64,000 nucleotides of DNA from a virus. Lineage: Duplodnaviria > Heunggongvirae > Uroviricota > Caudoviricetes. Positions within the stretch are counted from its first letter, which is position 1. Every line of letters begins with the position of its first letter. Location: IMG/VR virus record IMGVR_UViG_3300031088_000799; one strand, given 5' to 3'. A program made the translations under genes and the position numbers. The notes beneath the pieces are model-generated. The model had not been told where the DNA came from and searched no databases. It saw nothing but the letters and a program-made list of their open reading frames with translations. Shown piece after piece: positions 1 through 64,000 of the stretch.

Positions 1-68
1 TTTAATGGTAGTTAACATATTGCCTCCTTTTTGTTTTTCATAAATGTAAAAGGCTCCGAAGAGCCTTG

Positions 69-872
69 TTATTGTACAAATGACATTATTTTAAAACGAG
101 TTTTAAGTTTTAACAATTTATCTGCAATATCCAATGGAACACGAGTTAAAACAAGAATATCTTTTTTGTCATCATAATGTTCATCGAGATGGACAACATG
201 GTCAATGTCTCTAAGTTCATTAAGACGATGAGAAATTTGTTCATAATCCATAAACACGGGGTTTACATTCTCCATTGATTTTAGTTGTTCTCTCAGGTCA
301 GCAACCAATGTAGAGCCACTTTTAACATCAATAACTTGGTTTACATCAGCTAAAATGAATCCTTTTTTAGCATGTTTTAACCATTTCTCATTCTTTTTGA
401 GAATAATTTCATTAATAATCTCATAATCACTAGTTTGCATAGCCATTAAGACAGCACACTGGTGAATAATTTTATCAACACGACTCAGAACATCTTCTTT
501 GGAGACTTTTCCCTTATAAGAGCTAGTCGAAACACCAACATATTTTTGAACAGACTCAGCAAACCGACCCACATAACCCGTCAATGTAATAAAAGCCAAA
601 TGCACTTTTTCTGATTGATAATAACGCTTTTCACTGAAAGCATCACTGACAATACTATTCAGGCTATTAAAGTCATCTGTTAAGTCAAGGTGAATAGAAA
701 GAGCTACCAACAGAGTATCAATCGTTTCTTCAAGCATTTCTGAACGATCTGATAGAACGATGGCTTCACCTAGCTCACCCAATTCTTCCGTCAGTTTTGT
801 ATTACGTTGGAACAAGTTTTTTTTATCAAAAATCATTGAATCTTTAACTAGTTTTTCTTGTAAGTCAATCAT
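69..872 (-). CDS. hypothetical protein with MazG-like (EExxE...ExxD) NTP-pyrophosphohydrolase-like motif
   Basis: 267-aa ORF. The segment TEELGELGEAI...EMLEETIDTLL resembles the MazG/HisE-type metal-binding helices. By-eye match only. Confidence 0.35.
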   Translation of the reverse strand: MIDLQEKLVKDSMIFDKKNLFQRNTKLTEELGELGEAIVLSDRSEMLEETIDTLLVALSIHLDLTDDFNSLNSIVSDAFSEKRYYQSEKVHLAFITLTGYVGRFAESVQKYVGVSTSSYKGKVSKEDVLSRVDKIIHQCAVLMAMQTSDYEIINEIILKKNEKWLKHAKKGFILADVNQVIDVKSGSTLVADLREQLKSMENVNPVFMDYEQISHRLNELRDIDHVVHLDEHYDDKKDILVLTRVPLDIADKLLKLKTRFKIMSFVQ

Positions 873-1013
873 TGTAATTCCTCTGAGTATAGTGGTGAAG
901 ACAACCTATGCCTCCACACAGAAATAGGCGACAATTAGTCTTAGCTAAAATATAACAGATAGAGAACTTTTTTTCAAGGTTGTCTAGTCTAAATAAACAA
1001 TTAAAAAATAATA

Positions 1014-1781
1014 TTAAATATTAGACATTTCATTAATTTTAATTATCGACTTATAAATATCTTTTGTAAAAATGGATTTACCTGTATTATTTTCAAAAGT
1101 GTCCAAATGAGGATGCAACGTGAAAAAAGTTTTATAAACTAAATCATCTATCGAATAATAGGATAAAGGTTTATCTGGATTTTCAAAATCTTCTGTAATA
1201 CGACCATTTTCAATCGAAACACCTAAAACACAATCAGAATAATCAGTATAAATATCATCACCATTACCCGCTTTCAGCGATAAGGCAATATTGTATTCCA
1301 TTTGAATAGCAGAAGCACTGATGAATTTACGCACTGTCCACATTTGAATAAAAAATTCGATATTGTTTAATTTGCTAGAATAACTAACATTTGTATTGTT
1401 ATTCTTAAATTTTGCAAAGTCTGGAATAAAAAAGCTTAACTTATCAATATAATCATTAAACAACACTAATGATTGCGAATCATCATGAATAGTAAAGTTT
1501 TCTTTTAAGAAAGAATCAAAATGACCGACTGAGCACATGTAACTGCTTTTAAATTCATTAATATACAAACAATGATCTTGCTCAATAATCAATGAAAGTT
1601 TACCGATAGTGTTGTTAGGCTCCAAATAAAGTTTAACACGACCATCAGATGCAGGTTCATTGCCATTCAAAGGTATTTTGTCATATTGTTTACCATCTTG
1701 AATAATGGTTTTCTTACAATTAATGTAATCACGATTAACAATATCCAACAGCATTCTTTTATGGTTTGAACATTCGGTCAT
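1014..1781 (-). CDS. Ct-motif paralog family member (C-terminus ...YKSIIKINEMSNI)
   Basis: 255-aa ORF in AT-rich DNA. C-terminal tail matches the family motif ..L..M..I. Confidence 0.55.
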   Translation of the reverse strand: MTECSNHKRMLLDIVNRDYINCKKTIIQDGKQYDKIPLNGNEPASDGRVKLYLEPNNTIGKLSLIIEQDHCLYINEFKSSYMCSVGHFDSFLKENFTIHDDSQSLVLFNDYIDKLSFFIPDFAKFKNNNTNVSYSSKLNNIEFFIQMWTVRKFISASAIQMEYNIALSLKAGNGDDIYTDYSDCVLGVSIENGRITEDFENPDKPLSYYSIDDLVYKTFFTLHPHLDTFENNTGKSIFTKDIYKSIIKINEMSNI

Positions 1782-1807
1782 TATATTATATCCTTCAGGT
1801 TAAATTA

Positions 1808-2098
1808 TTAATGAAGACAAACTAAACCAATAACATGACAATCACAATTACAGATTACAATTTCTTTTTCATCAATAATCATTTTATATTTATAATAAAA
1901 AACAGGAGCAGGCATTTTTTTCAAAAACTTAAATCGTCCAGTTTTTTCAGGTTGATAACTATGCTGCTCAGTAATTATCTGTACATCTTCATGTTTATTA
2001 TAATTTTTTTTATAAGAAATTTGTAACTTTTCTTCATTTAAAGTTTGATCAGCATTCAAATATTTATCATATACTAATCGACAACAAGGAGCGACCAT
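1808..2098 (-). CDS. small Cys-rich protein, paralog 1 of 3 (N-terminal CCxxC, C-terminal CxCxCH)
   Basis: 96-aa ORF. Shares MxxxCC..C..KY and ..ELCxCxCHV..H with two adjacent ORFs. Confidence 0.5.
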   Translation of the reverse strand: MVAPCCRLVYDKYLNADQTLNEEKLQISYKKNYNKHEDVQIITEQHSYQPEKTGRFKFLKKMPAPVFYYKYKMIIDEKEIVICNCDCHVIGLVCLH

Positions 2099-2113
2099 AA
2101 AATCTCCTAATAA

Positions 2114-2356
2114 TTAATGTAAACAGGTAATACCTTCAACATGACAAGAACACATACACAATTCTTCTTCTTTTTTCCCTTTAATAATATATGTTTTATC
2201 AAGAAGTGGTAAATTATTTCTGGTAAAGGGATTAGGTACTTGTCGAGAATCAACAATAGCACCTTTTCCAAATTCTTTTTTTACAAAATCTAGATTAAGC
2301 GTTCCATCTTCTTTAATATATTTTGAATAACAACGTTTGCAACACGGAATTGGCAT
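2114..2356 (-). CDS. small Cys-rich protein, paralog 2 of 3
   Basis: 80-aa ORF, MPIPCCKRCYSKY...ELCMCSCHVEGITCLH. Tandem with its neighbours, 12-16 bp gaps. Confidence 0.5.
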   Translation of the reverse strand: MPIPCCKRCYSKYIKEDGTLNLDFVKKEFGKGAIVDSRQVPNPFTRNNLPLLDKTYIIKGKKEEELCMCSCHVEGITCLH

Positions 2357-2370
2357 CAGAATTCTCCTAT

Positions 2371-2622
2371 TTAATGATCAATATGAATATCGGGGTCATT
2401 AACATGACAAGGACAAGAGCACAACTCAGTTTCAGTAGTCCCTTGAACAACATACAATACCGTCAAATCAGGCAACTGTCTCTTAGCTGAATTGAATGGA
2501 TGTGGAACTTTTCGATAAACAGTGGAAGCATCATCTCCAAAATGCTTATTCAAAAAATTTTTATTAACACTTGTATCTTTTTCAATGTATTTAGCACCAC
2601 AATGGTTGCAACACGCCTGCAT
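2371..2622 (-). CDS. small Cys-rich protein, paralog 3 of 3
   Basis: 83-aa ORF, MQACCNHCGAKY...ELCSCPCHVNDPDIH. Confidence 0.5.
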   Translation of the reverse strand: MQACCNHCGAKYIEKDTSVNKNFLNKHFGDDASTVYRKVPHPFNSAKRQLPDLTVLYVVQGTTETELCSCPCHVNDPDIHIDH

Positions 2623-2632
2623 AATTATTCTC

Positions 2633-3025
2633 CTAATTTAAAGGTTTATCTTTCAACAAAAATCCAAAACTCAACACATACCTTGAACCACCTACGACTT
2701 GTGTAACAGAGTGTTTTGACACATCTGGTCGGAAAAACTTAATACGACTCCAATTAATAATACTCGACTCAGAAAGAAATTCACCACCTGAATGAGATTT
2801 TTTCAAAATGATATTTAAACGAAAATGTCGAAAACCTTCATCAGCGGCATCAACATGTTCAGGAATCTTAGAGCCTTCTGGAAATTTAAGTAAATACAAA
2901 TCAAAAGGCAGTGGCCATAGTGATTCCAGTAATGTAATCTTACTATACCCAGAAGACTGACGCCCTGTTTGCCATTTAAATTTATCAAAAAATCGCATTT
3001 TAAAATCGTCCATTTGATGGCTCAT
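2633..3025 (-). CDS. 2OG-Fe(II) oxygenase superfamily protein (small, prolyl-hydroxylase-like)
   Basis: HxD motif at IPEHVDA. Distal His plus the Arg/Ser region KHSVTQVVGGSRYVLSFGF matches the H...RxS core of 2OG oxygenases. Confidence 0.55.
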   Translation of the reverse strand: MSHQMDDFKMRFFDKFKWQTGRQSSGYSKITLLESLWPLPFDLYLLKFPEGSKIPEHVDAADEGFRHFRLNIILKKSHSGGEFLSESSIINWSRIKFFRPDVSKHSVTQVVGGSRYVLSFGFLLKDKPLN

Positions 3026-3146
3026 GTAAAATATATTCTCTATTATACAAGAATCTGAGACTTCTTGTCAATTTAAAAATAAAAAGATGCAAAATTATGA
3101 AAATTATGATATAATCGAACTTGCCAAATTTTTCTAAATAGGATAA

Positions 3147-3782
3147 ATGATGAATAGCAATGATAAATCAAGGCGTTTACTTGAACATCTGAACATATTA
3201 GGAAAAGCTAACGAGTTTGATATTAAGTTGAATGAAAAATATAAAGAAAATATCAATTTTTTTGATAGTGAAGATAAAGGTGTATTACTTAATATTAAAA
3301 ACAATGGCACTATGCTAGAAACGATATTAGGAAACCATCCTGATTTGGATAAACAAGTTGTAATCGATTTAGAAGAAGTAATGCAACCTTACTATAAAGC
3401 TATTGGATTAAAATACAATTTTAAGAATATGCAGTGGGACGAAAACCATAAATTTGGTATGAAAAAAGATTTTGTATTAGTCACTGATATTGATTATTAT
3501 CAAATTACCTTTAAAGACAATAAGGATTTTGCTAATACGCTTATTTTTTTAATTAAATTGTATACAGAACCCATGACAGCTTTTTATAAAACAAGAGATG
3601 AGTATGTGGGCCAATTTATGGTATCCTATGTAGAAATGGGCGTTTACTATAAAGATTTAACTTCGATTATTAAACCTATGCTATCAGTCTATAAAAATAA
3701 AGTTTCCAATCTGTTGTCTTATAATGTTGATGTTATTGACGACAATATTATTAAAGTATTGGACATGATTAAAATTTCATAA
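3147..3782 (+). CDS. hypothetical protein
   Basis: 211-aa ORF preceded by an AT-rich promoter region. No recognisable domain. Confidence 0.5.
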   Translation: MMNSNDKSRRLLEHLNILGKANEFDIKLNEKYKENINFFDSEDKGVLLNIKNNGTMLETILGNHPDLDKQVVIDLEEVMQPYYKAIGLKYNFKNMQWDENHKFGMKKDFVLVTDIDYYQITFKDNKDFANTLIFLIKLYTEPMTAFYKTRDEYVGQFMVSYVEMGVYYKDLTSIIKPMLSVYKNKVSNLLSYNVDVIDDNIIKVLDMIKIS

Positions 3783-3817
3783 TATAGCTTATCAAATATT
3801 AAAAGGATCTATAAACT

Positions 3818-4495
3818 ATGACCAGAACGACAAAAATGACCATTAGTGAAATATTAGAAAAAGATTTACATTTACCAGAAGCCTTTCGTAGCAGAGAAGC
3901 AAAACTTAATTTTGGAGCGATGCTCTATGGGATTGCTACCTCAGAAAAAAATATGGGGAGTGCCTATTTATTTGAGGACGTTACTCTAGAAGATTTTACT
4001 GATAGTTTCTTTGAAGATTATTTGAAAACAATGTTTAGTTTTGGATATCAATTACAACCAATCCCAATGAAACAAGCTTACACGGCTGTTTCTCTTAATG
4101 ATCTCGTTAATAATCTTATTAATATGAATGCATTAAGCCTTAATAAGTCTGGTGTTTCTAAATCTATTATATTCGATAAAGCGTTCGCTGGGTTATATAA
4201 TTCAAAAAACATTGAAAAATATTTAAAAGATTTTTTGTATTTACCAAGAGAAATAAGAGATTTTCATTTTCAAAAAGACTTATTTAAGTTAATTGCTGAG
4301 CGATCTTCAAGAAATGTTCCCTATATCAAACGGCAGCATTATGCCACTGATTATTTTGGACACTGTTTAGTCTATACAGGATTAGTTTTAAGAAAGTCTA
4401 AAAAACAACTCTTTTTCGAGTCTATATTTGATAAAGTATATGATGCGAATGATGAACGAAATAAAATTAGATTGCCTATATTTTTCAGTTCATAA
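3818..4495 (+). CDS. hypothetical protein
   Basis: 225-aa ORF, 35 bp after the previous gene, SD-like AAAGGA upstream. Followed by a terminator. Confidence 0.5.
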   Translation: MTRTTKMTISEILEKDLHLPEAFRSREAKLNFGAMLYGIATSEKNMGSAYLFEDVTLEDFTDSFFEDYLKTMFSFGYQLQPIPMKQAYTAVSLNDLVNNLINMNALSLNKSGVSKSIIFDKAFAGLYNSKNIEKYLKDFLYLPREIRDFHFQKDLFKLIAERSSRNVPYIKRQHYATDYFGHCLVYTGLVLRKSKKQLFFESIFDKVYDANDERNKIRLPIFFSS

Positions 4496-4505
4496 GTAAA
4501 CAATT

Positions 4506-4536
4506 AAAAAACCCGTCTTTCATGACGGGTTTTTAC
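4506..4536. terminator. bidirectional intrinsic terminator (aaaaaacccgtctttcatgacgggttttt)
   Basis: GC stem cccgtc/gacggg flanked by an A-run and a T-run. Lies between convergent genes. Confidence 0.7.
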
Positions 4537-4990
4537 TGTCTTCAATATAACCACTAAGTTTCTTCATAATATCATATTCAAACACATAAACTTCTCTGGT
4601 TTTCTTAATCATCTTATAGAAATCATGAGCGGCTGGCGAAGCAGTCACAATAGCCATATCAAGATCATTAGATAGTTCGAAATCACTGATATATAATGCT
4701 TTGTTATCAATTCGATCAGCTTGCAAAAAGTGATAAGCAATCACGTAAGAAACTGCAAACAAAATTATCATAATACCAAGGCTCATGATGAATGCCAAAG
4801 TAACACTCATGGCATCAGATTCTTTTGTCAACGTGACAATGCTATAAATTAATGGACCAAGACTAAGGAATAAAGAGCCTAACAGCATTGAAATCATTAT
4901 AATGACTCTAGATTTTGCTCTTTTCTTCTTAGCAATAATCGCACGCTCTGTAAAAGGTTTAGATAATACTTTATTTAAATCTATATTCAT
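4520..4990 (-). CDS. small membrane protein (2 predicted TM helices)
   Basis: 156-aa ORF with hydrophobic segments IIMISMLLGSLFLSLGPLIYSIV and LAFIMSLGIMIILFAVSYVIA. Confidence 0.5.
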   Translation of the reverse strand: MNIDLNKVLSKPFTERAIIAKKKRAKSRVIIMISMLLGSLFLSLGPLIYSIVTLTKESDAMSVTLAFIMSLGIMIILFAVSYVIAYHFLQADRIDNKALYISDFELSNDLDMAIVTASPAAHDFYKMIKKTREVYVFEYDIMKKLSGYIEDSKNPS

Positions 4991-5045
4991 AAATCATCCT
5001 CGTGTAGATAAATAGAATCTATCATTTAATAGAAGGTTGTCAAAT

Positions 5046-5072
5046 AAAAAACCCGCATTAAGCGGGCTTTTT
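5046..5072 (-). terminator. intrinsic terminator downstream of tyrS (cccgcattaagcggg + T-run)
   Basis: Hairpin with flanking A/T runs immediately 3' of tyrS. Confidence 0.7.
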
Positions 5073-6332
5073 AATCAGTCTAAACTCTCGTTTACCTCGT
5101 TGGAATACAGCAAATTTTCCAAATCTAAAATCAGTAATTTCAAGAGCGTTCATTTCATCATCATTGACCACTAACTTATGTCCATTGACTTGAACTGCAC
5201 CACTTTGAATAAACTCTCGACCTTGACGCTTAGATTTAGCAAGTCCAGTAGCGACCAGCAAATCCAACACGTTCAATGTTTCGGGGATAACAGCAACCAT
5301 CCCATTTTTTTCAAGATTTACAAAATCATCTTCTTGCAAGCTATCAAAGTTGTTGTCAAACAACGCTTTGATATTACGCAATACAGAGTCCAATGCTGCT
5401 TGACCATGTACAATCAATGTCAATTCTTCTGCCAAAATCTGTTGAGCCAGTGGTTTAGTGCGTTCCTTATCAGCTTCAAGGATAGCTTCAATTTCTTCAA
5501 TAGACTTAAAAGAAAGCATTTTGAAGAACTTTGGAATATCAGCATCAGCCACTTTCAACCAAAATTGGAAGAAATCAAAAGGACTGGTCATCGCTGATGA
5601 AAGCCACACAGCACCACTTTCACTTTTACCAAACTTAGTACCATCAGCCTTAGTCAGCAAAGGAATAGTCAAACCAGTAGCTACAACATCATTCCCTTCT
5701 TTTCGGTGAATAAGGTCAATACCAGCAGTAATATTACCCCACTGATCACTACCACCCAATTGAAGACGGCAGTTCTTTTCTTTCAGCAAATGATGGAAAT
5801 CCATAGACTGCAGAAGCTGGTATGAGAATTCAGTGAAAGAGATACCCTGATCATCACGTTCCAAACGACTACGGACAGAATCTTTACTCATCATTGCATT
5901 TACAGAGAAATGTTTGCCGACATCACGAAGGAAATCAATGATAGACAAGTTAACAGTCCAATCATGGTTATCCACAAGTTCAACATCACCAAGAATACTT
6001 TGAATTTGAGCTGCAATACCTGCTTTAAAACGATTTACAGTGGCAGCATCATTCAATGTGCGTTCTTGTGCTTTAAAGCTAGGATCACCAATCATACCTG
6101 TTGCACCACCAATCAGTGGGAATACAGTATGACCAGCACGCTTAAATCGAAGCATGGTAATCAAAGGCAACAGGCTACCCACATGCAGAGACTCTGCTGT
6201 TGGGTCAAATCCACAGTATAGGGAAAGACCATTATCCATCAAATCGGAAATTTTTGCCTCATCAGTCATCTGAGAGATAAGGCCACGGTCTTTGAGTTCT
6301 TGAATAAATGCGTTCATAATATTTTTCTCCAC
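5058..6332 (-). CDS. tyrS: tyrosyl-tRNA synthetase, bacterial type with C-terminal S4 domain
   Basis: 424 aa. CGFDPTAESLHVGSL (HIGH region), KFGKS (KMSKS), and a C-terminal S4-like GLAKSKRQGREFIQSGAVQVNG. Close to E. coli TyrRS along its whole length. SD GGAGA sits 8 nt upstream. Confidence 0.92.
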   Translation of the reverse strand: MEKNIMNAFIQELKDRGLISQMTDEAKISDLMDNGLSLYCGFDPTAESLHVGSLLPLITMLRFKRAGHTVFPLIGGATGMIGDPSFKAQERTLNDAATVNRFKAGIAAQIQSILGDVELVDNHDWTVNLSIIDFLRDVGKHFSVNAMMSKDSVRSRLERDDQGISFTEFSYQLLQSMDFHHLLKEKNCRLQLGGSDQWGNITAGIDLIHRKEGNDVVATGLTIPLLTKADGTKFGKSESGAVWLSSAMTSPFDFFQFWLKVADADIPKFFKMLSFKSIEEIEAILEADKERTKPLAQQILAEELTLIVHGQAALDSVLRNIKALFDNNFDSLQEDDFVNLEKNGMVAVIPETLNVLDLLVATGLAKSKRQGREFIQSGAVQVNGHKLVVNDDEMNALEITDFRFGKFAVFQRGKREFRLIKKPA

Positions 6333-6547
6333 GAAAATTTAATTGTGTTTTGATTTGTAGCTGAATTTTAGTTAAATTGATGATGCCTCACAAGAGACAT
6401 TGAGTGGAGAAGGTCAATATCGAACAGTGAAAGATTTTTGAAAGTGGAATGTGGTTGAAGCGTTCATGTGTGTATTCCTTTTAAGACGTTTCGTTTAATA
6501 TGGCCATTCTAACAAAAAATGAAAAAGAAAGCAAGAAAAAATCTTGC

Positions 6548-7141
6548 TTAATTATGTGTAGGTTTCCATTTTTTAACAGGTTTAAGCTCTGTTGCTCTAA
6601 AAATATCATTGCTCCCAACCGTATAATTTTTCATTAAATCAATATTAAAGAGTTGTGAATTATTCTTTAAAGCTTCTGAAACAATGGTGTTATAAATAGT
6701 TTTTTGGTTAACAAATTCATTTTGGCTTACTTTACTTTTCTCAATATGTGTTAAGGTGTCATTGGTTAAATATTTACCCACTTCTTGCATTGCAAATTGA
6801 TAGTCATCAACAGTTTTATTCTTGTTGCCAGACATCATAGAATCTATCTGATTATCAGAAATAGCTAAATGACGTGTATTCATCGTTGGAACAGATTTCA
6901 ACCAATCGGATTCAATGCCATCAATTTTAGGATAGAGATCAATAAAATCTCTTCTTAGAACAATAACTTTTAAATCATTGTAATAATTTTCAAAGTAATT
7001 TTTAATACGATCACTTTTAGAAGACTTCATTAATTGATTGATGTTAAACACCTGTTGAAGCACATCTAAGTCAGAAAGCCCTTTTTGATTCAGTGTATTT
7101 AATTCATTATCTTCGATTTTATCTAACATGAAGAGTACCAT
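6548..7141 (-). CDS. hypothetical protein
   Basis: 197-aa ORF followed by a hairpin aagcaag..cttgctt. Confidence 0.5.
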   Translation of the reverse strand: MVLFMLDKIEDNELNTLNQKGLSDLDVLQQVFNINQLMKSSKSDRIKNYFENYYNDLKVIVLRRDFIDLYPKIDGIESDWLKSVPTMNTRHLAISDNQIDSMMSGNKNKTVDDYQFAMQEVGKYLTNDTLTHIEKSKVSQNEFVNQKTIYNTIVSEALKNNSQLFNIDLMKNYTVGSNDIFRATELKPVKKWKPTHN

Positions 7142-7223
7142 TAGTTAATCTATACATTTTAACATAAAACCAAATAAAAAAAAGAGACTTGATTGTCTCT
7201 TTGTATTCTGAAAAACCTTTTAA

Positions 7224-7619
7224 TCACTGAGTGACAGCCAATTCTACAATTTTATAAAGGTTATCTACACCACATTTTTCCAACATATCAATATCAACAT
7301 CAAAGATTTCAACGACTTCTTTTTCAACGGTTCTTGCCTCATAGATTAAATCATCAAATGAGCAGAAAACAAACACTTTAAAGACATCACTTTCAATGGT
7401 GCCTAAACTTGACCAATGATTTAACGTAGTAATTACACCTGTTTCTTCTTTAAATTCACGAAGCATCGCTTGAATAGGTGTTTCCCCAGTTTCAATTTTG
7501 CCGCCAATACCATTTAATAGTCCACGTTGCCATTCTGGAGTTAGTTTACGAATAAGTAATATTTTACGACGATCAGCACTGAGAGCAATACCCAGCACAT
7601 ATTCTTGTTTATTTGTCAT
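7224..7619 (-). CDS. NUDIX hydrolase (MutT-like)
   Basis: Nudix box GIGGKIETGETPIQAMLREFKEETGV, i.e. GX5EX7REUXEEXGU. Confidence 0.85.
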   Translation of the reverse strand: MTNKQEYVLGIALSADRRKILLIRKLTPEWQRGLLNGIGGKIETGETPIQAMLREFKEETGVITTLNHWSSLGTIESDVFKVFVFCSFDDLIYEARTVEKEVVEIFDVDIDMLEKCGVDNLYKIVELAVTQ

Positions 7620-7760
7620 AATAGCACCTCTTTTAGTTAGCGATCTAAAAGATAATACAACAAAAAATAAAGAATAAAAGAGTTGAGTTCAAAATAATTA
7701 TCAAACACACTTTTATAAAATAAAAACTCCCTTCGGTAAGGGATTTATGTAAGATATAAA

Positions 7761-9662
7761 TCAACGATTAAATAATTTAGAAGCTAAGTTTTTTAAAATA
7801 TTTTGTTTTCTTTCTGGTGGTTCTATTTTATTTTTTAAGGTTTCATGTAAATTTGGATAACTTTTCAAATCATGCTTTAAAATATCTACCTGTAATAATT
7901 TAAAATCATCATCGTCATCATAAAACTGGCTATCATTTTTAAAATGGGAAGCACTATGCATTCCATCTTGAGATAAAGTGACACCAATCAATGAACGAAT
8001 ATCAGTAGCATCTTTTGTAAAATCATAAATAAAATATTGATGAGAATCTTCTTTATAACTATTAAAATGAACATCATCTCGTACAATACACCAAGAAGCA
8101 CTACCCAATTTAGAGCTTTGTTCAAAGTTTTCTATCTTTAAAATAACTCGATCAGAATCATTCTGTATTATTTCAGCATTCACATCAATGGCTTTCTGAG
8201 CAATAACTTCATTATTAAAACCACTGTGAATTGAATAAAGTTGTCTCAATGCTTTATTAAAATCATCACTTGTTTTAAAAGAAGCCATTTTTTTACCTAA
8301 ACTTTCCTGCAGTTCACTTGCTGGTATTTTTAGGTCATACAATAATATTATATTTTCAAAAGAACCTTCATTATAAAGATGTCTATATTTATTACTCGCA
8401 ATACTTAATCCATATTGAACAATTTTACGTTCACGAATAAATTCATTCATAGAATCATCTAAGTCTTCAAAGAATAAGTCGTTTATTTCTTCTAACAAGT
8501 TATATTTTTTTGATTTTAAAATAGCTTCATTATCAACATAAGTATTGGCTGCAATAAAGGCTCGTTCACATTCATCAAAATCTTCTTTTAGTTTTTTCAC
8601 AAACATTTTACTAACAGTGGGGCTTTTTCTTAATTTAAAAGCTAATTCTTTACATATCAGATCTTCAAGAAGTGCATTTTTTACTCTTTTAGAAGACACA
8701 TCAACCCAACCACCAGTTGATTTTCCAACAGCAATACTGTGATCTTCAAAAATTTTTAGTTGACTAACATTAGATCCATTAGTCTCAAATTTAATACTTC
8801 TTTTAACATAATTAACAGAATCAAGATCAGTATCATTTCTGGATAATAACATTAACTCTACATCACTAGCCTCTTTCATTTTCTTAGAAAATCTATGAGC
8901 CTGAGAATAAGTGAAGCTTGGTTCATTTTCTATAATGGTATTAATAATTTCTTTTCTTATTTTTTTATAATCTTCAAGATGTTTAAAAATATTACTCTCT
9001 CTGATGAGAGCATTAAGATCATTGTCTTTTTCAAAATATTTTTCCATTAAAGAAACACTTCTTCTAAGGTTAAAGCAACTCTCGGTATATTCTGGAAGAT
9101 CTAATGTATAGGGGACATCTTCGACCAAACGGAAACTGCTTTCAAATGAGATAAGATTGAATTGTATTTTCTCAACTTTCCCAACAATTTCATCAAAAAG
9201 ATTATCTTCTTTGATAGCTTTTAAAACCTTATCGATTTTTTTGAGTTGCGGAGTAATATCAACATCATAATCAGCCGCAACAGAAACCCATCCATTATAG
9301 TTTACTTTTAAGTCTTCAACAATAGATCCCGAACTTAACCTGTTAAGAACTTTAAAAAGATCTTGCATTCTATTACAGTTGTATATCATTTCTCTAACAG
9401 CATCATCATGATCAAAATTTAAATCGTTTTTAATTGACTTAAATTCTTTTATATACTGGTCAAATATATAAGATTGTGCAGTATGTTTGTTATACAAAGA
9501 GTCTAGGTTAGAAAAATAATCATCAAAATTTCTATTAGATTTATAACCAAATTGACTTTTAATCACTTCAAAATGATCATTTAACATAAAGTCTTCGTAA
9601 CTGTCATAATATCTATTTTTATAAGCACGTATCAAATCTTGGATTTCTTCTGGTGTTAGCAT
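7761..9662 (-). CDS. large hypothetical protein; C-terminal ~200 aa paralogous to the ORF at 23302-25503
   Basis: 633 aa. Shared block ...SNKYRHLYN...LYDLKI...LGKK...KLGSASWCIVRDD...QYFIYDF.... Confidence 0.6.
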   Translation of the reverse strand: MLTPEEIQDLIRAYKNRYYDSYEDFMLNDHFEVIKSQFGYKSNRNFDDYFSNLDSLYNKHTAQSYIFDQYIKEFKSIKNDLNFDHDDAVREMIYNCNRMQDLFKVLNRLSSGSIVEDLKVNYNGWVSVAADYDVDITPQLKKIDKVLKAIKEDNLFDEIVGKVEKIQFNLISFESSFRLVEDVPYTLDLPEYTESCFNLRRSVSLMEKYFEKDNDLNALIRESNIFKHLEDYKKIRKEIINTIIENEPSFTYSQAHRFSKKMKEASDVELMLLSRNDTDLDSVNYVKRSIKFETNGSNVSQLKIFEDHSIAVGKSTGGWVDVSSKRVKNALLEDLICKELAFKLRKSPTVSKMFVKKLKEDFDECERAFIAANTYVDNEAILKSKKYNLLEEINDLFFEDLDDSMNEFIRERKIVQYGLSIASNKYRHLYNEGSFENIILLYDLKIPASELQESLGKKMASFKTSDDFNKALRQLYSIHSGFNNEVIAQKAIDVNAEIIQNDSDRVILKIENFEQSSKLGSASWCIVRDDVHFNSYKEDSHQYFIYDFTKDATDIRSLIGVTLSQDGMHSASHFKNDSQFYDDDDDFKLLQVDILKHDLKSYPNLHETLKNKIEPPERKQNILKNLASKLFNR

Positions 9663-9769
9663 AATAAAGTTGTTGTTTTTTATTATTATACCATAAAATG
9701 ATATGATTAAACATCAAACTATATAATTAAGTAGTAGATATTTTGAAAAGGAATTATAAAAATATAAAA

Positions 9770-9796
9770 AAAAGACCTCCGAAGAAGTCTTTTTAA
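9770..9796. terminator. bidirectional intrinsic terminator (aaaaaaaagacctccgaagaagtcttttt)
   Basis: Stem-loop with an A-run before and a T-run after. 3' of the S49 peptidase gene. Confidence 0.6.
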
Positions 9797-9802
9797 CCTA
9801 AC

Positions 9803-10699
9803 TTAGCGAATACTTTCATTAGGGTGAGACATAGAGAACAATTTGGTAATGAATTTTGATACAGCCATTTCCATAACAGCATCAAGCCCCACCAAACCAG
9901 CAAGACCACTACTTTTAGTTTTTACTTCTGTACTTACCTGATACAGTTGAGCACCATCTTTGAATGCTTTGAGAATGGCAGTGCGGCTATCACCAATTTC
10001 ATCAACAAGATTTTGTTCAATAACATCCTGTGCCATATAGAAATCACCTTCCATCAGCTTATTCGCATCAATATTAGGACGATATTTCAATACATGGTTT
10101 TTAAACGCAGTGTGAATATCAGCTAGTTTTTGCTTGAAAACAGTTTCTTCAGCTTCATTTGGAGTTTTAGTTGGAACAACAGAACGCTTATTGGTGCCTG
10201 CAGTATATACACGAACATCAACCCCCACCTTATTCAGAACTTCTTCGAAAATAGGAACCTGTGAAACAACACCAATTGAGCCTACAAAAGCAAACGGCTG
10301 AGCAACGATACGGTCACAAGCAGAAGCCATCATATAACCACCACTCGCAGCAATTTCATCAACAAATGCAGTCACATGTAGACCATGAGCACGCAGACGA
10401 CTAATTTGTTGAGCAGCATTCGCATAAGCGGTCACACTACCACCGGGCGTTTTGATAAGCAGGTAAACCGAATCTTTTGGAGACGAATTAAGAATCGTCA
10501 TATCAACATCACGTTCTAGTTTTTCAAAAGCGTTCCCTTTATCGTCAGCATTGAAACGAATGACAAAGACCTTATTCAAATAAACAACATCTTTCGCTTT
10601 TGCTTTCATCTCACGACGAACATCACGACTCTCAATCTTTTTGATGAGTTCACGGTTGAGATCTTTGATTTCAGTTTTAAAACGAATTTCTTTAGACAT
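9803..10699 (-). CDS. S49-family peptidase (SohB/SppA 36K-like) lacking the N-terminal membrane anchor
   Basis: VDEIAASGGYMMASACDRIVAQPFAFVGSIGVV is near-identical in pattern to the E. coli SohB/SppA catalytic-serine region. The ORF starts at MSKEIRF, with an in-frame stop upstream, so there is no TM segment. Confidence 0.85.
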   Translation of the reverse strand: MSKEIRFKTEIKDLNRELIKKIESRDVRREMKAKAKDVVYLNKVFVIRFNADDKGNAFEKLERDVDMTILNSSPKDSVYLLIKTPGGSVTAYANAAQQISRLRAHGLHVTAFVDEIAASGGYMMASACDRIVAQPFAFVGSIGVVSQVPIFEEVLNKVGVDVRVYTAGTNKRSVVPTKTPNEAEETVFKQKLADIHTAFKNHVLKYRPNIDANKLMEGDFYMAQDVIEQNLVDEIGDSRTAILKAFKDGAQLYQVSTEVKTKSSGLAGLVGLDAVMEMAVSKFITKLFSMSHPNESIR

Positions 10700-11139
10700 T
10701 TATTGCTCCTAAGCATTAGTGAATGTGGGAATTATAATACATTTTGAAAGTGTTGTAAAGCAATGATTTATTTAAATTTATTTCAAATAACGGGAAAATC
10801 TCAAAATTTCACCATCCATCCAATGGACAGCAGCAAGAACAGTAAGGCTTTTATTTTGAGGTTCAAAGATATAACGTCGAACACCAAAGAGCAAACCAGA
10901 ACCATAGCTAAAAATAGAAGCCAACTCATAGAGATTGCCACTGATGGAATAAGTTCCTCCACAAAAGAACTGATAGTGTTTCATCTGATTGAATTCCTTC
11001 TCTCTGTTTAAGTAGAAGGCTATATTAACAAAATTTAGTAACATAAGCAACTGAAATAATCAAAAATTAAGCTTTACTGCTCTGTCATATATTGTTATAA
11101 TCTTTTTCAATTTATTTAATATAAAAGGTCAAAATAATT

Positions 11140-11731
11140 ATGTTAACAACAAAAGAAATTGTCGAAAAAATTAAACAGAAATATGATCATTATGTAGAAG
11201 TCGGTAGTCCTTATGATCTTACGACTCATGCAGATGGTTCCAAAATACGTCTTAACCAAATTGAAAGCATTCGAATGTATAGTGGAATATTTTTAATTAA
11301 TAAATATACTTCAAAAGACTTTTTTAATATTGTATTTGAAAATAATCAAGATCAAGATTTGGAAAATCTTATAAAAATATTTAATATTTATGCTTCGTTC
11401 GATTACCTAATGTTCAGTATTAAACACAATGAATTTTCTGTGAGCAATGGATTCTTTAACGCAAATTTCGTAAAACGATCAAAACCTGTGGAAAAAAAAG
11501 AAGAAGATAGCAATCCTTATAAGACAAATTTGTGTAAAGAAATTGCCTTATCCAATGATGTCAACAACATTAGGCATGAAAGATGTTGGGTTCAGTTATA
11601 AAGAATTGTATGAAAATGTAGTTTATCCACAATTACAATCGATGATTAAAGAATCTATTGATGTAGAAATTACAAATCTTAATGAAGTGAATGAAGATAT
11701 GTTGAATTTAGTCAAAATGGCAAGAATTTAA
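11140..11731 (+). pseudogene. possible frameshifted member of the Ct-motif family (two overlapping frames; second ends ...MLNLVKMARI)
   Basis: ORFs 11140-11601 and 11543-11731 overlap in different frames. The distal one carries the family C-terminal tail. Confidence 0.35.
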
Positions 11732-11764
11732 AGATAAAAGGTGGCATGTCGATTGTCACCTATA

Positions 11765-12559
11765 TTAGATTGTTTGCATCATTAAAAGATCTATTTTATT
11801 AGACACATCCGTAGCTGACATATCCATTACAACAGCATAGATTTCAGGATGAAGATTTTTCAGATACATCATAATAAGATTATCAACGAACTCATTAACA
11901 TCAGCATCGGTTAAAACCGGACTCTTTTCAATGATATCATCAACAGTAGTCATTCCAAACAAATTGTCAGGTATTTTATAAAAAGTATTTGTATTGGTAT
12001 CATAATATAGGGAAAGATAATCTATAAATTTTAGAATAGGAAACGTTACAATTTTATTAGTTCTAGTTACTCCAAAATAACGATAAAGTTGGCACCCAGT
12101 CATATATCGATAAGAACCATTAACAGAAGACGTTATTCGACAACCATCCTTATCAAATAAAGACATAGCATAGGCAGTTCTAACAGGTTTTTCAAACATA
12201 TAAATAGAGTTTTTAGATATACTATTAGATAACATTAAAAAACGTGAAAAATGTTTATTTTTGAAAAAAATAGTAAGAGCCTGATTAAGCTCATAAATTT
12301 TTTCTCTGATCGTTTTATTGATTTCGAATAACTTGTTAAATTTGGAAAAAGCAAAAACACTATTAAGGTAAGGGGATGAAAATAATGGTTGATTAGGCGT
12401 CATCTTAAATCGTAAAAAATCCGCTCCATTGTTCGCATTTGCATTGAAAAAATCAACATGACAGCGTACATCTTCTTTGGGATCATCAAATTCCAAAAAA
12501 CTAATTTTTGAATACGATGTATTAAATGCATTTGAGAAAGCGTCTTTAATATTTTCCAT
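11765..12559 (-). CDS. Ct-motif paralog family member (...NKIDLLMMQTI)
   Basis: 264-aa ORF with the family tail. Confidence 0.55.
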   Translation of the reverse strand: MENIKDAFSNAFNTSYSKISFLEFDDPKEDVRCHVDFFNANANNGADFLRFKMTPNQPLFSSPYLNSVFAFSKFNKLFEINKTIREKIYELNQALTIFFKNKHFSRFLMLSNSISKNSIYMFEKPVRTAYAMSLFDKDGCRITSSVNGSYRYMTGCQLYRYFGVTRTNKIVTFPILKFIDYLSLYYDTNTNTFYKIPDNLFGMTTVDDIIEKSPVLTDADVNEFVDNLIMMYLKNLHPEIYAVVMDMSATDVSNKIDLLMMQTI

Positions 12560-12593
12560 AGTAAATCCTTAAAAATAATCGGTAATTCTATCA

Positions 12594-12866
12594 TTATATG
12601 AGATGCATTTCAACTAAGTTCATAATTTCATCATAATCTGAACATGAATCAAAAATACTGTCTACTAATGGTCTATTTTTCAAAAGTGCATCAATGTAAT
12701 GAAAGAATATCTCATTACCGCTTTTTGAAAAATGATCAAATCTGATCACTAACTATATATGTGAAAAATACCCATTAAATATTCGAGCAACAGCATTAAC
12801 CAATCCAACTTCAACATCAGTTAGGTTAATAACATCACCACGTTGTGAATATAAAGTTGTTGTCAT
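12594..12866 (-). pseudogene. remnant ORF: 35 codons, in-frame TAG, then the 3' end of a Ct-motif family gene (...DYDEIMNLVEMHLI). Interrupted by a solo IS right-end copy.
   Basis: One continuous frame 12866->12594 with a TAG at 12753-12755. Downstream codons are encoded by the IS right-end sequence and then a family C-terminus. Confidence 0.45.
12715..12756 (-). repeat. solo copy of the IS607-like right end (42-nt exact match to 60659-60700)
   Basis: ttaccgctttttgaaaaatgatcaaatctgatcactaactat is the reverse complement of the element's right end. It contains the TGATCA-N4-TGATCA hairpin. Confidence 0.8.
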
Positions 12867-12883
12867 GAGTTAGTGACTCCTAT

Positions 12884-13807
12884 TCAGTAAAGCAACATTT
12901 CAGCAATCTTGAAACGACCAACTAATTCTGCTTTTGGAAGATGAATTAATTGTTTTTTCTCTTTAATTGTTAATTTTTCTGCCCGGCCAATAATATCAAT
13001 AATACATTTTAAAAATTTCTTATCGAATTTTTCAAAGAGTTCATCAATAGCGGCATCCAAATCAGCAGGAAACATAGGAATCGCATATTTGAATTTAATT
13101 GAGGATAAAACAGGCAAATTAAATAAAAACCCCGGCTCAAAATCACCCTTTTTATTTTTTAATAACACAATTTCAGCTTTTGACGGAGAAAACGTAAAAG
13201 ATGCTTGTCTTCGAGCGTTTTCTGCTTTTGACATATTACCATAAAAAGATTTGCAAAGTCGTTGTTCTTTTGTATCTTTAAACGTTTTACTTTTAACAAA
13301 AAAATCTTTTAACTGTTGAGGTTGTTTAAGTTTTTCAAAATGATCAAAGAATTCAAATTCACTGGTTGATTGAATATACCTATCAATAACTTTTTCAAGA
13401 ATATGATAAGGGAAAGCTCTACCATTAATCATTTGCTCAAATAATGTCAAAATAATTTTACTTTTATCAATCTTGTCGTTAACAATAGAATAAACGGGAA
13501 GCCCATCATAAACATTACTATATAAACGAATATACTTGTTATATAGAGAATTCTTTCCTTCTTCAAGAATAATTTTAAAACCATAAGATTGATAACCACT
13601 ATTAAGATCTATTAGATAATCATTAGGGCCATATGCATTAACCAAAATACTTTTAATTTGTTTTATAATTGAGCCATATTCATCCATTATTATCTCTACT
13701 TTTTTGTTATTGATATCATCCTTACATGAATTGTCCAACCTTACAATAGAAGAACTGACTATATCAGATAATGTCATAATTTTATTTGTTGTCATAATTA
13801 GCCTCAA
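12884..13807 (-). CDS. Ct-motif paralog family member (...VGRFKIAEMLLY)
   Basis: 307-aa ORF. 4-bp overlap with the next gene. Confidence 0.5.
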   Translation of the reverse strand: MRLIMTTNKIMTLSDIVSSSIVRLDNSCKDDINNKKVEIIMDEYGSIIKQIKSILVNAYGPNDYLIDLNSGYQSYGFKIILEEGKNSLYNKYIRLYSNVYDGLPVYSIVNDKIDKSKIILTLFEQMINGRAFPYHILEKVIDRYIQSTSEFEFFDHFEKLKQPQQLKDFFVKSKTFKDTKEQRLCKSFYGNMSKAENARRQASFTFSPSKAEIVLLKNKKGDFEPGFLFNLPVLSSIKFKYAIPMFPADLDAAIDELFEKFDKKFLKCIIDIIGRAEKLTIKEKKQLIHLPKAELVGRFKIAEMLLY

Positions 13808-14586
13808 ATATGGTGCATAGCAATCAGCGTTAAATGATCATCTAGTAATGTTTTAGTTAAAGAATCAAAGGCTTCTTCATCAATATCAAATATTCTTTTA
13901 AAGTTGCTTTTAACAGAAGGTTCAATGGCATATTTCATTTTATAAAAAAATCCTGAAAGATCAGTTCTCATTTTTTGAAAACTATAAAGCGACACAGTAT
14001 CTTCCATTGAGCCAAATTTAACATACATGCAAGGATAAGAAATAAACGTATTATTTTCATATACTATCATAATTTTTGTTGATAAAAAGAATAAATTATA
14101 ATGATCTTTATACAGTTTTTTATTCAAAAAATGTATTGAATAATCTTGTTTTGCATAAAAATAAGAATGAGTGCTGTGAGAACGTATAATCCCACATTTT
14201 GGTTTAAATAATGAATGCTCTTTGCTCTGAGTCTTTTCAAATAAACTATATTTAGAAGTAAATGCCAAAAATCTATCATCAAAATCCGAAAGAATCTGCT
14301 CAGCGTCGTTACCCAATAAAGATTTTGAAAAATCATTTAAGAAATCAATACTAATATCGGTACAAATATTAATAGTTTTCTTATCTTGTCGGTTAACATA
14401 AGCATAAATGAATTTGTTTTCATTTTCAATGCATACTGTAAATTTAATGACATCAGTTAATCCATTGTCAGTTTTATGTTTAATGTGCATACGAGTCACA
14501 GTTAAACCCATCTTTTCTTTAAGCATTAGACAGAAATCTTTTTTTATAACAGTCAAATGATTAATTACTTTTTCTTTTTTTATCAT
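13804..14586 (-). CDS. Ct-motif paralog family member (...DDHLTLIAMHHI)
   Basis: 260-aa ORF with the family tail. Confidence 0.55.
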   Translation of the reverse strand: MIKKEKVINHLTVIKKDFCLMLKEKMGLTVTRMHIKHKTDNGLTDVIKFTVCIENENKFIYAYVNRQDKKTINICTDISIDFLNDFSKSLLGNDAEQILSDFDDRFLAFTSKYSLFEKTQSKEHSLFKPKCGIIRSHSTHSYFYAKQDYSIHFLNKKLYKDHYNLFFLSTKIMIVYENNTFISYPCMYVKFGSMEDTVSLYSFQKMRTDLSGFFYKMKYAIEPSVKSNFKRIFDIDEEAFDSLTKTLLDDHLTLIAMHHI

Positions 14587-15365
14587 ACTTTTAACATCTC
14601 CAAAACTTTAAAATCATTAATAGATATAGTTGAATATTGATCAAGGAAATGATCTGTAATGTTAAATTTATCAAGGTAAAAATTATATATGACAGGTGCG
14701 GTTAATAGCATAAATTTATCAATAAAAGAAATAATATCGATAGAATTATCATCAAAAAATTTAATAAATTCACCATCATTTTCAATTTCTAAAACTGAAG
14801 GTTTGATAACGTCTTCACTTTTCTTGCTAAATAGAAGAAATTCTTTATTGACTTCATCAATAAATATACGAGCTTGGCCAAAAAATAACATATTAATATT
14901 AAAATCAACAACAGGTTTAATCGTAAAATCTTTATTAATAAAATATACCATCTCAACAAAAATCAAATGCCAAGCATTGCGGTATTGAAATTTAGAATTC
15001 AGTGTAATACGTTTACCCATGATGTTTCGTTTACCACAAAAATCATCGAAATTAACAGGATCTTTAAAGATTATTTTAACAAGTGGATGCTCAAAAAATA
15101 TTGTAGTAATGTAATTTGAAATAGTCATCTGTTCAAAAGTTGGAAACATCGCTTCCATGATGTCTTTTAGAGAGTCATCAAGTACTTTTGGCGAACTGAG
15201 TTTGTTCGTCTCATTGTCATATTCAATTGTAAACAAAACAGTGTTATCAGAAAGACGAACTAAATTTAAATTTTTAAATTGATTAGAGTATACAAGCTGA
15301 TATTTATCACCAAATTGACGATGGAAGATTTCTTTTATACTATCAAATGCTATAAATTCGCTCAT
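14583..15365 (-). CDS. Ct-motif paralog family member (...INDFKVLEMLKV)
   Basis: 260-aa ORF with the family tail. Confidence 0.55.
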   Translation of the reverse strand: MSEFIAFDSIKEIFHRQFGDKYQLVYSNQFKNLNLVRLSDNTVLFTIEYDNETNKLSSPKVLDDSLKDIMEAMFPTFEQMTISNYITTIFFEHPLVKIIFKDPVNFDDFCGKRNIMGKRITLNSKFQYRNAWHLIFVEMVYFINKDFTIKPVVDFNINMLFFGQARIFIDEVNKEFLLFSKKSEDVIKPSVLEIENDGEFIKFFDDNSIDIISFIDKFMLLTAPVIYNFYLDKFNITDHFLDQYSTISINDFKVLEMLKV

Positions 15366-15416
15366 AATTAAAATCCTTAAAATAAGGAAAAATTATACCA
15401 TATAATAGAAACTAAA

Positions 15417-16253
15417 TCAATACGAAGACATTTCAGTTACAAGAACATAATCAATAAGTTCTTGCATCGAGAAATTAATGACATCGCCTAATGATTGGTG
15501 CTGTTGTAATCCAAGATTGATTCTAATGATTTCATACAATTGTAAACGAATACATTTTTCGTATTTAAATAATAATAGTTGAATATCTTCTTCACTCATA
15601 CCTTTATTAGCATCAATAAAAAATGTAAATTTAATATCAGCTAAAATAGGGACATTTAAAGTATATACAGGAACTAACTTCCCTGATGATGTTGACATAT
15701 CCAAAGACATTGTACAAATGGAGTATTGAGTTTTTTGCTTCTGATAATGATAGGGACGACGTTTCTTAGCTTTCAAACTTCTTGCTGAGTAATAAAACAT
15801 CGCCAAGTGTTTTTTTACTGTGCTTTTTGAATAAGAGTGTTCAGTGGTTAACGATGGGATAGATAAATCTTTTTGATGATAGGCAACAGTATCAAATTGT
15901 TTCCATTGATGACCCACATCAAAGAATCGTTGAATAATAGCATGTAAATAATCGATATCAACAATGCTTTCATAAAAGAGAGACTGATAGAGTTCATGAT
16001 GCTGCTCAACTGTTCCACTCATACCTACTCTTAAAAAGTTACCATTTTTAGCAGGTAAGATATGTGCATTAAGCAAAGTTTTTGAGCCTGCTTTTAACTG
16101 ACTTTTTTTATCTTTATAAATTGAGATGCCATCATGATTGTAATAGACAGGATACACATCAAAAGGTAACTCCAAGCCAGCCTCCAGCACTGTTTTCGAA
16201 TGCTCCAACAGTGGCTGACAGATTTCTTGAACATTTAATTTTGATTTAGGCAC
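15417..16253 (-). CDS. Ct-motif paralog family member (...LIDYVLVTEMSSY), start abuts the serS stop
   Basis: 278-aa ORF. Its start codon is immediately 3' of the serS stop codon. Confidence 0.5.
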   Translation of the reverse strand: MPKSKLNVQEICQPLLEHSKTVLEAGLELPFDVYPVYYNHDGISIYKDKKSQLKAGSKTLLNAHILPAKNGNFLRVGMSGTVEQHHELYQSLFYESIVDIDYLHAIIQRFFDVGHQWKQFDTVAYHQKDLSIPSLTTEHSYSKSTVKKHLAMFYYSARSLKAKKRRPYHYQKQKTQYSICTMSLDMSTSSGKLVPVYTLNVPILADIKFTFFIDANKGMSEEDIQLLLFKYEKCIRLQLYEIIRINLGLQQHQSLGDVINFSMQELIDYVLVTEMSSY

Positions 16254-17564
<1,311 letters not shown>

Positions 17565-17573
17565 CTAATTTAT

Positions 17574-18323
17574 TCAATAGTGATCAATAGTCAAAACAGG
17601 GTAATAATCCATAATCTCTTTATCTGTTAAAGTTTCTGCTTCTTTAAAGTTCATATCATATAATTGACATAATCTACCAATAATATTTGTATGGTGGAGT
17701 TCATAAAAGTTTTTGGAAAAAGTATCGACAGACTTTTGAATGGATGCTTCATTAAACTCGATGGTTTTACAGAATGAGAAATCAAGACCATAAGAAGTAA
17801 AATAAAACTGGTCATTCAGTAATAATTGATTATTTTCAAAAATGAATTTTGGAATTCTAAATACATCAAAGGTTTCAAAAGGTGTAGTAACTTTAGCATG
17901 AACAGCAAATGTCATTATTGTTGATGTGGAACTATCTTTAAATTTCAAAACACGTTTAGCATAAGGCAACACTTTGATATCAGTAATCAAATTTAAATGA
18001 GCAGATTTCTCCTTTGCTGCTGTCATATAAAGTGAAAAAGAGTCAGAACTTCGTTCTTTATAGTATTTAAGAAACTTATTATAAAGAGGGCAATATTTTT
18101 TATCTAAAATATCAATAAGCACTTTATTAACTACGGAATGATCCATTTGAACTTCACTTTCGACTTTTAAAACAAAAATAATTTTAGCTGCTTTTGTAGT
18201 GACATTAATCTGATGAACTCTTGTTCCTAATTTTATATGAAAGATAGGAGTTTCCCTCAGTTCTTTCTTAAAAAAGGGACTGATTGCTTTTACAATAGAT
18301 TGGCATAATTCATTACCTTTCAA
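17574..18323 (-). CDS. Ct-motif family member, sub-clade ending ...YYPVLTIDHY
   Basis: 249 aa. Close paralog of the next gene (TTPFETFDVFRIPKFIFENNQ vs TTPFENIIVYKTPRFIFENDK). Confidence 0.55.
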   Translation of the reverse strand: MKGNELCQSIVKAISPFFKKELRETPIFHIKLGTRVHQINVTTKAAKIIFVLKVESEVQMDHSVVNKVLIDILDKKYCPLYNKFLKYYKERSSDSFSLYMTAAKEKSAHLNLITDIKVLPYAKRVLKFKDSSTSTIMTFAVHAKVTTPFETFDVFRIPKFIFENNQLLLNDQFYFTSYGLDFSFCKTIEFNEASIQKSVDTFSKNFYELHHTNIIGRLCQLYDMNFKEAETLTDKEIMDYYPVLTIDHY

Positions 18324-18340
18324 CTTAACTTCTCCTATTG

Positions 18341-19102
18341 TTAATAACGTTCCATAACTAAAACTGGATAATATTCAAGAAATTGTTTACGGCTCCAATT
18401 TTTAAAATCGTCAAATGGGATATCATAAATTTCATGTAATTTTTTAGTAATTTCTCGATAATGATCATCATAAAACTCATCAACCATTTTTTGTATTTCA
18501 TCATTTTGATGATTACTATCAATTTCACTTTTATTCTGAAAAGTATAATCCATCTTCATTGATGAAAATTGAAAACGATCATGCAAATAGAATTTATCAT
18601 TTTCAAAAATAAATCGTGGCGTTTTATAGACAATAATATTTTCAAAAGGCGTTGTAATAATAGCATGTTTTGCAGGTTTAATCAAATAAGATCGAGACTT
18701 TGGTTCAATTTCACGATATTCATTTTGCAATAATTCAACCGATGTAATAATACCGATTTTCTTTGTCTTTTTATTTAATTGATTGATAAGTAATTGAAAT
18801 ACATCTGTACTTTCACTGCATGCAAATTTAATAAAAGCATTAAATATAGGCAAAGACGCTTCTGAATCTAAACGAATATCTATTGCTTTATCAGAATGCT
18901 GATAAATACGCCTATCTTTTAGAATAACAAAAGATAACAAAAGTTGGCCATTGAAAGAATACATTTTTAAAATGTCTTCTGACATACCACTAGGTTTTGT
19001 TATATTTAAGGTTTCTTTAAAATCAACGTTGCAATTAAGGTAATTATAAGCAAACCCCTCTAACACTCGTTTCATTTCTCTAAAAAGCACAACAGTTCTC
19101 AT
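18341..19102 (-). CDS. Ct-motif family member, sub-clade ending ...YYPVLVMERY
   Basis: 253 aa, tandem duplicate of 17574-18323. SD GAGG upstream. Confidence 0.55.
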   Translation of the reverse strand: MRTVVLFREMKRVLEGFAYNYLNCNVDFKETLNITKPSGMSEDILKMYSFNGQLLLSFVILKDRRIYQHSDKAIDIRLDSEASLPIFNAFIKFACSESTDVFQLLINQLNKKTKKIGIITSVELLQNEYREIEPKSRSYLIKPAKHAIITTPFENIIVYKTPRFIFENDKFYLHDRFQFSSMKMDYTFQNKSEIDSNHQNDEIQKMVDEFYDDHYREITKKLHEIYDIPFDDFKNWSRKQFLEYYPVLVMERY

Positions 19103-19120
19103 ATTACAACCTCATCAAAT

Positions 19121-19855
19121 TTAAATATTAGCCATCGCAGCTAACTGAATATAACGCACCAGATCTTCATCTGTTATTGTTTTTGGATCAAGAGCAATTT
19201 TTAATTCGCTTCGAATTTTAGAAATAGTGGAAGAACGCACCACATTATAGATTTCTTTTTCCAAATTAATATAAAAATTTTCATTATTCGCTAATAATGC
19301 TGGATGTGAACTAATAATACGATCTGAATAGTCTACTGAATATCGAAACCTTAAATCTAGATGTAGTTCATTGTTATAAATCGTAAACACATGTTCAGAG
19401 AAAATAGCTGTATCAACTAAACCAAAATCTACACGAGCGAGTAATGTCCCATTCATTTTTTTAAATTCATTAACATCATTAAATTTCATTGATTTAAATG
19501 CATTAAACAACCTGTGTTCTGGGATGATTTCAATAGCATTATGAATATTAAATTTTTGTTTTACGTCTGTAAATATCTGAAACACTTTTGAATAGTGATT
19601 AACATCACGTTTAGCATATCTCATAATATCTAACATTTGTTTAGTTGATTCTTCATAATGATAAATATTTAATACTGGCAAAATACCAGATCGTTCATTG
19701 GTGTAAACAATAAATAGCTGAACCATTTGCTTACCATCATGATGGCTAACTGTAAATGTAGGGTTAATAGCTGGCATATTATCGACAACTACATCCATAT
19801 TAAAATGGTCTTTAAAAAATCTTGTTAGCACTGGAATCACATTGTCTTTAAGCAT
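19121..19855 (-). CDS. Ct-motif paralog family member (...DEDLVRYIQLAAMANI)
   Basis: 244 aa. The sequence taatagaggttgttATG gives an SD 8 nt upstream of the ATG. Confidence 0.6.
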   Translation of the reverse strand: MLKDNVIPVLTRFFKDHFNMDVVVDNMPAINPTFTVSHHDGKQMVQLFIVYTNERSGILPVLNIYHYEESTKQMLDIMRYAKRDVNHYSKVFQIFTDVKQKFNIHNAIEIIPEHRLFNAFKSMKFNDVNEFKKMNGTLLARVDFGLVDTAIFSEHVFTIYNNELHLDLRFRYSVDYSDRIISSHPALLANNENFYINLEKEIYNVVRSSTISKIRSELKIALDPKTITDEDLVRYIQLAAMANI

Positions 19856-19866
19856 AACAACCTCTA

Positions 19867-20676
19867 TTAAATGTTTGACATGTCGATAATATCAAGATAT
19901 TTTTTAAACAATTCTGGTGTTACTGTTGTTAAATCAACATCCATATCTGTAAATTTTTTTTGAATTCGCGTTTTAAAATATTCATAAAAAAAAGAATACA
20001 TCTCATCAGGAGTTAACACAATAGTTCCATCACTATTTGGTTCGTAGACTAAAATATAATCTTCACCATTACCATAAAACATAAAAGTAGCTTGATCAAA
20101 AAACATTGCAATCAACTGAAATGTTGTTGTAAATTTATCATCTTCAAAATTTAAAGTGTTCTTACATTTAAATTTTAACTGCTTCTCCTTTATCAAGGGG
20201 CGAATGATTTCTTTATAATCAATATTATTCAAAAGAAGACTAAAAGATTCTTTCATGCTTGTAGCTTCATAATGATTCAGTAAAAGAGATCGATTAAATT
20301 CAATAACATCATCTTGAACAAGAAGCCCAATATCCAGCCCAGCTTTGATATAGCTATTATGAATTTTTTCTATATAATTGAAGTCAATATTAAAAATAGA
20401 TGACAAATAATGAATAGTCCGTTCTGTTTTAACTCTTTCATCCATCGTATTAATTGAAAATAGAATTTTATAATCTGGATTATTACCCGTTTTCTCATTA
20501 GCCATTTGTTCGATATGTAACAAATCACCCAAAGAATGCGGAATAGTCAACATACTAAGAATTTTGCCACTGAATGGCTCAGAAACATTGATGGTGGCTT
20601 GTTCATAAAGAAAACCAGTAGATATCAGTTTTTCTTCGTATGATAAACGAAAACTATTAAGAAATTCGGTATCCAT
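19867..20676 (-). CDS. Ct-motif paralog family member (...KKYLDIIDMSNI)
   Basis: 269 aa. Confidence 0.6.
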   Translation of the reverse strand: MDTEFLNSFRLSYEEKLISTGFLYEQATINVSEPFSGKILSMLTIPHSLGDLLHIEQMANEKTGNNPDYKILFSINTMDERVKTERTIHYLSSIFNIDFNYIEKIHNSYIKAGLDIGLLVQDDVIEFNRSLLLNHYEATSMKESFSLLLNNIDYKEIIRPLIKEKQLKFKCKNTLNFEDDKFTTTFQLIAMFFDQATFMFYGNGEDYILVYEPNSDGTIVLTPDEMYSFFYEYFKTRIQKKFTDMDVDLTTVTPELFKKYLDIIDMSNI

Positions 20677-20717
20677 AAAATCCTCTTAAATAATGCCGAT
20701 TATAACATAAAAAGAGT

Positions 20718-21452
20718 TTAAATTTCAATCATTTTATAGAGTTCAATAGCTTTTTTAACGACTTCTTCTGATTGTCCGACAATTTGTATTTCGACCTTAT
20801 TAAGAATCTCTTCATGAATAGTATCAATCAATAGAGAATAGAAAAGTTCTTCTAATTCATCTTCTTTGTAATAAGTTCCACCATGAAAATACACATCGTT
20901 ATTGCTAGAAAATACAAAATGACCATCAGTAAAACCAAAATAAGTTCTAGCTGTATGATACAATTTACCATCTGTCGTTAAGTTTGTTGTAAAGTTGTTT
21001 AATCGAGAGACTTTTTTAGAGCAAAAAGGTCGAATAAATCCAAGATCAACATGAAAAAATTTATTAGGAACATACTGATGATAGAATGTTGCGTTATAAG
21101 TTTGTGCATCAATCGATTCATCTTCAATATAAAGACCAAGACGAAGCCCAACTCTTTTTTGAATAGTATCAAGGGTGTGATGTTTTGAAAAATCTAAAGA
21201 TATAAAAGATAATTCTTCTTTTAAAATACTATTTTTATCTCCAACTTTAAAAGTTTTTTCGTTTGGAATTAAATCAATGACCAATCGATAAGGTAGCTCA
21301 TTAAAAAAAGAAAAGATCAAAAAATAATGATTAGATTTCATTTTGAGCACAGAAACACTAGGTGACTGTTCATTTGAATAAAAGGAATAGCCACCAGCAC
21401 TCAAATTAGTGCCATAATGACTTAAAAATTTATTAACAATATCTTTAAACAT
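20718..21452 (-). CDS. Ct-motif paralog family member (...KKAIELYKMIEI)
   Basis: 244 aa. Confidence 0.55.
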   Translation of the reverse strand: MFKDIVNKFLSHYGTNLSAGGYSFYSNEQSPSVSVLKMKSNHYFLIFSFFNELPYRLVIDLIPNEKTFKVGDKNSILKEELSFISLDFSKHHTLDTIQKRVGLRLGLYIEDESIDAQTYNATFYHQYVPNKFFHVDLGFIRPFCSKKVSRLNNFTTNLTTDGKLYHTARTYFGFTDGHFVFSSNNDVYFHGGTYYKEDELEELFYSLLIDTIHEEILNKVEIQIVGQSEEVVKKAIELYKMIEI

Positions 21453-21461
21453 AAACCATCC

Positions 21462-22277
21462 TTAGATCATAACCATTTCAATAATTTTTAATTGGTCTTT
21501 AAACTGTTCGTTAAATTCAATATCCATGCTTATATTAGATTTTTTCAAAATTTTATTAAGATCTCCTTGAATAATCAACTGACGCTCTTTCTTTATATAA
21601 TTAAACAATTCATCTTTAGTCATATTAATATTATTACAAAGATAAGTGCCTTTCTTATAATCAAGAGAAATAGAAATATTTCGTTTGGGAGCTAACATAA
21701 GTTCAAAATAATATCTGACATCAATATTCATTTCATCATCAAAACATAGTTTTAAATTAATAGGTATCTTAATTTTAGACTTTTTATGGAGTTTCTTATA
21801 AAAGGTTTTATATTTTAGTTCATAAGTAACCAGCATATGCTCCAATGTCAGGAAAAAATCAGAATTACAAAATGAAATGTTATTATAACATTTTAATGTC
21901 TGAATAGAATCATAATTAAAGTCATCTTTTTGAAGAAAATCGAAAATTTCATAAACTTTACTATAATCAATGGGAACAAATGGAATAATTGACAACATCT
22001 TTTTATAGTCAGCCAAATCATAAACTGAGCGATTTTCATCAATGTAATTAAGTTCGATAGTTTTTTGTTCTGGATCAATTACAATTTGATAATATGAATG
22101 ATCTTCAAATTCAAAACAAACCTCTGAGCGTAAATCAGAAGAATAACCATATGAAACAAACTCATCGCTCATTACACCATTTGGAATGGCGTTTTGAATA
22201 ATAGGGCAATATTTCTGTATGAATAGAGAAGTATAACGAACCATATCAGCGTATAAAGATCCCATATTACACCTCAA
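21462..22277 (-). CDS. Ct-motif paralog family member (...KDQLKIIEMVMI)
   Basis: 271 aa. Confidence 0.55.
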   Translation of the reverse strand: MRCNMGSLYADMVRYTSLFIQKYCPIIQNAIPNGVMSDEFVSYGYSSDLRSEVCFEFEDHSYYQIVIDPEQKTIELNYIDENRSVYDLADYKKMLSIIPFVPIDYSKVYEIFDFLQKDDFNYDSIQTLKCYNNISFCNSDFFLTLEHMLVTYELKYKTFYKKLHKKSKIKIPINLKLCFDDEMNIDVRYYFELMLAPKRNISISLDYKKGTYLCNNINMTKDELFNYIKKERQLIIQGDLNKILKKSNISMDIEFNEQFKDQLKIIEMVMI

Positions 22278-22881
22278 TCATTTCACAAAGAGTTAAATGG
22301 TCACGAATAGTTGTGGAAGGCAAAGCAGAAAATTCCTTCTTAGTCATTCTCAAATGCGTTGATTTTTTAACAATATAATGAATCGAACCCATTGTTTCTA
22401 CATAACATAGATTCAATAATTCATCCATAGTAATTATTTTATGGTATTCAATAAATGCTTCTGGACTACTATAAGCCATCCAAATTTCACCAGTTTTCAG
22501 ATTAAACCAGAGATCTTTTTTGTTCATCAAATGAACAGGCCAGCAAAGTCTTAGAAATACGCCATATTGAGTTGTTGGAGTGCCATTGATATTAGCAACG
22601 AACTCAATATCAAATCGATAAAAAAGAATAGAAGTTTTGGCGATTTTACCACTACTTGATTTACGGCGATAAGCAGGAGTATAAGCTATTCGTTCAAAAT
22701 TCTTAGACTGAGCTTTAATATAGCTAAAAGTAGGCTCAAAACCATTTTCTATTAAACGATTCATAAATTTATCAACCGAAAAACCATCATCAATAAAAGC
22801 ACCCAATTCAACGCTTTTAGAAAAAGCAGCCTGAATAAATGTTTTTACCTGTGTATAGTCAAATAAATTTAAGTCTTGCAT
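22267..22881 (-). CDS. Ct-motif paralog family member (...RDHLTLCEMIEV)
   Basis: 204 aa. 11-nt overlap with the upstream gene. Confidence 0.55.
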   Translation of the reverse strand: MQDLNLFDYTQVKTFIQAAFSKSVELGAFIDDGFSVDKFMNRLIENGFEPTFSYIKAQSKNFERIAYTPAYRRKSSSGKIAKTSILFYRFDIEFVANINGTPTTQYGVFLRLCWPVHLMNKKDLWFNLKTGEIWMAYSSPEAFIEYHKIITMDELLNLCYVETMGSIHYIVKKSTHLRMTKKEFSALPSTTIRDHLTLCEMIEV

Positions 22882-22988
22882 AAATTAGCTGCTCCAAAAT
22901 TAATAACTTATCATACCATAAAAAACGCTATAAAACAATAATAAAAAAGGCAACCATGATAGGTTGCCTGTGTAAAAAACAATTAAGG

Positions 22989-23144
22989 TCAATAACCTAG
23001 TGCTTTTTCTCGTAGCTGTTCAAATCGTTCCCATGCTTGTTCTTTTGAAATGCGTGGAGCAAATTTTGCTTCATGCTGTTTCCATGCCAATTCAATTTCA
23101 CGTTCTTTGCGTTCTGATTTATTGTTCACTACAATTTTAGCCAT
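22989..23144 (-). CDS. small basic protein, 51 aa (MAKIVVNNKSERKEREIELAWKQHEAKFAPRISKEQAWERFEQLREKALGY)
   Basis: Not in the ORF track (<60 aa). SD GAGGA sits 9 nt upstream of the ATG. Followed by the terminator hairpin ggcaacc..ggttgcc plus T-run at 22943-22980. Confidence 0.45.
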   Translation of the reverse strand: MAKIVVNNKSERKEREIELAWKQHEAKFAPRISKEQAWERFEQLREKALGY

Positions 23145-23301
23145 ATATGAATCCTCATGTAATTAGACTATCTGGTTGAGCCTTAAATATATCAATAATT
23201 TTTTTTATTGTCAATACCTTTAAAATATGCAAATCGGAAAACAAACAAATTGACAGGATTGTCATTTTTTTGATAGAATATAGCACATTTAACAGAGGTG
23301 T

Positions 23302-25503
23302 ATGAGTATGTATATTAATCCTAAAACGATAAAAGAGCTAGAAACCTTATGCTTCATTAAATATAACCAATTTAACCATAATTACAATTATTACAATCAT
23401 CGCCATCAACATAACTACATAGATCATATGTTTTTTAATCATGGTGCTCGACATGAAGAAAAAAAATATAATTTGTTTAAAATAATAAATGAAAATGAGC
23501 TAAAAGAATGTCTGGGTATTAAATTTTTAATAATGGACCCCTCTATTATTGAGTGTCACAAAGAAAATTTATTTCATGATGAAAATTTCTATGATAATGG
23601 ACATGGTGGGCGTTCCAGACCAACTATGATGAATCATTTTAGAAAATTTATAGGTGCAACAATAAATGATAATGATTTTGAATCAGAAGTCATGAAAATA
23701 GAAGAATCTATACAAATCCTTTCGAATAAGATGTCTCAGGTTGCTTTTGTTAAGGATACATTAGACTACACAGCCCTTATCAATGAATGGAAATCTTTTG
23801 CACAGCACCATAAAATCAATCTAGATTCTGAATTTAAAGAGATTTTAGATTCCATCGAAAATGATAAACTCAATAATCAAGAATGGTCAGATTTAAAAAA
23901 TAAATTCATAGAATTGCAAGAGATGACATTTGATCTTGTCAGGAACGCTCAGCGTTTCATAAGACTTTTTTACGATAATAATTTTAAACATAAATTTGGT
24001 GAAAATAAATTTTATGAAACAATGCAAAGAGATTCCGATTTCGAAAAAATTAATATCGAATTTAATCAAAAAATTGAAGAATTACAACTACTACCGAAAA
24101 TGGAAAGGATCAAAAAAGAAATCAGAGAATTTCAGGTATTAATAAATGAGAAATTAAAAGAATTTAATACTGAAATCAGTTATCTAACTACTAATGTCAT
24201 TAGTAAAAATAACATCCTGTTATTAGCTGCTATTGAAAAGGCTTATATTATTATGAAAGATAAAATCGATGAGCAAATGAAAGATTTCGGGTACCGAAAT
24301 ATGGCCATCGATTTTTTGAATAAATTGAGCCAAAAAGATTATAGCGAGCAAAGAATTAGTAATTATTTGGAAGAAAATAAAAAAAATATAATGTTGATAG
24401 CAGACAATTTTACATTCGAATCAACTAAATATAAGAAAATAGTTATTTTTACTGATGAGAGCTGTGCTGTATTAATTGAAGGACAAGAAAAAATCGAATG
24501 GTTTATGAATATACAGTCACTAAACAAAATTGTCAAAACTGCAATGATTGTTTATCTGAAAAACGTATTAAGAAAAAATCCTACGATTGCTAAGGTAATG
24601 AGTTCTCAATTTAATCAACGTGTTGAAAGAGAAAGCCAAGATACTCTTTATAAATATTACTCTACTCCACTACATTACGATAAATTATTATTATGTATCA
24701 ATACCTACTTTAAAAATGAGAATATTTTAAAGTCTGAAAAGTTTAATTTTATTGAAGCAATAGAAAAATCAACAGCTTATGAAAAACTGGACGATAAAAT
24801 GAATAAAGTTATTCGTGAACATAATATTAGAAAGTATGCTGAAAGCATTGTAAGCAATAAATATAAACACCTCTATAATGCTCAAAGCTACAAACTATTT
24901 AAAGAACTTTATGACTTGAAAATTGATACAAAGGTTATTCAAGAAATGTTAGGTAAAAAACTGGCTGCTGTTGAGTCTGAAACGATGTTTAATGACAACA
25001 TTAAAAATTTAATAAATAGTTTTAACGATTTTAATATGGATGCGATTAAGAAAAAAGCTGAATCAGTAAATGCTAAAATAATTTCAGATACTGATGATAT
25101 GCTTATTTTGGAAATTAGCAATTATACGCAATCAAAAAAACTAGGAAGTGGTTCATGGTGCATCACTCGAAATAAGGCTTATTTTGATCAATACACCGAA
25201 CAAGGAGCTAAGCAGTATTTTATTTATGATTTCAAACAGTCTTCAAAGAATACTAAATCTCTAATAGGTATCACTTTAGCAAAAACACTGAAAGTTAAAG
25301 CAGCTCATACTAAAAGTGACGCTCAACTAAAGGACAATAAAGTGGTAGAATATTTGACTTTAAAGGTGAAAGCAATTGAAGATGCTAAAAAAACAAAGAT
25401 GAAAATACCAGCAGATGGTATTAAGAAATCAAAAAAAACCAGCGACACCAACAGCAAAAACGTTAATGATGTAAACCAAAATGGAATGATTATTGGATTT
25501 TAA
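23302..25503 (+). CDS. large hypothetical protein; C-terminal ~200 aa paralogous to the ORF at 7761-9662
   Basis: 733 aa. N-terminus is His/Asn/Tyr-rich low complexity. C-terminal block ...SNKYKHLYN...LYDLKI...LGKK...KLGSGSWCITRNK...QYFIYDF.... Confidence 0.6.
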   Translation: MSMYINPKTIKELETLCFIKYNQFNHNYNYYNHRHQHNYIDHMFFNHGARHEEKKYNLFKIINENELKECLGIKFLIMDPSIIECHKENLFHDENFYDNGHGGRSRPTMMNHFRKFIGATINDNDFESEVMKIEESIQILSNKMSQVAFVKDTLDYTALINEWKSFAQHHKINLDSEFKEILDSIENDKLNNQEWSDLKNKFIELQEMTFDLVRNAQRFIRLFYDNNFKHKFGENKFYETMQRDSDFEKINIEFNQKIEELQLLPKMERIKKEIREFQVLINEKLKEFNTEISYLTTNVISKNNILLLAAIEKAYIIMKDKIDEQMKDFGYRNMAIDFLNKLSQKDYSEQRISNYLEENKKNIMLIADNFTFESTKYKKIVIFTDESCAVLIEGQEKIEWFMNIQSLNKIVKTAMIVYLKNVLRKNPTIAKVMSSQFNQRVERESQDTLYKYYSTPLHYDKLLLCINTYFKNENILKSEKFNFIEAIEKSTAYEKLDDKMNKVIREHNIRKYAESIVSNKYKHLYNAQSYKLFKELYDLKIDTKVIQEMLGKKLAAVESETMFNDNIKNLINSFNDFNMDAIKKKAESVNAKIISDTDDMLILEISNYTQSKKLGSGSWCITRNKAYFDQYTEQGAKQYFIYDFKQSSKNTKSLIGITLAKTLKVKAAHTKSDAQLKDNKVVEYLTLKVKAIEDAKKTKMKIPADGIKKSKKTSDTNSKNVNDVNQNGMIIGF

Positions 25504-25519
25504 TAAAAGCGAATGATAG

Positions 25520-25544
25520 AAAAGGCACTTAGGTGCCTTTTTTA
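25520..25544 (+). terminator. intrinsic terminator aaaaggcacttaggtgccttttttt (repeated at 34099)
   Basis: Perfect 8-bp stem plus T-run. An identical core occurs again at 34099-34120. Confidence 0.7.
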
Positions 25545-25615
25545 CTGTAATTAAATTGAAAAAATAGAAACAATATATTATAATATTTAAAACAACAAAA
25601 AATAATAATAAGAAT

Positions 25616-26056
25616 ATGAATAGTAAAGATCGCTCAACATTAACGACAATTTATAGAACATTAATAGGTTTGACAATAAGTGGACCAATAATAGCATTAT
25701 ACATCACGCTACCATTAAATCTCCCAGTAGTACTAACAATAGCTTTAATAGCTAACTTAATTATATCGAAAAAATATTATACCGATTTAGTTCGTAATTC
25801 GTTTGATAGAGAAATTAAAAAACTACTAGATTTTTGTATTCGCTCAATTACTATTTTATTCCTAACTTCTATCCCAGCTTTCATTATGTCGTATGTTGTA
25901 ATGAATGAATACACTGTTAGCATACATATAATTGCTGAATTAATAGACTTTTTAGGATCTATCGCAGCATGGGGGTATTACTTAATAATGGTCACAAAAG
26001 AATATATACAGTTTAACAAAACAAAAAATAAAAAAATAGGAATATTCATAGCATGA
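25616..26056 (+). CDS. 4-TM small membrane protein, tandem paralog 1 of 4
   Basis: 146 aa. Shared architecture with the next three genes: ..IY..LI.L...P(I/M)IA.YI. followed by 3 more TM segments. Confidence 0.5.
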   Translation: MNSKDRSTLTTIYRTLIGLTISGPIIALYITLPLNLPVVLTIALIANLIISKKYYTDLVRNSFDREIKKLLDFCIRSITILFLTSIPAFIMSYVVMNEYTVSIHIIAELIDFLGSIAAWGYYLIMVTKEYIQFNKTKNKKIGIFIA

Positions 26057-26146
26057 AAATATATTTAAATATCTTTTTATTTGCTTCTAATTGTAAAAGC
26101 TAAACTCCATATTATAATAATATAAATGACAATATAATTATCTAAA

Positions 26147-26596
26147 ATGGAAACATATAATAGAAATGCAATCTTAAATAATATTTACAAAATTTTAATA
26201 AGCTTAAGCGTTGCTGCCCCTATGATAGCTTCCTATATTGCAGCAAGATCGTATATGTTTGCTATTTTTGTATTGTTAATGACGATAATGATCCCACACA
26301 TTATTATCTGGCATAAATATTACAACAAATTAGACAATAATAACTTCCAAAAACATATAAAAACGATATTAAAAACATTTATCATTTCTATAGTTATTTT
26401 AATAATAATATTTCTACCAACATTCATTGGAGTGTATGAAGATAATGGCACAGAAAAATATAATATCATGCCATTTGTAGAAGCATTTTTCTGGATTGTA
26501 GGATCTTTTATTGCATGGTTTTATTATGTTTCAAAAATAGTAAAAGGATTAAAATTATTAAATAAACAAATGGAGCGTAAGCATGAACAATTTTAA
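26147..26596 (+). CDS. 4-TM small membrane protein, tandem paralog 2 of 4
   Basis: 149 aa. Confidence 0.5.
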   Translation: METYNRNAILNNIYKILISLSVAAPMIASYIAARSYMFAIFVLLMTIMIPHIIIWHKYYNKLDNNNFQKHIKTILKTFIISIVILIIIFLPTFIGVYEDNGTEKYNIMPFVEAFFWIVGSFIAWFYYVSKIVKGLKLLNKQMERKHEQF

Positions 26597-27065
26597 TGAA
26601 TATGAACGATTAAGAAATCTATATCTTAAGATGATAATAATAGCAGCAACGGTTACTCCACTACTATTTATCCTATTTAAAGCATACTATTTTTTAGTAT
26701 TAACGCCAGTTGTATTAATAGCCAATCTGTATGTGTATTTGAGATATTACAAAAAAAATGATATGGGATTATTTCAAGAGAATATTAAGAAAATAATAAA
26801 AAAATTCTTAGTCTGCATGGTTATAACTGCAGTTTCTCTTCTTCCGTTAGGTTACACTTTTTTAATTATTGGTAGTGGTCAATATTATTCAACTATGATG
26901 ATTGCAGGATTGTCATTCTTAATAGGTACAATAATTTCTTTTATTTACTATTTATATAGTCTAATAAAATCACTAATGGATCTCAATAAAAATGACTTCT
27001 ATCAAGATATGGAAATAACCGAAAAAACTAAGACAATAGGTGCAGATAATGCAAACACAAAGTGA
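26583..27065 (+). CDS. 4-TM small membrane protein, tandem paralog 3 of 4
   Basis: 160 aa. Start overlaps the previous gene's stop. Confidence 0.5.
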   Translation: MNNFNEYERLRNLYLKMIIIAATVTPLLFILFKAYYFLVLTPVVLIANLYVYLRYYKKNDMGLFQENIKKIIKKFLVCMVITAVSLLPLGYTFLIIGSGQYYSTMMIAGLSFLIGTIISFIYYLYSLIKSLMDLNKNDFYQDMEITEKTKTIGADNANTK

Positions 27066-27477
27066 GTTCGAATGCTTAAAGAATATATACTCAAGAATGA
27101 CTATGTTAACAGCAATAGCACCGATTGCTATTGCTTTTTTTGGTCCATTTTTATTGTTATATATTTTAATTCCTAATCTTTTTATTTACTGTAAATATTA
27201 TAAAAATAAAGAAAATAATAGTGAAGTTTTTAATGCCCATATTAAAAATTTACTAAAAAGATCAATGTATTCTGTAATTATTTTGTTTGTTTTTTTATTA
27301 CCATTTATCTCAATGACTTTTATAGATTTTTCTAAAATATATCAAGGAACTGCATATCTTATTTTAATGATTTCAATGGTTTCACTATTTTTTGGCCTAT
27401 TAATTTCTTGGTCTTATTATCTATGGAGTTTAACAAAGTTATCATCAAGTTTTGATAAATCAATGTTTACAAAATGA
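27040..27477 (+). CDS. 4-TM small membrane protein, tandem paralog 4 of 4
   Basis: 145 aa. Overlaps the previous gene. Confidence 0.5.
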   Translation: MQIMQTQSEFECLKNIYSRMTMLTAIAPIAIAFFGPFLLLYILIPNLFIYCKYYKNKENNSEVFNAHIKNLLKRSMYSVIILFVFLLPFISMTFIDFSKIYQGTAYLILMISMVSLFFGLLISWSYYLWSLTKLSSSFDKSMFTK

Positions 27478-27505
27478 AAAAGACACATAAGTGTCTTTTT
27501 TAATG

Positions 27506-27915
27506 TTATTTTCCATGCCATAGATAACAAGGTTTAATCGCACAAATAGCATAGTGATTACTGCCAACATGTCCCCAGTCTTCGACATAAACTCGCCAAC
27601 CGAGGCTATTATCGCCATCATGATCACAATCACCTTCCCAACGCTCATTCAGTTCAATAAGTTTTGCATCCCTTCCTTGTAACCATGTTTTCGCAAAATC
27701 ATAGGCTTCTGCCGCATAAATAGGCTCAGGAAAAGCAACAGCATCTTTTGTCAAAGACCAGAGGAATACCAATCCTTTATTTGGCAGGACTACATATCCT
27801 TTTGCAGTTGCACCATCATCGTTATAACTGTCTAAACGGAATGCTAAATTAATAGCCATTTCCAGATGTTCATCTTTTGCACCATTGACATTAAAAATAC
27901 GGTTATCAAATCCCA
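27506..27915 (-). CDS. hypothetical protein (136 aa; start at MGFDNRIF with SD GAGGA)
   Basis: The ORF-track start at 27976 is probably an extension. The internal ATG at 27915 has a good SD. Confidence 0.45.
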
Positions 27916-27972
27916 TTACTAAATCCTCTAAAAATAGGTGAACATTGTATAACAAAAGGAAAAAATGGTCAA

Positions 27973-28788
27973 TCAAATAATATGCATTGATAATAAATCC
28001 AAGAAACGAGATTTTACATCATTGTCTAATGTCTGAAAAGATTCAACAGTTTCACCCAACTCTTTTTCCAGCATTAAACAAACCTCTTTATCAAAAAAAG
28101 CCTCAATCGCTGATTTAATATCAACACAAATGCGATCAGCCGTATTATTTCTTAAAGTAATGCATATTGATTTACGACAATTAACAGGAATATACATGTT
28201 ATATTTAAAATCAATAACTCCATCAATATAAACTAAATTGAAGTGGACTTTAAAAAAAGGTGAATAAAGATTATTTGCCATGTTTTCATATAAGACAAAA
28301 ATAGGTTTACTGTAATTGGTGGAGAGCGTATGTTCTTTGCAATAAACTATATCACCATCCTTGAATTGATTGTTAACAAATTCAATAGGATCTTGAAAAT
28401 TATAATAATTATCAAAGAACCGATATTGAACGCCTAAATCTGCATAAATTTTGTTAACTTTTGCAAGTAAATCAATATCTAAAAGACTTTTAAAAGACTC
28501 ATTGTAATCTAATATTTTATCATTTTTGGACATATGTATATTAAGCATTTCATTGCCTAAAAGATCAAAAATAAACGTAAATAGCATTCCATCAACACTA
28601 GAAGCTGTCGTAATCACCTTATGACTTTTTGCTTTAAAAATAATACTCGCCACCATAGGACTTGCGGGCGATAACTTACATTCTTCTTCATGAGTTTCTT
28701 CTTGAATAGAAATAAATTCAAGATTCTTTCTTGAAAGAAATGACATCATTGATTGTTTAAAGTCTTCGAACTTAATAGATTCACTCAT
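27973..28788 (-). CDS. Ct-motif paralog family member (...KSRFLDLLSMHII)
   Basis: 271 aa. Confidence 0.55.
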   Translation of the reverse strand: MSESIKFEDFKQSMMSFLSRKNLEFISIQEETHEEECKLSPASPMVASIIFKAKSHKVITTASSVDGMLFTFIFDLLGNEMLNIHMSKNDKILDYNESFKSLLDIDLLAKVNKIYADLGVQYRFFDNYYNFQDPIEFVNNQFKDGDIVYCKEHTLSTNYSKPIFVLYENMANNLYSPFFKVHFNLVYIDGVIDFKYNMYIPVNCRKSICITLRNNTADRICVDIKSAIEAFFDKEVCLMLEKELGETVESFQTLDNDVKSRFLDLLSMHII

Positions 28789-29564
28789 ATCATTTTCATC
28801 TCGGCTAATGTAATGTATCTTGTTAAATCATCTGAATCTTTTGACAATTCATTTTTATCCAGCTTAAGCAATTTCATTAAAATGGTACGTAAACGACGAA
28901 AAGCATAACGTTTCATGTGGTTATATAATTGATCTTCATTAACCAATTTATAATTTTTTCGAGAACGACCTATAGAATCTTTGGTTGAAATGGTACTAAT
29001 TCGCATTTCTAGATCACCATTAATAGGTTTGGTCAACTCCAATCTAACAACATGCTTAAAATAAACAATAAAATCAATGTTAACTAATAAGGTAGGTCTT
29101 TCTTTAAAATTAAAATGGCTACTACAAAATATTTTTTGATTATCCTTGATGTAATCTTGTCTATAAAAAGAAGGTCTATCATAATTGTTTAATGTTGTCA
29201 GGTCAACAGAAATATGAGACTCTTCTATATTTGGAAACTGATTTAAGCTTTTTTCGTATGAAATATAATCAAATAAATGATATTTATCAAAAATTTTAGC
29301 AACATTTGAAATCATACTAATGACATAATTCAATTGTAATCCAAAGTAATTATAAAAATGTTCCATCTCTGGTTTATTAGCTCTAATATAAAAACTATCT
29401 TTATTTGCATTACAAAAAAAACGGTTATTCGGAGCATCATAATGACGATAACGAGGTAACAAATCACTCAGATGATGTTCATGGGCAAATGGCATCACAG
29501 ATGACAAATGCTTTTGAAATGCTACAACATTATTAACAGTTTGTTCAGTGGGTATGTTTTTCAT
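28785..29564 (-). CDS. Ct-motif paralog family member (...DLTRYITLAEMKMI)
   Basis: 259 aa. Confidence 0.6.
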   Translation of the reverse strand: MKNIPTEQTVNNVVAFQKHLSSVMPFAHEHHLSDLLPRYRHYDAPNNRFFCNANKDSFYIRANKPEMEHFYNYFGLQLNYVISMISNVAKIFDKYHLFDYISYEKSLNQFPNIEESHISVDLTTLNNYDRPSFYRQDYIKDNQKIFCSSHFNFKERPTLLVNIDFIVYFKHVVRLELTKPINGDLEMRISTISTKDSIGRSRKNYKLVNEDQLYNHMKRYAFRRLRTILMKLLKLDKNELSKDSDDLTRYITLAEMKMI

Positions 29565-29572
29565 ATATAATC

Positions 29573-30280
29573 CTAAATACTATCCATAGCCAATAGTGTC
29601 ATAAATCGGCCAATATCTTCAAATTCAGCTTCCTGAATATCTTTCTTTGTAAACGTCTTAATTCGCTTAGTGGTTAACAAACAGATGATTCGTTGACGAA
29701 TAGCTTTTTTAATAATGTTATCAACTTCTTCCATATTGAAGCCTGTACTGATTGGAACCAAAAAACGTTCCTTACGAGCCAATGGCAATTCAACAAGAAT
29801 ATTAGGTTCAAAAATATCACCTGTCACATTCACCTGCATTGAAACTCTAACAGTTGGGTAAACTTCATAATATTTTCTAACAGTATAAATAGTTTCCTTA
29901 TTAGCAATAACATTTCTATCCTTCAAAGGAATAATCATATCTAGAAAACGATTATCTGAGCGAAAGTTTTCAATATCAAATGTTGGCATATTAGCCACAG
30001 TGGTAGTTAACTCTGTATTGTTCATATGTTCCATGTATCGATCTATGATTTGTCGAATACAACTCAAATCTAAATAGAATAGAGAATAAATTTCTTTAAC
30101 CATATCAAGTGGTAACGAAGTAATGTCAACATTAAATTTATTTTTACACAACTTATTTAAAATAATATAATGTTGATAACTATCTAATTCAAAAGGAAAT
30201 TTCTGAATTGAAGATCTATTATCATCAAATAATTCAAAATCTTTGATATATTGATAAATGCGTTCTTTAAAGTCTTTCAT
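29573..30280 (-). CDS. Ct-motif paralog family member (...DIGRFMTLLAMDSI)
   Basis: 235 aa. Confidence 0.6.
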   Translation of the reverse strand: MKDFKERIYQYIKDFELFDDNRSSIQKFPFELDSYQHYIILNKLCKNKFNVDITSLPLDMVKEIYSLFYLDLSCIRQIIDRYMEHMNNTELTTTVANMPTFDIENFRSDNRFLDMIIPLKDRNVIANKETIYTVRKYYEVYPTVRVSMQVNVTGDIFEPNILVELPLARKERFLVPISTGFNMEEVDNIIKKAIRQRIICLLTTKRIKTFTKKDIQEAEFEDIGRFMTLLAMDSI

Positions 30281-31020
30281 TAAATTTTATCCATGCTGAT
30301 AACGGTTAAGTATTGTTTCAAGGTTTCTTCATCAAAAGTAATCACATCAGAGCATTCATCAGGATAACGATCAATCAGAAAAGCTTTGAATTCACTCATT
30401 ACACCTAATTTAACAACTTGTTCAGCTACTGAATACAAATTATCATTGCCTAGAATTACTGAAAAATAGCCTTCTTCTGATAATGGGAATGTTAATTTTG
30501 CTCGCGGCTCGATGACTCCATTTTGATAATACAAAAATAATTGAATAAAAATACGTGAATCTCGTAAGTTCAAGCCGCCACTAAATTCTTTTGAATAGTA
30601 ATTTGCACCAGAAGCAATTCCAAAAAATGAGTCATACTTTGCTGCAAATTCTTCACAAAAATTAGCTTTAACATAAAAATGATTATAAGTATGCAATTTA
30701 AATTCACGCATACCTTCCATGTAAGATTTGCAAATGCTTTCTACTTTTTCAAAATCGAAGCCTAATTTTTTATAAATTTCACGCTCTACCTGTGAAAATT
30801 TACCAGAGAATACATAAATGACAGAATAATCTTTAAAAAAATTATTATCAACATTCAAGGAAGTAAAATGGTCTAACTCTGACCATGTAGATTTAAATTT
30901 TTTCAATTTTAAAGTTGTTGGATGCAGACCTCTAAATAGTAACTCATCATTATCGAAAGCAAATGCATTCAATGCAGAAATAATGTTATCTAATCCGCTG
31001 TTCTGTTCACTCATTTTCAA
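30280..31020 (-). CDS. Ct-motif paralog family member (...TLKQYLTVISMDKI)
   Basis: 246 aa. Confidence 0.6.
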   Translation of the reverse strand: MKMSEQNSGLDNIISALNAFAFDNDELLFRGLHPTTLKLKKFKSTWSELDHFTSLNVDNNFFKDYSVIYVFSGKFSQVEREIYKKLGFDFEKVESICKSYMEGMREFKLHTYNHFYVKANFCEEFAAKYDSFFGIASGANYYSKEFSGGLNLRDSRIFIQLFLYYQNGVIEPRAKLTFPLSEEGYFSVILGNDNLYSVAEQVVKLGVMSEFKAFLIDRYPDECSDVITFDEETLKQYLTVISMDKI

Positions 31021-31429
31021 ATCCTACACTTGATTCAGCTTTTTTAATAGAAATCCAATCATTAAGACTCAAAATACTAAAATCACAAACGGTATCATTT
31101 TGAATAAAAGTGTTTAAAGAAATTTTGAATTCTCCATGTTTAAATACACTATAATGCTGTTCAAAATGCAATTGTTCATCAAATGACTGAGAGAAGACTT
31201 GGAGTCTAATTCTATAATCATTTGAGCCTTCTTCAAATTGCTCATAAGCCAAACGATTATCTTTGACTTCATTTTTAAGATCTTGGAGACAAGTTAAGAA
31301 TTTACCTAATTTACTACGAAACAGGTCATCAAAATCCAGCACAGATAATGTAGAATCAATCACAATAACAGCAGTTTCAATCATTTTACCATGTTGAGTT
31401 TCTGTTTTAGAAATAACAATCTGAGTCAT
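31007..31429 (-). CDS. hypothetical protein, first gene of the same co-directional block
   Basis: 140 aa. Overlaps the next gene by 14 nt. Confidence 0.4.
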   Translation of the reverse strand: MTQIVISKTETQHGKMIETAVIVIDSTLSVLDFDDLFRSKLGKFLTCLQDLKNEVKDNRLAYEQFEEGSNDYRIRLQVFSQSFDEQLHFEQHYSVFKHGEFKISLNTFIQNDTVCDFSILSLNDWISIKKAESSVGFENE

Positions 31430-31492
31430 AAGTAATCTCTCTTTAAAATATTGTTGAAATTATAACACAAACGCTAAGTTTAGGCAATAAAA

Positions 31493-31520
31493 AAAGAACC
31501 CGAGGGTTCTCTTATAATAA
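31493..31520 (-). terminator. intrinsic terminator 3' of the SPFH gene (gaaccc gag gggttc + T-run on minus strand)
   Basis: Hairpin with an A-run upstream on the plus strand. Confidence 0.6.
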
Positions 31521-31529
31521 TCATTTAGA

Positions 31530-32435
31530 TTAAGCAGATTTCTGAGAAAGGTCAGTTGAACGTAATCCTGCAACAAGACTTGTTAATTCTTTCAATTCAG
31601 AGTTTGTGCCAGCATCACTGATAATGAGTGACCCTTTTGCGTTTGCAACATCACGCAATGTATCAAACTTGTTAAGTTGAAGAATCATAGCCAAAGCAAT
31701 TTCATTAGATACACCCAAAGATTCTGACAAGCTTTCAATGGATTCTTTGAAACCACAGCTAATAGCTAAACGTTGATCTGCAATACCTTCACCTTGTAAT
31801 TTCTTAGATTCTTTTTGTGCTTGTGCTTCTGCAACCGTTACAATTCGGGAAGCTTCTGCACGGTTCTTAGCGGCTTCTTTTTCACGTTCAGATGCAGTTA
31901 CAGAGTTATAAGAATCTTGAACGTCACTAGTAGGGATTGGTTCATCTACTAAGACAGCAACAATTCTGAAACCAAATTCTTTCATTTTTGAAGATAATAC
32001 TTCTTCAATGACATCTTGAATTTCATCACGAACATTATAAAGTTCCAAGAATGTTTTTTTACCCACTTCAGAACGTACAAGATTGCTGACATAGCTGATA
32101 ATTTGAGTTTCTGGATCATCAAGTTCATATGCTGCTTTTTCTGCATCAACAACATGGTATTGCACATTGATTGGATACTTAATGAACAAGTTATCATTAG
32201 TTTTTAACTCAAGCGTTGTACTCAATTGCAAAATATTGAGAGGCACCACTTTATCAACTGCTTGAATTGGCCAAGGCAATTTGAAAGACAACCCAGCACC
32301 TTTGATGGCAGCAAATTTACCAAATGTAACAATAACTGAGACATGTTTGTTTTTGGTAATAACAATACATGAATAGGCTAAAAAGCCAATAATACCTAAA
32401 AGCACAATTGTAATAAAAGCTGTTCCCATATGCAT
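31530..32435 (-). CDS. SPFH/band-7 (stomatin/HflKC-like) membrane protein
   Basis: N-terminal TM helix, then the SPFH core. Ala/Glu-rich coiled-coil tail. Confidence 0.8.
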   Translation of the reverse strand: MHMGTAFITIVLLGIIGFLAYSCIVITKNKHVSVIVTFGKFAAIKGAGLSFKLPWPIQAVDKVVPLNILQLSTTLELKTNDNLFIKYPINVQYHVVDAEKAAYELDDPETQIISYVSNLVRSEVGKKTFLELYNVRDEIQDVIEEVLSSKMKEFGFRIVAVLVDEPIPTSDVQDSYNSVTASEREKEAAKNRAEASRIVTVAEAQAQKESKKLQGEGIADQRLAISCGFKESIESLSESLGVSNEIALAMILQLNKFDTLRDVANAKGSLIISDAGTNSELKELTSLVAGLRSTDLSQKSA

Positions 32436-32580
32436 ATTCTCCTTTTTAATAATACAAGACAGTCTAACTTAGACAAAAAAGTCCATTTTAGATTAAATAG
32501 TCTAAGTTGAATTATAAAAAAGTCAAATAACTAATAGATACAATAAAAATGAGGCCGAAGCCTCATTATTAAAATACTAA

Positions 32581-33111
32581 TTAAAAGTTGTCGGGAAGTG
32601 TAATTTTTTCACGCGATGTCAGCTCCCAAAAGCTTGTATAAATCATAGAATTTGTGAGTTTCCTTATTTCCTGTTCACGATAAATATACTGACAAATAGA
32701 TTGCACAGCACACTCTGCATCACGATATCCCCTTACAAATGATTCCCAGTAATAATTTTGGACAGTAGACAATTGTTGGTAAAGTTGGAAAATAAATTCA
32801 AGTTCACGTTCCTTTGAGACAAACAGTTTAAATTCTCTTACATTCTCATCGTTGGCACCTTGTGCTGAAATATGACGCTGAATACTAGAAAATTTATTAA
32901 GGATACTATCAATGGCAAAGACATAAGCCATAGTGTAGTATTTAAATGAATCAGCAGAATCAGATATATTATAAAGTGTAACTGAGTGTTCAAACAAAAT
33001 ATGAATATCTACCAATTTTTTAGAAATAGGAGCCTCAATAACATCAACTTCAGAATAATGAACACTGCTACTTTTTGATGAATTAAAAAGTTTATTAAGC
33101 GAGGTGTGCAT
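32581..33111 (-). CDS. hypothetical protein
   Basis: 176 aa. Followed by the terminator tgaggccgaagcctca. Confidence 0.5.
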   Translation of the reverse strand: MHTSLNKLFNSSKSSSVHYSEVDVIEAPISKKLVDIHILFEHSVTLYNISDSADSFKYYTMAYVFAIDSILNKFSSIQRHISAQGANDENVREFKLFVSKERELEFIFQLYQQLSTVQNYYWESFVRGYRDAECAVQSICQYIYREQEIRKLTNSMIYTSFWELTSREKITLPDNF

Positions 33112-33215
33112 GGTTAGCTCCTATCATTTGATTAGAAAACTATTATAGCACACTTTAAGAAAAAATAAAATATTTTAATGCTATCTTATCTTAAAGAAAA
33201 TTTATGATATAATAA

Positions 33216-34097
33216 ATGTATACAAAACAAATAATTAGGAAAATCATGTCATTGTTTAGAAAAAAAACAGCCGATGAAATGCAGGATAAAATGATTGAAT
33301 TGATAGAAAATTATAAAGATTCTGTTAATTTAGAAAATAATCATAAAGCCAAGATGCAGGCCAGTGACGTAAAGGCTCAGATAGGACTTGGAGTAATGGG
33401 TGTTTCTGGATTAGGGGCACTTGGTGGTATAATTGCTATTGGAACTGCCGCCATTGCAGTGCCTACAGCTGTTGCTCTCACAACAGGTGCCGTTACAGTA
33501 GGCTTTGCTGCTATGGGATATATGGGAATACAAAGACTTATTCAAAAACATCATGAAAAAGTTTTAATGAAAAATGATCAAGATGATTTTGTCCGCAAAG
33601 CAGGAAATACTTTTGAGAAAAAAATGAATGCATTACTTAATAAAACTGAAGGACAAAAATCTTTGAATCATGATGATATGTTCAAATTACAATCTGCTGT
33701 ATTATATGACAATGGAACATCATTGGATGCGGCATTAAAGAACATGAGCCTACCAGATACCAAACACAAAAAAGTATTCAAAGAAAATATTTCAGGTCAA
33801 TTAGAATCAAGTATAGAAAGAATTCTACCAAAATCGTTCTACTCAACTAGAAAAGAAAGCTTAAAAACTGGATTAGGTTTAACTGTTGCTGCTGGTGGTG
33901 CAATAGCTGCAGTTGGTGGATTGACAGCAGCATCTTTAATGGCTACCGGCTTAGGAACAATAGCATTAGTGGGCGGAACGGCTTGGTCTGGGATTAGATT
34001 AGCTGCTGAAGCTTTGGAAAATCGCCAAATCAAGAAACACTTTGAAAAACAAAATAATGATGAAGTTGGAAACAAAAAAGCAAAATTAGCAATATAA
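33216..34097 (+). CDS. glycine-zipper membrane protein (two GxxxG/AxxxA-rich hydrophobic segments)
   Basis: 293 aa. Segments GLGVMGVSGLGALGGIIAIGTAAIAV and GLGLTVAAGGAIAAVGGLTAASLMATGLG. Confidence 0.5.
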   Translation: MYTKQIIRKIMSLFRKKTADEMQDKMIELIENYKDSVNLENNHKAKMQASDVKAQIGLGVMGVSGLGALGGIIAIGTAAIAVPTAVALTTGAVTVGFAAMGYMGIQRLIQKHHEKVLMKNDQDDFVRKAGNTFEKKMNALLNKTEGQKSLNHDDMFKLQSAVLYDNGTSLDAALKNMSLPDTKHKKVFKENISGQLESSIERILPKSFYSTRKESLKTGLGLTVAAGGAIAAVGGLTAASLMATGLGTIALVGGTAWSGIRLAAEALENRQIKKHFEKQNNDEVGNKKAKLAI

Positions 34098-34098
34098 A

Positions 34099-34122
34099 AA
34101 AGGCACTTAGGTGCCTTATTTT
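34099..34122. terminator. bidirectional intrinsic terminator aaaaaggcacttaggtgccttatttt (copy of 25520)
   Basis: Same stem as at 25521. Lies between convergent genes. Confidence 0.7.
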
Positions 34123-34421
34123 ACTGCCTTCAGATTTGATTTAAACCATTCATCAAGTGTTTGAATACGTGGTTCAGAAAACTCAAAACCTTTTCTTTTT
34201 TCTGGATAATTAAAATATCCAAAATATTGAAGTTCGAACTCATGACCAATAAAATGGAAAACATATTCTTTCTTTTCAGCAGCTTCTAATGCGGCTGTCA
34301 TCATATCATAAACAAATTTTTCATAGCTCTCATACTCAAACGGAACAACTTCAGTGCCATACCAAGAGTAACCATCACCTGTTGAATACTCCATAACAAA
34401 TCGCATAGAAAAAACCCTCAA
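34116..34421 (-). CDS. hypothetical small protein
   Basis: 101 aa. Confidence 0.45.
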   Translation of the reverse strand: MRVFSMRFVMEYSTGDGYSWYGTEVVPFEYESYEKFVYDMMTAALEAAEKKEYVFHFIGHEFELQYFGYFNYPEKRKGFEFSEPRIQTLDEWFKSNLKAVK

Positions 34422-34872
34422 TGAATTAATGTGAATACTATATCACAAATCAAAATTTTTGTAATCTTTTTTTTTAAAATATTTTATATCACGAAAAAAT
34501 GATAATATACAACAAATAAATGAAGAAGCTAAAACAATATATCAAAATGCAATTGATGAGTTAATCAAAAAATTTCAGACCGATAGACAAATAAGTTATA
34601 GACAATCAATTTAAATTACATTTTTAAAAATTTTGGTAAATTTAATATACTTAATTATCGTTCAATTATAAAAATAGTTGAAGAAAGGCTGAACCAAATA
34701 TTATAAACTGATGTCATTTTGTTAATAAAATATGGTAAAATCTTATATTACATTAACTGAAATGTTTAATATTTGACGTCATTATTTTATCCTCTATAAA
34801 TAGGATAAGTAGTTGACTTTTATAATAAAAAAAGTAATATGAATTATATCAAATATAATAATGTAGGTTTAT

Positions 34873-35640
34873 ATGTCGAAAATAATAAAAAGAACAGCTT
34901 TGATAGCCGCAGCAATTACGTTAGTACCAGTGATGGCTGGATATAGAGTATCACTACCATTAGAAAATGCTCAAGGTGGATCACTTCCAAATGGAAGCAT
35001 CATCATTGGTCAAGGGAATGGAAATTCTAGTAATGAAAACAATGATACAGATACGACTGGAAAAACATGTACGTATATTCCAGAAGGATCGATGGTTACA
35101 GAATTTAAACAAGCAATGGGAGCTTTAAAAGCCGGTGATAAAGGTTATGTATATAACGGAAACATTATAGGGTTTTATAGTCCATCCAATGGATACAGTG
35201 GCCCACCAAGTGGTGTAGCTAGTGGCTCATTAAAAGAAAGCAATCCAGAAATGAACAATTATGAAATTTGTGTGGATGAAAATAAATCATATCCGACCGT
35301 ACCAATGCCAATGCCAGAAGATGACAATGATTTTCCTCCATATGTTCCACCTGAACAAGAGGATCACACAGGGCCAGATTGGACACCAGAATGCATATTT
35401 AATATAAACTCAGACTATTCAGCTTATGATAAAGTGAATCGTCAATATGTAATGCAATCATCACAATTTGGAATATCAATAATATCAAGAACATGGTACC
35501 ATGTCCCAGCAGATTATAATCCAGACAGAGCCGGATCTTATATATACTTAGATAACTCATATAAAACAGGAAAATTTAGTGGGCCTAACCCTGATTATGA
35601 ATATGCTGGAATATGTCGAGTTAGAAAAATGGAGTTATAA
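34873..35640 (+). CDS. secreted hypothetical protein (signal peptide; N-terminal AGYRVSLPLE motif shared with 37818-38867)
   Basis: Hydrophobic N-terminus MSKIIKRTALIAAAITLVPVMA. Followed by the terminator agtgctttgaaaagcact plus T-run. Confidence 0.55.
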   Translation: MSKIIKRTALIAAAITLVPVMAGYRVSLPLENAQGGSLPNGSIIIGQGNGNSSNENNDTDTTGKTCTYIPEGSMVTEFKQAMGALKAGDKGYVYNGNIIGFYSPSNGYSGPPSGVASGSLKESNPEMNNYEICVDENKSYPTVPMPMPEDDNDFPPYVPPEQEDHTGPDWTPECIFNINSDYSAYDKVNRQYVMQSSQFGISIISRTWYHVPADYNPDRAGSYIYLDNSYKTGKFSGPNPDYEYAGICRVRKMEL

Positions 35641-35763
35641 TTCAAAAAAAATATAAAAAGTGCTTTGAAAAGCACTTTTTTTTCAAATGTAATATTTGTG
35701 TAAACCTTATTGTAAATGATTCTCAATTTGATATAATATGATCAACATAACAGCTATAAGGAG

Positions 35764-36183
35764 TTGACTATGAAAAAGATAATCACTGGATTAGTTTTAG
35801 CAAGCACCATTTTGTCAGTAGGTGTAGCTCAAGCACGCGGTGGTCATTATCATGGCGGCGGAAATGATTTTGGAAGATTTGTAGGATATACTGCTGCAGC
35901 CGCATTGACCGTTGGTGCAGTTTCCTATGCTATTAACTCTGGAAATAATAATGCCTATAATCGAGGATATAACAGAGGTTATAATGACAATTATAGATAC
36001 GAAGCTGCAAGACAGCAAGCTGCTTATGATTACGAAATGAGCAGACGATATCAACAACCAGTCTATTATCCACAACCTGTTTATTATGCTCCACCAGTTA
36101 GACAGCAAGTGATATATGTCAATCAACCTGCATATTATGTACCTCCTGTGCAAAGAGTTTATTACAATACTTATTATCCTTAA
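35764..36183 (+). CDS. secreted low-complexity Gly/Tyr/Pro-rich protein
   Basis: Signal peptide MTMKKIITGLVLASTILSVGVAQA. Repeats NRGYNRGYN and YYPQPVYYAPPV. Confidence 0.5.
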   Translation: MTMKKIITGLVLASTILSVGVAQARGGHYHGGGNDFGRFVGYTAAAALTVGAVSYAINSGNNNAYNRGYNRGYNDNYRYEAARQQAAYDYEMSRRYQQPVYYPQPVYYAPPVRQQVIYVNQPAYYVPPVQRVYYNTYYP

Positions 36184-36190
36184 AAAATAG

Positions 36191-36216
36191 AAAAGACCCC
36201 GAAAGGTCTTTTTTAT
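36191..36216 (+). terminator. intrinsic terminator aaaagaccccgaaaggtcttttttatt
   Basis: 6-7 bp GC stem plus T-run. Confidence 0.7.
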
Positions 36217-36413
36217 TATCTTTTTACTTGTAATGAGCTTTAATTCTTTCCATGTCTTCTGGAGTTAAATCTTTACCTTCCCAATCAAGAATGCCTAAAC
36301 GATCATCAATACGCCATTGAGATTCAGCATCTAGCTTATGATAATTAGTTGGACGTTAAAAACTCTTCTCAAACATTTCACGTTGATTCATATCGTCTCT
36401 CCTATAAAATAAG

Positions 36414-36524
36414 TTAGGACCGTCATGCTTTGCACCATGCACTGAAGGAGTCGAACCTTTCTAGTTTGGGGACTCGAACCCCTCTGCACATAATAGACTA
36501 CTGCCGTTCGCCATCACGTCCTAA
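36414..36524 (-). ncRNA. tRNA-like structured RNA with two tandem T-arm-like hairpins closed by a long-range ~12-bp stem. Not a canonical tRNA.
   Basis: On the minus strand the two hairpins are AGGGGTTCGAGTCCCCA and AAGGTTCGACTCCTT (both GTTCGA-type T-loops). Flanking UUAGGACGUGAUGG pairs with GCAUGACGGUCCUAA. Confidence 0.4.
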
Positions 36525-36556
36525 ATCTGGTGAATGAGTGTAGCATACAGCTCATT

Positions 36557-37414
36557 CTATATATTAATCATTTCAAAAAGTTTTAATGTATCTTTATAAT
36601 TACAACTAAAATCAATACCATCATAATGTTTACTAGGTTTTAATTTTTCACATGCTAGTGTGTAACAGTAGTTATACACATAATCAAGCATTTCATCCTT
36701 GTCAATCTTCAACGAATAGGAAGAAACTAGCTCTTCATTAGCAAAATCAGCATTTTTATACTTATCACGACATTCTCCATTAATTGTTAAAACATTAGAA
36801 TCACGATCATAAACCATAAATACATCAGTCCATTTCAAATAAAGAATAAACAAAGTTTTATTAGAATTTAAACTTTCATAAAACTCAAAAAGACATGATG
36901 AATATTTACTAATAAATAAAAAAAGAGTCAAATGTCGTTTAACATCGTCAGTAGTGCTACAATAGGTTTCACCTTTATATTTCAATAATCCCATTTCTTT
37001 CTGATTGCTGAATTCAGCAGCATCTTTATAATTAAAAAAATAAAGCATTTCTTTCGGGTGTAACACAAAGCTAATATTTTGTTTATCTTTTAAGAATTCA
37101 AAAATTTTAGCAGCTACATCTTCTTCTACATGAAAAAAAATAGGAAACTCTAAATAATTAGTAACCGCATCAATATTAGAATTCGGCCCAACATAGGTGT
37201 TACGAGCTACTGTTTGCAATACACAAATATTATTTTTGTAAAAATAAATATCTTTTAAATCTTTTAATGCACAGGCGATACCGTTATTTGCAATGGCATA
37301 AATAATACTAAAATTATCATTTGAATAAAAAGAAATTTCTGCACCATATACAAATGATGTTTTAATAAAAAGGTGTTTTTTCATTTCTGGAAGAAGTTGC
37401 ATCGTTGATAACAT
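36557..37414 (-). CDS. Ct-motif paralog family member (...KDTLKLFEMINI)
   Basis: 285 aa. Confidence 0.55.
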   Translation of the reverse strand: MLSTMQLLPEMKKHLFIKTSFVYGAEISFYSNDNFSIIYAIANNGIACALKDLKDIYFYKNNICVLQTVARNTYVGPNSNIDAVTNYLEFPIFFHVEEDVAAKIFEFLKDKQNISFVLHPKEMLYFFNYKDAAEFSNQKEMGLLKYKGETYCSTTDDVKRHLTLFLFISKYSSCLFEFYESLNSNKTLFILYLKWTDVFMVYDRDSNVLTINGECRDKYKNADFANEELVSSYSLKIDKDEMLDYVYNYCYTLACEKLKPSKHYDGIDFSCNYKDTLKLFEMINI

Positions 37415-37464
37415 TCACCACCTCAAAAAAAACCATACAGGATGTATGATTTAACAGAATATTG

Positions 37465-37539
37465 TTGAAGAGGAAGGATTTGAACCCCCGACATACCCGC
37501 CCAAAATGCAGGCTGCTCTACCCACTGAGCTACCCTTCA
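37465..37539 (-). tRNA. tRNA gene, anticodon probably UUU (Lys), with non-canonical spacing
   Basis: Canonical D-arm GCTCAGTGGGTAGAGC and T-arm GGGGGTTCAAATCCTTC. Acceptor stem TGAAGGG/CTCTTCA. 2 nt between the D and anticodon stems, 6-nt variable loop. No encoded CCA. Confidence 0.6.
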
Positions 37540-37587
37540 AACACTTTAAAAAACAATAGAGCAACTAAGTTACTCTATTTTTCAAAT

Positions 37588-37664
37588 TGGTCGGAGTGGC
37601 AAGATTCGAACTTGCGGCATCTTGCTCCCAAAGCAAGCGGTCTACCGGGCTGACCTACACTCCG
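37588..37664 (-). tRNA. tRNA-Pro (anticodon TGG) with encoded CCA
   Basis: Perfect cloverleaf: acceptor CGGAGTG/CACTCCG, D GGTC/GACC, anticodon stem CTTGC/GCAAG, loop TTTGGGA, T-arm GCAAGTTCGAATCTTGC, 3' ACCA. Confidence 0.9.
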
Positions 37665-37817
37665 TTTCGATAATCAAATAATACGATATTTATGACAGCT
37701 TGTCAATATTTTTTTTCTTCATCTTTCATCTAGTTTTCTTAAATATATTAAAAGAAAAAATGCTATCAATTTGATATAATTTTAATGAATGTTATATTAT
37801 AATAAAACAATAATAAA

Positions 37818-38867
37818 ATGAATATGAAATTAAGTAAAATAGCCATAGTGATTGGTATTTTATCCATATATGGTATTTCTAATGCTGGTTATTCAATAAA
37901 AATTCCATTAGAACCCAATATGATTACTTTGAAAGAACCAAGCAACAATGGAGAGAATCCAGAGACACCAACTGATCCTGAACCACCAGTTGAACCGGCT
38001 CCATTAGCTGAAATGACATCTGCACATGGGCCTCAAAGTGTATTTTTCAATTATCCATTTGAAATTGCTATAGATGCAATCAATGCAACTAAATATAAAA
38101 TTAAAAGTAATAATGGAAATTCAGGTGTTTCATCATCTGGTATAATCATTGATAACGTATCAACTTACAGTGTAACACCAACCCAACCGGGAAATTATGA
38201 ATACTCAATAAGTGCCATTAACGAAGACGGGAAAGAATCAACCAGCATGAACGTTGCGGTTAACGTAGAAAACTATCCTACTATTGACAACATCACTGTA
38301 AATGGCTCATCTAGCTTCTTGCATACTACAAAAGGGAATGCACTAAATCTATCAGCATCAGTGTCAGAAGGATCTCAACTTGTACAGAATGTGCCAGCTA
38401 CTGCTTCTACTGATCCGGGTGAATATACTTATAAACTTTATGCTGAAAAAACATTAAATGGCATTACAAAAAAATCAACAGATTCAAATTTTATTGTAGC
38501 TACTGGAACATTAATTACAGTTGGTGTCGGACAATATAAAAATGGTTCAACACAAGTAGTTGGCTATGTAGACACTTCAAAATCTGTCTATGTTGCAGAA
38601 ACTACAGGTAACATCTCCATAAATAAGATTAGTGGAAATCCTATCTATCATCTCTATCAAAATATCAATGGTGGTTCTGTTGTGTTTGGTTTCGCACCAA
38701 GTTCTCCAGATGGATTCTTTGCGGGTGGTAAAATCTGGATTAACAACCAGTTATGCGGACAAACGACAACATCATATGGTAGCACAGTAGACAGTTACCT
38801 ATTTGCTGGATGTGCATTACGACTTGGAAGTGCCAGTGTGGGAAATAATGTAAAAATTTATTATTAA
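37818..38867 (+). CDS. secreted hypothetical protein (signal peptide; N-terminal AGYSIKIPLE motif; Pro/Glu-rich linker; Thr/Ser/Gly-rich beta-like body)
   Basis: 349 aa. MNMKLSKIAIVIGILSIYGISNA, then PETPTDPEPPVEPAP. Confidence 0.55.
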   Translation: MNMKLSKIAIVIGILSIYGISNAGYSIKIPLEPNMITLKEPSNNGENPETPTDPEPPVEPAPLAEMTSAHGPQSVFFNYPFEIAIDAINATKYKIKSNNGNSGVSSSGIIIDNVSTYSVTPTQPGNYEYSISAINEDGKESTSMNVAVNVENYPTIDNITVNGSSSFLHTTKGNALNLSASVSEGSQLVQNVPATASTDPGEYTYKLYAEKTLNGITKKSTDSNFIVATGTLITVGVGQYKNGSTQVVGYVDTSKSVYVAETTGNISINKISGNPIYHLYQNINGGSVVFGFAPSSPDGFFAGGKIWINNQLCGQTTTSYGSTVDSYLFAGCALRLGSASVGNNVKIYY

Positions 38868-39067
38868 GTAAAGAAAATAATTTAATGATTTTATAAAAAA
38901 TGTTTTATAGTTGATTAAAAAATATACAAAAATATATATTAAAATACATATCTGCAATAAATTTCTTATTGCTAAAATATAGAAAAACATGTATAGATTT
39001 TGGACGAGCACCTACCAAGTTTGTAGACAACCGATTACCAACTACAGCAGTTAACTGGTTTTCAGAA

Positions 39068-39097
39068 AAACAAAAACCGCAACAATGCGGTTTTATG
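39068..39097. terminator. bidirectional intrinsic terminator aaccgcaacaatgcggtt
   Basis: 6-bp stem, A-run before and T-run after. Confidence 0.6.
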
Positions 39098-39112
39098 TTG
39101 TTCTCATTATAA

Positions 39113-39751
39113 TCAGATTGAAAGCATTTCCATTGTCATAAGTAATGATTCATAGTCCATAGATTCTGCATCTACCTGATATTTTAAATCATCTGGAATA
39201 TCATCAAATTTACTTTTTAGCAAAGCTTTAAATGCATTTCTTTGATCAAATGCTCCATGTCCCATAAAAATATCACCTTTACTAAAATAATCTGATTTAT
39301 AAATATTACATTTTTCATTTTCTTCATATAAAAAGAATGTTCCAACATTTTTATCAAAATTAATGCAATGGTGAAAACCATGATGCCAACGAAGAAGAAT
39401 GCGGCTAGGCTTTAACACATCATGAATCACATTAGAGTCATAATAAATGTAGACAGTACAACCAAAATTATTCGTATGAGACATAGGATAATTAAGCATC
39501 TTTGAAAACGAATTATACTTTTCCATAAAACGTAAGCTGTATTCAAAGCAAGAGTGTGTTGTAACACCATTGGTTTTTAAAATATCATTAACCAAATCAT
39601 ACCAACCAGAATAAGAACCATCTTTAACAATTCTTTTATTTTTCCAGTAAAAATGAAATCTGTTTACTTTATATTTTGAAGGTGTTTTAAAATTAATAGT
39701 ACTGTCATGCTTAACATAATGTGAGCTAAGTAATTTGTCGAATTTTTTCAT
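39113..39751 (-). CDS. Ct-motif paralog family member (...YESLLMTMEMLSI)
   Basis: 212 aa. Confidence 0.55.
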   Translation of the reverse strand: MKKFDKLLSSHYVKHDSTINFKTPSKYKVNRFHFYWKNKRIVKDGSYSGWYDLVNDILKTNGVTTHSCFEYSLRFMEKYNSFSKMLNYPMSHTNNFGCTVYIYYDSNVIHDVLKPSRILLRWHHGFHHCINFDKNVGTFFLYEENEKCNIYKSDYFSKGDIFMGHGAFDQRNAFKALLKSKFDDIPDDLKYQVDAESMDYESLLMTMEMLSI

Positions 39752-39785
39752 TATTAATCCTACTCTGTAAAAGGAAAAAACCTAA

Positions 39786-40121
39786 TTAATGAAGTGTTTT
39801 AACCTTAGATGCATTATAAAAACTGAGCTTTTGAGCCAGTTCTCCTATAAGTGATGTTCGTGTAACATGGCAGATAGGATGAAAGATAGATTGAAGATGT
39901 TCCAACGTTAGATTGTTATATTCTATCACTCGTTGCATCTCAGTAAATTCATCGGCTGTTTTAGGCTCAACAAAAATCATGAGCAGGAAATCCCCTACTT
40001 CAGAAGCATCTGTAACACATGCTTCTGGATGGCCGAGTGCTTCAAGAATAAGCAACGTCTCTTTTTCAAAAATATCAACTAAATCACTATCTGCTTGCTC
40101 AACATCGACTTTGTTATTCAT
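39786..40121 (-). CDS. hypothetical acidic small protein
   Basis: 111 aa. Confidence 0.45.
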   Translation of the reverse strand: MNNKVDVEQADSDLVDIFEKETLLILEALGHPEACVTDASEVGDFLLMIFVEPKTADEFTEMQRVIEYNNLTLEHLQSIFHPICHVTRTSLIGELAQKLSFYNASKVKTLH

Positions 40122-40242
40122 GATGAACTCCTAATACTATTGTCTAATAATAGCAGAAAAAGTCCTAACTGTCAATTTTAATGAAACTTGAATTATGTCT
40201 AAAAAGATGTTAAAATAATGAAAATTAAAAAGGAATAAATGC

Positions 40243-41016
40243 ATGAAGATTAGAACTGGACTATTGAAAAATGATTATAAAGAAGAAACTGTTTATGATT
40301 GGCCGGAAGGTGCTGCTTCACAAGCGGGCGGTGGTGCCATTGATGGTCTTGGTCCATTAGTGTTTTTCGAAGTATTCATCGAAGGTATGTCTTATATCCG
40401 TGGCGAAGGAAAAAGCCTTCCAGAAGCTGAAAAAGCTGCTTGGGATAAATATCAAGTATATATGAATTGCAATCATGAATTCGAACGCTTTGGAGCGACC
40501 AGCCAACTGGGTAAATGCAAACATTGCAATATGAAAAAAGACAAAATGTTTAAAATGTTGACCACTTGTAACTCTTGTGGCAAACATGAAGTTATCCATA
40601 ATATTGGTCAAGAATACTATTGCTATGAGCATTACATGATTAAGCTTGTGAATAAAATCAATGATGCTAAAAATAAAGATGAACTGCTCGGAGAAGAAAA
40701 ATGGCTATGGTGTCATAATGTGCTTGAAGAACTAGGCCAATTTGATGGATTAAGTGATGTTGAAATTCACTCAACCTATTATAAAAACTACAATAAATTC
40801 TTTGATTATATGGTAGAAGTATGTCAAAAGCTTCAAATGGAACATAACCCAACCAGTAAAACACATTACGTTGATGTTCTTGAAATGATGGAACATGATG
40901 AAAAAGCGTTGAAAGCATTTTTTAATCTGTATCTGTATGAATATAAAGGCATTAAAATTAATCGTAGCACAACAGATCTTGAAAATTTGTTAATTGAATT
41001 TGTTATTACTCACTAA
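40243..41016 (+). CDS. hypothetical protein with Cys4 zinc-ribbon-like motif (CKHCN...CNSCGKH)
   Basis: 257 aa. Confidence 0.5.
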   Translation: MKIRTGLLKNDYKEETVYDWPEGAASQAGGGAIDGLGPLVFFEVFIEGMSYIRGEGKSLPEAEKAAWDKYQVYMNCNHEFERFGATSQLGKCKHCNMKKDKMFKMLTTCNSCGKHEVIHNIGQEYYCYEHYMIKLVNKINDAKNKDELLGEEKWLWCHNVLEELGQFDGLSDVEIHSTYYKNYNKFFDYMVEVCQKLQMEHNPTSKTHYVDVLEMMEHDEKALKAFFNLYLYEYKGIKINRSTTDLENLLIEFVITH

Positions 41017-41175
41017 AAAACAAAGTTAGACTAATGCAACCTGTTAATTGTGAAACCATTCATGATTTTGCCATTAAAAAAATTGATTAATATTTGAGTA
41101 TTTAAATTCTTAAAGTTTTGATTTATTACCTTTACTATGGTATAATAAATCATAATTTTTCAAAGGAGTATCATC

Positions 41176-42270
41176 ATGGGTGGTAATGCACTGGCTCTAG
41201 CCGTAGTAAACGGCAAACCTGAACGAGTAGGTGTTCAATCTAAACGCCTACATAAAAAAGATTTTGATAACTTGACTGCCCAAGTAGTTAAAGTACTGAA
41301 CATCGCTATTCAAAAAGCTAATAGTCTTGGTGCTAGCATTGTTGATGCTCCACATGAAGTAAAAGCTTATCGTCAAAAAGAAACCTTTGGCGATCTTGAC
41401 CTATTGGTAGATGGTGAACTATTCCAATTTGTATCATATGATGAAATCATGGAAATGCTGCGTGTTGAATTCAATCATACAGGACCACTTCCTTACAAAC
41501 CAAAAGACAAAAATGATATGGTAATGAGTATTGGTTTGCCTTCCGACGAATCCAATGTGTATTTTCAATTGGACTTGATTGCCTCCAATCGAGATTACTA
41601 TAACTTCCAATCTTCTTATTTGAACTGGAATGATTTAGGCAACTTGGTTGGTGTAGTGGCCAGCTCTAATGGGTTCCTTAAATATGGTCATGATGGTCTA
41701 AGATATCTATTCAGAGATGGTGATAACCTCTTTGAAAGTATCGTATTAACCAATGATTGGAACAAAGCCTTGGATTTCTTTGGTTATTCAAAAGAGCGTT
41801 ATTATGCTGGTTTTGATAACCTGTTGGAAATCTATGAGTATGCAGCATCTAGTCGGTATTTCAGTCCAAGCCTGTATGCTTTTGAGAATCGTAACCATAC
41901 ACAGAGGACTCGTGACCGTAAACGTCCAACCTATAATGGTTTCTTAACTTGGATTGAAGAACAAGATGCGGTGGGTTATTTCAACAGTAAAACACCCATG
42001 AACAGTGAAAAATGGAAAGAAAGGGTCTATGAATTCTTCCCAGAGTTTAAAAAAGTGGAAAAAGAGACTTGGAATAAACTGGAACGTAGAAAGCTGTTCA
42101 AAGAATATTTCAATGGCACAAGATTATTAAAGTTCAAGACAGAACTGAAAAATAAAGAAATTAGTGATTATTTGAAAATACTTGAAAAAAGCGTTCCTAA
42201 TATTGAAGATTTCGTACTTCAAAACAAAGAAAATGCAATGGAAATGTTGGTAAAAATGAAAGAGTGCTGA
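41176..42270 (+). CDS. putative Pol-beta-superfamily nucleotidyltransferase
   Basis: TFGDLDLLVDG resembles the Pol-beta GDxDxL catalytic diad. A possible third acidic residue at FQLDLIA lies about 55 aa later. By-eye only. Confidence 0.35.
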   Translation: MGGNALALAVVNGKPERVGVQSKRLHKKDFDNLTAQVVKVLNIAIQKANSLGASIVDAPHEVKAYRQKETFGDLDLLVDGELFQFVSYDEIMEMLRVEFNHTGPLPYKPKDKNDMVMSIGLPSDESNVYFQLDLIASNRDYYNFQSSYLNWNDLGNLVGVVASSNGFLKYGHDGLRYLFRDGDNLFESIVLTNDWNKALDFFGYSKERYYAGFDNLLEIYEYAASSRYFSPSLYAFENRNHTQRTRDRKRPTYNGFLTWIEEQDAVGYFNSKTPMNSEKWKERVYEFFPEFKKVEKETWNKLERRKLFKEYFNGTRLLKFKTELKNKEISDYLKILEKSVPNIEDFVLQNKENAMEMLVKMKEC

Positions 42271-42301
42271 GCACTCTTTTTTACTAGAGATCAAATTAAA
42301 T

Positions 42302-43060
42302 ATGTTCAAAATATTAATGCCACCAGAAAATTATCACGATAACATTCAACATAAATTTTTATCTATAGATACAGAAGATAACGACTGTAAAAGTTTGTTT
42401 AAAGCTATCAGTAGAAACATGAAGCATTATTTTTCTATGCATTTAAATACGATTGAAAAAAATCATGAATCTTATCGAATCATAGGGGATAGATGGGCGG
42501 ATATGAATGTAGGTGCCGCCCCTAAGAAAGATGAGTGTATTGAAATTTCTGATGTAAAGAATAACAATTCGTATATCTATAAAAATTTTATAGAAAATCT
42601 TATGCGTAAAGCTCATGATAGAATGAACTTACCATTTCTTAACTACATCCCTGAAAAACATAAGAAAGCAGAATTTGTATTTTCAGACTTCTATAATGAT
42701 AAAAAAATAAGAGTTACATACTATACATCACCTGTTATGTTGACTATGTGCTTTAACAAAGACAGCTTAACAATTGTATATTTAATGAACTATGATACTC
42801 AAAAAATGATGCTAGAGATTCAATTGGATCATAATAAAAGTATTATTTCAACCGAAGTTTACTTTAATGATGCCCGCTCAAATGAAACCGAAATGATTTC
42901 ACTTAATACAAAACAATTAGACTGCTTAATCATACTCAGTCACTATACAGATAATGAAGAAATTGATTTCAATATAGAGCAATATGTAGATGCTATTTTA
43001 GAAGAAAATTATGATGTTTTTTTTAATTATGTGAAACTTAAAGAAATGATATATATTTAA
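42302..43060 (+). CDS. Ct-motif paralog family member on plus strand (...FNYVKLKEMIYI)
   Basis: 252 aa. Confidence 0.5.
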   Translation: MFKILMPPENYHDNIQHKFLSIDTEDNDCKSLFKAISRNMKHYFSMHLNTIEKNHESYRIIGDRWADMNVGAAPKKDECIEISDVKNNNSYIYKNFIENLMRKAHDRMNLPFLNYIPEKHKKAEFVFSDFYNDKKIRVTYYTSPVMLTMCFNKDSLTIVYLMNYDTQKMMLEIQLDHNKSIISTEVYFNDARSNETEMISLNTKQLDCLIILSHYTDNEEIDFNIEQYVDAILEENYDVFFNYVKLKEMIYI

Positions 43061-43081
43061 GGATAAAAAAATAAAAAACAG

Positions 43082-43110
43082 TTGACATTTTTGAAAATAA
43101 AGATCACAAT
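43082..43110 (+). promoter_or_regulatory. sigma70-like promoter of the thr-leader/thrS unit (TTGACA, 17-nt spacer, CACAAT)
   Basis: TTGACA at 43082-43087. -10-like hexamer 17 nt downstream. Confidence 0.45.
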
Positions 43111-43133
43111 ATAAGTAATTGGAGAAAATTCAG

Positions 43134-43211
43134 ATGAAATTATTTGCAGTAAACACAACGACTACAACAACTCAGTTTAATAGCTGGGATGGTCGATTGT
43201 TGCTGTCATAA
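43134..43211 (+). CDS. Thr-codon-rich leader peptide MKLFAVNTTTTTTQFNSWDGRLLLS (25 aa)
   Basis: SD GGAGA 9 nt upstream. Six consecutive Thr codons at 43155-43172. Followed by alternative antiterminator/terminator pairings. Confidence 0.55.
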   Translation: MKLFAVNTTTTTTQFNSWDGRLLLS

Positions 43212-43228
43212 AATAATCGGAACCATAG

Positions 43229-43257
43229 AACCCAGCTAAACGGCTGGGTTTTTTTAT
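43229..43257 (+). terminator. attenuator terminator (gaacccagc taaacg gctgggttt + T-run). Alternative antiterminator pairs 43181-43188 (tagctggg) with 43231-43238 (cccagcta).
   Basis: Strong hairpin plus T7 run 48 nt before the thrS start. An 8-bp competing stem lies upstream. Confidence 0.6.
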
Positions 43258-43304
43258 GCCTAAAATAAATGATTTACACAACGAAACTAACTAGGAGATA
43301 TAAA

Positions 43305-44483
43305 ATGAACGACAAATTAAACGAAGAAAAGAGATACATGCAAGTGGCCAAGGAAATGAATTTGTTCATGTTAGCAGAAAGTGCTGGAGTAGTGTACTGG
43401 AAACCAGAAGGTCTTAAATTGTATGAGAATTTAAAGTCTTTTATCCGTAAACACCATGAAGATGCTGGATACCTTGAAGTTAAAAGTCCATCTATTGTGG
43501 TACCTAATCTATTTGAACAATCTGGACATATGGATAAGTATAAAGACAACATGTTTTTCCTTAACTCATCCGAATCCAGTAACTACGCTTTACGTCCAAT
43601 GAGCTGTCCTAACCATATCCTTATCTATCAATCTGAAAAAAGAAGCTATCGTGAACTTCCACTCCCTATTTTTGAATTTGGTGAAGTATTCCGTAATGAA
43701 GCATCAGGTGCTCTACAAGTTTTATTTAGACAAAGACAATTCTGCCAAGATGATAGCCATGTTTTTGTAAATGAAGAAAATTTAATCAACTCCGTTAACC
43801 AATATATTCAGATGAGCCAAAAGGCATATGAAGAATTGGGGTTTAAAAAGATTAAATATGCAATTGCCCTACGACCAGAAAAACGTTTTGGTGATGATAA
43901 CTTATGGGATAAAGCAGAAGAATCATTAAGAGAAGCCTGCAGAATGAATAATCTTGACTTTGTAGAGAACGAAAATGACGGTGCTTTTTATGGGCCTAAA
44001 CTAGAACTTCAAGTTGAAGATAAACTGGGTAGATCATGGCAGCTCGGTGTTATTCAATTGGATTATGTATTACCAGAACGTTTTGGTCTTGAATACATTG
44101 ACGCTGACAACAAACCTAAGCGTCCTATTATTTTACACCATGCGGTTTTAGGTTCACTTGAAAGAATGATTGGTATTTTGTTAGAATCCTTTGGAAAAGA
44201 AATACCTGATTTCTTACATCCAGTGAAATCAGTTGTTATTCCTGTATCTGAAAAATCTATGAACTATGCACAAGTTGTGCTGTCACATTTAGATAAGAAG
44301 TCATCAAAGTTGGATCAAAGTGCAGATTCATTAGGTAAAAAAATACGCTACTGGAAAGAACGTGGTGTTCCTGAAATTATTGTAGTAGGAGAAGCTGAAC
44401 AACAAAAATATGAGCAAGAAGGCATTATTAGTTTTGTAGTGAATCGTGGAAATGTAAAAGAGGTCAAAGAAATAAAAAAGTAA
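43305..44483 (+). CDS. thrS: threonyl-tRNA synthetase, catalytic + anticodon-binding domains only (N-terminal TGS/editing domains absent)
   Basis: FRNEASGALQVLFRQRQFCQDDSHVFV matches ThrRS motif 2/3. Start MNDKLNE has SD AGGAGA. The protein corresponds to E. coli ThrRS residues ~240-642. Confidence 0.8.
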   Translation: MNDKLNEEKRYMQVAKEMNLFMLAESAGVVYWKPEGLKLYENLKSFIRKHHEDAGYLEVKSPSIVVPNLFEQSGHMDKYKDNMFFLNSSESSNYALRPMSCPNHILIYQSEKRSYRELPLPIFEFGEVFRNEASGALQVLFRQRQFCQDDSHVFVNEENLINSVNQYIQMSQKAYEELGFKKIKYAIALRPEKRFGDDNLWDKAEESLREACRMNNLDFVENENDGAFYGPKLELQVEDKLGRSWQLGVIQLDYVLPERFGLEYIDADNKPKRPIILHHAVLGSLERMIGILLESFGKEIPDFLHPVKSVVIPVSEKSMNYAQVVLSHLDKKSSKLDQSADSLGKKIRYWKERGVPEIIVVGEAEQQKYEQEGIISFVVNRGNVKEVKEIKK

Positions 44484-44492
44484 TGTAATCAG

Positions 44493-44520
44493 AAAAAGAG
44501 GCTTCGGCCTCTTTCTTATT
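44493..44520 (+). terminator. intrinsic terminator agaggcttcggcctct + T-run
   Basis: GC stem with a tetraloop-like ttcg. Confidence 0.65.
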
Positions 44521-45136
44521 GATAAAACATAATAATAGCTCTTTTTTCATCATCTGTCATTTCATTAACAGGCTTATCAAGAACCTGTTTAAAATAATAA
44601 TGTCTAAAAGCTTCATTAATAATATTGATTTGCTCATTAATATTATTAAATTTTAGATAACTGAATTCAAAGCGAATAATGCCAGCAGGTGTTTTCATTG
44701 CCATATATGGCAATGCAATAGGCCGTGGATTATCAGGTCTGAGAAAAAATACATTACTAAAAAAGAAACTTTTAGTATCTAATGTCAGATTTTCTTTATC
44801 TCTGGTATGTTTTTCAATCAAAATGACATTTTCTAAACAAGCTAAAAATAGTTTACGTGATTGAATATGTTCCGCCATATTCATAACAATATTACTTTCA
44901 TTTTTAGCATTTTTATAAAATTTAAATGTATTTTGAAAAAATAAATCATTTTCATCCAGCATATGCTCATCCATATCAAAAAATGATTCACCAACAATAA
45001 TGAAATTATTTTCAGCTAAAGCATCGTCAAAAGAAATTGTATTTAAATGCCTGTATATTTCACCATCACAATGTGTATAAGTATATTTATTGTTATTTAA
45101 GTTTTCCCTTAAAAAACGTTCAAAATTTTTAATCAT
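44516..45136 (-). CDS. Ct-motif family member, sub-clade (...DDEKRAIIMFYQ)
   Basis: 206 aa. One of three tandem paralogs. Confidence 0.5.
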   Translation of the reverse strand: MIKNFERFLRENLNNNKYTYTHCDGEIYRHLNTISFDDALAENNFIIVGESFFDMDEHMLDENDLFFQNTFKFYKNAKNESNIVMNMAEHIQSRKLFLACLENVILIEKHTRDKENLTLDTKSFFFSNVFFLRPDNPRPIALPYMAMKTPAGIIRFEFSYLKFNNINEQINIINEAFRHYYFKQVLDKPVNEMTDDEKRAIIMFYQ

Positions 45137-45145
45137 AAAAAGCCC

Positions 45146-45808
45146 TCAATAATAATACATCTTAACGATTTGCTTTTCTGATTTAGTAAGCTTATCTGTT
45201 GCACCCTTTTTTTCAATAACTTTTGAATAGTATCTAATAAAAAATTGATTGTCAATATTATTTCTTGCTGTTTCAAAACTATCTTTATCATTTTTGACAA
45301 CAACAAAGCATTCTGGAAACTGTTGAAAAGCTTTAAATTTAAATATTATTTTTTGATATACTTGTTTTTTTAAAGAATCAAAAACATAGACGGGAAATAT
45401 TTCAAATTGTTCAAAATCATAATAACCAAGTAATAAACGATTAGGAATATCAGTATTTATTAGGCGTAAATGATTTAAAATTAATCGGAATGATTGTTTA
45501 GCATAGAGGTTATCAATATGGCCTAAATAGACTTTATTTTTAGATGGTTTTGTAGATAAAAACTTTTTAGAAATTTCAAATGAGCATTCATGCTCAGTAT
45601 CATGTTTAAAATAAAATAAACGACCAATGGGATAATACTGATCAAACCCATCACTCAGTTTTGGAGTTCCATCAGGATTAATTCGTTCTTGGACAATGCT
45701 ATAACCAGCCGCAATATGATACCGATAACAATGATTACTTGTATCATTAAGTAAATAATCATTAAAAAATTGAACGTATGAAAGCAATGAAAGATCACTT
45801 TGTTCCAT
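45146..45808 (-). CDS. Ct-motif family member, sub-clade (...SEKQIVKMYYY)
   Basis: 220 aa. Confidence 0.5.
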   Translation of the reverse strand: MEQSDLSLLSYVQFFNDYLLNDTSNHCYRYHIAAGYSIVQERINPDGTPKLSDGFDQYYPIGRLFYFKHDTEHECSFEISKKFLSTKPSKNKVYLGHIDNLYAKQSFRLILNHLRLINTDIPNRLLLGYYDFEQFEIFPVYVFDSLKKQVYQKIIFKFKAFQQFPECFVVVKNDKDSFETARNNIDNQFFIRYYSKVIEKKGATDKLTKSEKQIVKMYYY

Positions 45809-46491
45809 TAAAAGTAAACCATCTTGATAAGATCTTGTTCCTGCTTGTTAAAAAATTTACCACGCTCAATTGTTTTACGCTCAATAATACCATCATAGAA
45901 GCGTTGTTGAAATTCTTTCTCCATTTCATCCATTGCTATTAAAAATTTATGATCATCATTTAAGATGGTAACAGTAACGTCTGGAAAGCCTTTAATAGCT
46001 TTAAAGGTAATGTTTGCACATTGACTTACAATATGACGAACATAACTGTATCGATAAAAATATGTCACTTTTATTTCTTGTGTTTCAAAGTTTGACACTT
46101 TGTGTTTTCGCTGCATAGCACCCGCAATGTTAAGTAGTTTTAGATGTCTTTTCAATCGACTGAAAAATTCTTTTGCGTGAAAGTCATTCAAATAATCAAA
46201 TTTAAAAGAATCTGTATTTTTTATTAATTGAAATGAAATTTCCTTATCAACTTCATCATGATAAGGGCAGTAGCTACTCAATAGAGCAATACAAACATAT
46301 TCATAATATTGATTATGTTTACCAGTATACACATCAAATGCTGATTTTATAATTTTAGAGCCATTTCTTAAAGGAAAACGAACAACCCCAGAGCTTTGAC
46401 CTTCGTATAAACAATCGGAAGTATTGTATTTAGACGAAAAATATTCTGCAAGCCTATCTCGATTTTTATTGTCACTCTGATAATTATTCAT
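45808..46491 (-). CDS. Ct-motif family member, sub-clade (...QEQDLIKMVYF)
   Basis: 227 aa. Confidence 0.5.
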   Translation of the reverse strand: MNNYQSDNKNRDRLAEYFSSKYNTSDCLYEGQSSGVVRFPLRNGSKIIKSAFDVYTGKHNQYYEYVCIALLSSYCPYHDEVDKEISFQLIKNTDSFKFDYLNDFHAKEFFSRLKRHLKLLNIAGAMQRKHKVSNFETQEIKVTYFYRYSYVRHIVSQCANITFKAIKGFPDVTVTILNDDHKFLIAMDEMEKEFQQRFYDGIIERKTIERGKFFNKQEQDLIKMVYF

Positions 46492-46577
46492 AATCGGTCC
46501 TTTTTAAATATAGTGATTATAACAGGAATAAACTCTGACATCAAGTTTTAAAAAACTGATAATTTAGACAAATAAAA

Positions 46578-46607
46578 AAACGGATGGAGAACCATCCGTT
46601 AATTCTA
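46578..46607 (-). terminator. intrinsic terminator 3' of the BI-1 gene (cggatgg agaa ccatccg)
   Basis: 7-bp stem. T-run on the minus strand. Confidence 0.65.
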
Positions 46608-46616
46608 AGTTATTGG

Positions 46617-47270
46617 TTAGTCTTTCTTACCCATAATTTCAAGGATTCGAAGGAACAAGTTAACAATGTCCATATACAAGATAGCTGCCGAGTCCACAGC
46701 GTTATCAACTGTTTTAGGCAAAGCTGCAGCTTTACCCCAATCATAACCAATATACCCACAGAAAATAGCAGCCACAATCCAATCCATAATAGGCAAGTCC
46801 ATTTTGAAAACAAATACCAAGACCAACTCAGCGATAATAGCAGCCAACAAGCCCCAGAACAAACCAGAAGCAATGCTTTCAAAGAACTTTGGATACGCAA
46901 CCCCCAATGCCATCATAATACAGGTAACAACCGTTGTAACTTGCATTGCATTGATTACAATATCTGGCGAATATTGAGAAGTTACAATATTAATGACCAG
47001 TCCAAAAGGAACTGCAACAAAGTTAAATCCAATAAAACTTACCACTGGATTTTCTGATTTGCTAAACAGGTATAGTCCAAAGAAACAACTTGCAAAATAG
47101 CCAACCAAGAAAACCCACATAGGCACAGCTAAAAGGCTTGATACTGGAATAGTTTTAACCATCATAATATTCATCAAAAAACCATACAACAGGACAGCAC
47201 CAATGATTAAATTATACATTCGAGCAGAAATAGTATTATCTGATGTGTAAGTAGTTCTTGCTGTTTTCAT
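46617..47270 (-). CDS. Bax-inhibitor-1/YccA (TMBIM) family membrane protein
   Basis: 7-TM profile. C-terminal signature GYDWGKAA...AILYMDIVNLFLRILEIMG is typical of the BI-1/YccA family. Confidence 0.75.
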   Translation of the reverse strand: MKTARTTYTSDNTISARMYNLIIGAVLLYGFLMNIMMVKTIPVSSLLAVPMWVFLVGYFASCFFGLYLFSKSENPVVSFIGFNFVAVPFGLVINIVTSQYSPDIVINAMQVTTVVTCIMMALGVAYPKFFESIASGLFWGLLAAIIAELVLVFVFKMDLPIMDWIVAAIFCGYIGYDWGKAAALPKTVDNAVDSAAILYMDIVNLFLRILEIMGKKD

Positions 47271-47339
47271 TTAAATTTAAAACTCCATTAGTTAATGTAA
47301 AGGCCATATTATAGCAAAAAATTAAGAGATGCACAATCT

Positions 47340-47897
47340 TTAAATACACACCATGCGAACTAAATCTCGCTCAGCTTCTGTCATAGTGCTAATAGGTTTA
47401 ATCAATTCTGCTGGCAATTCTTTAGCGAAAGAACTGGCATAATATTCTAAAATTTCTTGTTCAAATGATGCAATATCAGTATCTTTTGTTTCTAAAAGAG
47501 ACATATAATCATGACCATTGATAATTTCATCAAAATCAAAAGCATAAACTTTTTCAATTTTTCCATATACCGTAACAAAATGATAATCATAAGCTTTATA
47601 ACATTCTTGTCCTGATTGATTGAAAAGTTCATCATATGCTTTAATAAGATGACTCAATTGAGATTTAAAATGAAACTTTTCGGCAAGGTGTAACCCAAAT
47701 TTATGCCAAAGATTATGACGATAATCAAGACTGAAAGCATGAAACTCATTGCCAGTGTCAGAATACGCAATAGTTTGCTGCTGAATGAGGTTGGGTCTTT
47801 CTTTTTTGAAAGTTGATTTCTCAATACCATGAGCAACAAAGAAATCTTTAAGTTGGTCATAAATAATATTGTGTGAAAATGGATGCGTATCAATCAT
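47340..47897 (-). CDS. Ct-motif paralog family member (...MTEAERDLVRMVCI)
   Basis: 185 aa. Confidence 0.5.
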   Translation of the reverse strand: MIDTHPFSHNIIYDQLKDFFVAHGIEKSTFKKERPNLIQQQTIAYSDTGNEFHAFSLDYRHNLWHKFGLHLAEKFHFKSQLSHLIKAYDELFNQSGQECYKAYDYHFVTVYGKIEKVYAFDFDEIINGHDYMSLLETKDTDIASFEQEILEYYASSFAKELPAELIKPISTMTEAERDLVRMVCI

Positions 47898-48032
47898 ATT
47901 TTTGGTACCTTATGTTGAGCAGATAGTATAGCAAAATATACACGATAACACAACTTTGAAATAGACATCCCATTGTATTGAATTAATAGCAAACCATGTT
48001 AAAATTATTATAATATAACATCGATTATTATT

Positions 48033-48716
48033 ATGGCACACGAATATGTTGGAATGAAAAATTTTATTAGCACCGCTAACGAACTAAAAGATGCTCTTAT
48101 AGACCTTTACAAACAAAATGGGACACTGGAACAGTTTAAAAAAGTATTTGAAGATCTCAATCTTGTTGTGGATGATGGTCATTATGAAGTATTTAGCTTA
48201 CACAAAAAAGCACACATTCCATTTAATAGAGCGGCTGAAGAAATGGCGTTAACTACACTGTCAATCAGTGATTTGTATTATGAAAATTTACACACGAGTC
48301 CAGAACCATTAATGAATCCATCGTTTTCATCTACTGCCTTAAAAGAAGATGTCAATAAAATCTTAAAAGAGTATAGAGCGAATAATGAAGAAATTAAAGC
48401 TATACCTAACAAAAACGTGATGGGTAATCTAAAAAAATCAATGTTAGTAGATGCCTATGAAAAAACTGAATCAGATCTCTCTAAAGTCTTCAACAAATAT
48501 GGTATTACAACTACTTATGAGAACAATAAAACCATAATAAAGGCGTCTAAATATATTGATAAATTTCCTATTGGTGTTTTTGTAAATGTAAATAATTTGA
48601 TTTCTAGAAGCATCAACGAAAGTAACTTGTTGGATAAAAATTCAATAGATATGACCCATAACAAAGATCTTAAATTTGACGCAAAAGACAGAAAGAAAGG
48701 AATATTTTTAGCATAA
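48033..48716 (+). CDS. hypothetical protein
   Basis: 227 aa. Followed by the terminator aggcccattgaaatgggctt plus T-run (48714-48746). Confidence 0.5.
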   Translation: MAHEYVGMKNFISTANELKDALIDLYKQNGTLEQFKKVFEDLNLVVDDGHYEVFSLHKKAHIPFNRAAEEMALTTLSISDLYYENLHTSPEPLMNPSFSSTALKEDVNKILKEYRANNEEIKAIPNKNVMGNLKKSMLVDAYEKTESDLSKVFNKYGITTTYENNKTIIKASKYIDKFPIGVFVNVNNLISRSINESNLLDKNSIDMTHNKDLKFDAKDRKKGIFLA

Positions 48717-48757
48717 AAAAAGGCCCATTGAAATGGGCTTTTTTACTATCACCGTAA

Positions 48758-49378
48758 TTAAATTACATACATTAAGAAGACTTGCAACTCGTCAGCATTC
48801 ATCTTAGTAAGAGGTTTACGAAGTTCATGTGGAAGGTCTGCCATATATCTAATATAAACTTGATAAAAAAATTCATTGATAACATCATCATAAGCATTAT
48901 CATCCATGCCATCATATAAGATAATCTCAATTCCGTCATCATTTTCATCAAACGGATCAACTAAACGAACAATGCGAGCAACTTTTAGCAAACCATCCAA
49001 GTCAAAATAAAAATACTCTTCATAGTCATCAAAAGGGTCATTTGTTACATGGAGTATTTTAGCTATATCATGAATTTTTGTTAATACTGGAAATTGTATT
49101 TCACCCTCTATGACAATTTTATGGTTAGCGGAAGCATGAGAAACCAGTAGTTGTTCACAATTAGAAAGTCTCCAAAAAATACTGAAACAATCTACTGAAA
49201 TTTTGCCATAATCACAATAATTATTTTGTGTAGTCAGATCTTCCATAATGGCATCAATAGAATAAGTTGTTTCATTTGTTTTAAAAGTAATCGAAGAAAG
49301 ATAATGACGAATATCATCACGAGTATATTCACTCGAAATCTTGGGATAGTTCTTGTATTGAAAGAAATCAGAACTCAT
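48758..49378 (-). CDS. Ct-motif paralog family member (...MNADELQVFLMYVI)
   Basis: 206 aa. Confidence 0.5.
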   Translation of the reverse strand: MSSDFFQYKNYPKISSEYTRDDIRHYLSSITFKTNETTYSIDAIMEDLTTQNNYCDYGKISVDCFSIFWRLSNCEQLLVSHASANHKIVIEGEIQFPVLTKIHDIAKILHVTNDPFDDYEEYFYFDLDGLLKVARIVRLVDPFDENDDGIEIILYDGMDDNAYDDVINEFFYQVYIRYMADLPHELRKPLTKMNADELQVFLMYVI

Positions 49379-50265
49379 ATTGATTCCATCATCAGTAATG
49401 AGAAATAACGATTACGCATTTCTATATCATCTAAATCAATTTCATTTTTAGTTAACCCATAACGCTTTTTAATCACAGGGATCAGTCGGCTCATAAATTG
49501 ATCTACCATAGATTTTTCTAGTGTTTCCTTACAAACTGGGCGAGACATTGAAATCAAATCTTCATAGCATCGAGCAGCCAGTAAAGTTCGTGTAGTGTAG
49601 ATTTTATCTTCATGAATATCAATGATAAAACTAGCTTGATAATGTTGATCGAAATAAACATTAAAATCAAACATAGGTTTAACCTGATTATCTTTATCAT
49701 AATAAAAATGAATTCTTCCGAAAACTCTTGAATTTACAGGATGTTGATACAATCTGTTTTTCTTATAAGCCTTATTAAAAATTAATCTAGCTATCGTATA
49801 ATCATTACAAATATTCTCTTGAGTGTAAGAAGAATTAAAATAAACATAATTAAAAGGTTTTTTTTCAAAATTATTAGAGAAGTCTGAATGCAACGTTAAC
49901 AAACCTGCCGATTCAAGTTGAACAGCGACTGCAAAATACGCATTCGCCACTTTATCAATAGTATCTACATTGATTTTGAATGCGTTACAAAAATCTTTAT
50001 TAATGGTTGGAAAAGATTTACCATCAAAGTTATCAATTTTAAAAATAATTCTGGATTTATGAATAAAAGCATTAAAATAGTTAGCTTTTAGTGGGCTATC
50101 TAAATGAAAAACAAAATGACCAAACTGACCGTTCACGCCAACCCCTTCATGCGGGAATGAAACTGGAATATAATCTTTTAGACTATTGTAGATATTATGA
50201 GCCACCTGTCGCTCATTTTTAAAAAGGTCATTTTCAACGGACATAAATACTCCAAATTTTTGCAA
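49375..50265 (-). CDS. Ct-motif paralog family member (...MRNRYFSLLMMESI)
   Basis: 296 aa. 4-bp overlap with the downstream gene. Confidence 0.55.
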   Translation of the reverse strand: MQKFGVFMSVENDLFKNERQVAHNIYNSLKDYIPVSFPHEGVGVNGQFGHFVFHLDSPLKANYFNAFIHKSRIIFKIDNFDGKSFPTINKDFCNAFKINVDTIDKVANAYFAVAVQLESAGLLTLHSDFSNNFEKKPFNYVYFNSSYTQENICNDYTIARLIFNKAYKKNRLYQHPVNSRVFGRIHFYYDKDNQVKPMFDFNVYFDQHYQASFIIDIHEDKIYTTRTLLAARCYEDLISMSRPVCKETLEKSMVDQFMSRLIPVIKKRYGLTKNEIDLDDIEMRNRYFSLLMMESI

Positions 50266-50293
50266 TTATATCAAATCGAGAAACGATTGGCAA

Positions 50294-50326
50294 GAAAAAA
50301 GCCTCCTGAGAGGCTTTATGTTTTAC
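50294..50326 (-). terminator. intrinsic terminator 3' of ligA (gcctcctgagaggc)
   Basis: Hairpin. T-run on the minus strand. Confidence 0.6.
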
Positions 50327-50335
50327 TATTTTTTA

Positions 50336-52210
50336 TTAGGCTGAAATGTATTTTGCAATAAATTCAGCTTCGGTCAAGATTTCAATGTCAATACCTTTCG
50401 CTTTCAAGGCTTGAGCATCAGCGAGTTTACTGCCAGCACTTTCACCATAGACAAGGATTTGGGTGGTTTTACTCGCTTTACTTTGAATTTTAGCACCTTT
50501 TGAAGTAAAGAATGCTTCAATTTCTTTTCGAGAGTAACTAACCATTGTGCCAGTTACAACCACGTTCTTACCTGAGAACGGACTATCCGTATCTACAACT
50601 ATTTGTGACGACAATTCAAGGTTGAACAAAGGACGCATTGTGTTAATCAAATCCAGCTTCTCACGAATACCAGCAGGAATGAGAACGCTGTTAACTTTGC
50701 CATAACCCTTCATAGCAATCAATTTGTCAGCTTCCACTTCATGCAAGGCATCAATATTGAAAACTTTAAGCAACTTTTTAGAGTCGCCTTTACCAAGGCT
50801 TTCGATACCAAATGCGGCAAGGAAACGCCAATCTTCAATTTGGCTTGACTTACTGAGTTCAAGAGCAGCGACCAAATTAGGACTTTCACCTTTACCAAAA
50901 CCAGCATTCAAGAAATCTTGCTCTTTCATTGCGTAAATTTTTTCCAAAGAGTCAAATCCCGCTTCAACCAACTTAGTAATTGTTTTACCACCAAAACCAT
51001 CATTGTTAGCCAATGTTGCAAAGAAGTGCAACAAAGTCTGAACTACTTGCTCTGAACAACCACTATGGTTTGGGCAGAACAGGAAATGACTGTCCCATTT
51101 CAATTCAGTTGCACAGCAAGGGCAATGAGTCGGAACGACATATTCTGCTGGTGTAATCACTTTTTCAATTTTTGGAATAACTTCACCACTACGGATAATT
51201 TCAATAACTGCACCCGGACCAATTTTGTTAGTTCGAACGTTATTCATATGGTGAGCAGTCACATTACTAATCGTTGCACCCGAGACAAGCACTGGCGAAA
51301 GAGCCAACACAGGCGTTACAGTACCAGTTCGACCAACTTGAAGTTTAACATCAAGCACGGTAGTTTGTGCAGTTTCACCACGTTCTTTAAATGCACACTG
51401 CCATTTGTTATGATGGTTATTATAACCCATGTATTCTTTGATTTCTGGAACAACAGACTCAATTACAAACCCATCAATCAGATAAGGAATTTTCGAACGC
51501 AAATCATTGTTGATTTGTTCAAGGTTATCAAGAATGTCAATTGCTGTGCCGACATAAGCTTCCAAAGTGGTATAAGGCACAAAGTGAATAGCACCGTCAT
51601 CCAAAGCCTTCTGAGTTTCAGCACGAGTGTCTTCCTGAGACAATACGCTACTCATCATGTTACGCGGATGCGGGAAAATAGCCGCAAGATTTTCTGAGAA
51701 ATAATCCTTTTCAACTACAAGTTCACCACGACCTACTGCATTATCCTTACGAATAACACCTTTGTCGAAAATGTAAGTAATGTCGTTACCACGCAGACCA
51801 TCACCACGAGTAGCCAGCTTATCAAATTCATAAGAACCTGCAAAACCATCAAGTTTACAAGTTACTTTGTATTTTGCTTGAATATGAAGATCGTGTGCAA
51901 CATCTTCTACACGCTTAAACCATTTAGCCAATTTTTCTTTGGTATAGAATTTTTCAGTAGACAGCATAGGCGAAGAGTGAGAGATAGCGTTTTCACCAAC
52001 TTCTTCTTTATCAATGTCTTCAAACCAACCTGATTCTGGAAACTTCTCACGGAAATCTTCAACAATGGCATCATAACTTTCGTCTTCAATAGGATCTAGA
52101 CCAAATACTTCTGTTTTAGGAAGGGATTTTACATAGCATTTACTGTAGTCATCAAGCAGTGCAATAAATTCTGCTTCGGTTACTGGGTATTTTACGTCAT
52201 TGATATTCAT
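50336..52210 (-). CDS. ligA: NAD-dependent DNA ligase
   Basis: Adenylation motif KLDG. Cys4 zinc finger CPCC...CPNHSGC. HhH region. C-terminal BRCT (GKNVVVTGTM..RKEIEAFF). A TGnTATAAT extended -10 and a GGAG SD lie upstream. Confidence 0.9.
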   Translation of the reverse strand: MNINDVKYPVTEAEFIALLDDYSKCYVKSLPKTEVFGLDPIEDESYDAIVEDFREKFPESGWFEDIDKEEVGENAISHSSPMLSTEKFYTKEKLAKWFKRVEDVAHDLHIQAKYKVTCKLDGFAGSYEFDKLATRGDGLRGNDITYIFDKGVIRKDNAVGRGELVVEKDYFSENLAAIFPHPRNMMSSVLSQEDTRAETQKALDDGAIHFVPYTTLEAYVGTAIDILDNLEQINNDLRSKIPYLIDGFVIESVVPEIKEYMGYNNHHNKWQCAFKERGETAQTTVLDVKLQVGRTGTVTPVLALSPVLVSGATISNVTAHHMNNVRTNKIGPGAVIEIIRSGEVIPKIEKVITPAEYVVPTHCPCCATELKWDSHFLFCPNHSGCSEQVVQTLLHFFATLANNDGFGGKTITKLVEAGFDSLEKIYAMKEQDFLNAGFGKGESPNLVAALELSKSSQIEDWRFLAAFGIESLGKGDSKKLLKVFNIDALHEVEADKLIAMKGYGKVNSVLIPAGIREKLDLINTMRPLFNLELSSQIVVDTDSPFSGKNVVVTGTMVSYSRKEIEAFFTSKGAKIQSKASKTTQILVYGESAGSKLADAQALKAKGIDIEILTEAEFIAKYISA

Positions 52211-52294
52211 GTATTAAGCTCCGTTTGATTTCATATATTATACCATTTACCATTGTCTAAATCAAGCAAATTAAGGCTTCACGACAATTTTTTA

Positions 52295-53104
52295 TTAAAT
52301 TTTTGTCATGTCAAAAAGCATATTAATATTGGATACATCAAATTGATCGAAAGTAATGGGGCTACCAGTATACGCTTCATATTGAGCTTTGTAATTGATA
52401 TTAAATAATTCACGTTTCAGAGAATAAGTCATATCATCAATAAATTGTTCAAAACTTTCACAGTTGCGTGATGATTTAAATAATTGTTGAGTTCGATTTC
52501 TATTCCCTAATTGAAGAATCTTAATTTGGTAATAAAAATTGTTTTGCATTTTTCGGACATCAATAACTAGCTCCTGCTGGACTTTATCATCCCAACCATT
52601 TGTTACAAATTTAGTAGGAATATGGAAGGTGTTTTGAATACCTGCAAAACTTTCATTGAATACAATATCATAAGATAACGAAACAGGAATCGTAACATCA
52701 CGATGACCTTTTTCATAAAATTCATGAATTTCAGCAGGAACCGTCATACAAGGAGTTTGTTTAGAGTACCAAAATGATGACAACTTATCACTCATGCGTT
52801 CTGGTGTTTTAAACCGACTTTCAAATCCACTGCCAGAAGTCAACAATCTATAATCAAACATAATGGAAAATAGGTTTGAACAAATTTCAAACATCTCACG
52901 CTGAGTAAAGGTGTCATCATGATCAATGGCATTAAGTAATGTCACATAGCTTCCATTAAAAAACACCTGATTGCCTTTTTGCTCTTTATCTAGCATAAAA
53001 ACAAATACTCCATCCTTTTCAATAAAATATGGTTTTAAAGAAGATAGAAAATCAGATGGAAGATTAGTGCCTTTTTTATAATGTTTTTCAATGAGTGTAA
53101 TCAT
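52295..53104 (-). CDS. Ct-motif paralog family member (...SNINMLFDMTKI)
   Basis: 269 aa. Confidence 0.55.
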   Translation of the reverse strand: MITLIEKHYKKGTNLPSDFLSSLKPYFIEKDGVFVFMLDKEQKGNQVFFNGSYVTLLNAIDHDDTFTQREMFEICSNLFSIMFDYRLLTSGSGFESRFKTPERMSDKLSSFWYSKQTPCMTVPAEIHEFYEKGHRDVTIPVSLSYDIVFNESFAGIQNTFHIPTKFVTNGWDDKVQQELVIDVRKMQNNFYYQIKILQLGNRNRTQQLFKSSRNCESFEQFIDDMTYSLKRELFNINYKAQYEAYTGSPITFDQFDVSNINMLFDMTKI

Positions 53105-53215
53105 ATAAATTGACCTCTAAATTTTTCAAATAGTATAGCAAAAATTACAAAAAAAGTCACCCTTTTCTGGATGACTTTTACAATGTTAACAAATTAACAT
53201 ATCAAATTATTCTAA

Positions 53216-54484
53216 TTAAAGACAATTTCTCGCCAGTAGCTTAGCCTCAATTTGTTGCAAATCGTTATCAGTGACTTCACAAACATCCAATTTTTTACGA
53301 TATTTAGATACAAATGTAAAAGATTTCACAACCAAATCTAGCCATTCAGGCTCAATATCACCTTGTTCTGGAATTGTATTCATCGGACTTTTAAAATGAT
53401 AATCAGTGATATAACCATAATTCTTGCCACCATGAACCATTGGGCTGTTTCTTTTTTTAATGCTTAACATATCATCTGTAAATTCAATATAATACCGACC
53501 ATGCTCATTTTTCTTCCATTTTGCCTTACTTGTCCACAAGCCATAAGTATATACTAAATTAATATTGTCACTAAACATATAATCCATAACAGAAGTTAAA
53601 CTGGTGACATCATAAGGAACTTGGGTTTGAATAGAGTATTCATCAGCCAAAGTTGATGCCACAAAACAAGATGTCAAAACAACATGTGGGTTTTCATTTT
53701 TAATAACAACACTATTTTCAATTACGGCACAAGGCTCTGTATTCTCAATATAATGTTGAACAATTTTTGGATAACGACCAATAATAATAGTATCATGCGG
53801 AAATTTTTTATCATCGACGTTCTCTTCAAGTTCTTCAAAAATGCGAATATTCCCCGTTTCTAGGTCACGCTCATATAGAATAAAAGTAGTCACACAAGCG
53901 GAATCACTTGTATAGGCAACAACTTCTTTGTTTTCAAATACATATTTATTAAAATGGTCACTACCCAGTGTGAGCTTACGCTTAAAGTGAGTAGCTGCTT
54001 CAAAAACAACATTAACGTCACTTTTAAAACCAAAATCATAAAGAGCCATATCTTGTTCAAAATAATGATATTTATCATCAAAATGATTAAGATTGAGATC
54101 TACCATCATTTGTTTTAAATGTTTTATAGAAGAAATATGAAAACCATATGACGACATTAACTTAAATTCACCATCTTTTTTAAATTTTTCTAGAGCAGAA
54201 GGACTGGCAATCAACGTGCTCATAATATGTTCACGATACATATCTTGTTTTTCAACTTTATCTTTTTGAATGCGATAAATAGTTAACATATCATCTAATT
54301 TAAAAATGTACTGAAATCCATTATAAGGATTCTGTGTAATAAGTGTAGTTTCTGTTTTATTATTATAATTCTTAATTTGTGATAGTTTTTTCATATCTCC
54401 ATTTTTGAGTGCAGTCAAAAACATATCTTCCATAACCATCACAACCGCACCAGAAAAAGTAGGTAGTTCAATTTCACGCATCAT
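53216..54484 (-). CDS. hypothetical protein (422 aa)
   Basis: Long ORF, no recognised domain. Confidence 0.5.
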   Translation of the reverse strand: MMREIELPTFSGAVVMVMEDMFLTALKNGDMKKLSQIKNYNNKTETTLITQNPYNGFQYIFKLDDMLTIYRIQKDKVEKQDMYREHIMSTLIASPSALEKFKKDGEFKLMSSYGFHISSIKHLKQMMVDLNLNHFDDKYHYFEQDMALYDFGFKSDVNVVFEAATHFKRKLTLGSDHFNKYVFENKEVVAYTSDSACVTTFILYERDLETGNIRIFEELEENVDDKKFPHDTIIIGRYPKIVQHYIENTEPCAVIENSVVIKNENPHVVLTSCFVASTLADEYSIQTQVPYDVTSLTSVMDYMFSDNINLVYTYGLWTSKAKWKKNEHGRYYIEFTDDMLSIKKRNSPMVHGGKNYGYITDYHFKSPMNTIPEQGDIEPEWLDLVVKSFTFVSKYRKKLDVCEVTDNDLQQIEAKLLARNCL

Positions 54485-54499
54485 AAATGAATCCTCTTG

Positions 54500-55081
54500 T
54501 TAAGCCTTAGCTTGTTGAATAAGAAAAGCAATCATTTTAGCTTCTGGATCTTTACTTTTTTTCAAGTATGTCGCACAAAGATCGAGCAACGCTTCATTAC
54601 TCAGCACTGATGTAGCATTATGAAGTTCACTCCGAATAACAAATTCGTAAAGAGCAATTTCAGCCAGATCCGCCGCTTCTTTATCCCCTGCATTGTAAGC
54701 TGACGCAATATTTGAAACCATCATTTGAAATGTGTCAAAATTCAAAGTATTAAAATTAAAATTTTTCTTACCATTAAAATCAAGACCAACAAATTCAAGT
54801 ACACTGGCTGGAACCATCAATTTAACATCAAGATCTAAACGTTCAATCAGAGCTTTAACAGACTTAAGGTCACCATTTGAAAGTGCCACAGCAACTTCAA
54901 CTAATTTGAGTTTAATACTATCAGCTAAAGCAATATCATCAGCACCCAAATCATTAGCGGTAAAAAATTGAAGTAATGATTTTCTGGCTTCGAAATATTG
55001 TTTATCTTTAACAATCTCCGCACTGAGGGTAGTAATGACACGATTAAGATCATTGCTGGCTCGTTTAAATAGGTAAATCAT
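54500..55081 (-). CDS. hypothetical protein (193 aa, Ala/Leu-rich helical)
   Basis: ORF with a short intergenic gap to its neighbours. Confidence 0.5.
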   Translation of the reverse strand: MIYLFKRASNDLNRVITTLSAEIVKDKQYFEARKSLLQFFTANDLGADDIALADSIKLKLVEVAVALSNGDLKSVKALIERLDLDVKLMVPASVLEFVGLDFNGKKNFNFNTLNFDTFQMMVSNIASAYNAGDKEAADLAEIALYEFVIRSELHNATSVLSNEALLDLCATYLKKSKDPEAKMIAFLIQQAKA

Positions 55082-55108
55082 TTTAGCTCTCCGTAAAGTA
55101 GATGCGTA

Positions 55109-55543
55109 TTATACCACATCATTACTGTTTTTGCTTCTTTTTAATGTTAAAATAAATCTTTTTTTATCTGTTTTTGCAACATTTTGAATAGAATCAAAGC
55201 TTAATAATGTCTTGAATACACAATATTGCTGATAATTGATACGATAATTTAATGTATAATCCAATGCCAAAGGTTCAGCAAATGAAAAGAATTTATTAAC
55301 ATCATTGGCAAAACTCTCAATTTCGAATAAGCTATTAATGTTTTTAATGGTCAGAGTTCCAAGATATTGTACTGTCAATACATGACCAATATTGTCCATA
55401 AAAATAGAAACATCGTCGGTTTCATTGTAATTGTTGTTCAACGCCTTAATCACGGAGGCCAGATAGTCATTAGGATATCCATCTTGCTCACATTGCAGTC
55501 TGTATTTAATCAATTGAACCCATGCTGGTGTTGTATTTTTCAT
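55109..55543 (-). CDS. hypothetical protein (144 aa)
   Basis: ORF in the same co-directional unit. Confidence 0.45.
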   Translation of the reverse strand: MKNTTPAWVQLIKYRLQCEQDGYPNDYLASVIKALNNNYNETDDVSIFMDNIGHVLTVQYLGTLTIKNINSLFEIESFANDVNKFFSFAEPLALDYTLNYRINYQQYCVFKTLLSFDSIQNVAKTDKKRFILTLKRSKNSNDVV

Positions 55544-55665
55544 TTTTCTACCTCTACTTTACACACTACAACAAAAATATTAACAAAAAAATATAAAAAT
55601 CGCAATATCTTTTTTGCGAATAAGTGATATAATAAGAATTATCCAACAGAAAAGGTTTTTAAAAT

Positions 55666-56112
55666 ATGAGCACAATTGATGACGTAAAAGTAAAAATTGA
55701 AAGCAACGAAGCACTGGACAAAGCACTCAGCGATTCATTTAGTGGAGTGTTTTCTTGCACCAGAGTGTTGTCAGCATGGGGTTACAATACCATGACACCT
55801 GATGACTTTGCACCATTCGAAAAAGGTGACGAAGCGTTCGATGAATTTTCTAAAAATATAAAGAAATCGTTAACAACAGAAAAAGTTGATAATATGGATA
55901 AGCTTTATAGTATAATTGAAAAACATTTAGAAGCGTATGAGTTGTTCTATAACCCAAACATTGACAGTGAGTTTTATCCAGACGCATTTAGAGAAGACTT
56001 TATTGGTGAACTCGATTTTGATAAAGTCTTGCCAGCGATGAAAAAATATCAAGAAATTAATCTTCCAACAGTTGATGTGCCAAAAGTAAAAATAGCAAAA
56101 AATAAAATGTAA
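55666..56112 (+). CDS. hypothetical acidic protein (148 aa)
   Basis: ORF with an upstream AT-rich promoter region. Confidence 0.45.
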   Translation: MSTIDDVKVKIESNEALDKALSDSFSGVFSCTRVLSAWGYNTMTPDDFAPFEKGDEAFDEFSKNIKKSLTTEKVDNMDKLYSIIEKHLEAYELFYNPNIDSEFYPDAFREDFIGELDFDKVLPAMKKYQEINLPTVDVPKVKIAKNKM

Positions 56113-56158
56113 TATGGTAAGTTATTAAAAGAACTACATCAGGAGATGTGGTTTTTTA

Positions 56159-56905
56159 TTAGATATAAGTCATAGCTATAATAGCTTGTTCTCGTTTATT
56201 AAACATTTTATATGTTTGCAGAAACTGCGTATAATCTGTACCTAATAACTTTGAACTGCTAAAGGAACAATCAGTGATAATATCAGAAAGGCTTAATGTT
56301 GAATTTGTCCTTGATCTGGGCCGCAAATAAGTGACATCATAAATACTTATATTTTCCAAAACAAGGCCATCATCATTTACTCTTTTAATAGGTCTTTCAG
56401 TAATCGCGTAAATACAACCATTGATACATTTTTGATACTTTCGACCATCATCAAATCTATAAGTAATTGTTGCAATTTGGAGATTTTTTTTATCTATATC
56501 ATAATCAATAGCAATCAATTTCAAACTCTTTAAAATTATTTTTTGAGAAAAAACAACTCTGACTGGAATACCACTGGTGTTATAAGTAATACGAAATCCT
56601 TCTTTATAAATTTCATTTTCATTAAACACGATTTCCTGAAAAATATAATAATTTTGAAAAAGACCATCAACAATAGGAAAGCTTAAATATAATATACATC
56701 CTTGGTTATTAGTATAAGTTAAGGAATCATCTGAAATTTTTTCAAAACCAATAGATTTAAATAATAGAATTAACTCATTACTATCTAAATGAAACTCTAT
56801 TAAATTTGAAGATTGTTTTATCATTTTAGGTAAAATTAAAATGTAATCCTGCATATTATTTTTATTAATAATATGTCTTTCTATGGAATGAAAATCAATT
56901 CTCAT
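56159..56905 (-). CDS. Ct-motif paralog family member (...NKREQAIIAMTYI); intact homolog of the IS-disrupted gene
   Basis: 248 aa. Its C-terminal region aligns with both halves of the split gene at 57858-58012 / 60680-61297. Confidence 0.55.
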   Translation of the reverse strand: MRIDFHSIERHIINKNNMQDYILILPKMIKQSSNLIEFHLDSNELILLFKSIGFEKISDDSLTYTNNQGCILYLSFPIVDGLFQNYYIFQEIVFNENEIYKEGFRITYNTSGIPVRVVFSQKIILKSLKLIAIDYDIDKKNLQIATITYRFDDGRKYQKCINGCIYAITERPIKRVNDDGLVLENISIYDVTYLRPRSRTNSTLSLSDIITDCSFSSSKLLGTDYTQFLQTYKMFNKREQAIIAMTYI

Positions 56906-57022
56906 TGTTATAACCTCATCTAAAAATTGCTTAAATTATAACATAATCAAGAAATAAAAACAATTTTAATATTGATATCTTCTTTAAATTTGGTATCATA
57001 GGACCATCAAAAGGATACAGCC

Positions 57023-57856
57023 ATGCTAAAGAAAAATTTAAACATGCGAAAAGTAAAATTAGCTGACGTTTTTAGTCAGTTCGGCTGTAAATTAATAGCT
57101 AATCAATATCTCAGAAAGAAAAATAAAATATGGTTAGATTTTGATAATTATGGGTTTCATTATTATGTTAACTATCAAGCTAGCATAGACAATGGAATTA
57201 AATTTACTATCCAGAAAAGAATAGGTAAAAGATATATTGATCATATCAATATATTTTCATCAATAACAGAAATCATGGAAAGTTACTATCAATCATTTAA
57301 AACTGATTGCCAAACACTAACAGAGTATCATACAAGTGAATTGAACTATTTAGGAAAAGTAGGATTTATTAATAGTTTTATATACAAAGATAAAAAAGAT
57401 AAAATCAAATATCATGAAGATAAATTACAAACACTTCTTAATTTACAAGAAGAAATAGAAAAATATCGCAAATTACCTGATGAGAAGAAAATACCATACT
57501 ATTCTTTACCAGAAGTATCACTAAGAAAATGGGATACAATGGTTGTCATTGATATTAGAGATATAAACAATATAAAAATAGAACAAGTTATGGTTAACAA
57601 GTTAATTCCATTTATTGATAAAAAAAATCAAATAAGTCTTAAAATAGATATAACTTCTTTTGATTTAGATAAACTTGAAATGATAAATGTAGCTTTCACT
57701 GATAATCATGCTGAAATAGAGTCAGGGTATCATGTTTTTCTATGCAGGGAGAAAGCATATGATTTTGCTATTGAAGAGTTAATGAAGACTCAATATAAAG
57801 ATAAAATTAAAATGAGAGTTAAGGTTGCAAAAAAAATAGACAGTATTTTTGGTTAA
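57023..57856 (+). CDS. hypothetical protein (277 aa, Lys-rich)
   Basis: ORF on the plus strand. Confidence 0.45.
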   Translation: MLKKNLNMRKVKLADVFSQFGCKLIANQYLRKKNKIWLDFDNYGFHYYVNYQASIDNGIKFTIQKRIGKRYIDHINIFSSITEIMESYYQSFKTDCQTLTEYHTSELNYLGKVGFINSFIYKDKKDKIKYHEDKLQTLLNLQEEIEKYRKLPDEKKIPYYSLPEVSLRKWDTMVVIDIRDINNIKIEQVMVNKLIPFIDKKNQISLKIDITSFDLDKLEMINVAFTDNHAEIESGYHVFLCREKAYDFAIEELMKTQYKDKIKMRVKVAKKIDSIFG

Positions 57857-57857
57857 G

Positions 57858-58012
57858 CATACGTCATTTCAATAATTTTTAATTCATCTTCGTTAAAAAT
57901 ATTCCTTATATCAAGTAAATTGTTAACATCAATGTTGATCAATTTATCAACATTAAATTGACAGGATGTTACTATTTCTGATAAACAAATAACATGATGA
58001 AATGAATTATTT
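57858..58012 (-). pseudogene. 3' fragment of a Ct-motif family gene (...KPKNNSFHHVICLSEIVTSCQFNVDKLINIDVNNLLDIRNIFNEDELKIIEMTYA), separated from its 5' part by the IS insertion
   Basis: No start codon. Aligns with the C-terminus of 56159-56905 and abuts the IS left end. Confidence 0.55.
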
Positions 58013-58094
58013 TTGGGTTTTTAACTGCGTCTCATTTTCTTGATCAAATCTGATCATTTATGTTAAAATAGAGGTATTAACCTCTATTTTTTAT

Positions 58095-58669
58095 ATGATT
58101 AAATCTCTTTCTATTGGTAAATCTGCTTCTTTTCTTGGCCTTTCTGTTGTTACCCTTCGTCGTTGGGAACGACTTGGTAAAATTAGTTCTTTTCGAACCC
58201 TTGGCAATCATCGAAGATTCTTCTTCGATGACTTGCTTAAACTTCACAATTCTAACAAATTGCATGTTGGTTATGCTAGAGTTTCTTCTCACGATCAAAA
58301 AAAAACTTAGAAACCCAAATCAAATTTTTAGATAAATATATTCAAAATGACAATAAGATTGTCATTTCTGATCTTGGCAGTGGATTAAATTTTAATAAAA
58401 AAGGTTTAATTTTTCTTCTTTCTTTAATTGTTTCTCGTAAAATTTATACCCTTTATCTCACTCACAAAGAACGTTTATTAAGATTTGGCTCGGATCTAAT
58501 CTTTAAATTATGCTCAACATTTGGCACAAATGTTGTCATAATTAACAGTTCTGAATCTAAATCTTTTGAAGTGACTTTAGCAGAAGATGTTATTGAGCTT
58601 ATGACTGTCTTTTCGGCTAAACTTTATGGTAAACGTTCTCATAAGAATAAAAAATCAATAACTACTTGA
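58095..58669 (+). pseudogene. tnpA: IS607-type serine recombinase (MerR-like HTH + resolvase catalytic domain), interrupted by a -1 frameshift at an A9 tract (58296-58304)
   Basis: Frame 1 ends ...VGYARVSSHDQKKT*. The frame continues as NLETQIKFLDKYI...KLYGKRSHKNKK if one A is added. Confidence 0.6.
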
Positions 58670-58722
58670 CTTTTAATAGTTTTTTATTTATTATTGTGGC
58701 ATTATTGAGTATTTATTTATCC

Positions 58723-60651
58723 ATGAAAAAGAAATCCAACATCAAAGAGTTGTTTGGTACTACATTAGATGATGATGTAGCATTGAACAACACCATCACT
58801 GTTCAGGCAAAGTTCAAACTTTGTCCTGAGCAGGATGTGATCTTGAACAAAATCATGGAACATCTTACTTACGCTAAACTCATGTACTTTAACTATCTCG
58901 TTTATTCAACTAAAATGAATAAATTCATGAAAGATAATGCTCTTTATATTACTAAAGAGATAAAAGTGAAAGATGAATTAACAGGTTTAACATTATCACA
59001 AAGCGTTACAACCCTTGAAACTTTTAAAGTGGCTTTTTGTCGTGTCTATGGTCTATCATCTCGCCAATTCAATTCTATTGATTTTCTCATTAAAGGTCTT
59101 ATTAAGGCTAATAAGACTTTAATGCAAGATAGATTAATAAACTTTAATGACCAACTTGATAGAAAATTAGCCAAACAGAAAAAACTTATTGGTGAGATTC
59201 ATCTTTTATCTATAAGTGATGCTTTTAAGACTAAGAAAGATACTGCTCTTTCTAGTCATAATAAAAATAAAATAGCTTTAATTAAGTTAAAAGAAGAAAT
59301 TGAAAGAAAACAAGCCGCTATTGTTCGGTTAGAACATAACATTAAAACAAACAAAGTGTCTGTTTGTTTTGGTGATCGAAAAATATTGAATCGGCTTTCT
59401 TCTTTATTCAATGATAGCAATTATGATCATGGAAAATACAAACATATCAGTAATGACGCTCGAAAAAGCTATCATACTGCATACAGAAAGCTCTGGCATG
59501 ATTCTCGGTTTAATCAATTTTTCTTATTGGGTTCAAAAGATGAAAACAATGGCAATGCTTCTTGTGTGTTTTCAAAACAGAGTGAAAGCCTTTATTCTGT
59601 TAAGATTTCAATTCCACAATGTGTTAGAGATGAACTGGGTTTATCTCAAAAGCATTTGGTGATTGACAATATTAATTTTAAACACAATGAAAAAGAAATC
59701 TTAAACAGTTTTGCTTTAAATGAACAAAGAAAACAAAAAGAAATTGAGTACACTCAAAAACTAAAAGACAAAGATCCATCATTATTTGATGATAAAGGCG
59801 AAGTTATAAGTAAAGCGACTTACTTGGAAGATGAAGGTGTTGCTATTTCATTTAGATTCATAAAAGACACTTTTGCCGATCCTAAAAGAGTTTCAAGCTC
59901 TTGGAGAATTCTTACTTCAATGGATGAAACCAAACATCAGAAAGCTATTGTGTCAAAAGCAACAGGTGTTATTGCTATTGATACTAATGTCGATCATTTT
60001 GCTGTTGCTGAACTGAATAGTCAAAGAAACCTAAAGAAAGCTTTCAACGTGCATTTTGGTTTCACTGATAGTGAACAGAATTCAAATAAAACGCTTCGCA
60101 AAGAAGCAATATTGAAATCAGCTAAAAAGATTATTAACTATGCAATAGAGACTAAAAAACCTATTGTAATCGAACGTTTAGATTTCAAAACTAAGCGAGC
60201 ATCATTAAAAGAAGAAAATACATTATTTGGTGATGCTGCCAAAAAGAAAAACCGTATACTGTCATCATTTGCATACTCATTGATGATAGAGACGATAAAG
60301 CAATTGGCCTATCGTAACGGCATAGCCGTTTACGAGGTCAATCCAGCCTTTACGTCTCAAATAGGTTGGTTAAAGTATGCAAAAAAATATGGTATATCAC
60401 GACATATGGCAGCAGCTTATGTAATCGGAAGAAGAACCTATGCCATAGAAGAATTGTTTGACCGGAATGAGCAAGTTATTGTAAAAAGCCAAATAAGAAC
60501 AATCCCTTTACTAGTAGATAGAGAAGATTGTAAAACTTATTTTGAGTACTGCAGTAAAAACTTGCGAAATTTCCTAAAAAGACAGGTTCATGAAAGCCGA
60601 GGAAAGTTGGACAGTACTCAGGTTATTAGTGGATCGGTAATAACTATTTAG
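58723..60651 (+). CDS. tnpB: TnpB/OrfB-family (IS605/IS607 accessory, RuvC-like) protein. Long variant without a CxxC zinc finger.
   Basis: N-terminal VQAKFKLCPEQDVILNKIMEHL..YAKLMYFNYLV (TnpB N-terminal motif). RuvC-I IAIDTNVDHF, RuvC-II KPIVIERLDFK. The distal motif reads RHMAAAYVIGRR. No Cys pairs near the C-terminus. Confidence 0.65.
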   Translation: MKKKSNIKELFGTTLDDDVALNNTITVQAKFKLCPEQDVILNKIMEHLTYAKLMYFNYLVYSTKMNKFMKDNALYITKEIKVKDELTGLTLSQSVTTLETFKVAFCRVYGLSSRQFNSIDFLIKGLIKANKTLMQDRLINFNDQLDRKLAKQKKLIGEIHLLSISDAFKTKKDTALSSHNKNKIALIKLKEEIERKQAAIVRLEHNIKTNKVSVCFGDRKILNRLSSLFNDSNYDHGKYKHISNDARKSYHTAYRKLWHDSRFNQFFLLGSKDENNGNASCVFSKQSESLYSVKISIPQCVRDELGLSQKHLVIDNINFKHNEKEILNSFALNEQRKQKEIEYTQKLKDKDPSLFDDKGEVISKATYLEDEGVAISFRFIKDTFADPKRVSSSWRILTSMDETKHQKAIVSKATGVIAIDTNVDHFAVAELNSQRNLKKAFNVHFGFTDSEQNSNKTLRKEAILKSAKKIINYAIETKKPIVIERLDFKTKRASLKEENTLFGDAAKKKNRILSSFAYSLMIETIKQLAYRNGIAVYEVNPAFTSQIGWLKYAKKYGISRHMAAAYVIGRRTYAIEELFDRNEQVIVKSQIRTIPLLVDREDCKTYFEYCSKNLRNFLKRQVHESRGKLDSTQVISGSVITI

Positions 60652-60679
60652 CCGTTGAATAGTTAGTGATCAGATTTGA

Positions 60680-61297
60680 TCATTTTTCAAAAAGCGGTAA
60701 AAAGTAAACAACATCAAAAATAGAGACATCTTCAATCGATTTATTCTCAACAATAAATGAATCCAATACATATTCATGAATGTGAGATATATTATTATTC
60801 AATAAATCAATAAAGTTAGAGTTTTTATTTAAAATATTTTTAGATGGAATATTGGCATAACTAATATATTTAATTTGATTTAAATTGTCACATTTAACAG
60901 AGTAATCAAGAAAATCAGAAGAAATATTTTGAGTATTGTAAGCATAATGAATATTATACAGATCACACCAATGAAAATTGATTTGTTGAGTACCTTTTTT
61001 AAGTTCACTAATGTAATATCCTTTAATGTCTTGACTAACACAACTTAAAGTAAGTAAAAAGGTGATGCCAGATTCATGTGTGAACATTAAATCATCTTTT
61101 TTTATAAATCCTAAAATATTAAGAAATTCTTCAATTTTTGAAATGGATAATTGAAAAATAACAAAAAAATATTTTTGATTAAGTATGTTTAAAAAATCTT
61201 GTTCTGAGCAGTCTAAGAAAGATTGCTCATTAAAAAAATATTCTTTCACTTTTGACTTTACAGGTTGTTGAAGACGTTCAATAACTAATTTAACCAT
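60680..61297 (-). CDS. 5' portion of the IS-disrupted Ct-motif family gene. Its last 6 codons and stop (LPLFEK*) are encoded by the IS right end.
   Basis: ...SIEDVSIFDVVYF then LPLFEK from the IS end. The homolog 56159-56905 continues ...YDVTYLRPRS... at the same point. Confidence 0.55.
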   Translation of the reverse strand: MVKLVIERLQQPVKSKVKEYFFNEQSFLDCSEQDFLNILNQKYFFVIFQLSISKIEEFLNILGFIKKDDLMFTHESGITFLLTLSCVSQDIKGYYISELKKGTQQINFHWCDLYNIHYAYNTQNISSDFLDYSVKCDNLNQIKYISYANIPSKNILNKNSNFIDLLNNNISHIHEYVLDSFIVENKSIEDVSIFDVVYFLPLFEK

Positions 61298-61312
61298 ATA
61301 CGTGACCCCGTA

Positions 61313-61966
61313 TCAGCAAAGTGCCATTTCTAAAACCAACGAGTCCTCATCTGAAAATAAGTCTACCAAAGATAAATAATCTTCGACTTTTGTAACTTCT
61401 CTATTTGGTTTACCCATTGCATTTAACAATACATTTAATTCATATGTATGTTCTTTAAGAATATATAGAACCTTTGTAATAACTCCATTTTCCTCTAAAA
61501 AAGAATCCATATAACATTTTTTATCATGACTTTTGCCAACACCATATCTATAGTAAATGGCACCATCATGTAATCGTGTTAACGCCGTTTTCTTAACAAT
61601 CGAAAACTTATCTTTTTTCCTGTATTCTGTTTCATACAAAGTGCCATCATAATTGAAACAATGAGAAAATACTGGTCCTTCGAAATAATAAATCATCAAA
61701 ATATTAAAGTATGATTTTTTACCTACAGAAACTCTTTGAAAAGTAATGCTATACTGATCATTTTCAACTTTTACTGTTTTGGATTTTGCAGGCATAGGAG
61801 TTTTATCTACTGAAAACCCATTAAGTTCCATAAAAAAACAAAAATCATCCTTGCTCATCTCAATAGCTAAGTTAGTTTTTGAAATATTAGTAGGATGCAA
61901 AATTTCATCAAAATTTGAAATTCTGGCAGTAAGATCTGTCATTGTACGCATGCAAAGAGTCTCCAA
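61313..61966 (-). CDS. hypothetical protein, possibly a divergent Ct-motif family member (...SLVDLFSDEDSLVLEMALC)
   Basis: 217 aa. Confidence 0.45.
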   Translation of the reverse strand: METLCMRTMTDLTARISNFDEILHPTNISKTNLAIEMSKDDFCFFMELNGFSVDKTPMPAKSKTVKVENDQYSITFQRVSVGKKSYFNILMIYYFEGPVFSHCFNYDGTLYETEYRKKDKFSIVKKTALTRLHDGAIYYRYGVGKSHDKKCYMDSFLEENGVITKVLYILKEHTYELNVLLNAMGKPNREVTKVEDYLSLVDLFSDEDSLVLEMALC

Positions 61967-62267
61967 AAATGAAACAGATGTTTAGACAACATCTGTTGGG
62001 TTACGCATAGCTCCAGCACATGGCACTTCAAGCTCAATCCATTCACTATCATTACGAGAAACGAATGCTTCCTTTACATCATAATCCAGTTCTTCTACAT
62101 CGGATTCACTTGCCACAGACTCTGCAATATCAGCCATCAATGATTGTTTCATAATAGTTAACTCCATCTATGTATAGATCATCATAATACCACAAATTAA
62201 ATTAAAGATAAAGGTTTTTTCAAGGTTGACGTATTAAAAAAAATAAGGTATTATAAAATCCTTAATT

Positions 62268-63377
62268 ATGGGGATTTTTATGGATGGAAAAATAGTTTTT
62301 TGTAAAGATGGTATATTAAGATTTCAATCTGACGTTGATCCAAATCGACTAGTACCTTTTGTTGCTATTCAAAAAGCATTGAAAATTGATGGATACAAAT
62401 TTTTCATCCAAAATATCAAAAAAACAATCGTGCTTGAAAAAGGCAGCACAATGGGTTCGTTCATGATTTGTTTAGAACCTTGGGCAGAAGTTGCTGGTGA
62501 TTTATTAGACATGGATATTGAAGCTTACATTAAAGAAGCTCGTAAACCATCCACTGCAGAAAATGTTTTTGATAGAATTGAAGTCAGACGTAGTATGTCT
62601 ATTAGCCGAGAAATAGACTTTGGTGAAAGAGATAAAAATATGGATCTTCTTGAATGGTTAAATACACCAAAAACACCAACCTATTTAAATGTATTCGATA
62701 TAGAATCATCATTTGATATTAATGGATACACTGATGGTGATCCAAGCAACTATTCAATGTCAATGACCAGTATCGATAAACTTAAAAATGTGCCATTAGT
62801 ATTAAATCGTTCTATTGTTTTAATGGAATTTGAAAGTGCAAACGCAGAAGAAAAAGGACTGGTTGTCAATAAAGAAACAATAGGCGTTAATCACTATGAT
62901 TATATTAATTACATTGAAAGTTCATCTGAAGATAGTTTTTCTTTATATGAAATTATAAAAGTAGTATTCTGTGATGGATTATGGAGTTATTCACCAGAAA
63001 GTGCAGCCATACAAACAGAAATGATAAAAGGGTCCATTAAAGATCTTGAAGAAAAAAGAGAACAAGATAAAAAAATCAAAGAAAATGAAGATGCTAAACC
63101 AAAGTTAAAAGTAGTTGCATCAGATGGAGAACGTATCCATGAGGAATCCGATGAAGATGATGAATCTACTAAAAAACCATTAAAAGTCGAAATAGCAGAA
63201 GGTGCATTTAGTTCAATTGGTAGACATTATGAACGCGAAGGTGAAGAATGGAAATATATCAGTAATCTAGTTGATAAAAGTGATATTATGATTGGTGTAG
63301 TTGATGAAGATATTGTTAAAGATCGTCGTCTTCGTGGATGTCTACTTGATGAACCACCAAAACAAAAAGAATGGTAA
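62268..63377 (+). CDS. hypothetical protein with acidic Lys/Glu-rich C-terminus (369 aa)
   Basis: Long ORF. Terminator follows. Confidence 0.5.
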   Translation: MGIFMDGKIVFCKDGILRFQSDVDPNRLVPFVAIQKALKIDGYKFFIQNIKKTIVLEKGSTMGSFMICLEPWAEVAGDLLDMDIEAYIKEARKPSTAENVFDRIEVRRSMSISREIDFGERDKNMDLLEWLNTPKTPTYLNVFDIESSFDINGYTDGDPSNYSMSMTSIDKLKNVPLVLNRSIVLMEFESANAEEKGLVVNKETIGVNHYDYINYIESSSEDSFSLYEIIKVVFCDGLWSYSPESAAIQTEMIKGSIKDLEEKREQDKKIKENEDAKPKLKVVASDGERIHEESDEDDESTKKPLKVEIAEGAFSSIGRHYEREGEEWKYISNLVDKSDIMIGVVDEDIVKDRRLRGCLLDEPPKQKEW

Positions 63378-63380
63378 CTA

Positions 63381-63408
63381 AAAGAGCAACTACAGTTGCT
63401 CTTTTTGC
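63381..63408. terminator. bidirectional intrinsic terminator agagcaactacagttgctct + T-run
   Basis: 8-bp stem between convergent genes. Confidence 0.7.
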
Positions 63409-63836
63409 ATTCGTCCTTGTAATGTTTTTGCCGAGGCTAACATTACAATTTCCAAACATCCGATAATAATAGCAAAAGACTTAGATAATGGTCCAGCAGA
63501 TTCAATTAGAAATGGAGCTACCAACCCTACTAACAATAACGCATGGTAAATAATAAAACTAAAATCCAATTTAAGTGAAGTTGAAATAGCAGAATATAAA
63601 GCGACTTTTACACGCTCGGATGAGGCAGATATCATTAACATTCTATAAATAATCATAAGAGCCATACCTACAAGATACAACGTGGCCAGAAAGTAAACAC
63701 AACGTGCAAGATGATATCCATACAATAAATATAGAATGGCAGATCCTGAATAGAGACTTGCAACTAAATAGCCAGCAATGTCAGAAGCTGACTTTATTTT
63801 TTTTTCGAAATCTTTATCTATTGATTGAACGGTCAT
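63390..63836 (-). CDS. small multi-TM membrane protein (148 aa)
   Basis: Hydrophobic segments throughout. Confidence 0.5.
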   Translation of the reverse strand: MTVQSIDKDFEKKIKSASDIAGYLVASLYSGSAILYLLYGYHLARCVYFLATLYLVGMALMIIYRMLMISASSERVKVALYSAISTSLKLDFSFIIYHALLLVGLVAPFLIESAGPLSKSFAIIIGCLEIVMLASAKTLQGRMQKEQL

Positions 63837-64000
63837 AATCTTCTCCTGATTCTTTTAGTATAGCATAATCACCAAAAAAAGCATAGTAAAAGAAAACAAA
63901 ATAATAATGTTAAACAAAAAAATATTGTAAATATAAGATTATTAAATATTACAATATTATTACAGGAAAATAATATTGCGGCAGACAATCAATGTTAAAA

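Follow-up and report, generated by a model that had tools for sequence, protein, structure and literature searches.

The 64,000-nucleotide stretch of DNA analyzed here (the window) is probably the accessory, nonstructural arm of an undescribed and uncultured, very large phage-like genome. Several independent lines of evidence agree in supporting a mobile element of the huge-phage type rather than a core chromosome. The window has a GC content of approximately 30% and a coding density of 90%. Shine-Dalgarno-like motifs are located 5' of 43 of the 80 ORFs (54%, versus a background of 4.7%) and likewise precede the ORFs of related contigs, and Rho-independent terminators, each a GC-rich hairpin with a T-run, are present. 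We infer that the host of the element uses Shine-Dalgarno sequences; it is probably a proteobacterium, and sewage or wastewater is most likely the habitat of both host and phage. The genes named by the first-pass annotation (tyrS, serS, a truncated thrS, two tRNA genes, ligA, and the genes for an S49 peptidase, a NUDIX hydrolase, an SPFH protein, and a BI-1 homolog) were all recovered where it had placed them.

The tyrS gene (5058-6332, minus strand; Pfam tRNA-synt_1b, 2e-75; NCBIfam tyrS, 379 bits with a cut-off of 114) encodes a bacterial-type TyrRS that has an S4-like domain at its C terminus and the motifs HVGS (residues 50-53) and KFGKS (residues 233-237). The HVGS motif had been pointed out correctly but read as a sign of derivation; because H-x-G-S/N is common in ordinary chromosomal bacterial TyrRS and HVGS is invariant among at least 120 homologs of the lineage, it is not a mark of decay. 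The serS gene (16254-17558, minus strand; NCBIfam serS, 482 bits with a cut-off of 302) is embedded, as had been proposed, in an array of the gene swarm described below: the downstream gene begins at 16253, immediately past the serS stop codon, and the end of the upstream gene, at 17574, lies 15 nt ahead of the serS start. The thrS gene (43269-44483, plus strand; NCBIfam thrS, 397 bits with a cut-off of 384) is indeed truncated. Its bacterial-type product spans positions 161 to 536 of the 565 in the model and consists only of the catalytic and anticodon-binding domains, with the TGS and editing domains missing, while the zinc ligand motifs (RPMSCP, QDDSH, and HHAVLGS) are kept; the ortholog in relative L001 is 81% identical and equally short. 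The window also carries tRNA-Lys(UUU) (37464-37539; Rfam tRNA, 46.8 bits) and tRNA-Pro(UGG) (37588-37664; 67.5 bits), both on the minus strand and predicted by ARAGORN. Six clustered tRNA genes (four tRNA-Ser and two tRNA-Tyr) were found in relative L103 and five scattered ones in relative L088, and tRNA-Thr is also present elsewhere in the same genome type.

Metagenomes are rich in this TyrRS lineage, with at least 120 clusters, of which those listed are 62 to 99% identical, and the lineage is missing from bacterial reference genomes and plasmids; the best TyrRS match in 185,579 GTDB species genomes is 51 to 52%, and the best plasmid match (PLSDB) is 49.8%. A neighbor-joining tree was built from 53 sequences, with a bacterial sample picked by similarity to the window; all 200 of its bootstraps united the lineage with the Rak2-like jumbo-phage TyrRS in a single bipartition that left out the 26 bacterial sequences. 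The mean identity of jumbo-phage TyrRS is 46% to the lineage and 40% to the bacteria. A syntenic relative, a contig of 437,043 bp that is classed as viral in IMG/VR, shares ligA, thrS, tyrS, and the S49 peptidase and PolX-like genes with the window, and a contig of 520,353 bp holds a swarm gene that is 100% identical to its counterpart in the window.

Among the other enzymes, the NUDIX hydrolase (7224-7619, minus strand; Pfam NUDIX, 5e-12) is encoded beside tyrS, and this synteny extends to relatives L002, L006, and L090. The S49 serine peptidase (9803-10699, minus strand; Pfam Peptidase_S49, 4e-33, plus S49_N), with the nucleophile motif ASGGY at residue 118, matches NCBIfam SohB at model positions 63 to 318 of 345. 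No hydrophobic segment was found at its N terminus (Kyte-Doolittle maximum of 0.69 with a 19-residue window over the first 100 residues), in agreement with the earlier remark that it lacks a transmembrane anchor. Its suggested kinship to prohead proteases of the lambda gpC type was rejected: the SohB model scores 216 bits versus 27 bits for a ClpP-related head-maturation model, and no portal or capsid gene is adjacent. The NAD-type DNA ligase (50336-52210, minus strand; Pfam) is divergent, remaining below both NCBIfam equivalog cut-offs (LigA, 318 bits versus 444), at most 29% identical to any record in the phage collection, and 69% identical to the IMG/VR relative; KLDG lies at residue 119, and the protein also contains a BRCT domain, HhH motifs, an OB fold, and a four-Cys zinc finger (residues 363-385). 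The PolX-like nucleotidyltransferase (41176-42270, plus strand) belongs to phrog_24943 (1.9e-34); tblastn matched only phage records, none shorter than 156 kb, and metagenomic phages of 636 and 735 kb are among them.

Membrane proteins include an HflK-like SPFH/Band 7 protein (31530-32435, minus strand; Pfam Band_7, 2e-28; NCBIfam hflK, 75 bits, under the cut-off), a BI-1/YccA-family protein (46617-47270, minus strand; Pfam Bax1-I, 1.2e-23), and four tandem multi-pass proteins of 145 to 160 residues (25616-27477, plus strand), the paralogy of which was recognized from a BLASTP cluster and the translations. A 633-residue ORFan (7761-9662, minus strand) with no credible Pfam match and no PHROG match adjoins the S49 gene in relatives as well, and its C-terminal region of approximately 300 residues is paralogous to that of a 733-residue ORFan (23302-25503, plus strand; BLASTP, 38% over 312 residues, E = 5e-54). 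The abundance of ORFans noted earlier is borne out, since all 55 remaining ORFs lack a credible Pfam match and a strong PHROG match was obtained for just one; approximately 70% of the ORFs have no Pfam or PHROG family at all. IS remnants, on the other hand, were not seen in 5058-52210. The sole transposon-like gene is a solitary, intact TnpB-related ORF of 661 residues outside that interval (58666-60651, plus strand; NCBIfam TIGR01766, 42 bits with a cut-off of 32; guided_TnpB, 46 bits, under 100; PHROG transposase, 8e-6).

Thirty of the 80 ORFs, of 185 to 307 residues each, belong to the swarm and occupy 34.7% of the window (22.2 kb); they were assigned by alignment of their C-terminal tails. 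Counted from the C terminus, position -7 is Leu, Val, or Ile in 28 of the 30, position -4 is Met in 29, and position -1 is Ile in 20; the strict tail pattern occurs in 25 of the 80 ORFs, versus 0.24 expected from shuffled sequences. The tail is slightly acidic upstream (19% Asp/Glu versus 13% overall) and hydrophobic at its end, and in an AF2 model of 28785-29564 (pLDDT 72.7, pTM 0.73), the module takes the shape of a terminal helix. Of the "family paralogs," numbering about 30, in the first-pass annotation, the common tail thus stands, but homology among the bodies is not detectable: BLASTP links only two pairs, phmmer divides 70 members into 38 components, and 629 of 630 pairs are under 20% probability in profile-profile comparison. 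Pfam and PHROG searches gave no family for any member. Syntenic swarm counterparts in the 437-kb relative are 24 to 33% identical, versus 66 to 81% for the neighboring enzymes.

According to the ORF list, the alignment, and the C-terminal statistics, 12 module genes form a co-directional array on the minus strand (11765-22881) with serS embedded in it (11765-12559, 12884-13807, 13804-14586, 14583-15365, 15417-16253, 17574-18323, 18341-19102, 19121-19855, 19867-20676, 20718-21452, 21462-22277, and 22267-22881), several of them with a stop/start overlap of 4 nt. The alignment places four more in a second minus-strand array at 27973-31020 (27973-28788, 28785-29564, 29573-30280, and 30280-31020). 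The others are scattered, on the plus strand at 3147-3782 and 42302-43060 and on the minus strand at 1014-1781, 36557-37414, 39113-39751, 44516-45136, 45146-45808, 45808-46491, 47340-47897, 48758-49378, 49375-50265, 52295-53104, 56159-56905, and 61313-61966.

The flanking regions also point to phages. Their 116 ORFs matched 60 PHROG families, including Rnl1, PNK, dUTPase, MazG, and nucleoside deoxyribosyltransferase, and NUDIX is among their phage-type genes. A 778-residue flank protein is 45% identical to proteins of the Xanthomonas jumbo phages XacN1 and Xoo-sp13 and has only one further, weaker match in the phage collection; phrog_33734 is common to the element and XacN1. HAD_PNKP is encoded to the right of the window, T4 RNA ligase 1 in relatives L006 and L088, and the phage anti-defense protein Acb1 in relative L100. 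The families phrog_24943, phrog_33734, Acb1, and the Rnl1/PNKP pair are phage-only. Capsid, terminase, portal, tail, and phage-type replication genes were found neither in the window nor in 109 kb (164,937-273,753) of the 437-kb relative, nor in approximately 100 kb of flanks of other relatives. With no virion gene in the approximately 170 kb of the window and the 437-kb relative combined, we infer the phage nature of the element.

Of the two possibilities raised by the first-pass annotation, huge phage or megaplasmid, the huge-phage type is upheld and the megaplasmid is not. A nonviral giant extrachromosomal element of a bacterium, whether a megaplasmid or Borg-like, would lack a capsid and gather housekeeping duplicates and fast-evolving accessory genes, and the missing virion genes would suit it. 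It would also accommodate the lineage TyrRS genes on contigs of 1,042,066 and 1,539,155 bp, both longer than any phage genome that our literature search brought up (maximum, 841 kb); these contigs either are not phage or are chimeric or integrated, or else the lineage is something other than a phage. An IncQ-type RepC domain adjoins tyrS in the distant relative L099, and IMG/VR contains just one of more than 100 lineage contigs. However, replication initiator, partition, relaxase, and conjugation or transfer genes are absent from the window and its close relatives, PLSDB plasmids have no close TyrRS, phage-only families account for many of the genes, and TyrRS clusters with that of jumbo phages, so we regard such an element as unlikely. 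A chromosome piece of an undescribed, fast-evolving, low-GC bacterium, such as an intracellular symbiont, is quite improbable. In that case, the aminoacyl-tRNA synthetase genes, ligA, dnaK, sohB, hflK, and yccA would be true housekeeping genes, and the swarm would be effectors secreted through a C-terminal signal; its tail does resemble type IVB effector signals in outline, with an acidic upstream part and a hydrophobic end. Contigs of 1.0 to 1.5 Mb match reduced bacterial genomes in size, TyrRS and SerRS exceed their equivalog cut-offs, the element carries the cell-like extras DsbA and a full DnaK (Hsp70, 844 bits), and one distant relative has ankyrin-repeat proteins. Yet no GTDB TyrRS exceeds 52% identity despite the frequency of the lineage in metagenomes, most ORFs are familyless, and neither the 64-kb window nor the 109 kb of the relative contains ribosomal, metabolic, envelope, or division genes, in keeping with the earlier impression that the region is unlike a core chromosome. 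The essential-gene copies look atypical or crippled in sequence (LigA under its cut-offs, ThrRS without the editing domain, SohB without its anchor), Acb1 and T4-type tRNA repair genes occur in the flanks, and a relative is classed as viral.

Mimivirus-like genomes typically contain an NAD-dependent ligase, aminoacyl-tRNA synthetase genes, Hsp70, and ankyrin proteins. The low GC content, paralog swarms, synthetases, tRNAs, and NAD-type ligase of the window, together with related contigs of up to 1.5 Mb, recall the mimivirus and klosneuvirus genomes, although a eukaryotic giant virus (Nucleocytoviricota) is effectively refuted by the bacterial translation initiation signals: Shine-Dalgarno motifs before 54% of the ORFs against 5% in the background are joined by Rho-independent terminators and 4-nt stop/start overlaps in the gene arrays, TyrRS and ThrRS are of the bacterial type, and gene sharing is with tailed phages.

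In the preferred reading of a huge-phage-type genome, TyrRS, SerRS, the editing-less ThrRS, and the two tRNAs would act with the tRNA-Ser/Tyr cluster, tRNA-Thr, T4-type RNA ligase 1, and polynucleotide kinase-phosphatase encoded elsewhere in the genome type, and this translation module may maintain translation of phage mRNA when the host shuts down tRNA charging or cleaves tRNAs in defense. While a very large genome replicates, its DNA and nucleotide pool might be serviced and sanitized by the NAD-type ligase, PolX-like nucleotidyltransferase, NUDIX, and MazG-like proteins. The SPFH/HflK-like, YccA/BI-1, and soluble SohB-like proteins would be copies of host modulators of membrane proteases, which, over a long infection, probably alter membrane integrity and quality control of the FtsH type. 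In the swarm, unrelated or unrecognizably diverged bodies would each be joined to a conserved C-terminal amphipathic helix (...L-L-x-M-x-x-I-COOH). The bodies are probably fast-evolving effectors of host takeover or anti-defense, and the helix is most likely a shared address or docking tag, either for capsid loading and co-injection or for one common partner. The proposed tRNA repair is modeled on T4, in which tRNA-Lys is mended after cleavage by PrrC. Huge phages with tRNA-charging enzymes, tRNAs, and DNA ligase are already known, whereas the present lineage and its tail motif have not been described.

The window is probably an accessory arm of a huge, undescribed genome of the tailed-phage type. 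Its GC content is approximately 30% throughout and its coding share is 90%, with 80 nonoverlapping ORFs of at least 60 aa, 55 of which have no family in Pfam or PHROG. The enzymes named in the first-pass annotation were all recovered with Pfam and NCBIfam: a TyrRS (5058-6332, minus strand; TIGR00234 tyrS, 379 bits versus a cutoff of 114), a NUDIX hydrolase (7224-7619, minus; Pfam, 5e-12), an S49 peptidase (9803-10699, minus; Pfam, 4e-33), a SerRS (16254-17558, minus; 482 bits versus a cutoff of 302), an SPFH protein (31530-32435, minus; Pfam, 2e-28), a ThrRS (43269-44483, plus; TIGR00418, 397 bits versus a cutoff of 384), a BI-1/YccA protein (46617-47270, minus; Pfam, 1.2e-23), and an NAD-type ligase (50336-52210, minus), in which all five domains were detected. 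A PolX-like protein (41176-42270; phrog_24943) and two tRNA genes, for Lys(UUU) and Pro(UGG), are also encoded.

The TyrRS has the class I core, an S4-like C-terminal domain, and HVGS and KFGKS as its HIGH- and KMSKS-type motifs. HVGS had been read as the mark of a derived enzyme; the motif is indeed there, but it is invariant among the 120 TyrRS homologs listed for the lineage (the window and its metagenome relatives), and about half of the 61 GTDB chromosomal TyrRSs with a readable motif have H-x-G-S or H-x-G-N. It is thus a normal variant of bacterial TyrRS, and the idea of a degenerate enzyme was rejected. The ThrRS (404 aa) covers only positions 161 to 536 of the 565-position model, and therefore lacks the N-terminal TGS and editing domains of a full-length enzyme. 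The three catalytic zinc-ligand motifs are kept, and the ortholog in a relative (L001) is an equally short form. The ligase contains KLDG (the KxDG motif), an OB fold, a four-Cys finger, HhH, and BRCT. Its N-terminal third is divergent, it scores below both LigA equivalog cutoffs (TIGR00575, 318 bits versus 444; second model, 309 versus 369), and it is at most 29% identical to any record of the phage collection.

As first proposed, the S49 peptidase has no transmembrane anchor: its N-terminus is not hydrophobic, and the match to SohB, its top-scoring family, spans model positions 63 to 318 (216 bits, below the equivalog cutoff of 259). A role as a prohead protease of the lambda gpC type was rejected, since the ClpP-related head-maturation model scores only 27 bits (cutoff, 120 bits) and the gene adjoins no portal or capsid gene; its neighbors in all relatives are ORFans, NUDIX, and tyrS. 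The protein also matches phrog_53, labeled head maturation protease (E = 1.5e-32), which in our judgment reflects the common S49 core and is not specific to that role. Like E. coli SohB, it has the serine nucleophile motif ASGGY; unlike that membrane-anchored S49 peptidase, it lacks the N-terminal anchor of approximately 60 residues and is encoded on a phage-like element.

No IS remnants, which had been reported among these genes, were found within 5058-52210; an intact TnpB-related ORF lies outside this interval, at 58666-60651 (plus strand). It is solitary, with no TnpA alongside and approximately 800 nt of noncoding DNA upstream (57857-58665), and its 661 aa are much above the typical TnpB length (TIGR01766, 42 bits; guided_TnpB, 46 bits). 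Its third RuvC-like motif, SRHMAAAYVIGRR, has no obvious Asp, and the protein may therefore be nuclease-dead or repurposed.

The window contains a swarm of 30 ORFs (185 to 307 aa) that occupy 22.2 kb, or 34.7% of its length, and end in a common C-terminal module, ...L-L-x-M-x-x-I-COOH. Of these proteins, 28 have an aliphatic residue at position -7, 29 have Met at -4, and 20 have Ile at -1. The strict tail pattern matches 25 of the 80 ORFs of the window, versus 0.24 expected from shuffled sequences. As the first-pass annotation stated, serS lies within this array, with swarm genes flush on either side. Its description of about 30 family paralogs, on the other hand, is correct as to the gene swarm but not as to a family related along its whole length. 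The members can be aligned over the last 25 or so residues only, BLASTP links only two pairs, and phmmer, applied to 70 members of the window and its relatives after trimming of the last 28 residues, separates the bodies into 38 components. In profile-profile comparison (hhalign), 629 of 630 pairs remained below 20% probability, although the profiles are shallow and deep homology is possible. Since the bodies are not recognizably related while the tail is common, "paralog family" should read many fast-evolving genes with one C-terminal tag.

None of the 30 members matched a family in searches of Pfam and PHROG, and the profile of the C-terminal module reaches only 16 to 20 bits on distant members. 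An AF2 model of the protein encoded at 28785-29564, of moderate confidence (pLDDT, 72.7; pTM, 0.73), takes the shape of an alpha/beta body with the tail module in the terminal helix; a Foldseek search of PDB with this model returned nothing below E = 0.5, and sequence searches of PDB with the swarm profile, the PolX-like protein, and a 422-aa ORFan gave nothing usable. At syntenic positions of a 437,043-bp relative, swarm members are 24 to 33% identical or undetectable, whereas the neighboring enzymes are 66 to 81% identical. Such fast-diversifying proteins are probably host-takeover or anti-defense effectors, for which the common C-terminal helix would serve as an address or docking tag. Carried by about one-third of the genes, the tag could represent a new protein-addressing signal in phages. 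At 11140-11731 (plus strand), a 153-aa ORF is followed by a 62-aa ORF in another frame with the tail ...LNLVKMARI, which looks like a frameshifted, pseudogenized swarm member.

Several smaller groups of genes accompany the tagged ones. Four tandem paralogs at 25616-27477 (plus strand) encode multi-pass membrane proteins of 145 to 160 aa with 26 to 33% mutual identity and no family, and three at 1808-2622 (minus strand) encode proteins of 80 to 96 aa with a Cys-rich C-terminus (C-x-C-x-C-H-V...H), the gene for which is single copy in the 437-kb relative. Proteins of 633 aa (7761-9662, minus) and 733 aa (23302-25503, plus) have in common a C-terminal domain of approximately 300 aa (38% identity; motif SWCI-R...YF-YDF) with no match in Pfam, PHROG, or PDB; in relatives, one copy of this ORFan always adjoins the S49 gene. 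Three predicted secreted proteins are encoded on the plus strand (34873-35640, 35764-36183, and 37818-38867). In two of them, which match Ig/PKD-like domains weakly, AGY-(R/S)-(V/I)-x-x-PLE directly follows the signal peptide; the third has Tyr/Pro-rich repeats.

The TyrRS of the lineage is represented by more than 100 metagenome clusters with identities of 62 to 99%. Relatives with TyrRS identities as low as 66% retain synteny around tyrS, and their neighborhoods are just as rich in ORFans. The 437,043-bp syntenic relative (Ga0308163_10000035) is filed in IMG/VR, and an identical swarm protein occurs on a 520,353-bp contig; both contigs exceed 200 kb. The gene for this identical protein is present in JGI sample 3300031414 and ENA assembly ERZ27247390. 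One sample that carries the lineage is labeled wastewater metagenome. A 20-kb portion used as a megablast query had no match among 50,697 phage records, an exact-match search with the TyrRS of the window returned no record, and no paper on the lineage or its sample identifiers was found in the literature. The window adds a lineage with no close relative in the deposited phage records and GTDB species searched and with only one contig in IMG/VR; this lineage is apparently common in wastewater metagenomes.

A neighbor-joining tree of 53 TyrRSs places those of the lineage together with those of Rak2-like jumbo phages (GAP32, CBB, XbC2, Kaldavass, and fHe-Yen9-03) in a single bipartition, apart from the sampled bacteria, in all 200 bootstrap replicates. 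The jumbo-phage enzymes have a mean identity of 46% to those of the lineage, versus 40% (maximum, 44%) for the sampled bacteria. Matches to the PolX-like protein, a member of phrog_24943, were limited to phage records no shorter than 156 kb, among them metagenomic genomes of 636 kb and 735 kb. Among 116 flank ORFs of relatives, 60 PHROG families were matched, including T4 RNA ligase 1, polynucleotide kinase, dUTPase, MazG, and nucleoside deoxyribosyltransferase. A 778-aa flank protein shares 45% identity with its counterparts in the Xanthomonas jumbo phages XacN1 and Xoo-sp13 and has only one further, weak match (28%) in the collection. Acb1, R2K ATP-grasp, HAD-PNKP, ADP-ribosylglycohydrolase, CYTH, three DEDDh paralogs, and additional NUDIX and MazG copies were also found in the flanks. 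Some records of the phage collection (OR844993, OR846607, OR851397, and similar "UNVERIFIED_ORG" entries), labeled as phages of Staphylococcus, Enterococcus, Listeria, or Salmonella, have tyrS, thrS, serS, and ligA of the ordinary bacterial type; they look like host chromosome fragments that inflate the apparent phage matches for housekeeping genes.

Pfam and PHROG searches of the window revealed no gene for a capsid, terminase, portal, or tail protein. The 437-kb contig was traversed in 10-kb steps (six scans, reaching 164,937-273,753), and these 109 kb contain ORFans, tRNAs, DnaK, NUDIX, DEDDh, and more tagged genes but no virion genes, nor were any found in the flanks of other relatives that were examined. 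A local gp23 HMM gave no match in any of the lineage loci examined. When the major capsid protein of XacN1 served as the query, the best 120 database matches were all XacN1-like (at least 65% identity), with none on lineage contigs, and the 80 matches listed of 279 in IMG/VR were likewise all XacN1-like; such phages saturated both searches. The lack of virion genes in the regions examined is what a giant extrachromosomal element without a capsid would give; in view of the phage-specific gene families and the position of the TyrRS, we regard an element of this kind as unlikely. The megaplasmid half of the original proposal was not supported, since no replication-initiator, partition, or transfer family of Pfam was found in the window and the best TyrRS match among PLSDB plasmids is only 49.8% identical, whereas the phage half is supported by the TyrRS grouping and the phage gene families. 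An IncQ-type RepC domain protein occurs only in a distant relative (L099, a 110,729-bp contig with a 63% identical TyrRS), in which tyrS has no tagged swarm genes nearby; this locus instead encodes four proteins with ankyrin repeats, a cellulase, and a Dam-type methyltransferase.

The bacterial type of the enzymes could also be met with in an odd bacterial chromosome. The best TyrRS match among 185,579 GTDB species genomes, however, is only 51 to 52% identical (Neisseriaceae); neither close orthologs in sequenced bacteria nor core neighbors, as a core chromosome would have, were found, and none of the loci examined showed ribosomal or metabolic genes. We consider a chromosomal origin quite improbable. 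A eukaryotic giant virus (Nucleocytoviricota) would not be compatible with the bacterial expression signals: SD-like motifs precede 43 of the 80 ORFs of the window, versus a background of 4.7%, with relatives alike, and hairpin-plus-T-run intrinsic terminators are present. This candidate was rejected on these grounds, and its probability is close to negligible. An accessory arm of a huge tailed-phage-type genome is the reading that we prefer.

Lineage TyrRSs are also encoded on contigs of 1,042,066 bp (L088; JGI Ga0310127_000002) and 1,539,155 bp (carrying the TyrRS homolog P0021), where the context of tyrS is of the same ORFan-rich, tRNA-studded type (GC content of 24% in the L088 region). 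A metagenome scan with the TyrRS alignment gave mostly ordinary bacteria among the matches listed, and the megabase contigs were not among them. No phage genome above 841 kb was found in the literature; if these contigs are genuine single genomes of the lineage, and not chimeras or integrations, they would push the recognized maximum size of bacterial viruses upward. A speculative and rather doubtful extension is that the lineage comprises bacterial viruses or virus-like elements of more than 1 Mb, with accessory arms bearing a very large repertoire of unrelated effectors that one C-terminal helix would direct to a common destination, e.g., the capsid interior for co-injection.

The tRNA genes are scattered across the relatives. 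A cluster of six, Ser(CGA), Ser(GCU), two copies of Tyr(GUA), Ser(UGA), and Ser(AGA), is located at 16050-16916 of one locus (L103), i.e., at approximately 259.6-260.4 kb of the 437-kb contig, and tRNA-Thr is apart from it. The Ser, Tyr, and Thr tRNAs match the three synthetases; those of the cluster have the long variable arm, matching the SerRS and TyrRS of the element. Synthetases, matching tRNAs, and T4-type tRNA repair would together constitute a translation-maintenance set, and the divergent ligase, PolX-like enzyme, NUDIX, and MazG a DNA/nucleotide set; the HflK-like, YccA-like, and soluble SohB-like proteins may be copies of host membrane-protease modulators. The lineage pairs three synthetases (Tyr, Ser, and Thr) with tRNAs for the cognate amino acids and with tRNA-repair enzymes, and it lends itself well to the question of whether phages supplant entire charging pathways as an escape from defenses that target tRNAs. 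DnaK/Hsp70 is encoded in full length (844 bits) at 10629-12530 of another locus (L104; approximately 182.8-184.7 kb of the 437-kb contig), where it adjoins ADP-ribosylglycohydrolase; on a phage-like element, this chaperone is unusual.

Huge phages with synthetase genes and tRNAs are already established, and the lineage would be a further member of that kind; the tag and the possible megabase size would, if true, be of greater significance. The Rak2-like phages (Mimasvirus GAP32 and CBB; Eneladusvirus fHe-Yen9) and Xanthomonas phage XacN1 have ORFan-rich genomes of approximately 350 to 385 kb with scattered tRNAs, as in the lineage, and the former have a bacterial-type TyrRS that groups with that of the lineage. 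The identity between these TyrRSs is only 46 to 50%, however, and the phage gene adjoins GroES, whereas that of the lineage does not. XacN1 also encodes a Band 7 protein, NUDIX, and many tRNAs; a kinship between its Band 7 protein and the SPFH protein of the window was rejected, the two being unrelated beyond the fold family. The lineage differs from both in the swarm, no member of which has a PHROG family (0/30), in its additional SerRS, shortened ThrRS, LigA, and DnaK, in its larger contigs (437 kb to 520 kb), and in that a gp23-type capsid gene was not found in the lineage loci searched. Metagenomic huge phages (200 to 735 kb, e.g., LR756504 and LR756501) are likewise ORFan-rich, with synthetase genes, many tRNAs, and nucleotide enzymes, and LR756504 (636 kb) encodes a ThrRS and a PolX-like protein with 41% and 31% identity, respectively; they show no nucleotide-level or close protein similarity to the window, and the lineage itself was not found in the phage collection searched.

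The tag resembles the C-terminal cargo-loading peptides of encapsulins, the capsid-targeting sequence of T4, and the C-terminal signals of Dot/Icm substrates in being a short terminal segment on many unrelated proteins. This is an analogy and not membership: the tag has no known shell, secretion system, or receptor as its counterpart, to our knowledge ...L-L-x-M-x-x-I-COOH matches none of the three signals, and that of T4 is N-terminal and removed by cleavage. The tRNA-repair pair of T4, RNA ligase 1 and polynucleotide kinase-phosphatase, counteracts PrrC, an anticodon nuclease whose target is the tRNA-Lys(UUU) isoacceptor. RNA_lig_T4_1 and HAD_PNKP are encoded near the region in relatives, though not within the window itself, and the window encodes tRNA-Lys(UUU). 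In contrast to T4, the gene content of the lineage suggests that repair is combined with replacement tRNAs and their cognate synthetases.

Follow-up and report, generated by a model that had tools for sequence, protein, structure and literature searches.

In phiKZ-like jumbo phages, the head and inner-body proteins include strongly diverged paralogues encoded in tandem arrays; these are many proteins of 200–500 aa encoded on the same strand, less than 20% identical to each other, with orthologues kept between related phages. The ankyrin proteins of poxviruses and giant viruses carry a C-terminal PRANC (F-box-like) motif, which is helical and docks to one partner. Known C-terminal cargo signals include encapsulin cargo-loading peptides, microcompartment encapsulation peptides, and the C-terminal helix-loop-helix of phage scaffolding proteins, and Dot/Icm (type IVB) effectors have acidic, hydrophobic-ended C-terminal translocation signals. 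Here we analyzed a protein family encoded in a 64-kb, AT-rich stretch (30% GC) of an uncultivated genome, hereafter called the window.

The same-strand tandem organization, the extreme divergence, and the retention of orthologues resemble the phiKZ-like arrays, whereas the family had no PHROG or fold match, has a conserved C-terminal ending instead of an N-terminal propeptide with protease sites, and is surrounded by genes for translation and DNA metabolism, with sigma-70-like promoter-like sites upstream. As with the PRANC proteins, a large, probably viral multigene family has a variable part followed by a short conserved helical C-terminal module; however, no ankyrin, F-box, or PRANC match was obtained, the expression signals are prokaryotic, and the body is predicted to be one globular alpha/beta domain rather than a repeat. 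Shell cargo signals are likewise short amphipathic helices at the chain end, fixed in position relative to the terminus, but they occur on unrelated cargo with flexible linkers and adjacent shell genes, whereas the carriers here are homologous, the helix is modelled within the fold, and shell genes were not seen in 84 kb. The Dot/Icm signals have in common with the tail a hydrophobic residue at -3 or -4 and acidic residues 10–17 positions before the end, but are loose, unstructured, and borne by hundreds of unrelated proteins of bacteria that carry the secretion genes, in contrast to the helix here, which is strictly conserved, belongs to one family, and is encoded in a probably viral genome. 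The T4 MotA C-terminal domain, frataxin-like folds, and secretion-chaperone-like two-layer alpha/beta folds were also counted as close.

Size and placement of the family

Among the 84 ORFs of at least 90 aa in the window, 30 had Met at position -4 from the C-terminus, where about 2.5 were expected (binomial P ~2e-24 at an overall Met frequency of 3%), and each other position from -1 to -11 carried Met in 0–6 ORFs. The small membrane protein at 27040–27477 and the Pol-beta-like protein at 41176–42270 were rejected as members, their Met at -4 being a chance match. The family comprised 29 intact members (185–307 aa), 28 of them on the minus strand, together with a frameshifted copy and a truncated remnant (Table 1). 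The intact members occupy 21.7 kb (34% of the window) and make up 39% of its non-nested ORFs, and the flanking 20 kb holds seven more. The original prediction of about 30 members, nearly all on the minus strand, was borne out, and its clusters at 27973–31020, 44516–46491, and 48758–50265 and its isolated copies were all found. It had also placed 13 members around serS in the run 11765–22881; serS does lie inside, but only 12 members of the run are intact, plus the remnant. The member at 61313–61966 was absent from its list.

Table 1. Positions of family members and associated features in the window
Feature	Position	Strand	Length (aa)	C-terminal end	Remarks
Isolated member	1014..1781	-	255	...IKINEMSNI	
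Frameshifted member	11140..11731	+		...DMLNLVKMARI, stop	Two frames; just outside the run
Member	11765..12559	-	264	...IDLLMMQTI	Orthologue L002 18600–19430
Truncated remnant	12594..12713	-	40	...IMNLVEMHLI, three stops	C-terminal part
Member	12884..13807	-	307	...FKIAEMLLY	TTG start; true start uncertain
Member	13804..14586	-	260	...LTLIAMHHI	
Member	14583..15365	-	260	...FKVLEMLKV	
Member	15417..16253	-	278	...VLVTEMSSY	L096 orthologue 30% identical, full length
serS (seryl-tRNA synthetase)	16254..17558	-			TIGR00414, 481.6 bits; non-member inside the array in all relatives
Member	17574..18323	-	249	...PVLTIDHY	Met replaced by Ile
Member	18341..19102	-	253	...PVLVMERY	
Member	19121..19855	-	244	...YIQLAAMANI	AlphaFold-modelled
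Member	19867..20676	-	269	...YLDIIDMSNI	
Member	20718..21452	-	244	...IELYKMIEI	
Member	21462..22277	-	271	...LKIIEMVMI	Start probably a few codons downstream
Member	22267..22881	-	204	...LTLCEMIEV	First gene of long run; AlphaFold-modelled
Sigma-70-like promoter site	23186..23214	-			TTGACA-17-TATATT, with TG; upstream of run
Member	27973..28788	-	271	...FLDLLSMHII	
Member	28785..29564	-	259	...YITLAEMKMI	
Member	29573..30280	-	235	...FMTLLAMDSI	
Member	30280..31020	-	246	...YLTVISMDKI	
Isolated member	36557..37414	-	285	...LKLFEMINI	
Isolated member	39113..39751	-	212	...LMTMEMLSI	
Member	42302..43060	+	252	...VKLKEMIYI	Sole intact plus-strand member; P0007
Member	44516..45136	-	206	...DDEKRAIIMFYQ	Short-tail variant
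Member	45146..45808	-	220	...KSEKQIVKMYYY	Short-tail variant
Member	45808..46491	-	227	...KQEQDLIKMVYF	Short-tail variant
Member	47340..47897	-	185	...EAERDLVRMVCI	Short-tail variant
Member	48758..49378	-	206	...ADELQVFLMYVI	
Member	49375..50265	-	296	...YFSLLMMESI	TTG start uncertain
Isolated member	52295..53104	-	269	...NMLFDMTKI	
Isolated member	56159..56905	-	248	...REQAIIAMTYI	Short-tail variant
Isolated member	61313..61966	-	217	...SLVLEMALC	

Searches of family libraries, PDB sequences, and folds gave no match to the family, no member matched PHROGs or PADLOC, and 1.84 billion representative proteins included no relatives beyond its own lineage. As had been claimed, this is a real and large family that is undescribed, and none of these searches placed it in a well-characterised family.

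The C-terminal tail

The tail is modelled as the last helix, in which an S/T-x-x-E capping box is followed by L-x-x-M-x-x-(I/Y/V)-COOH; acidic residues lie between -11 and -17, and positions -4 and -1 are hydrophobic. The stretch before the helix varied in both sequence and length. Of the 29 paralogues, 28 had Met at -4, as did all intact tails of close-relative orthologues that were read, save two with Ile (L089 14571–15341 and 18296–19102). The exceptional paralogue, at 17574–18323, is 32% identical to that at 18341–19102, and its L002 orthologue keeps Met. In a more distant relative, two tails were one residue longer and 4 of 11 had Ile at the expected Met. That the distance from Met to the C-terminus is near-fixed in sequences so divergent favours a constraint acting on the chain end as such, and the extra residues and Ile of the distant relative indicate that this constraint is strong, not absolute. 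In the DNA, ATG alone was invariant and synonymous sites were free to vary. Because the conservation is on the protein and not on the DNA, recent duplication or gene conversion is excluded, so the tail is no artefact of recent duplication and the members are, as originally stated, not near-identical DNA copies. A tail-binding partner was not found in the 84 kb examined.

Homology and fold of the bodies

The paralogues were 10–20% identical to each other, BLASTP linked only two pairs, and pairwise profile comparisons were mostly not significant (median hhalign probability 0.2%). End-to-end pairs were the member at 17574 with that at 19121 (232 columns) and 12884–13807 with 15417–16253 (hhalign probability 91%). 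The top-scoring pairs in the profile comparisons were neighbours or near-neighbours, which fits tandem duplication. In leave-one-out profiles, from which the closest paralogue was also removed, success was defined as ranking the member over all 44 non-members. Using the N-terminal 50 aa only, 8 of 29 members ranked first, the middle only gave 6 of 29 first and 15 of 29 in the top three, and residues -70 to -20 only gave 6 of 29 first and 17 of 29 in the top three, compared with about 0.6 of 29 first by chance. These results point to a weak, statistical homology over the whole length that does not depend on the tail.

The AlphaFold model of 22267–22881 had a moderate pLDDT of 72.6 (pTM 0.69), and that of 19121–19855 was poor overall (pLDDT 58) with values of 88–91 in the C-terminal helices. 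Both showed the same order of elements: an N-terminal helix, a β-sheet with a long hairpin, a long helix, and the terminal helix. The C-terminal helix-linker-helix was confidently predicted in both, and the tail was modelled within it, not as a linker-attached peptide. The members were soluble by composition (negative GRAVY, pI 4.4–9.2), reading of their sequences by eye gave no signal-peptide-like N-termini, and no polar residue was conserved across the family. The bodies had been described as extremely divergent, which they are, and the family as defined only by the tail, which is not supported because tail-less profiles still find members; these profiles, the common AlphaFold layout, and the syntenic orthologues under purifying selection described below speak against a tag on hyper-variable bodies.

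Relatives and selection

The array with its embedded serS was syntenic in relatives (L002, L089, and L096), every paralogue having its own orthologue, and syntenic orthologues were present in four independent assemblies; for 22267–22881, ten orthologues were 61–84% identical. Between genomes with 90% identical SerRS, aligned family orthologues were 42–67% identical with a dN/dS of 0.17–0.44 and no excess change anywhere, and in an IMG/VR relative with 76% identical SerRS they were 21–35% identical. As judged from these alignments, the family is old and evolves fast while under purifying selection, rather than being a repertoire with rapid turnover. Some gain and loss of members occurred between relatives. 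Signs of gene death were the remnant, the frameshifted copy, and members of relatives that are missing in the window; conversely, the member at 1014–1781 is missing at the syntenic position in the IMG/VR relative. The remnant, located in the 324-bp gap 12560–12883, is 62.5% identical to the C-terminus of the protein at L002 17787–18578 (E 1.7e-10). In tblastn, the protein at L002 19495–20106 matched 11143–11553 and 11513–11731 in different frames, the shift being near 11545.

Neighbouring genes and nature of the genome

About 85% of the genes were orphans. A SohB-like S49 peptidase gene (215.6 bits as SohB, against 26.9 bits as head-maturation protease) adjoined the array in the window and in relatives, and the window and flanks also encode the bacterial-type HflK-like, BI-1/YccA, PspC, and DsbA proteins, full-length TyrRS and SerRS, a ThrRS without editing domains, and a LigA scoring under the curated cut-off. 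The SerRS was nearest to Gammaproteobacteria, with a best match of only 53–54% among 185,579 GTDB species. Within the phage collection searched, the Pol-beta-like protein had homologues in jumbo and huge phages only, and a phage-like set consisted of PNKP-HAD, HAD_SAK_2, R2K ATP-grasp, deoxyribosyltransferase, NUDIX, and a weak MazG-type match (PRA-PH) slightly under the Pfam cut-off. The genome is probably most like that of a huge phage, with expression signals of bacterial type. IMG/VR classes a 437-kb relative as viral, and other relatives are located on contigs of 1,843,594 and 1,859,102 bp. This huge-phage-like look contrasts with the size of those two contigs, about 1.85 Mb, and which functions are plausible depends on whether the genome is that of a phage or a bacterium.

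Possible functions of the family

We tentatively favour a single old, lineage-restricted family with one shared alpha/beta domain, whose members would be non-enzymatic binding or adaptor proteins with the Met-bearing last helix as a contact surface. It may have grown by tandem duplication with occasional gene death. The N-terminal helix, long helix, and terminal helix would form the conserved scaffold, the intervening sheet and loops having diverged nearly past recognition. Since no polar residue is conserved family-wide, the members are probably non-enzymatic, and a binding or adaptor role is the best reading of the absence of catalytic signatures. Since relatives retain a separate orthologue of each paralogue, each would have a distinct role, most likely by binding a different target. 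Because Met is nearly invariant and its distance from the chain end near-fixed, the helix end may be a conserved contact surface, either for self-association among members or for one common partner. It is unlikely that the helix is instead an autonomous targeting or docking signal that routes the proteins through their free C-termini to one machine, such as a capsid or other protein shell, a secretion system, or a protease. That reading would suit a Met-to-COOH distance unchanged in 28 of 29 paralogues despite their different lengths and otherwise diverged sequences and shared by nearly all intact close-relative tails (two have Ile), a Met without the Leu/Ile substitution usual for a plain core residue, the variable segment before the helix, and the SohB-like gene beside the array. 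However, the helix was modelled in a confident helix-linker-helix and not on a disordered linker, the bodies are homologous so that a common ending needs no explanation of its own, one-residue extensions are tolerated in a relative, and the upstream promoter-like sites are sigma-70-like, as for non-structural genes; moreover, none of about 30 neighbouring proteins could be recognised as a shell, secretion-system, or C-terminus-binding (PDZ, TPR) protein.

A structural or virion-internal role in a huge phage would also fit same-strand tandem arrays of very diverged paralogues, each orthologous in conserved synteny, and the phage-like gene content nearby and the adjoining S49 peptidase agree with this. 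We nevertheless consider it improbable, given that no member matches PHROGs, which we assume to cover phiKZ-like virion proteins, that capsid, portal, terminase, and tail genes are absent from the 84 kb seen, that translation and DNA-metabolism genes surround the arrays, that the promoter-like sites include no distinct late type, and that the peptidase fits SohB far better than a head-maturation protease. It is more doubtful still that the genome belongs to an intracellular bacterium reduced to about 1.85 Mb and that the family is its repertoire of secreted effectors, with the tail as a translocation signal. The distant SerRS match, the orphan genes, the features of ThrRS and LigA, the distribution of the Pol-beta-like homologues, the phage-like set, and the viral classification of the 437-kb relative all speak against a bacterium, a strictly conserved helix on homologous proteins is unlike known secretion signals, and secretion-system genes were not seen; in its favour are the two contigs of that size, the bacterial-type proteins and full-length synthetases, the Gammaproteobacteria-like SerRS, the sigma-70 promoter-like and intrinsic-terminator-like sites, and the acidic and hydrophobic tail positions. 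Least probable is an arms-race repertoire of anti-defence or orphan immunity proteins driven to diversify by positive selection: small, soluble, non-enzymatic proteins in tandem arrays that evolve fast compared with SerRS and are gained and lost to some degree would be expected of it, but synteny and one-to-one orthology persist to 76% SerRS identity, dN/dS shows no excess change at any point, PADLOC gave no match, and no toxin gene adjoins the arrays.

Gene spacing and expression signals

Gaps between neighbouring members of the arrays were -11 to +51 bp, save the 324-bp gap with the remnant, and an SD-like core preceded 40 of 74 genes, whereas 6% of random 15-mers contained one. Sigma-70 promoter-like and intrinsic-terminator-like sites were present in the window and flanks. 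The extended -10 sequence TGnTATAAT was located 22–30 nt upstream of the first genes of the family arrays, ligA, the Pol-beta-like gene, and a 633-aa gene. If the genome is that of a phage, this type of site, common to synthetase, ligase, nucleotidyltransferase, and family genes, suggests transcription by the host RNA polymerase. Such sites also occurred within the long run, upstream of 20676, 15365, and 12559, so the description of the clusters as co-transcribed arrays is only partly right. Between the promoter site at 23186–23214 and the first member lie a terminator-like hairpin (22948–22969) and a small ORF, called as 51 aa in other assemblies, and a TGGTATGAT site is nearer to 22881 than that promoter site.

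Size of the family and its conserved C-terminal tail

Among the 84 ORFs of at least 90 aa in the window, 30 had Met at position -4 (the fourth residue from the C-terminus), and 0–6 ORFs had Met at any other position from -1 to -11. Against an overall Met frequency of 3% this excess had a binomial P of 2e-24, showing that the conserved-tail family of the original prediction is real. Two of the 30 were chance matches, one a small membrane protein and the other a Pol-beta-like protein, and the ORF at 17574–18323 has Ile in place of Met at -4 yet is a true member. The family thus defined had 29 intact members of 185–307 aa, 28 of them on the minus strand, which covered 34% of the window and accounted for 39% of its non-nested ORFs; outside the window, three members were found in the 10-kb left flank and four in the 10-kb right flank. 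All positions originally given for clusters and isolated copies held and every listed copy was present, but a member at 61313–61966 had been missed. Of the 13 members previously counted in the long run at 11765–22881, 12 were intact and accompanied serS (16254–17558), and the thirteenth proved to be a 40-aa C-terminal remnant.

The tail profile was hydrophobic at -13, -10/-9, -7 (27 of 29 members), -6, and -1 (Ile, Tyr, or Val in 26 of 29); position -5 was often Glu, and an S/T-x-x-E/D box preceded the conserved end. In a sub-group with a helix one turn shorter, the tail followed the pattern T/S-x-x-E-(K/R/Q)-x-Φ-Φ-x-M-Φ-(Y/C)-Φ, and the tail of the member at 48758 resembled this variant in a less regular form. 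At the codon level, ATG alone was invariant in the tail DNA and synonymous positions were free, which indicates that the tail signal acts on the protein and is not the product of recent duplication or an RNA element. Free synonymous positions also ruled out gene conversion as the source of the shared tail and confirmed that members are not near-identical duplicates at the DNA level. A Shine-Dalgarno or translational-coupling role for the conserved Glu-Met (GAG ATG) was rejected, because isolated copies without a downstream gene retained the Met and because position -5 varied while ATG did not. An additional ORF at 3147–3782 (plus strand, 211 aa) ends in VLDMIKIS, with Met at -5, and was excluded from the family count. 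The family profiles did not pick it up; it may be a strongly diverged member whose tail is one residue longer, like two tails of the distant relative L096 (IMGVR_UViG_3300031133_000383).

Homology of members outside the tail

BLASTP among the members linked only two pairs, and among the 406 member pairs compared by hhalign, three reached a probability of at least 90% and seven of at least 20%. The best profile–profile pairs were neighbors or near-neighbors, and some of these alignments ran end to end. Clearer evidence came from leave-one-out profiles, built without the member under test or its nearest paralogue, with which each member was scored against 44 non-member ORFs. Profiles of the N-terminal 50 aa, the middle segment, and residues -70 to -20 placed 8, 6, and 6 of the 29 members, respectively, above all non-members (about 0.6 expected by chance), and 11, 15, and 17 of the 29 in the top three (about 1.9 expected by chance). 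With the closest paralogue retained, 13 of the 29 members were recognized after removal of either the final 20 or the final 60 residues.

AlphaFold models were obtained for the members at 22267–22881 (pLDDT 72.6, pTM 0.69) and 19121–19855 (pLDDT 58, pTM 0.47). Both had the same layout: an N-terminal helix leads into a set of strands with one long hairpin, followed by a helix of roughly 22 residues, a linker, and finally a terminal helix of roughly 15 residues. The C-terminal helix-linker-helix was among the most confident parts (block means 71–90 and 71–91). The profile homology outside the tail and the common order of elements in the two models suggested that the family is a single diverged domain, with the tail as its predicted last helix. 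The original view of a tag carried by unrelated bodies was therefore an over-reading.

Searches for known relatives

None of the 29 members had a significant match in Pfam, PHROGs, NCBIfam, or PADLOC; single spurious matches appeared at E = 0.0046, and the first ten members were additionally scanned at looser values of up to 1 (Pfam) and 0.1 (PHROGs). Family and orthologue profiles found nothing among PDB sequences. The structural comparison called for in the original prediction yielded the shared layout of the two modeled members and no known family, since Foldseek returned nothing from PDB or BFVD at E ≤ 0.001. HMMER was run in full against 1.84 billion representative proteins and gave eight matches, all of the lengths of the window members, although the family profile scored true members at just -13 to 45 bits in the leave-one-out setting, such that distant members elsewhere would fall short of significance. 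A word-indexed search with the 29-member profile found orthologues of three members only, and an iterative search seeded with the clearest member pair did not grow. In 50,697 phage records there was no match to the long run (11-kb DNA search) or to one member (tblastn). Scans of GTDB species genomes and IMG/VR found no family, a weak absence because the back-translated patterns fitted one orthologue only, and the literature offered nothing useful on similar families or on phages larger than 1 Mb. The family is undescribed, as originally proposed, and, as far as sequence methods reach, confined to one lineage.

Orthologous arrays in related contigs

By exact look-ups, proteins of the window were traced to a contig of 520,353 bp. 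An orthologous array with serS in the same place was present in two large contigs, L002 (ENA ERZ27281805 k141_522346; 1,843,594 bp) and L089 (JGI Ga0308158_10000001; 1,859,102 bp). The more distant L096 (437,043 bp, 30.3% GC), listed as viral in IMG/VR, also carried an orthologous array with serS so placed, and the synteny of the window was reproduced further along that contig. SerRS of the window was 90% identical to that of L002 and 76% identical to that of L096; aligned family orthologues showed 42–67% identity with L002 or L089, and 21–35% with L096, where most of the length could still be aligned. For one member, ten orthologues were 61–84% identical and had a conserved core motif of their own. 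The dN/dS values of aligned family orthologues were 0.17–0.44, with dS saturated, and the rate of change in the tail was not consistently below that of the body. In L096 the endings were relaxed, with Ile for Met in 4 of 11 tails.

Some members of L002 and L089 are absent from the window or survive there merely as a remnant or in frameshifted form, and the copy at 1014–1781 is missing in L096. These comparisons pointed to an old expansion by tandem duplication with modest turnover, whose copies are each maintained under purifying selection and evolve about five times faster than SerRS. The original prediction had raised a diversified repertoire, for example of anti-defense, effector, or immunity proteins. 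One-to-one orthologues in syntenic arrays, the low dN/dS, and the modest turnover do not form an arms-race pattern, and no toxin domain, expected next to polymorphic-toxin immunity arrays, was found among the neighbors. L096 also contains, at 1928–6087, four tandem paralogues of 277–427 aa ending in Y(F/Y)YY-x-(V/I)CRKP(V/I), a further expansion in which the C-terminus is conserved; this family is absent from the window.

Expression signals

The expression signals of the window are prokaryotic. A Shine-Dalgarno-like core lay upstream of 40 of 74 genes, compared with 6% of random sites, and overlapping stop and start codons and intrinsic-terminator-like hairpins were present. TGnTATAAT promoter-like sites preceded many of the first genes, whether these were family members or not, and the family arrays shared these sigma-70-type sites with neighboring synthetase and DNA-metabolism genes. 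The plus-strand genes at 33216, 37818, and 48033, and the gene at 9662, lacked a Shine-Dalgarno sequence and had a TATAAT-like site a short way upstream, suggesting very short leaders. This set of signals rejected a eukaryotic giant virus; the mimivirus early motif AAAATTGA was not clearly enriched in the window. The genetic code was standard, and intact ORFs with ordinary stops (TAA 48, TGA 21, TAG 5) excluded an alternative code. A Borg-like element was rejected since there were no tandem repeats.

Possible function of the family

The members are soluble, with weak whole-length similarity, one predicted layout, and no conserved polar residue; they are of tandem origin and conserved at the orthologue level. 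They may be non-enzymatic proteins, each with its own role, most likely the binding of a distinct target. The register from Met to the chain terminus is nearly fixed, which hints at a conserved contact at the end of the helix that would serve either self-association or the binding of one shared partner. It is unlikely, in our estimation, that the fixed-register helix (…Φ-Φ-x-M-x-x-Φ-COOH) is a new sorting or docking signal that sends dozens of paralogues, perhaps hundreds genome-wide, to a single machine or compartment of a phage-like replicon on the megabase scale.

The tail as an autonomous signal for cargo loading, secretion, or degradation has its best argument in the strictness of the Met and the chain end, but this reading was weakened by the homologous bodies and by a helix modeled as integral to the fold. 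A shell-cargo signal of the encapsulin, microcompartment, or scaffold type would place the same peptide on unrelated cargo, and the carriers here are weakly homologous outside the tail; nor did any of about 30 neighboring proteins or the 20-kb flanks give a Pfam or PHROG match to a shell or capsid gene. Secreted effectors of the Dot/Icm type would be accompanied by type IVB secretion genes, none of which were seen in the approximately 84 kb read, out of a genome that spans 0.5 Mb or more. For ankyrin-PRANC or F-box adaptor families, no F-box or PRANC motif was matched at the C-terminus in Pfam (ten members at E ≤ 1, all 29 at E ≤ 0.01). For phiKZ-like virion paralogues, homology to head or inner-body proteins was sought without a PHROG match or a BFVD fold match, and the promoter-like sites were sigma-70-like. 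Neither the virion nor the arms-race reading passed every test run here, and the effector reading appears unlikely.

One orphan family accounts for about 39% of genes over at least 84 kb and is kept gene for gene in related genomes, with no detectable sequence or fold relatives; this makes it clearly central to the lineage's biology. The family is real, striking, and undescribed, of moderate to high interest in itself and of higher interest if the genome is a megabase-scale phage. Should the invariant Met-bearing end serve as a docking surface, the members would amount to a natural binder library on one scaffold and would point to a hub protein. If the tail is merely the last core helix, this would still be a new fold-level family, of ordinary interest as another lineage-specific expansion in a large viral genome.

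Gene content and nature of the genome

The window and its flanks encode tyrS, serS, thrS without editing domains (the three synthetases within 64 kb), tRNA-Lys, and tRNA-Pro, together with NUDIX, deoxyribosyltransferase, PNKP-HAD, HAD_SAK_2, and R2K ATP-grasp proteins. Weak matches to PRA-PH (MazG-type), just below the Pfam cut-off, and to a 2OG-Fe(II) oxygenase, also below it, were found. SohB-like peptidase, Band-7, BI-1, PspC, and DsbA proteins were also encoded, the first three being membrane-protease-related proteins of bacterial type that are uncommon in phage.

Other features of the window
Feature	Position	Strand	Remarks
tyrS	5058–6332
Second orphan family, 633 aa	7761–9662	-	38% identical over 315 aa to the 733-aa protein; no Pfam or PHROG match
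Second orphan family, 733 aa	23302–25503	+	As for the 633-aa protein
SohB-like S49 peptidase	9803–10699	-	Adjoins family array here and in relatives
Frameshifted member copy	11140–11731	+
C-terminal remnant of member, 40 aa	12594–12713		Within long run
Four tandem paralogues, 145–160 aa	25616–27477	+	26–33% identical
Band-7/HflK-like protein	31530–32435	-
tRNA-Lys and tRNA-Pro	37464–37664
Pol-beta-family/nucleotidyltransferase-like, 364 aa	41176–42270	+	phrog_24943
ThrRS, 404 aa	43269–44483	+	Matches TIGR00418 from position 161 on; N-terminal TGS and editing domains missing
Short-tail sub-group	44516–46491, 47340, 56159		Assigned by tail pattern
BI-1/YccA-like protein	46617–47270	-
NAD-dependent DNA ligase (ligA), very diverged	50336–52210	-	318 bits vs curated cut-off 444; adenylation domain 68 bits
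TnpB-like protein, 661 aa, unusually long	58666–60651	+	guided_TnpB 46 bits; TIGR01766 domain 42 bits
Extended -10 site (TG-G/T-TATAAT)	Upstream of 9662, 15365, 20676, 31429, 41176, 46491, 52210, 56905, and others		22–30 nt before start codon, usually just after terminator-like hairpin

The host genome is probably that of a huge phage or phage-like element, an unusual bacterium being the less likely alternative. Contigs of approximately 1.85 Mb and the envelope-type genes point toward a cellular genome. Toward a non-cellular one point the IMG/VR relative, genes matched so far only in jumbo phages, the truncated ThrRS, orphans amounting to about 85% of genes, and the lack of a close GTDB genome: the best SerRS match among 185,579 GTDB species was 53–54%, with Gammaproteobacteria at the top of the list. 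Within the phage collection, homologues of the Pol-beta-like protein (30–35% identical) occurred in jumbo or huge phages only, including metagenomic phages of 636–735 kb. The two large contigs do not fit any known phage. They would exceed by a factor of 2.5 the largest records in our phage searches, uncultured phages of 735 kb. Close relatives on two independently assembled contigs of approximately 1.85 Mb, and a more distant one of 437 kb, leave three options: a prokaryotic virus far larger than those known, a small host chromosome carrying a huge prophage, or a bacterium of a very unusual kind. Deciding among them would either push the known sizes of prokaryotic viruses upward or uncover such a bacterium.

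Judged by reading their C-terminal sequences, the four tandem paralogues look like small membrane proteins. Homologues of the second orphan family were found on short contigs, and a different metagenome (SRR22103699) contained eight or more head-to-tail paralogues of 578–659 aa, at 638–14561 of contig L095.

Follow-up and report, generated by a model that had tools for sequence, protein, structure and literature searches.

What does a run of six Thr codons, set between a promoter and a terminator-like hairpin, do in front of a gene for a short threonyl-tRNA synthetase (ThrRS) on an orphan-rich, jumbo-phage-like replicon? The initial annotation of the DNA analyzed here, a window of 64,000 nucleotides, had proposed a leader-peptide attenuator in which a stalled ribosome decides between a terminator and an antiterminator. 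A check against the sequence placed its promoter, Shine-Dalgarno (SD) sequence, ORF, Thr codons, pairing segments and U7 tract exactly where they had been positioned, to the base. The elements of the locus are as follows.

43082 to 43110, plus strand: sigma-70-type promoter, with TTGACA at 43082-43087, a 17-nt spacer and CACAAT at 43105-43110 (scan score 10/12).
43121 to 43124, plus strand: SD sequence of the leader ORF, GGAG, 9 nt 5′ of the ATG.
43134 to 43211, plus strand: leader ORF MKLFAVNTTTTTTQFNSWDGRLLLS, with its ATG at 43134, 25 codons and a stop codon (43209-43211).
43146 to 43177, plus strand: region 1, the 5′ strand of the 1:2 (anti-antiterminator) hairpin in the minimum-energy fold, with the Thr codons inside it.
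43155 to 43172, plus strand: six consecutive Thr codons, ACA ACG ACT ACA ACA ACT, the putative regulatory codons.
43181 to 43207, plus strand: region 2, with its core UAGCUGGG at 43181-43188, predicted to pair with region 1 or region 3.
43181 to 43238, plus strand: antiterminator hairpin (2:3), whose outer stem joins 43181-43188 to 43231-43238 (CCCAGCUA).
Around 43191-43198 with 43216-43225, plus strand: inner stem of the antiterminator.
43227 to 43255, plus strand: intrinsic terminator (3:4), with an 11-bp stem of 43227-43237 with 43242-43252 and the loop AAAC (RNAfold).
43294 to 43299, plus strand: SD sequence of the ThrRS gene, AGGAGA, also conserved in homologues.
43305 to 44483, plus strand: short threonyl-tRNA synthetase of 392 residues, with its ATG at 43305, comprising a catalytic core and an anticodon-binding domain.
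44495 to 44514, plus strand: terminator-like hairpin AAAGAGGCTTCGGCCTCTTT 3′ of the ThrRS gene, found by the terminator scan.

The pairing segment on the 3′ side of the leader terminator, GCUGGG, lies at positions 43243 to 43248, and the T7 tract (43249 to 43255) overlaps the stem. The terminator scan passed over this hairpin only because its stem runs into the T-run; RNAfold shows it. The ThrRS gene starts 49 nt past the U-tract, and the complete element takes up roughly 175 nt. Because a second terminator-like hairpin follows the ThrRS gene, the unit appears to be monocistronic. The −10 box of the window promoter, CACAAT, is a weak one. No other run of at least five Thr residues occurs in any of the six reading frames of the 64-kb window, which argues that the run did not arise by chance; apart from the leader ORF, only one SD-preceded short ORF in the window has at least four identical residues in a row.

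The 392-residue product contains only the Pfam domains PF00587 and PF03129, aligns with residues about 242 to 602 of Escherichia coli ThrRS in the PDB alignment, and passes the cutoff of the thrS equivalog TIGR00418 of NCBIfam (395.8 versus 383.65 bits) over profile positions 173 to 536. In agreement with the initial annotation, the canonical N-terminal TGS and editing (N2) domains are absent, the protein beginning at about E. coli residue 242; the clade of short enzymes to which it belongs spans 376 to 403 residues. The cysteine of PMSCP and the histidines of DDSH and ILHH align with the equivalent Cys and His residues of the solved ThrRS 6vu9; the same span is matched by chains 1qf6 and 1evk of E. 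coli ThrRS. We take these three residues to be zinc ligands, as in E. coli ThrRS, and the protein is presumably an active ThrRS. More than 120 database clusters of 376 to 421 residues belong to the same short-ThrRS clade, whose members are 52 to 96% identical to one another and at most 43% identical to full-length ThrRS, from which the clade is separate. The gene therefore encodes a natural short ThrRS and is not a broken copy.

Searches of annotated plasmid and phage collections identified no close relative of the short clade. Megablast of positions 41000 to 45000 against phages gave no match, as did IMG/VR patterns derived from the query protein alone, and tblastn against plasmids and phages returned only ordinary ThrRS of ≤45% identity, full length in both annotations inspected. 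With generic ThrRS motifs in GTDB genomes, only full-length ThrRS with ≤45% identity was present among the matches listed. Obafluorin resistance of the ObaO type was considered as a reason for an extra ThrRS and rejected: ObaO is a full-length ThrRS whose resistance depends on Gly463Ser (PMC11252418), and the protein described here retains GAFYGPK.

We then looked for the same leader in relatives of the gene and compared 23 distinct regions lying 5′ of short-ThrRS genes of the clade, from genomes of 22 to 68% G+C. The Thr-codon run was never missing: at 23/23 loci an ORF of 20 to 30 codons with 5 to 10 consecutive Thr codons, followed by a hairpin and a T-run, lies just 5′ of the gene. A TTGAC[AT]-17-TAnAAT-like pair occupies the equivalent relative position at 16/16 AT-rich homologous loci. 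In some homologues 5 to 9 nt separate the −10 box from the start codon, which points to a leaderless mRNA. Across the 23 leaders the Thr codons and the pairing cores are conserved and no other leader sequence is; the third bases of the Thr codons vary, as do the residues flanking the run and the length of the peptide 5′ of it. No Thr leader was found 5′ of 80 full-length thrS loci, and the short ORFs at Burkholderiales full-length thrS loci do not keep the Thr run. Nor are there cognate-codon leaders 5′ of the TyrRS and SerRS genes of the window, the ArgRS gene of locus L111 or the Glx-RS gene of locus L109.

This pattern of conservation bears on the possibility that the leader senses a drug or depends on its nascent peptide for stalling, as do leaders of the ermC, cat or cmlA type, rather than responding to the supply of Thr-tRNA. 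The general layout of a short ORF with alternative hairpins is alike, and inducible resistance genes are frequent on mobile elements, but the peptide is conserved in its Thr run alone and the gene under control is that of the cognate synthetase. In addition, control would be exerted at a terminator and not by SD sequestration, the SD sequence of thrS lying 39 nt past the U-tract and remaining unpaired in the fold. We consider such a sensor very unlikely.

A sensor of Thr-tRNA supply that works by attenuation depends on alternative pairings. At 23/23 loci, the 5′ arm of the terminator has its complement in a segment 0 to 13 nt 3′ of the Thr run, and in 22 of the 23 this 2:3 complementarity is better than in 300 shuffles (P ≤ 0.05). 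The pairing reads AGCUGGG/CCCAGCU in the window, GGCUGGG/CCCAGCC in L084, CUGGGC/GCCCAG in L110, CACUGGG/CCCAGUG in L104 and CUGGCUUAC/GUAAGCCAG in L103; regions 2, 3 and 4 have been altered together in the last two, a three-way change. Loci L095 to L106 and L119 have wholly different GC-rich stems that are still complementary. On alignment A3, which was anchored on the CUGG/CCAG cores so that its counts lean toward the structure, the 2:3 helix is 80% paired and includes five pairs in which both sides have changed; its covariation score of 0.160, versus 0.077 for shuffled alignments, was reached by 2 of 500 shuffles. The 3:4 helix is 90.9% paired and shows compensatory changes, and none of 500 shuffles reached its value. 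The slid controls of these helix covariation tests collapse.

We determined by folding which of the pairings are favored with and without a ribosome on the leader. Unconstrained folding of the full leader produced the terminator stem in 20/20 leaders tested; in 19 of these, region 2 was paired with sequence 5′ of it. The 1:2 duplex of the window has a predicted energy of −18.0 kcal/mol, versus a shuffled mean of −8.3. Because 1:2 pairing is better than in shuffles in only 15 of the 23 leaders, this sequestration of region 2 appears weaker in some members. A stalled ribosome was represented by a mask that held nucleotides −15 to +13 around the A site at Thr1 or Thr3 unpaired. Either mask turned the minimum-energy fold of the window into the antiterminator, with no terminator. 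In many masked homologues with region 4 present, the minimum-energy fold retains the terminator, and antitermination in them would thus be kinetic, as in trp. When the masked transcript was cut 5′ of region 4, region 3 paired with region 2 in 20/20 leaders. The position of region 2 is such that a ribosome stalled at the early Thr codons would just fail to cover it.

Anatomy, conservation, covariation and the fold switch have thus been demonstrated in silico. With its elements kept at 23/23 loci, the covariation and the switch, the proposal of ribosome-stalling attenuation receives strong support, and the leader is very probably a transcription attenuator of the classical ribosome-mediated type, through which the supply of charged tRNA-Thr governs expression of a monocistronic short-ThrRS gene. 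We infer that it responds to Thr-tRNA, on the assumption that transcription and translation are coupled. RNA polymerase of the host type would initiate at the promoter at positions 43082 to 43110, and a ribosome would translate the 25 codons of the leader during synthesis of the leader RNA. With plentiful Thr-tRNA(Thr), the ribosome would pass the six Thr codons and leave region 1 free; region 1 (43146-43177) would pair with region 2 (43182-43207), the 3:4 hairpin would form, and transcription would stop at the U-tract (43249-43255). With scarce Thr-tRNA(Thr), the ribosome would stall at the early Thr codons and cover region 1, so that regions 2 and 3 (the latter at 43231-43238) could pair ahead of the synthesis of region 4. 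Formation of the 2:3 hairpin would block the terminator and let the ThrRS gene be transcribed. The ThrRS core devoid of editing would raise the charging of tRNA-Thr, which would close the feedback loop.

A different role for the Thr run would be to slow ribosomes and thereby tune translation or mRNA stability, with no conditional antitermination. Variants of this explanation invoke ribosome queuing, or a stable terminated small RNA of roughly 140 nt; the terminated leader would indeed be a stable, hairpin-rich RNA (z = −3.56). Slow translation as such leaves unexplained both that region 2 and the 5′ arm of the terminator remain complementary through sequence turnover and that region 2 lies where a stalled ribosome would just leave it exposed, and we give this explanation very little chance.

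An Rfam scan of the leader identified no family at its gathering score. The Thr_leader model (RF00506) scored 14.0 bits against a gathering score of 55 bits (E = 3.3), and the T-box model had no match at the gathering score or at E ≤ 10. These results bear on the idea that a trans-acting factor recognizes the leader RNA and that the ORF is incidental, the factor being either uncharged tRNA, in the manner of a T-box, or ThrRS itself, at an operator of the E. coli type. It is established that thrS is regulated in these ways in Bacillus and in E. coli, respectively. However, in addition to the failure of the T-box and other Rfam models to match, leader sequence is not conserved across the 23 loci outside the Thr codons and pairing cores. 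Furthermore, E. coli ThrRS uses its N-terminal domain to block ribosome binding, and the protein described here has no such domain. Recognition by a trans-acting factor is thus highly improbable. Finally, the view that the hairpin and U-run only terminate the co-directional upstream gene (positions 42302 to 43060), whose stop codon lies 167 nt before the hairpin, and that the Thr-rich ORF arose by chance in an AT-rich spacer, where short ORFs are many, has next to no chance of being right and, on the comparative sequence data, is already contradicted by the Thr-run ORF at all 23 loci with its varying third codon positions, the uniqueness of the run in the window, the conserved promoter between the upstream gene and the ORF, the covariation of regions 2 and 3, and the presence of the switch in L109, L110, L111 and L118, next to a divergent or unrelated upstream gene, so that the hairpin is not simply that gene's terminator.

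Ribosome-mediated attenuation at this locus is a mechanism of a known kind, represented by thrL, pheM-pheST and the predicted Streptomyces trpS and leuS leaders. We found no description of a thrS gene under Thr-leader attenuation in the literature or in Rfam, in agreement with the earlier remark that none was known. The leader of the E. coli thrL-thrABC operon similarly encodes a Thr-rich peptide, forms 1:2, 2:3 and 3:4 hairpins with an intrinsic terminator and senses charging by stalling. However, it controls Thr biosynthesis instead of a synthetase, its peptide has Ile codons among the Thr codons whereas the run here is uninterrupted, and it has no sequence or structure homology to the present leader. 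In E. coli pheM-pheST, a leader with cognate codons attenuates the cognate synthetase, so that low levels of charged tRNA yield more synthetase, but the amino acid is Phe and the enzyme is a chromosomal, two-subunit housekeeping one, in contrast with the single short ThrRS of auxiliary type on a phage-like replicon.

In Streptomyces coelicolor, attenuation of the auxiliary, indolmycin-resistant trpRS1 has reportedly been shown experimentally. Leader-peptide attenuators have been predicted for Streptomyces trpS2 and leuS (PMC1262725). They too are of the classical type and lie 5′ of aminoacyl-tRNA synthetase genes, and for trpS the regulated gene is an additional copy, turned on when the cognate tRNA becomes less charged. 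They differ in amino acid and phylum, involve no short ThrRS, and have not been described as spread over genomes of very different G+C content. The translational operator of E. coli thrS also regulates thrS via the 5′ leader, but there ThrRS binds tRNA-like arms that overlap the SD sequence and blocks the ribosome, and no such element is found here. The T-boxes of Bacillus thrS and thrZ, the latter an auxiliary copy, also sense tRNA-Thr charging and govern a choice between terminator and antiterminator before a ThrRS gene; in that case uncharged tRNA bound to the RNA serves as the sensor, in place of a translating ribosome.

An SD-like motif lies 5′ of 42 of the 69 ORFs of the window (61%) versus 3.8% of random positions, which shows prokaryotic expression. 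A eukaryotic giant virus, as AT-richness, an NAD ligase, aminoacyl-tRNA synthetase genes and megabase contigs might suggest, was rejected on account of the SD motifs at 61% of the ORFs, the sigma-70-type promoters and the intrinsic terminators.

Tentatively, we consider it possible that the attenuator and the ThrRS gene form a mobile cassette on giant phage-like replicons, distributed over bacterial hosts of 22 to 68% G+C. Host ribosomes would gauge Thr-tRNA charging, and the minimal, editing-free ThrRS would be turned on only when host charging fails. Takeover of translation, or a host defence or antibiotic that hits ThrRS or tRNA-Thr, are conceivable triggers. If this is correct, the leader would be the first known amino acid-specific attenuator of a synthetase encoded by a virus or mobile element; if the carriers are giant phages, a phage would read host tRNA charging directly and regulate its own translation genes.

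Attenuation of the short-ThrRS gene would in any event make thrS one of the few synthetase genes controlled by a leader-peptide attenuator. The comparative evidence for it is unusually clear-cut: the design persists through complete sequence turnover over a range of 22 to 68% G+C. The analysis also delineates a widespread clade of natural, minimal ThrRS enzymes devoid of the editing domain, which raises the question of how mischarging with Ser is tolerated; the leader suggests on-demand synthesis of these enzymes. The element itself is compact and could serve as a ready-made Thr-tRNA sensor for synthetic biology.

Reading of the sequence from 42700 to 43500 bore out every coordinate of the initial annotation, which had proposed a Thr-codon leader-peptide attenuator in front of thrS. 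The elements are as follows.

43082-87 and 43105-10, promoter TTGACA-17 nt-CACAAT (scan score, 10 of 12)
43121-24, leader Shine-Dalgarno (SD) motif GGAG
43134 (ATG) to 43211 (end), leader ORF of 25 codons, MKLFAVNTTTTTTQFNSWDGRLLLS
43155-43172, six Thr codons of the leader ORF (within region 1)
43181-88, region 2 core, UAGCUGGG
43231-38, region 3 segment (terminator 5' arm), CCCAGCUA
43243-48, region 4 (terminator 3' arm), GCUGGG
43249-55, T-tract of seven T
43294-99, AGGAGA preceding the large ORF
43305, start ATG of the large ORF (ThrRS)

No other run of at least five Thr codons occurs in the six frames of the 64-kb window. This anatomy, together with the conservation and covariation described below, supports the proposed layout and classical leader-peptide attenuation as the mechanism, and the attenuator would respond to Thr-tRNA.

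Just two domains are present in the 392-residue product of the downstream gene, a class II core (PF00587) and an anticodon-binding domain (PF03129). The product scores above the thrS equivalog cut-off of NCBIfam in a match to profile positions 173 to 536 and aligns with E. coli ThrRS from residue ~242 onward, so that the N-terminal part is absent, as originally noted. It matches the N-terminally deleted ThrRS core of crystal structures (e.g., 1EVK), and its presumed zinc ligands (Cys in PMSCP and His in both DDSH and ILHH) align with the same residues of solved ThrRS enzymes. The gene is not a pseudogene, as at least 120 protein-database clusters of 376 to 421 residues are 57 to 96% identical to it. 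Members of this short-ThrRS clade share 52 to 96% identity with one another and only 39 to 43% with full-length ThrRS, and the genomes of those compared range from 22 to 68% G+C. In a study of duplicated ThrRS, a mutant devoid of N1 and N2 had null editing activity (PMC4787780), which leads us to expect that enzymes of this clade charge tRNA-Thr but do not proofread Ser.

Homologous loci were collected by exact look-up of database proteins and by scanning IMG/VR and a metagenome collection for the clade-specific motif FRQRQFCQDDSH, which yielded 23 distinct upstream regions. In all 23, a short ORF with 5 to 10 Thr codons in a row precedes a hairpin and T-run located immediately 5' of the ThrRS start; the leader is kept in the relatives. 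The Thr run is the only conserved part of the peptides (e.g., MNKFVFNTTTTTTLLKAGLVGYCLE, MFNFIAITTTTTTTCQNTGQVVTCLR, MSFFATTTTTTTSGFGPRGSVLR, and VKSIVLRLTTTTTTTTTTACPGRWCSRC) and third codon positions vary, a pattern expected if the codons matter and not the peptide. A TTGAC[AT]-17-TAnAAT-like promoter occupies the same place in 16 of 16 AT-rich loci. The hairpin is not explained as the terminator of the upstream gene, because that gene is divergent or unrelated in several loci. At five loci (L093, L104, L097, L106, and L119), the best -10 box lies 5 to 9 nt before the leader start and no SD was seen, which suggests that some hosts translate the peptide from a leaderless mRNA.

We then considered the alternative pairings, namely 1:2 (anti-antiterminator), 2:3 (antiterminator), and 3:4 (terminator). 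In 23 of 23 leaders, the terminator 5' arm has a complementary segment that starts 0 to 13 nt past the Thr run, and the 2:3 duplex beats 300 shuffles (p ≤ 0.05) in 22 of them, in agreement with the proposed antiterminator. The pairing sequences covary between the compared loci:

window, AGCUGGG/CCCAGCU
L084, GGCUGGG/CCCAGCC
L110, CUGGGC/GCCCAG
L104, CACUGGG/CCCAGUG
L103, CUGGCUUAC/GUAAGCCAG
L117, UGCUGG/CCAGCA
high-G+C loci, unrelated GC-rich stems

In L103 and L104, where region 3 has changed, regions 2 and 4 have both changed to match it, as is characteristic of two mutually exclusive helices that have one strand in common. We aligned regions 2, 3, and 4 of 13 AT-rich leaders without gaps; in this alignment, whose anchoring on invariant CUGG/CCAG cores makes its counts lean toward structure, the 2:3 helix was 80% paired, with five pairs changed on both sides and a covariation score of 0.160 versus 0.077 for shuffled sequences (2 of 500 shuffles reached 0.160), and the 3:4 helix was 90.9% paired (0 of 500 shuffles). 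The 2:3 signal collapsed when the partner was slid. The per-sequence shuffles of the 2:3 duplexes are independent of this alignment and free of anchoring bias. The weakest element is the 1:2 helix, which outperforms shuffled sequences in 15 of the 23 leaders.

RNAfold predicted for positions 43112 to 43310 a structure of -42.3 kcal/mol (z = -3.56), in which a long hairpin pairs the Thr-codon stretch with a GU-rich stretch after region 2, followed 3' by an 11-bp terminator hairpin. In unconstrained folds of full leaders, the terminator stem formed in 20 of 20 and region 2 paired with upstream sequence in 19 of 20. A ribosome was represented by keeping nt -15 to +13 around the A site unpaired. 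With the A site at the first or third Thr codon, the minimum-energy fold of the window leader switched to the 2:3 antiterminator without a terminator, as the attenuation model proposed; at the sixth, region 2 was partly covered and the terminator returned. In many homologues the terminator is the equilibrium fold even under the mask. Antitermination in these would be kinetic, as is accepted for the trp attenuator, and when the transcripts ended before region 4, all 20 masked leaders paired region 3 with region 2.

At gathering score, Rfam recognized only two tRNAs in the window, and at E ≤ 10 the leader had no significant match. It is not a member of the Thr_leader family (14 bits versus 55) or of the T-box family, for which no match was found at that threshold. 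In design it resembles thrL-thrABC and, more closely, pheM-pheST. Attenuators of this type were predicted before Streptomyces trpS2 and leuS in a comparative study that noted the pheST parallel (PMC1262725). The initial annotation knew of no thrS under Thr-leader attenuation, and our literature searches likewise found none described; none of 80 full-length thrS loci in GTDB genomes had a Thr leader. This is therefore a new case of a known kind, the classical leader-peptide attenuator. What is new is the target, thrS of a minimal, editing-less ThrRS clade, and the likely mobile, phage-like carriers.

No cognate leader was found before other synthetase genes in the available loci. Upstream of TyrRS (5058-6317), an SD-preceded 16-codon ORF, MNASTTFHFQKSFTVRY (6417-6467, minus strand), has a terminator-like hairpin on one side and the gene on the other; it was rejected as an analogous Tyr attenuator, because it lacks a Tyr run and alternative pairing is not evident. 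In Burkholderiales, a nucleotide-conserved AAGAGCGAGAAAGGCA-N4-5-GGTTATGACACCGCGAAC lies ~100 to 150 nt upstream of full-length thrS, with a GC hairpin and T-run between it and the gene (loci L004, L007, L009, L011, L012, L015, L016, L022, L023, L031, L038, and L070). It looks like an RNA element, because the Thr run of its short ORF (MTPRT...) is not conserved, and it matched no Rfam family.

The window (~30% G+C) encodes TyrRS, SerRS, ThrRS, a divergent LigA, tRNA-Lys, and tRNA-Pro; ~85% of its genes are orphans, dozens of paralogues among them. SD motifs precede 61% of ORFs versus 3.8% of random positions, which indicates expression in a prokaryote. Phage-family genes in the window or flanks include phrog_13746 and also a Pol-beta-like nucleotidyltransferase shared with jumbo phages, as well as R2K ATP-grasp and PNKP-like HAD domains; a 791-residue protein has counterparts at 45% identity in Xanthomonas jumbo phages XacN1 and Xoo-sp13. 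The three aaRS genes, LigA, and the tRNAs also count toward the phage-like content of this replicon. One relative lies on a 437-kb IMG/VR contig and other, close relatives on contigs of 1.04, 1.33, 1.36, 1.54, and 1.86 Mb, the 1,539,155-bp contig being present in two JGI samples. If phage genomes, these Mb-size contigs would greatly exceed all described ones in size; the carrier may be a very large phage-like element or an unusual cell. These observations draw on the whole window and loci L086, L101, and L109. High-G+C relatives adjoin SSB, HATPase_c_3, RCC1, and MBOAT genes. Horizontal mobility of the attenuator-ThrRS cassette fits its spread over very different genomes.

The NAD-dependent DNA ligase (50336-52210, minus strand; 318 bits versus the 444-bit LigA equivalog cut-off) matches the C-terminal two-thirds of the model only and is syntenic with ThrRS in L086 and L109. 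Some 35 paralogous ORFs of ~185 to 300 residues, mostly in same-strand arrays, share a C-terminal hydrophobic-x-x-M-x-x-I/V/Y pattern (e.g., ...LLAMDSI, ...VISMDKI, and ...IKMVYF); the members tested had no Pfam or PHROG match. They occupy the following spans of the window.

11765-31020, 36557-37414, 39113-39751, 42302-43060, and 44516-46491
47340-47897, 48758-50265, 52295-53104, and 56159-56905 (further spans)

Four tandem paralogous ORFs of 142 to 160 residues (25616-27477, plus strand), with similar N termini (..N.Y..L/M, then a hydrophobic stretch), probably encode small membrane proteins.
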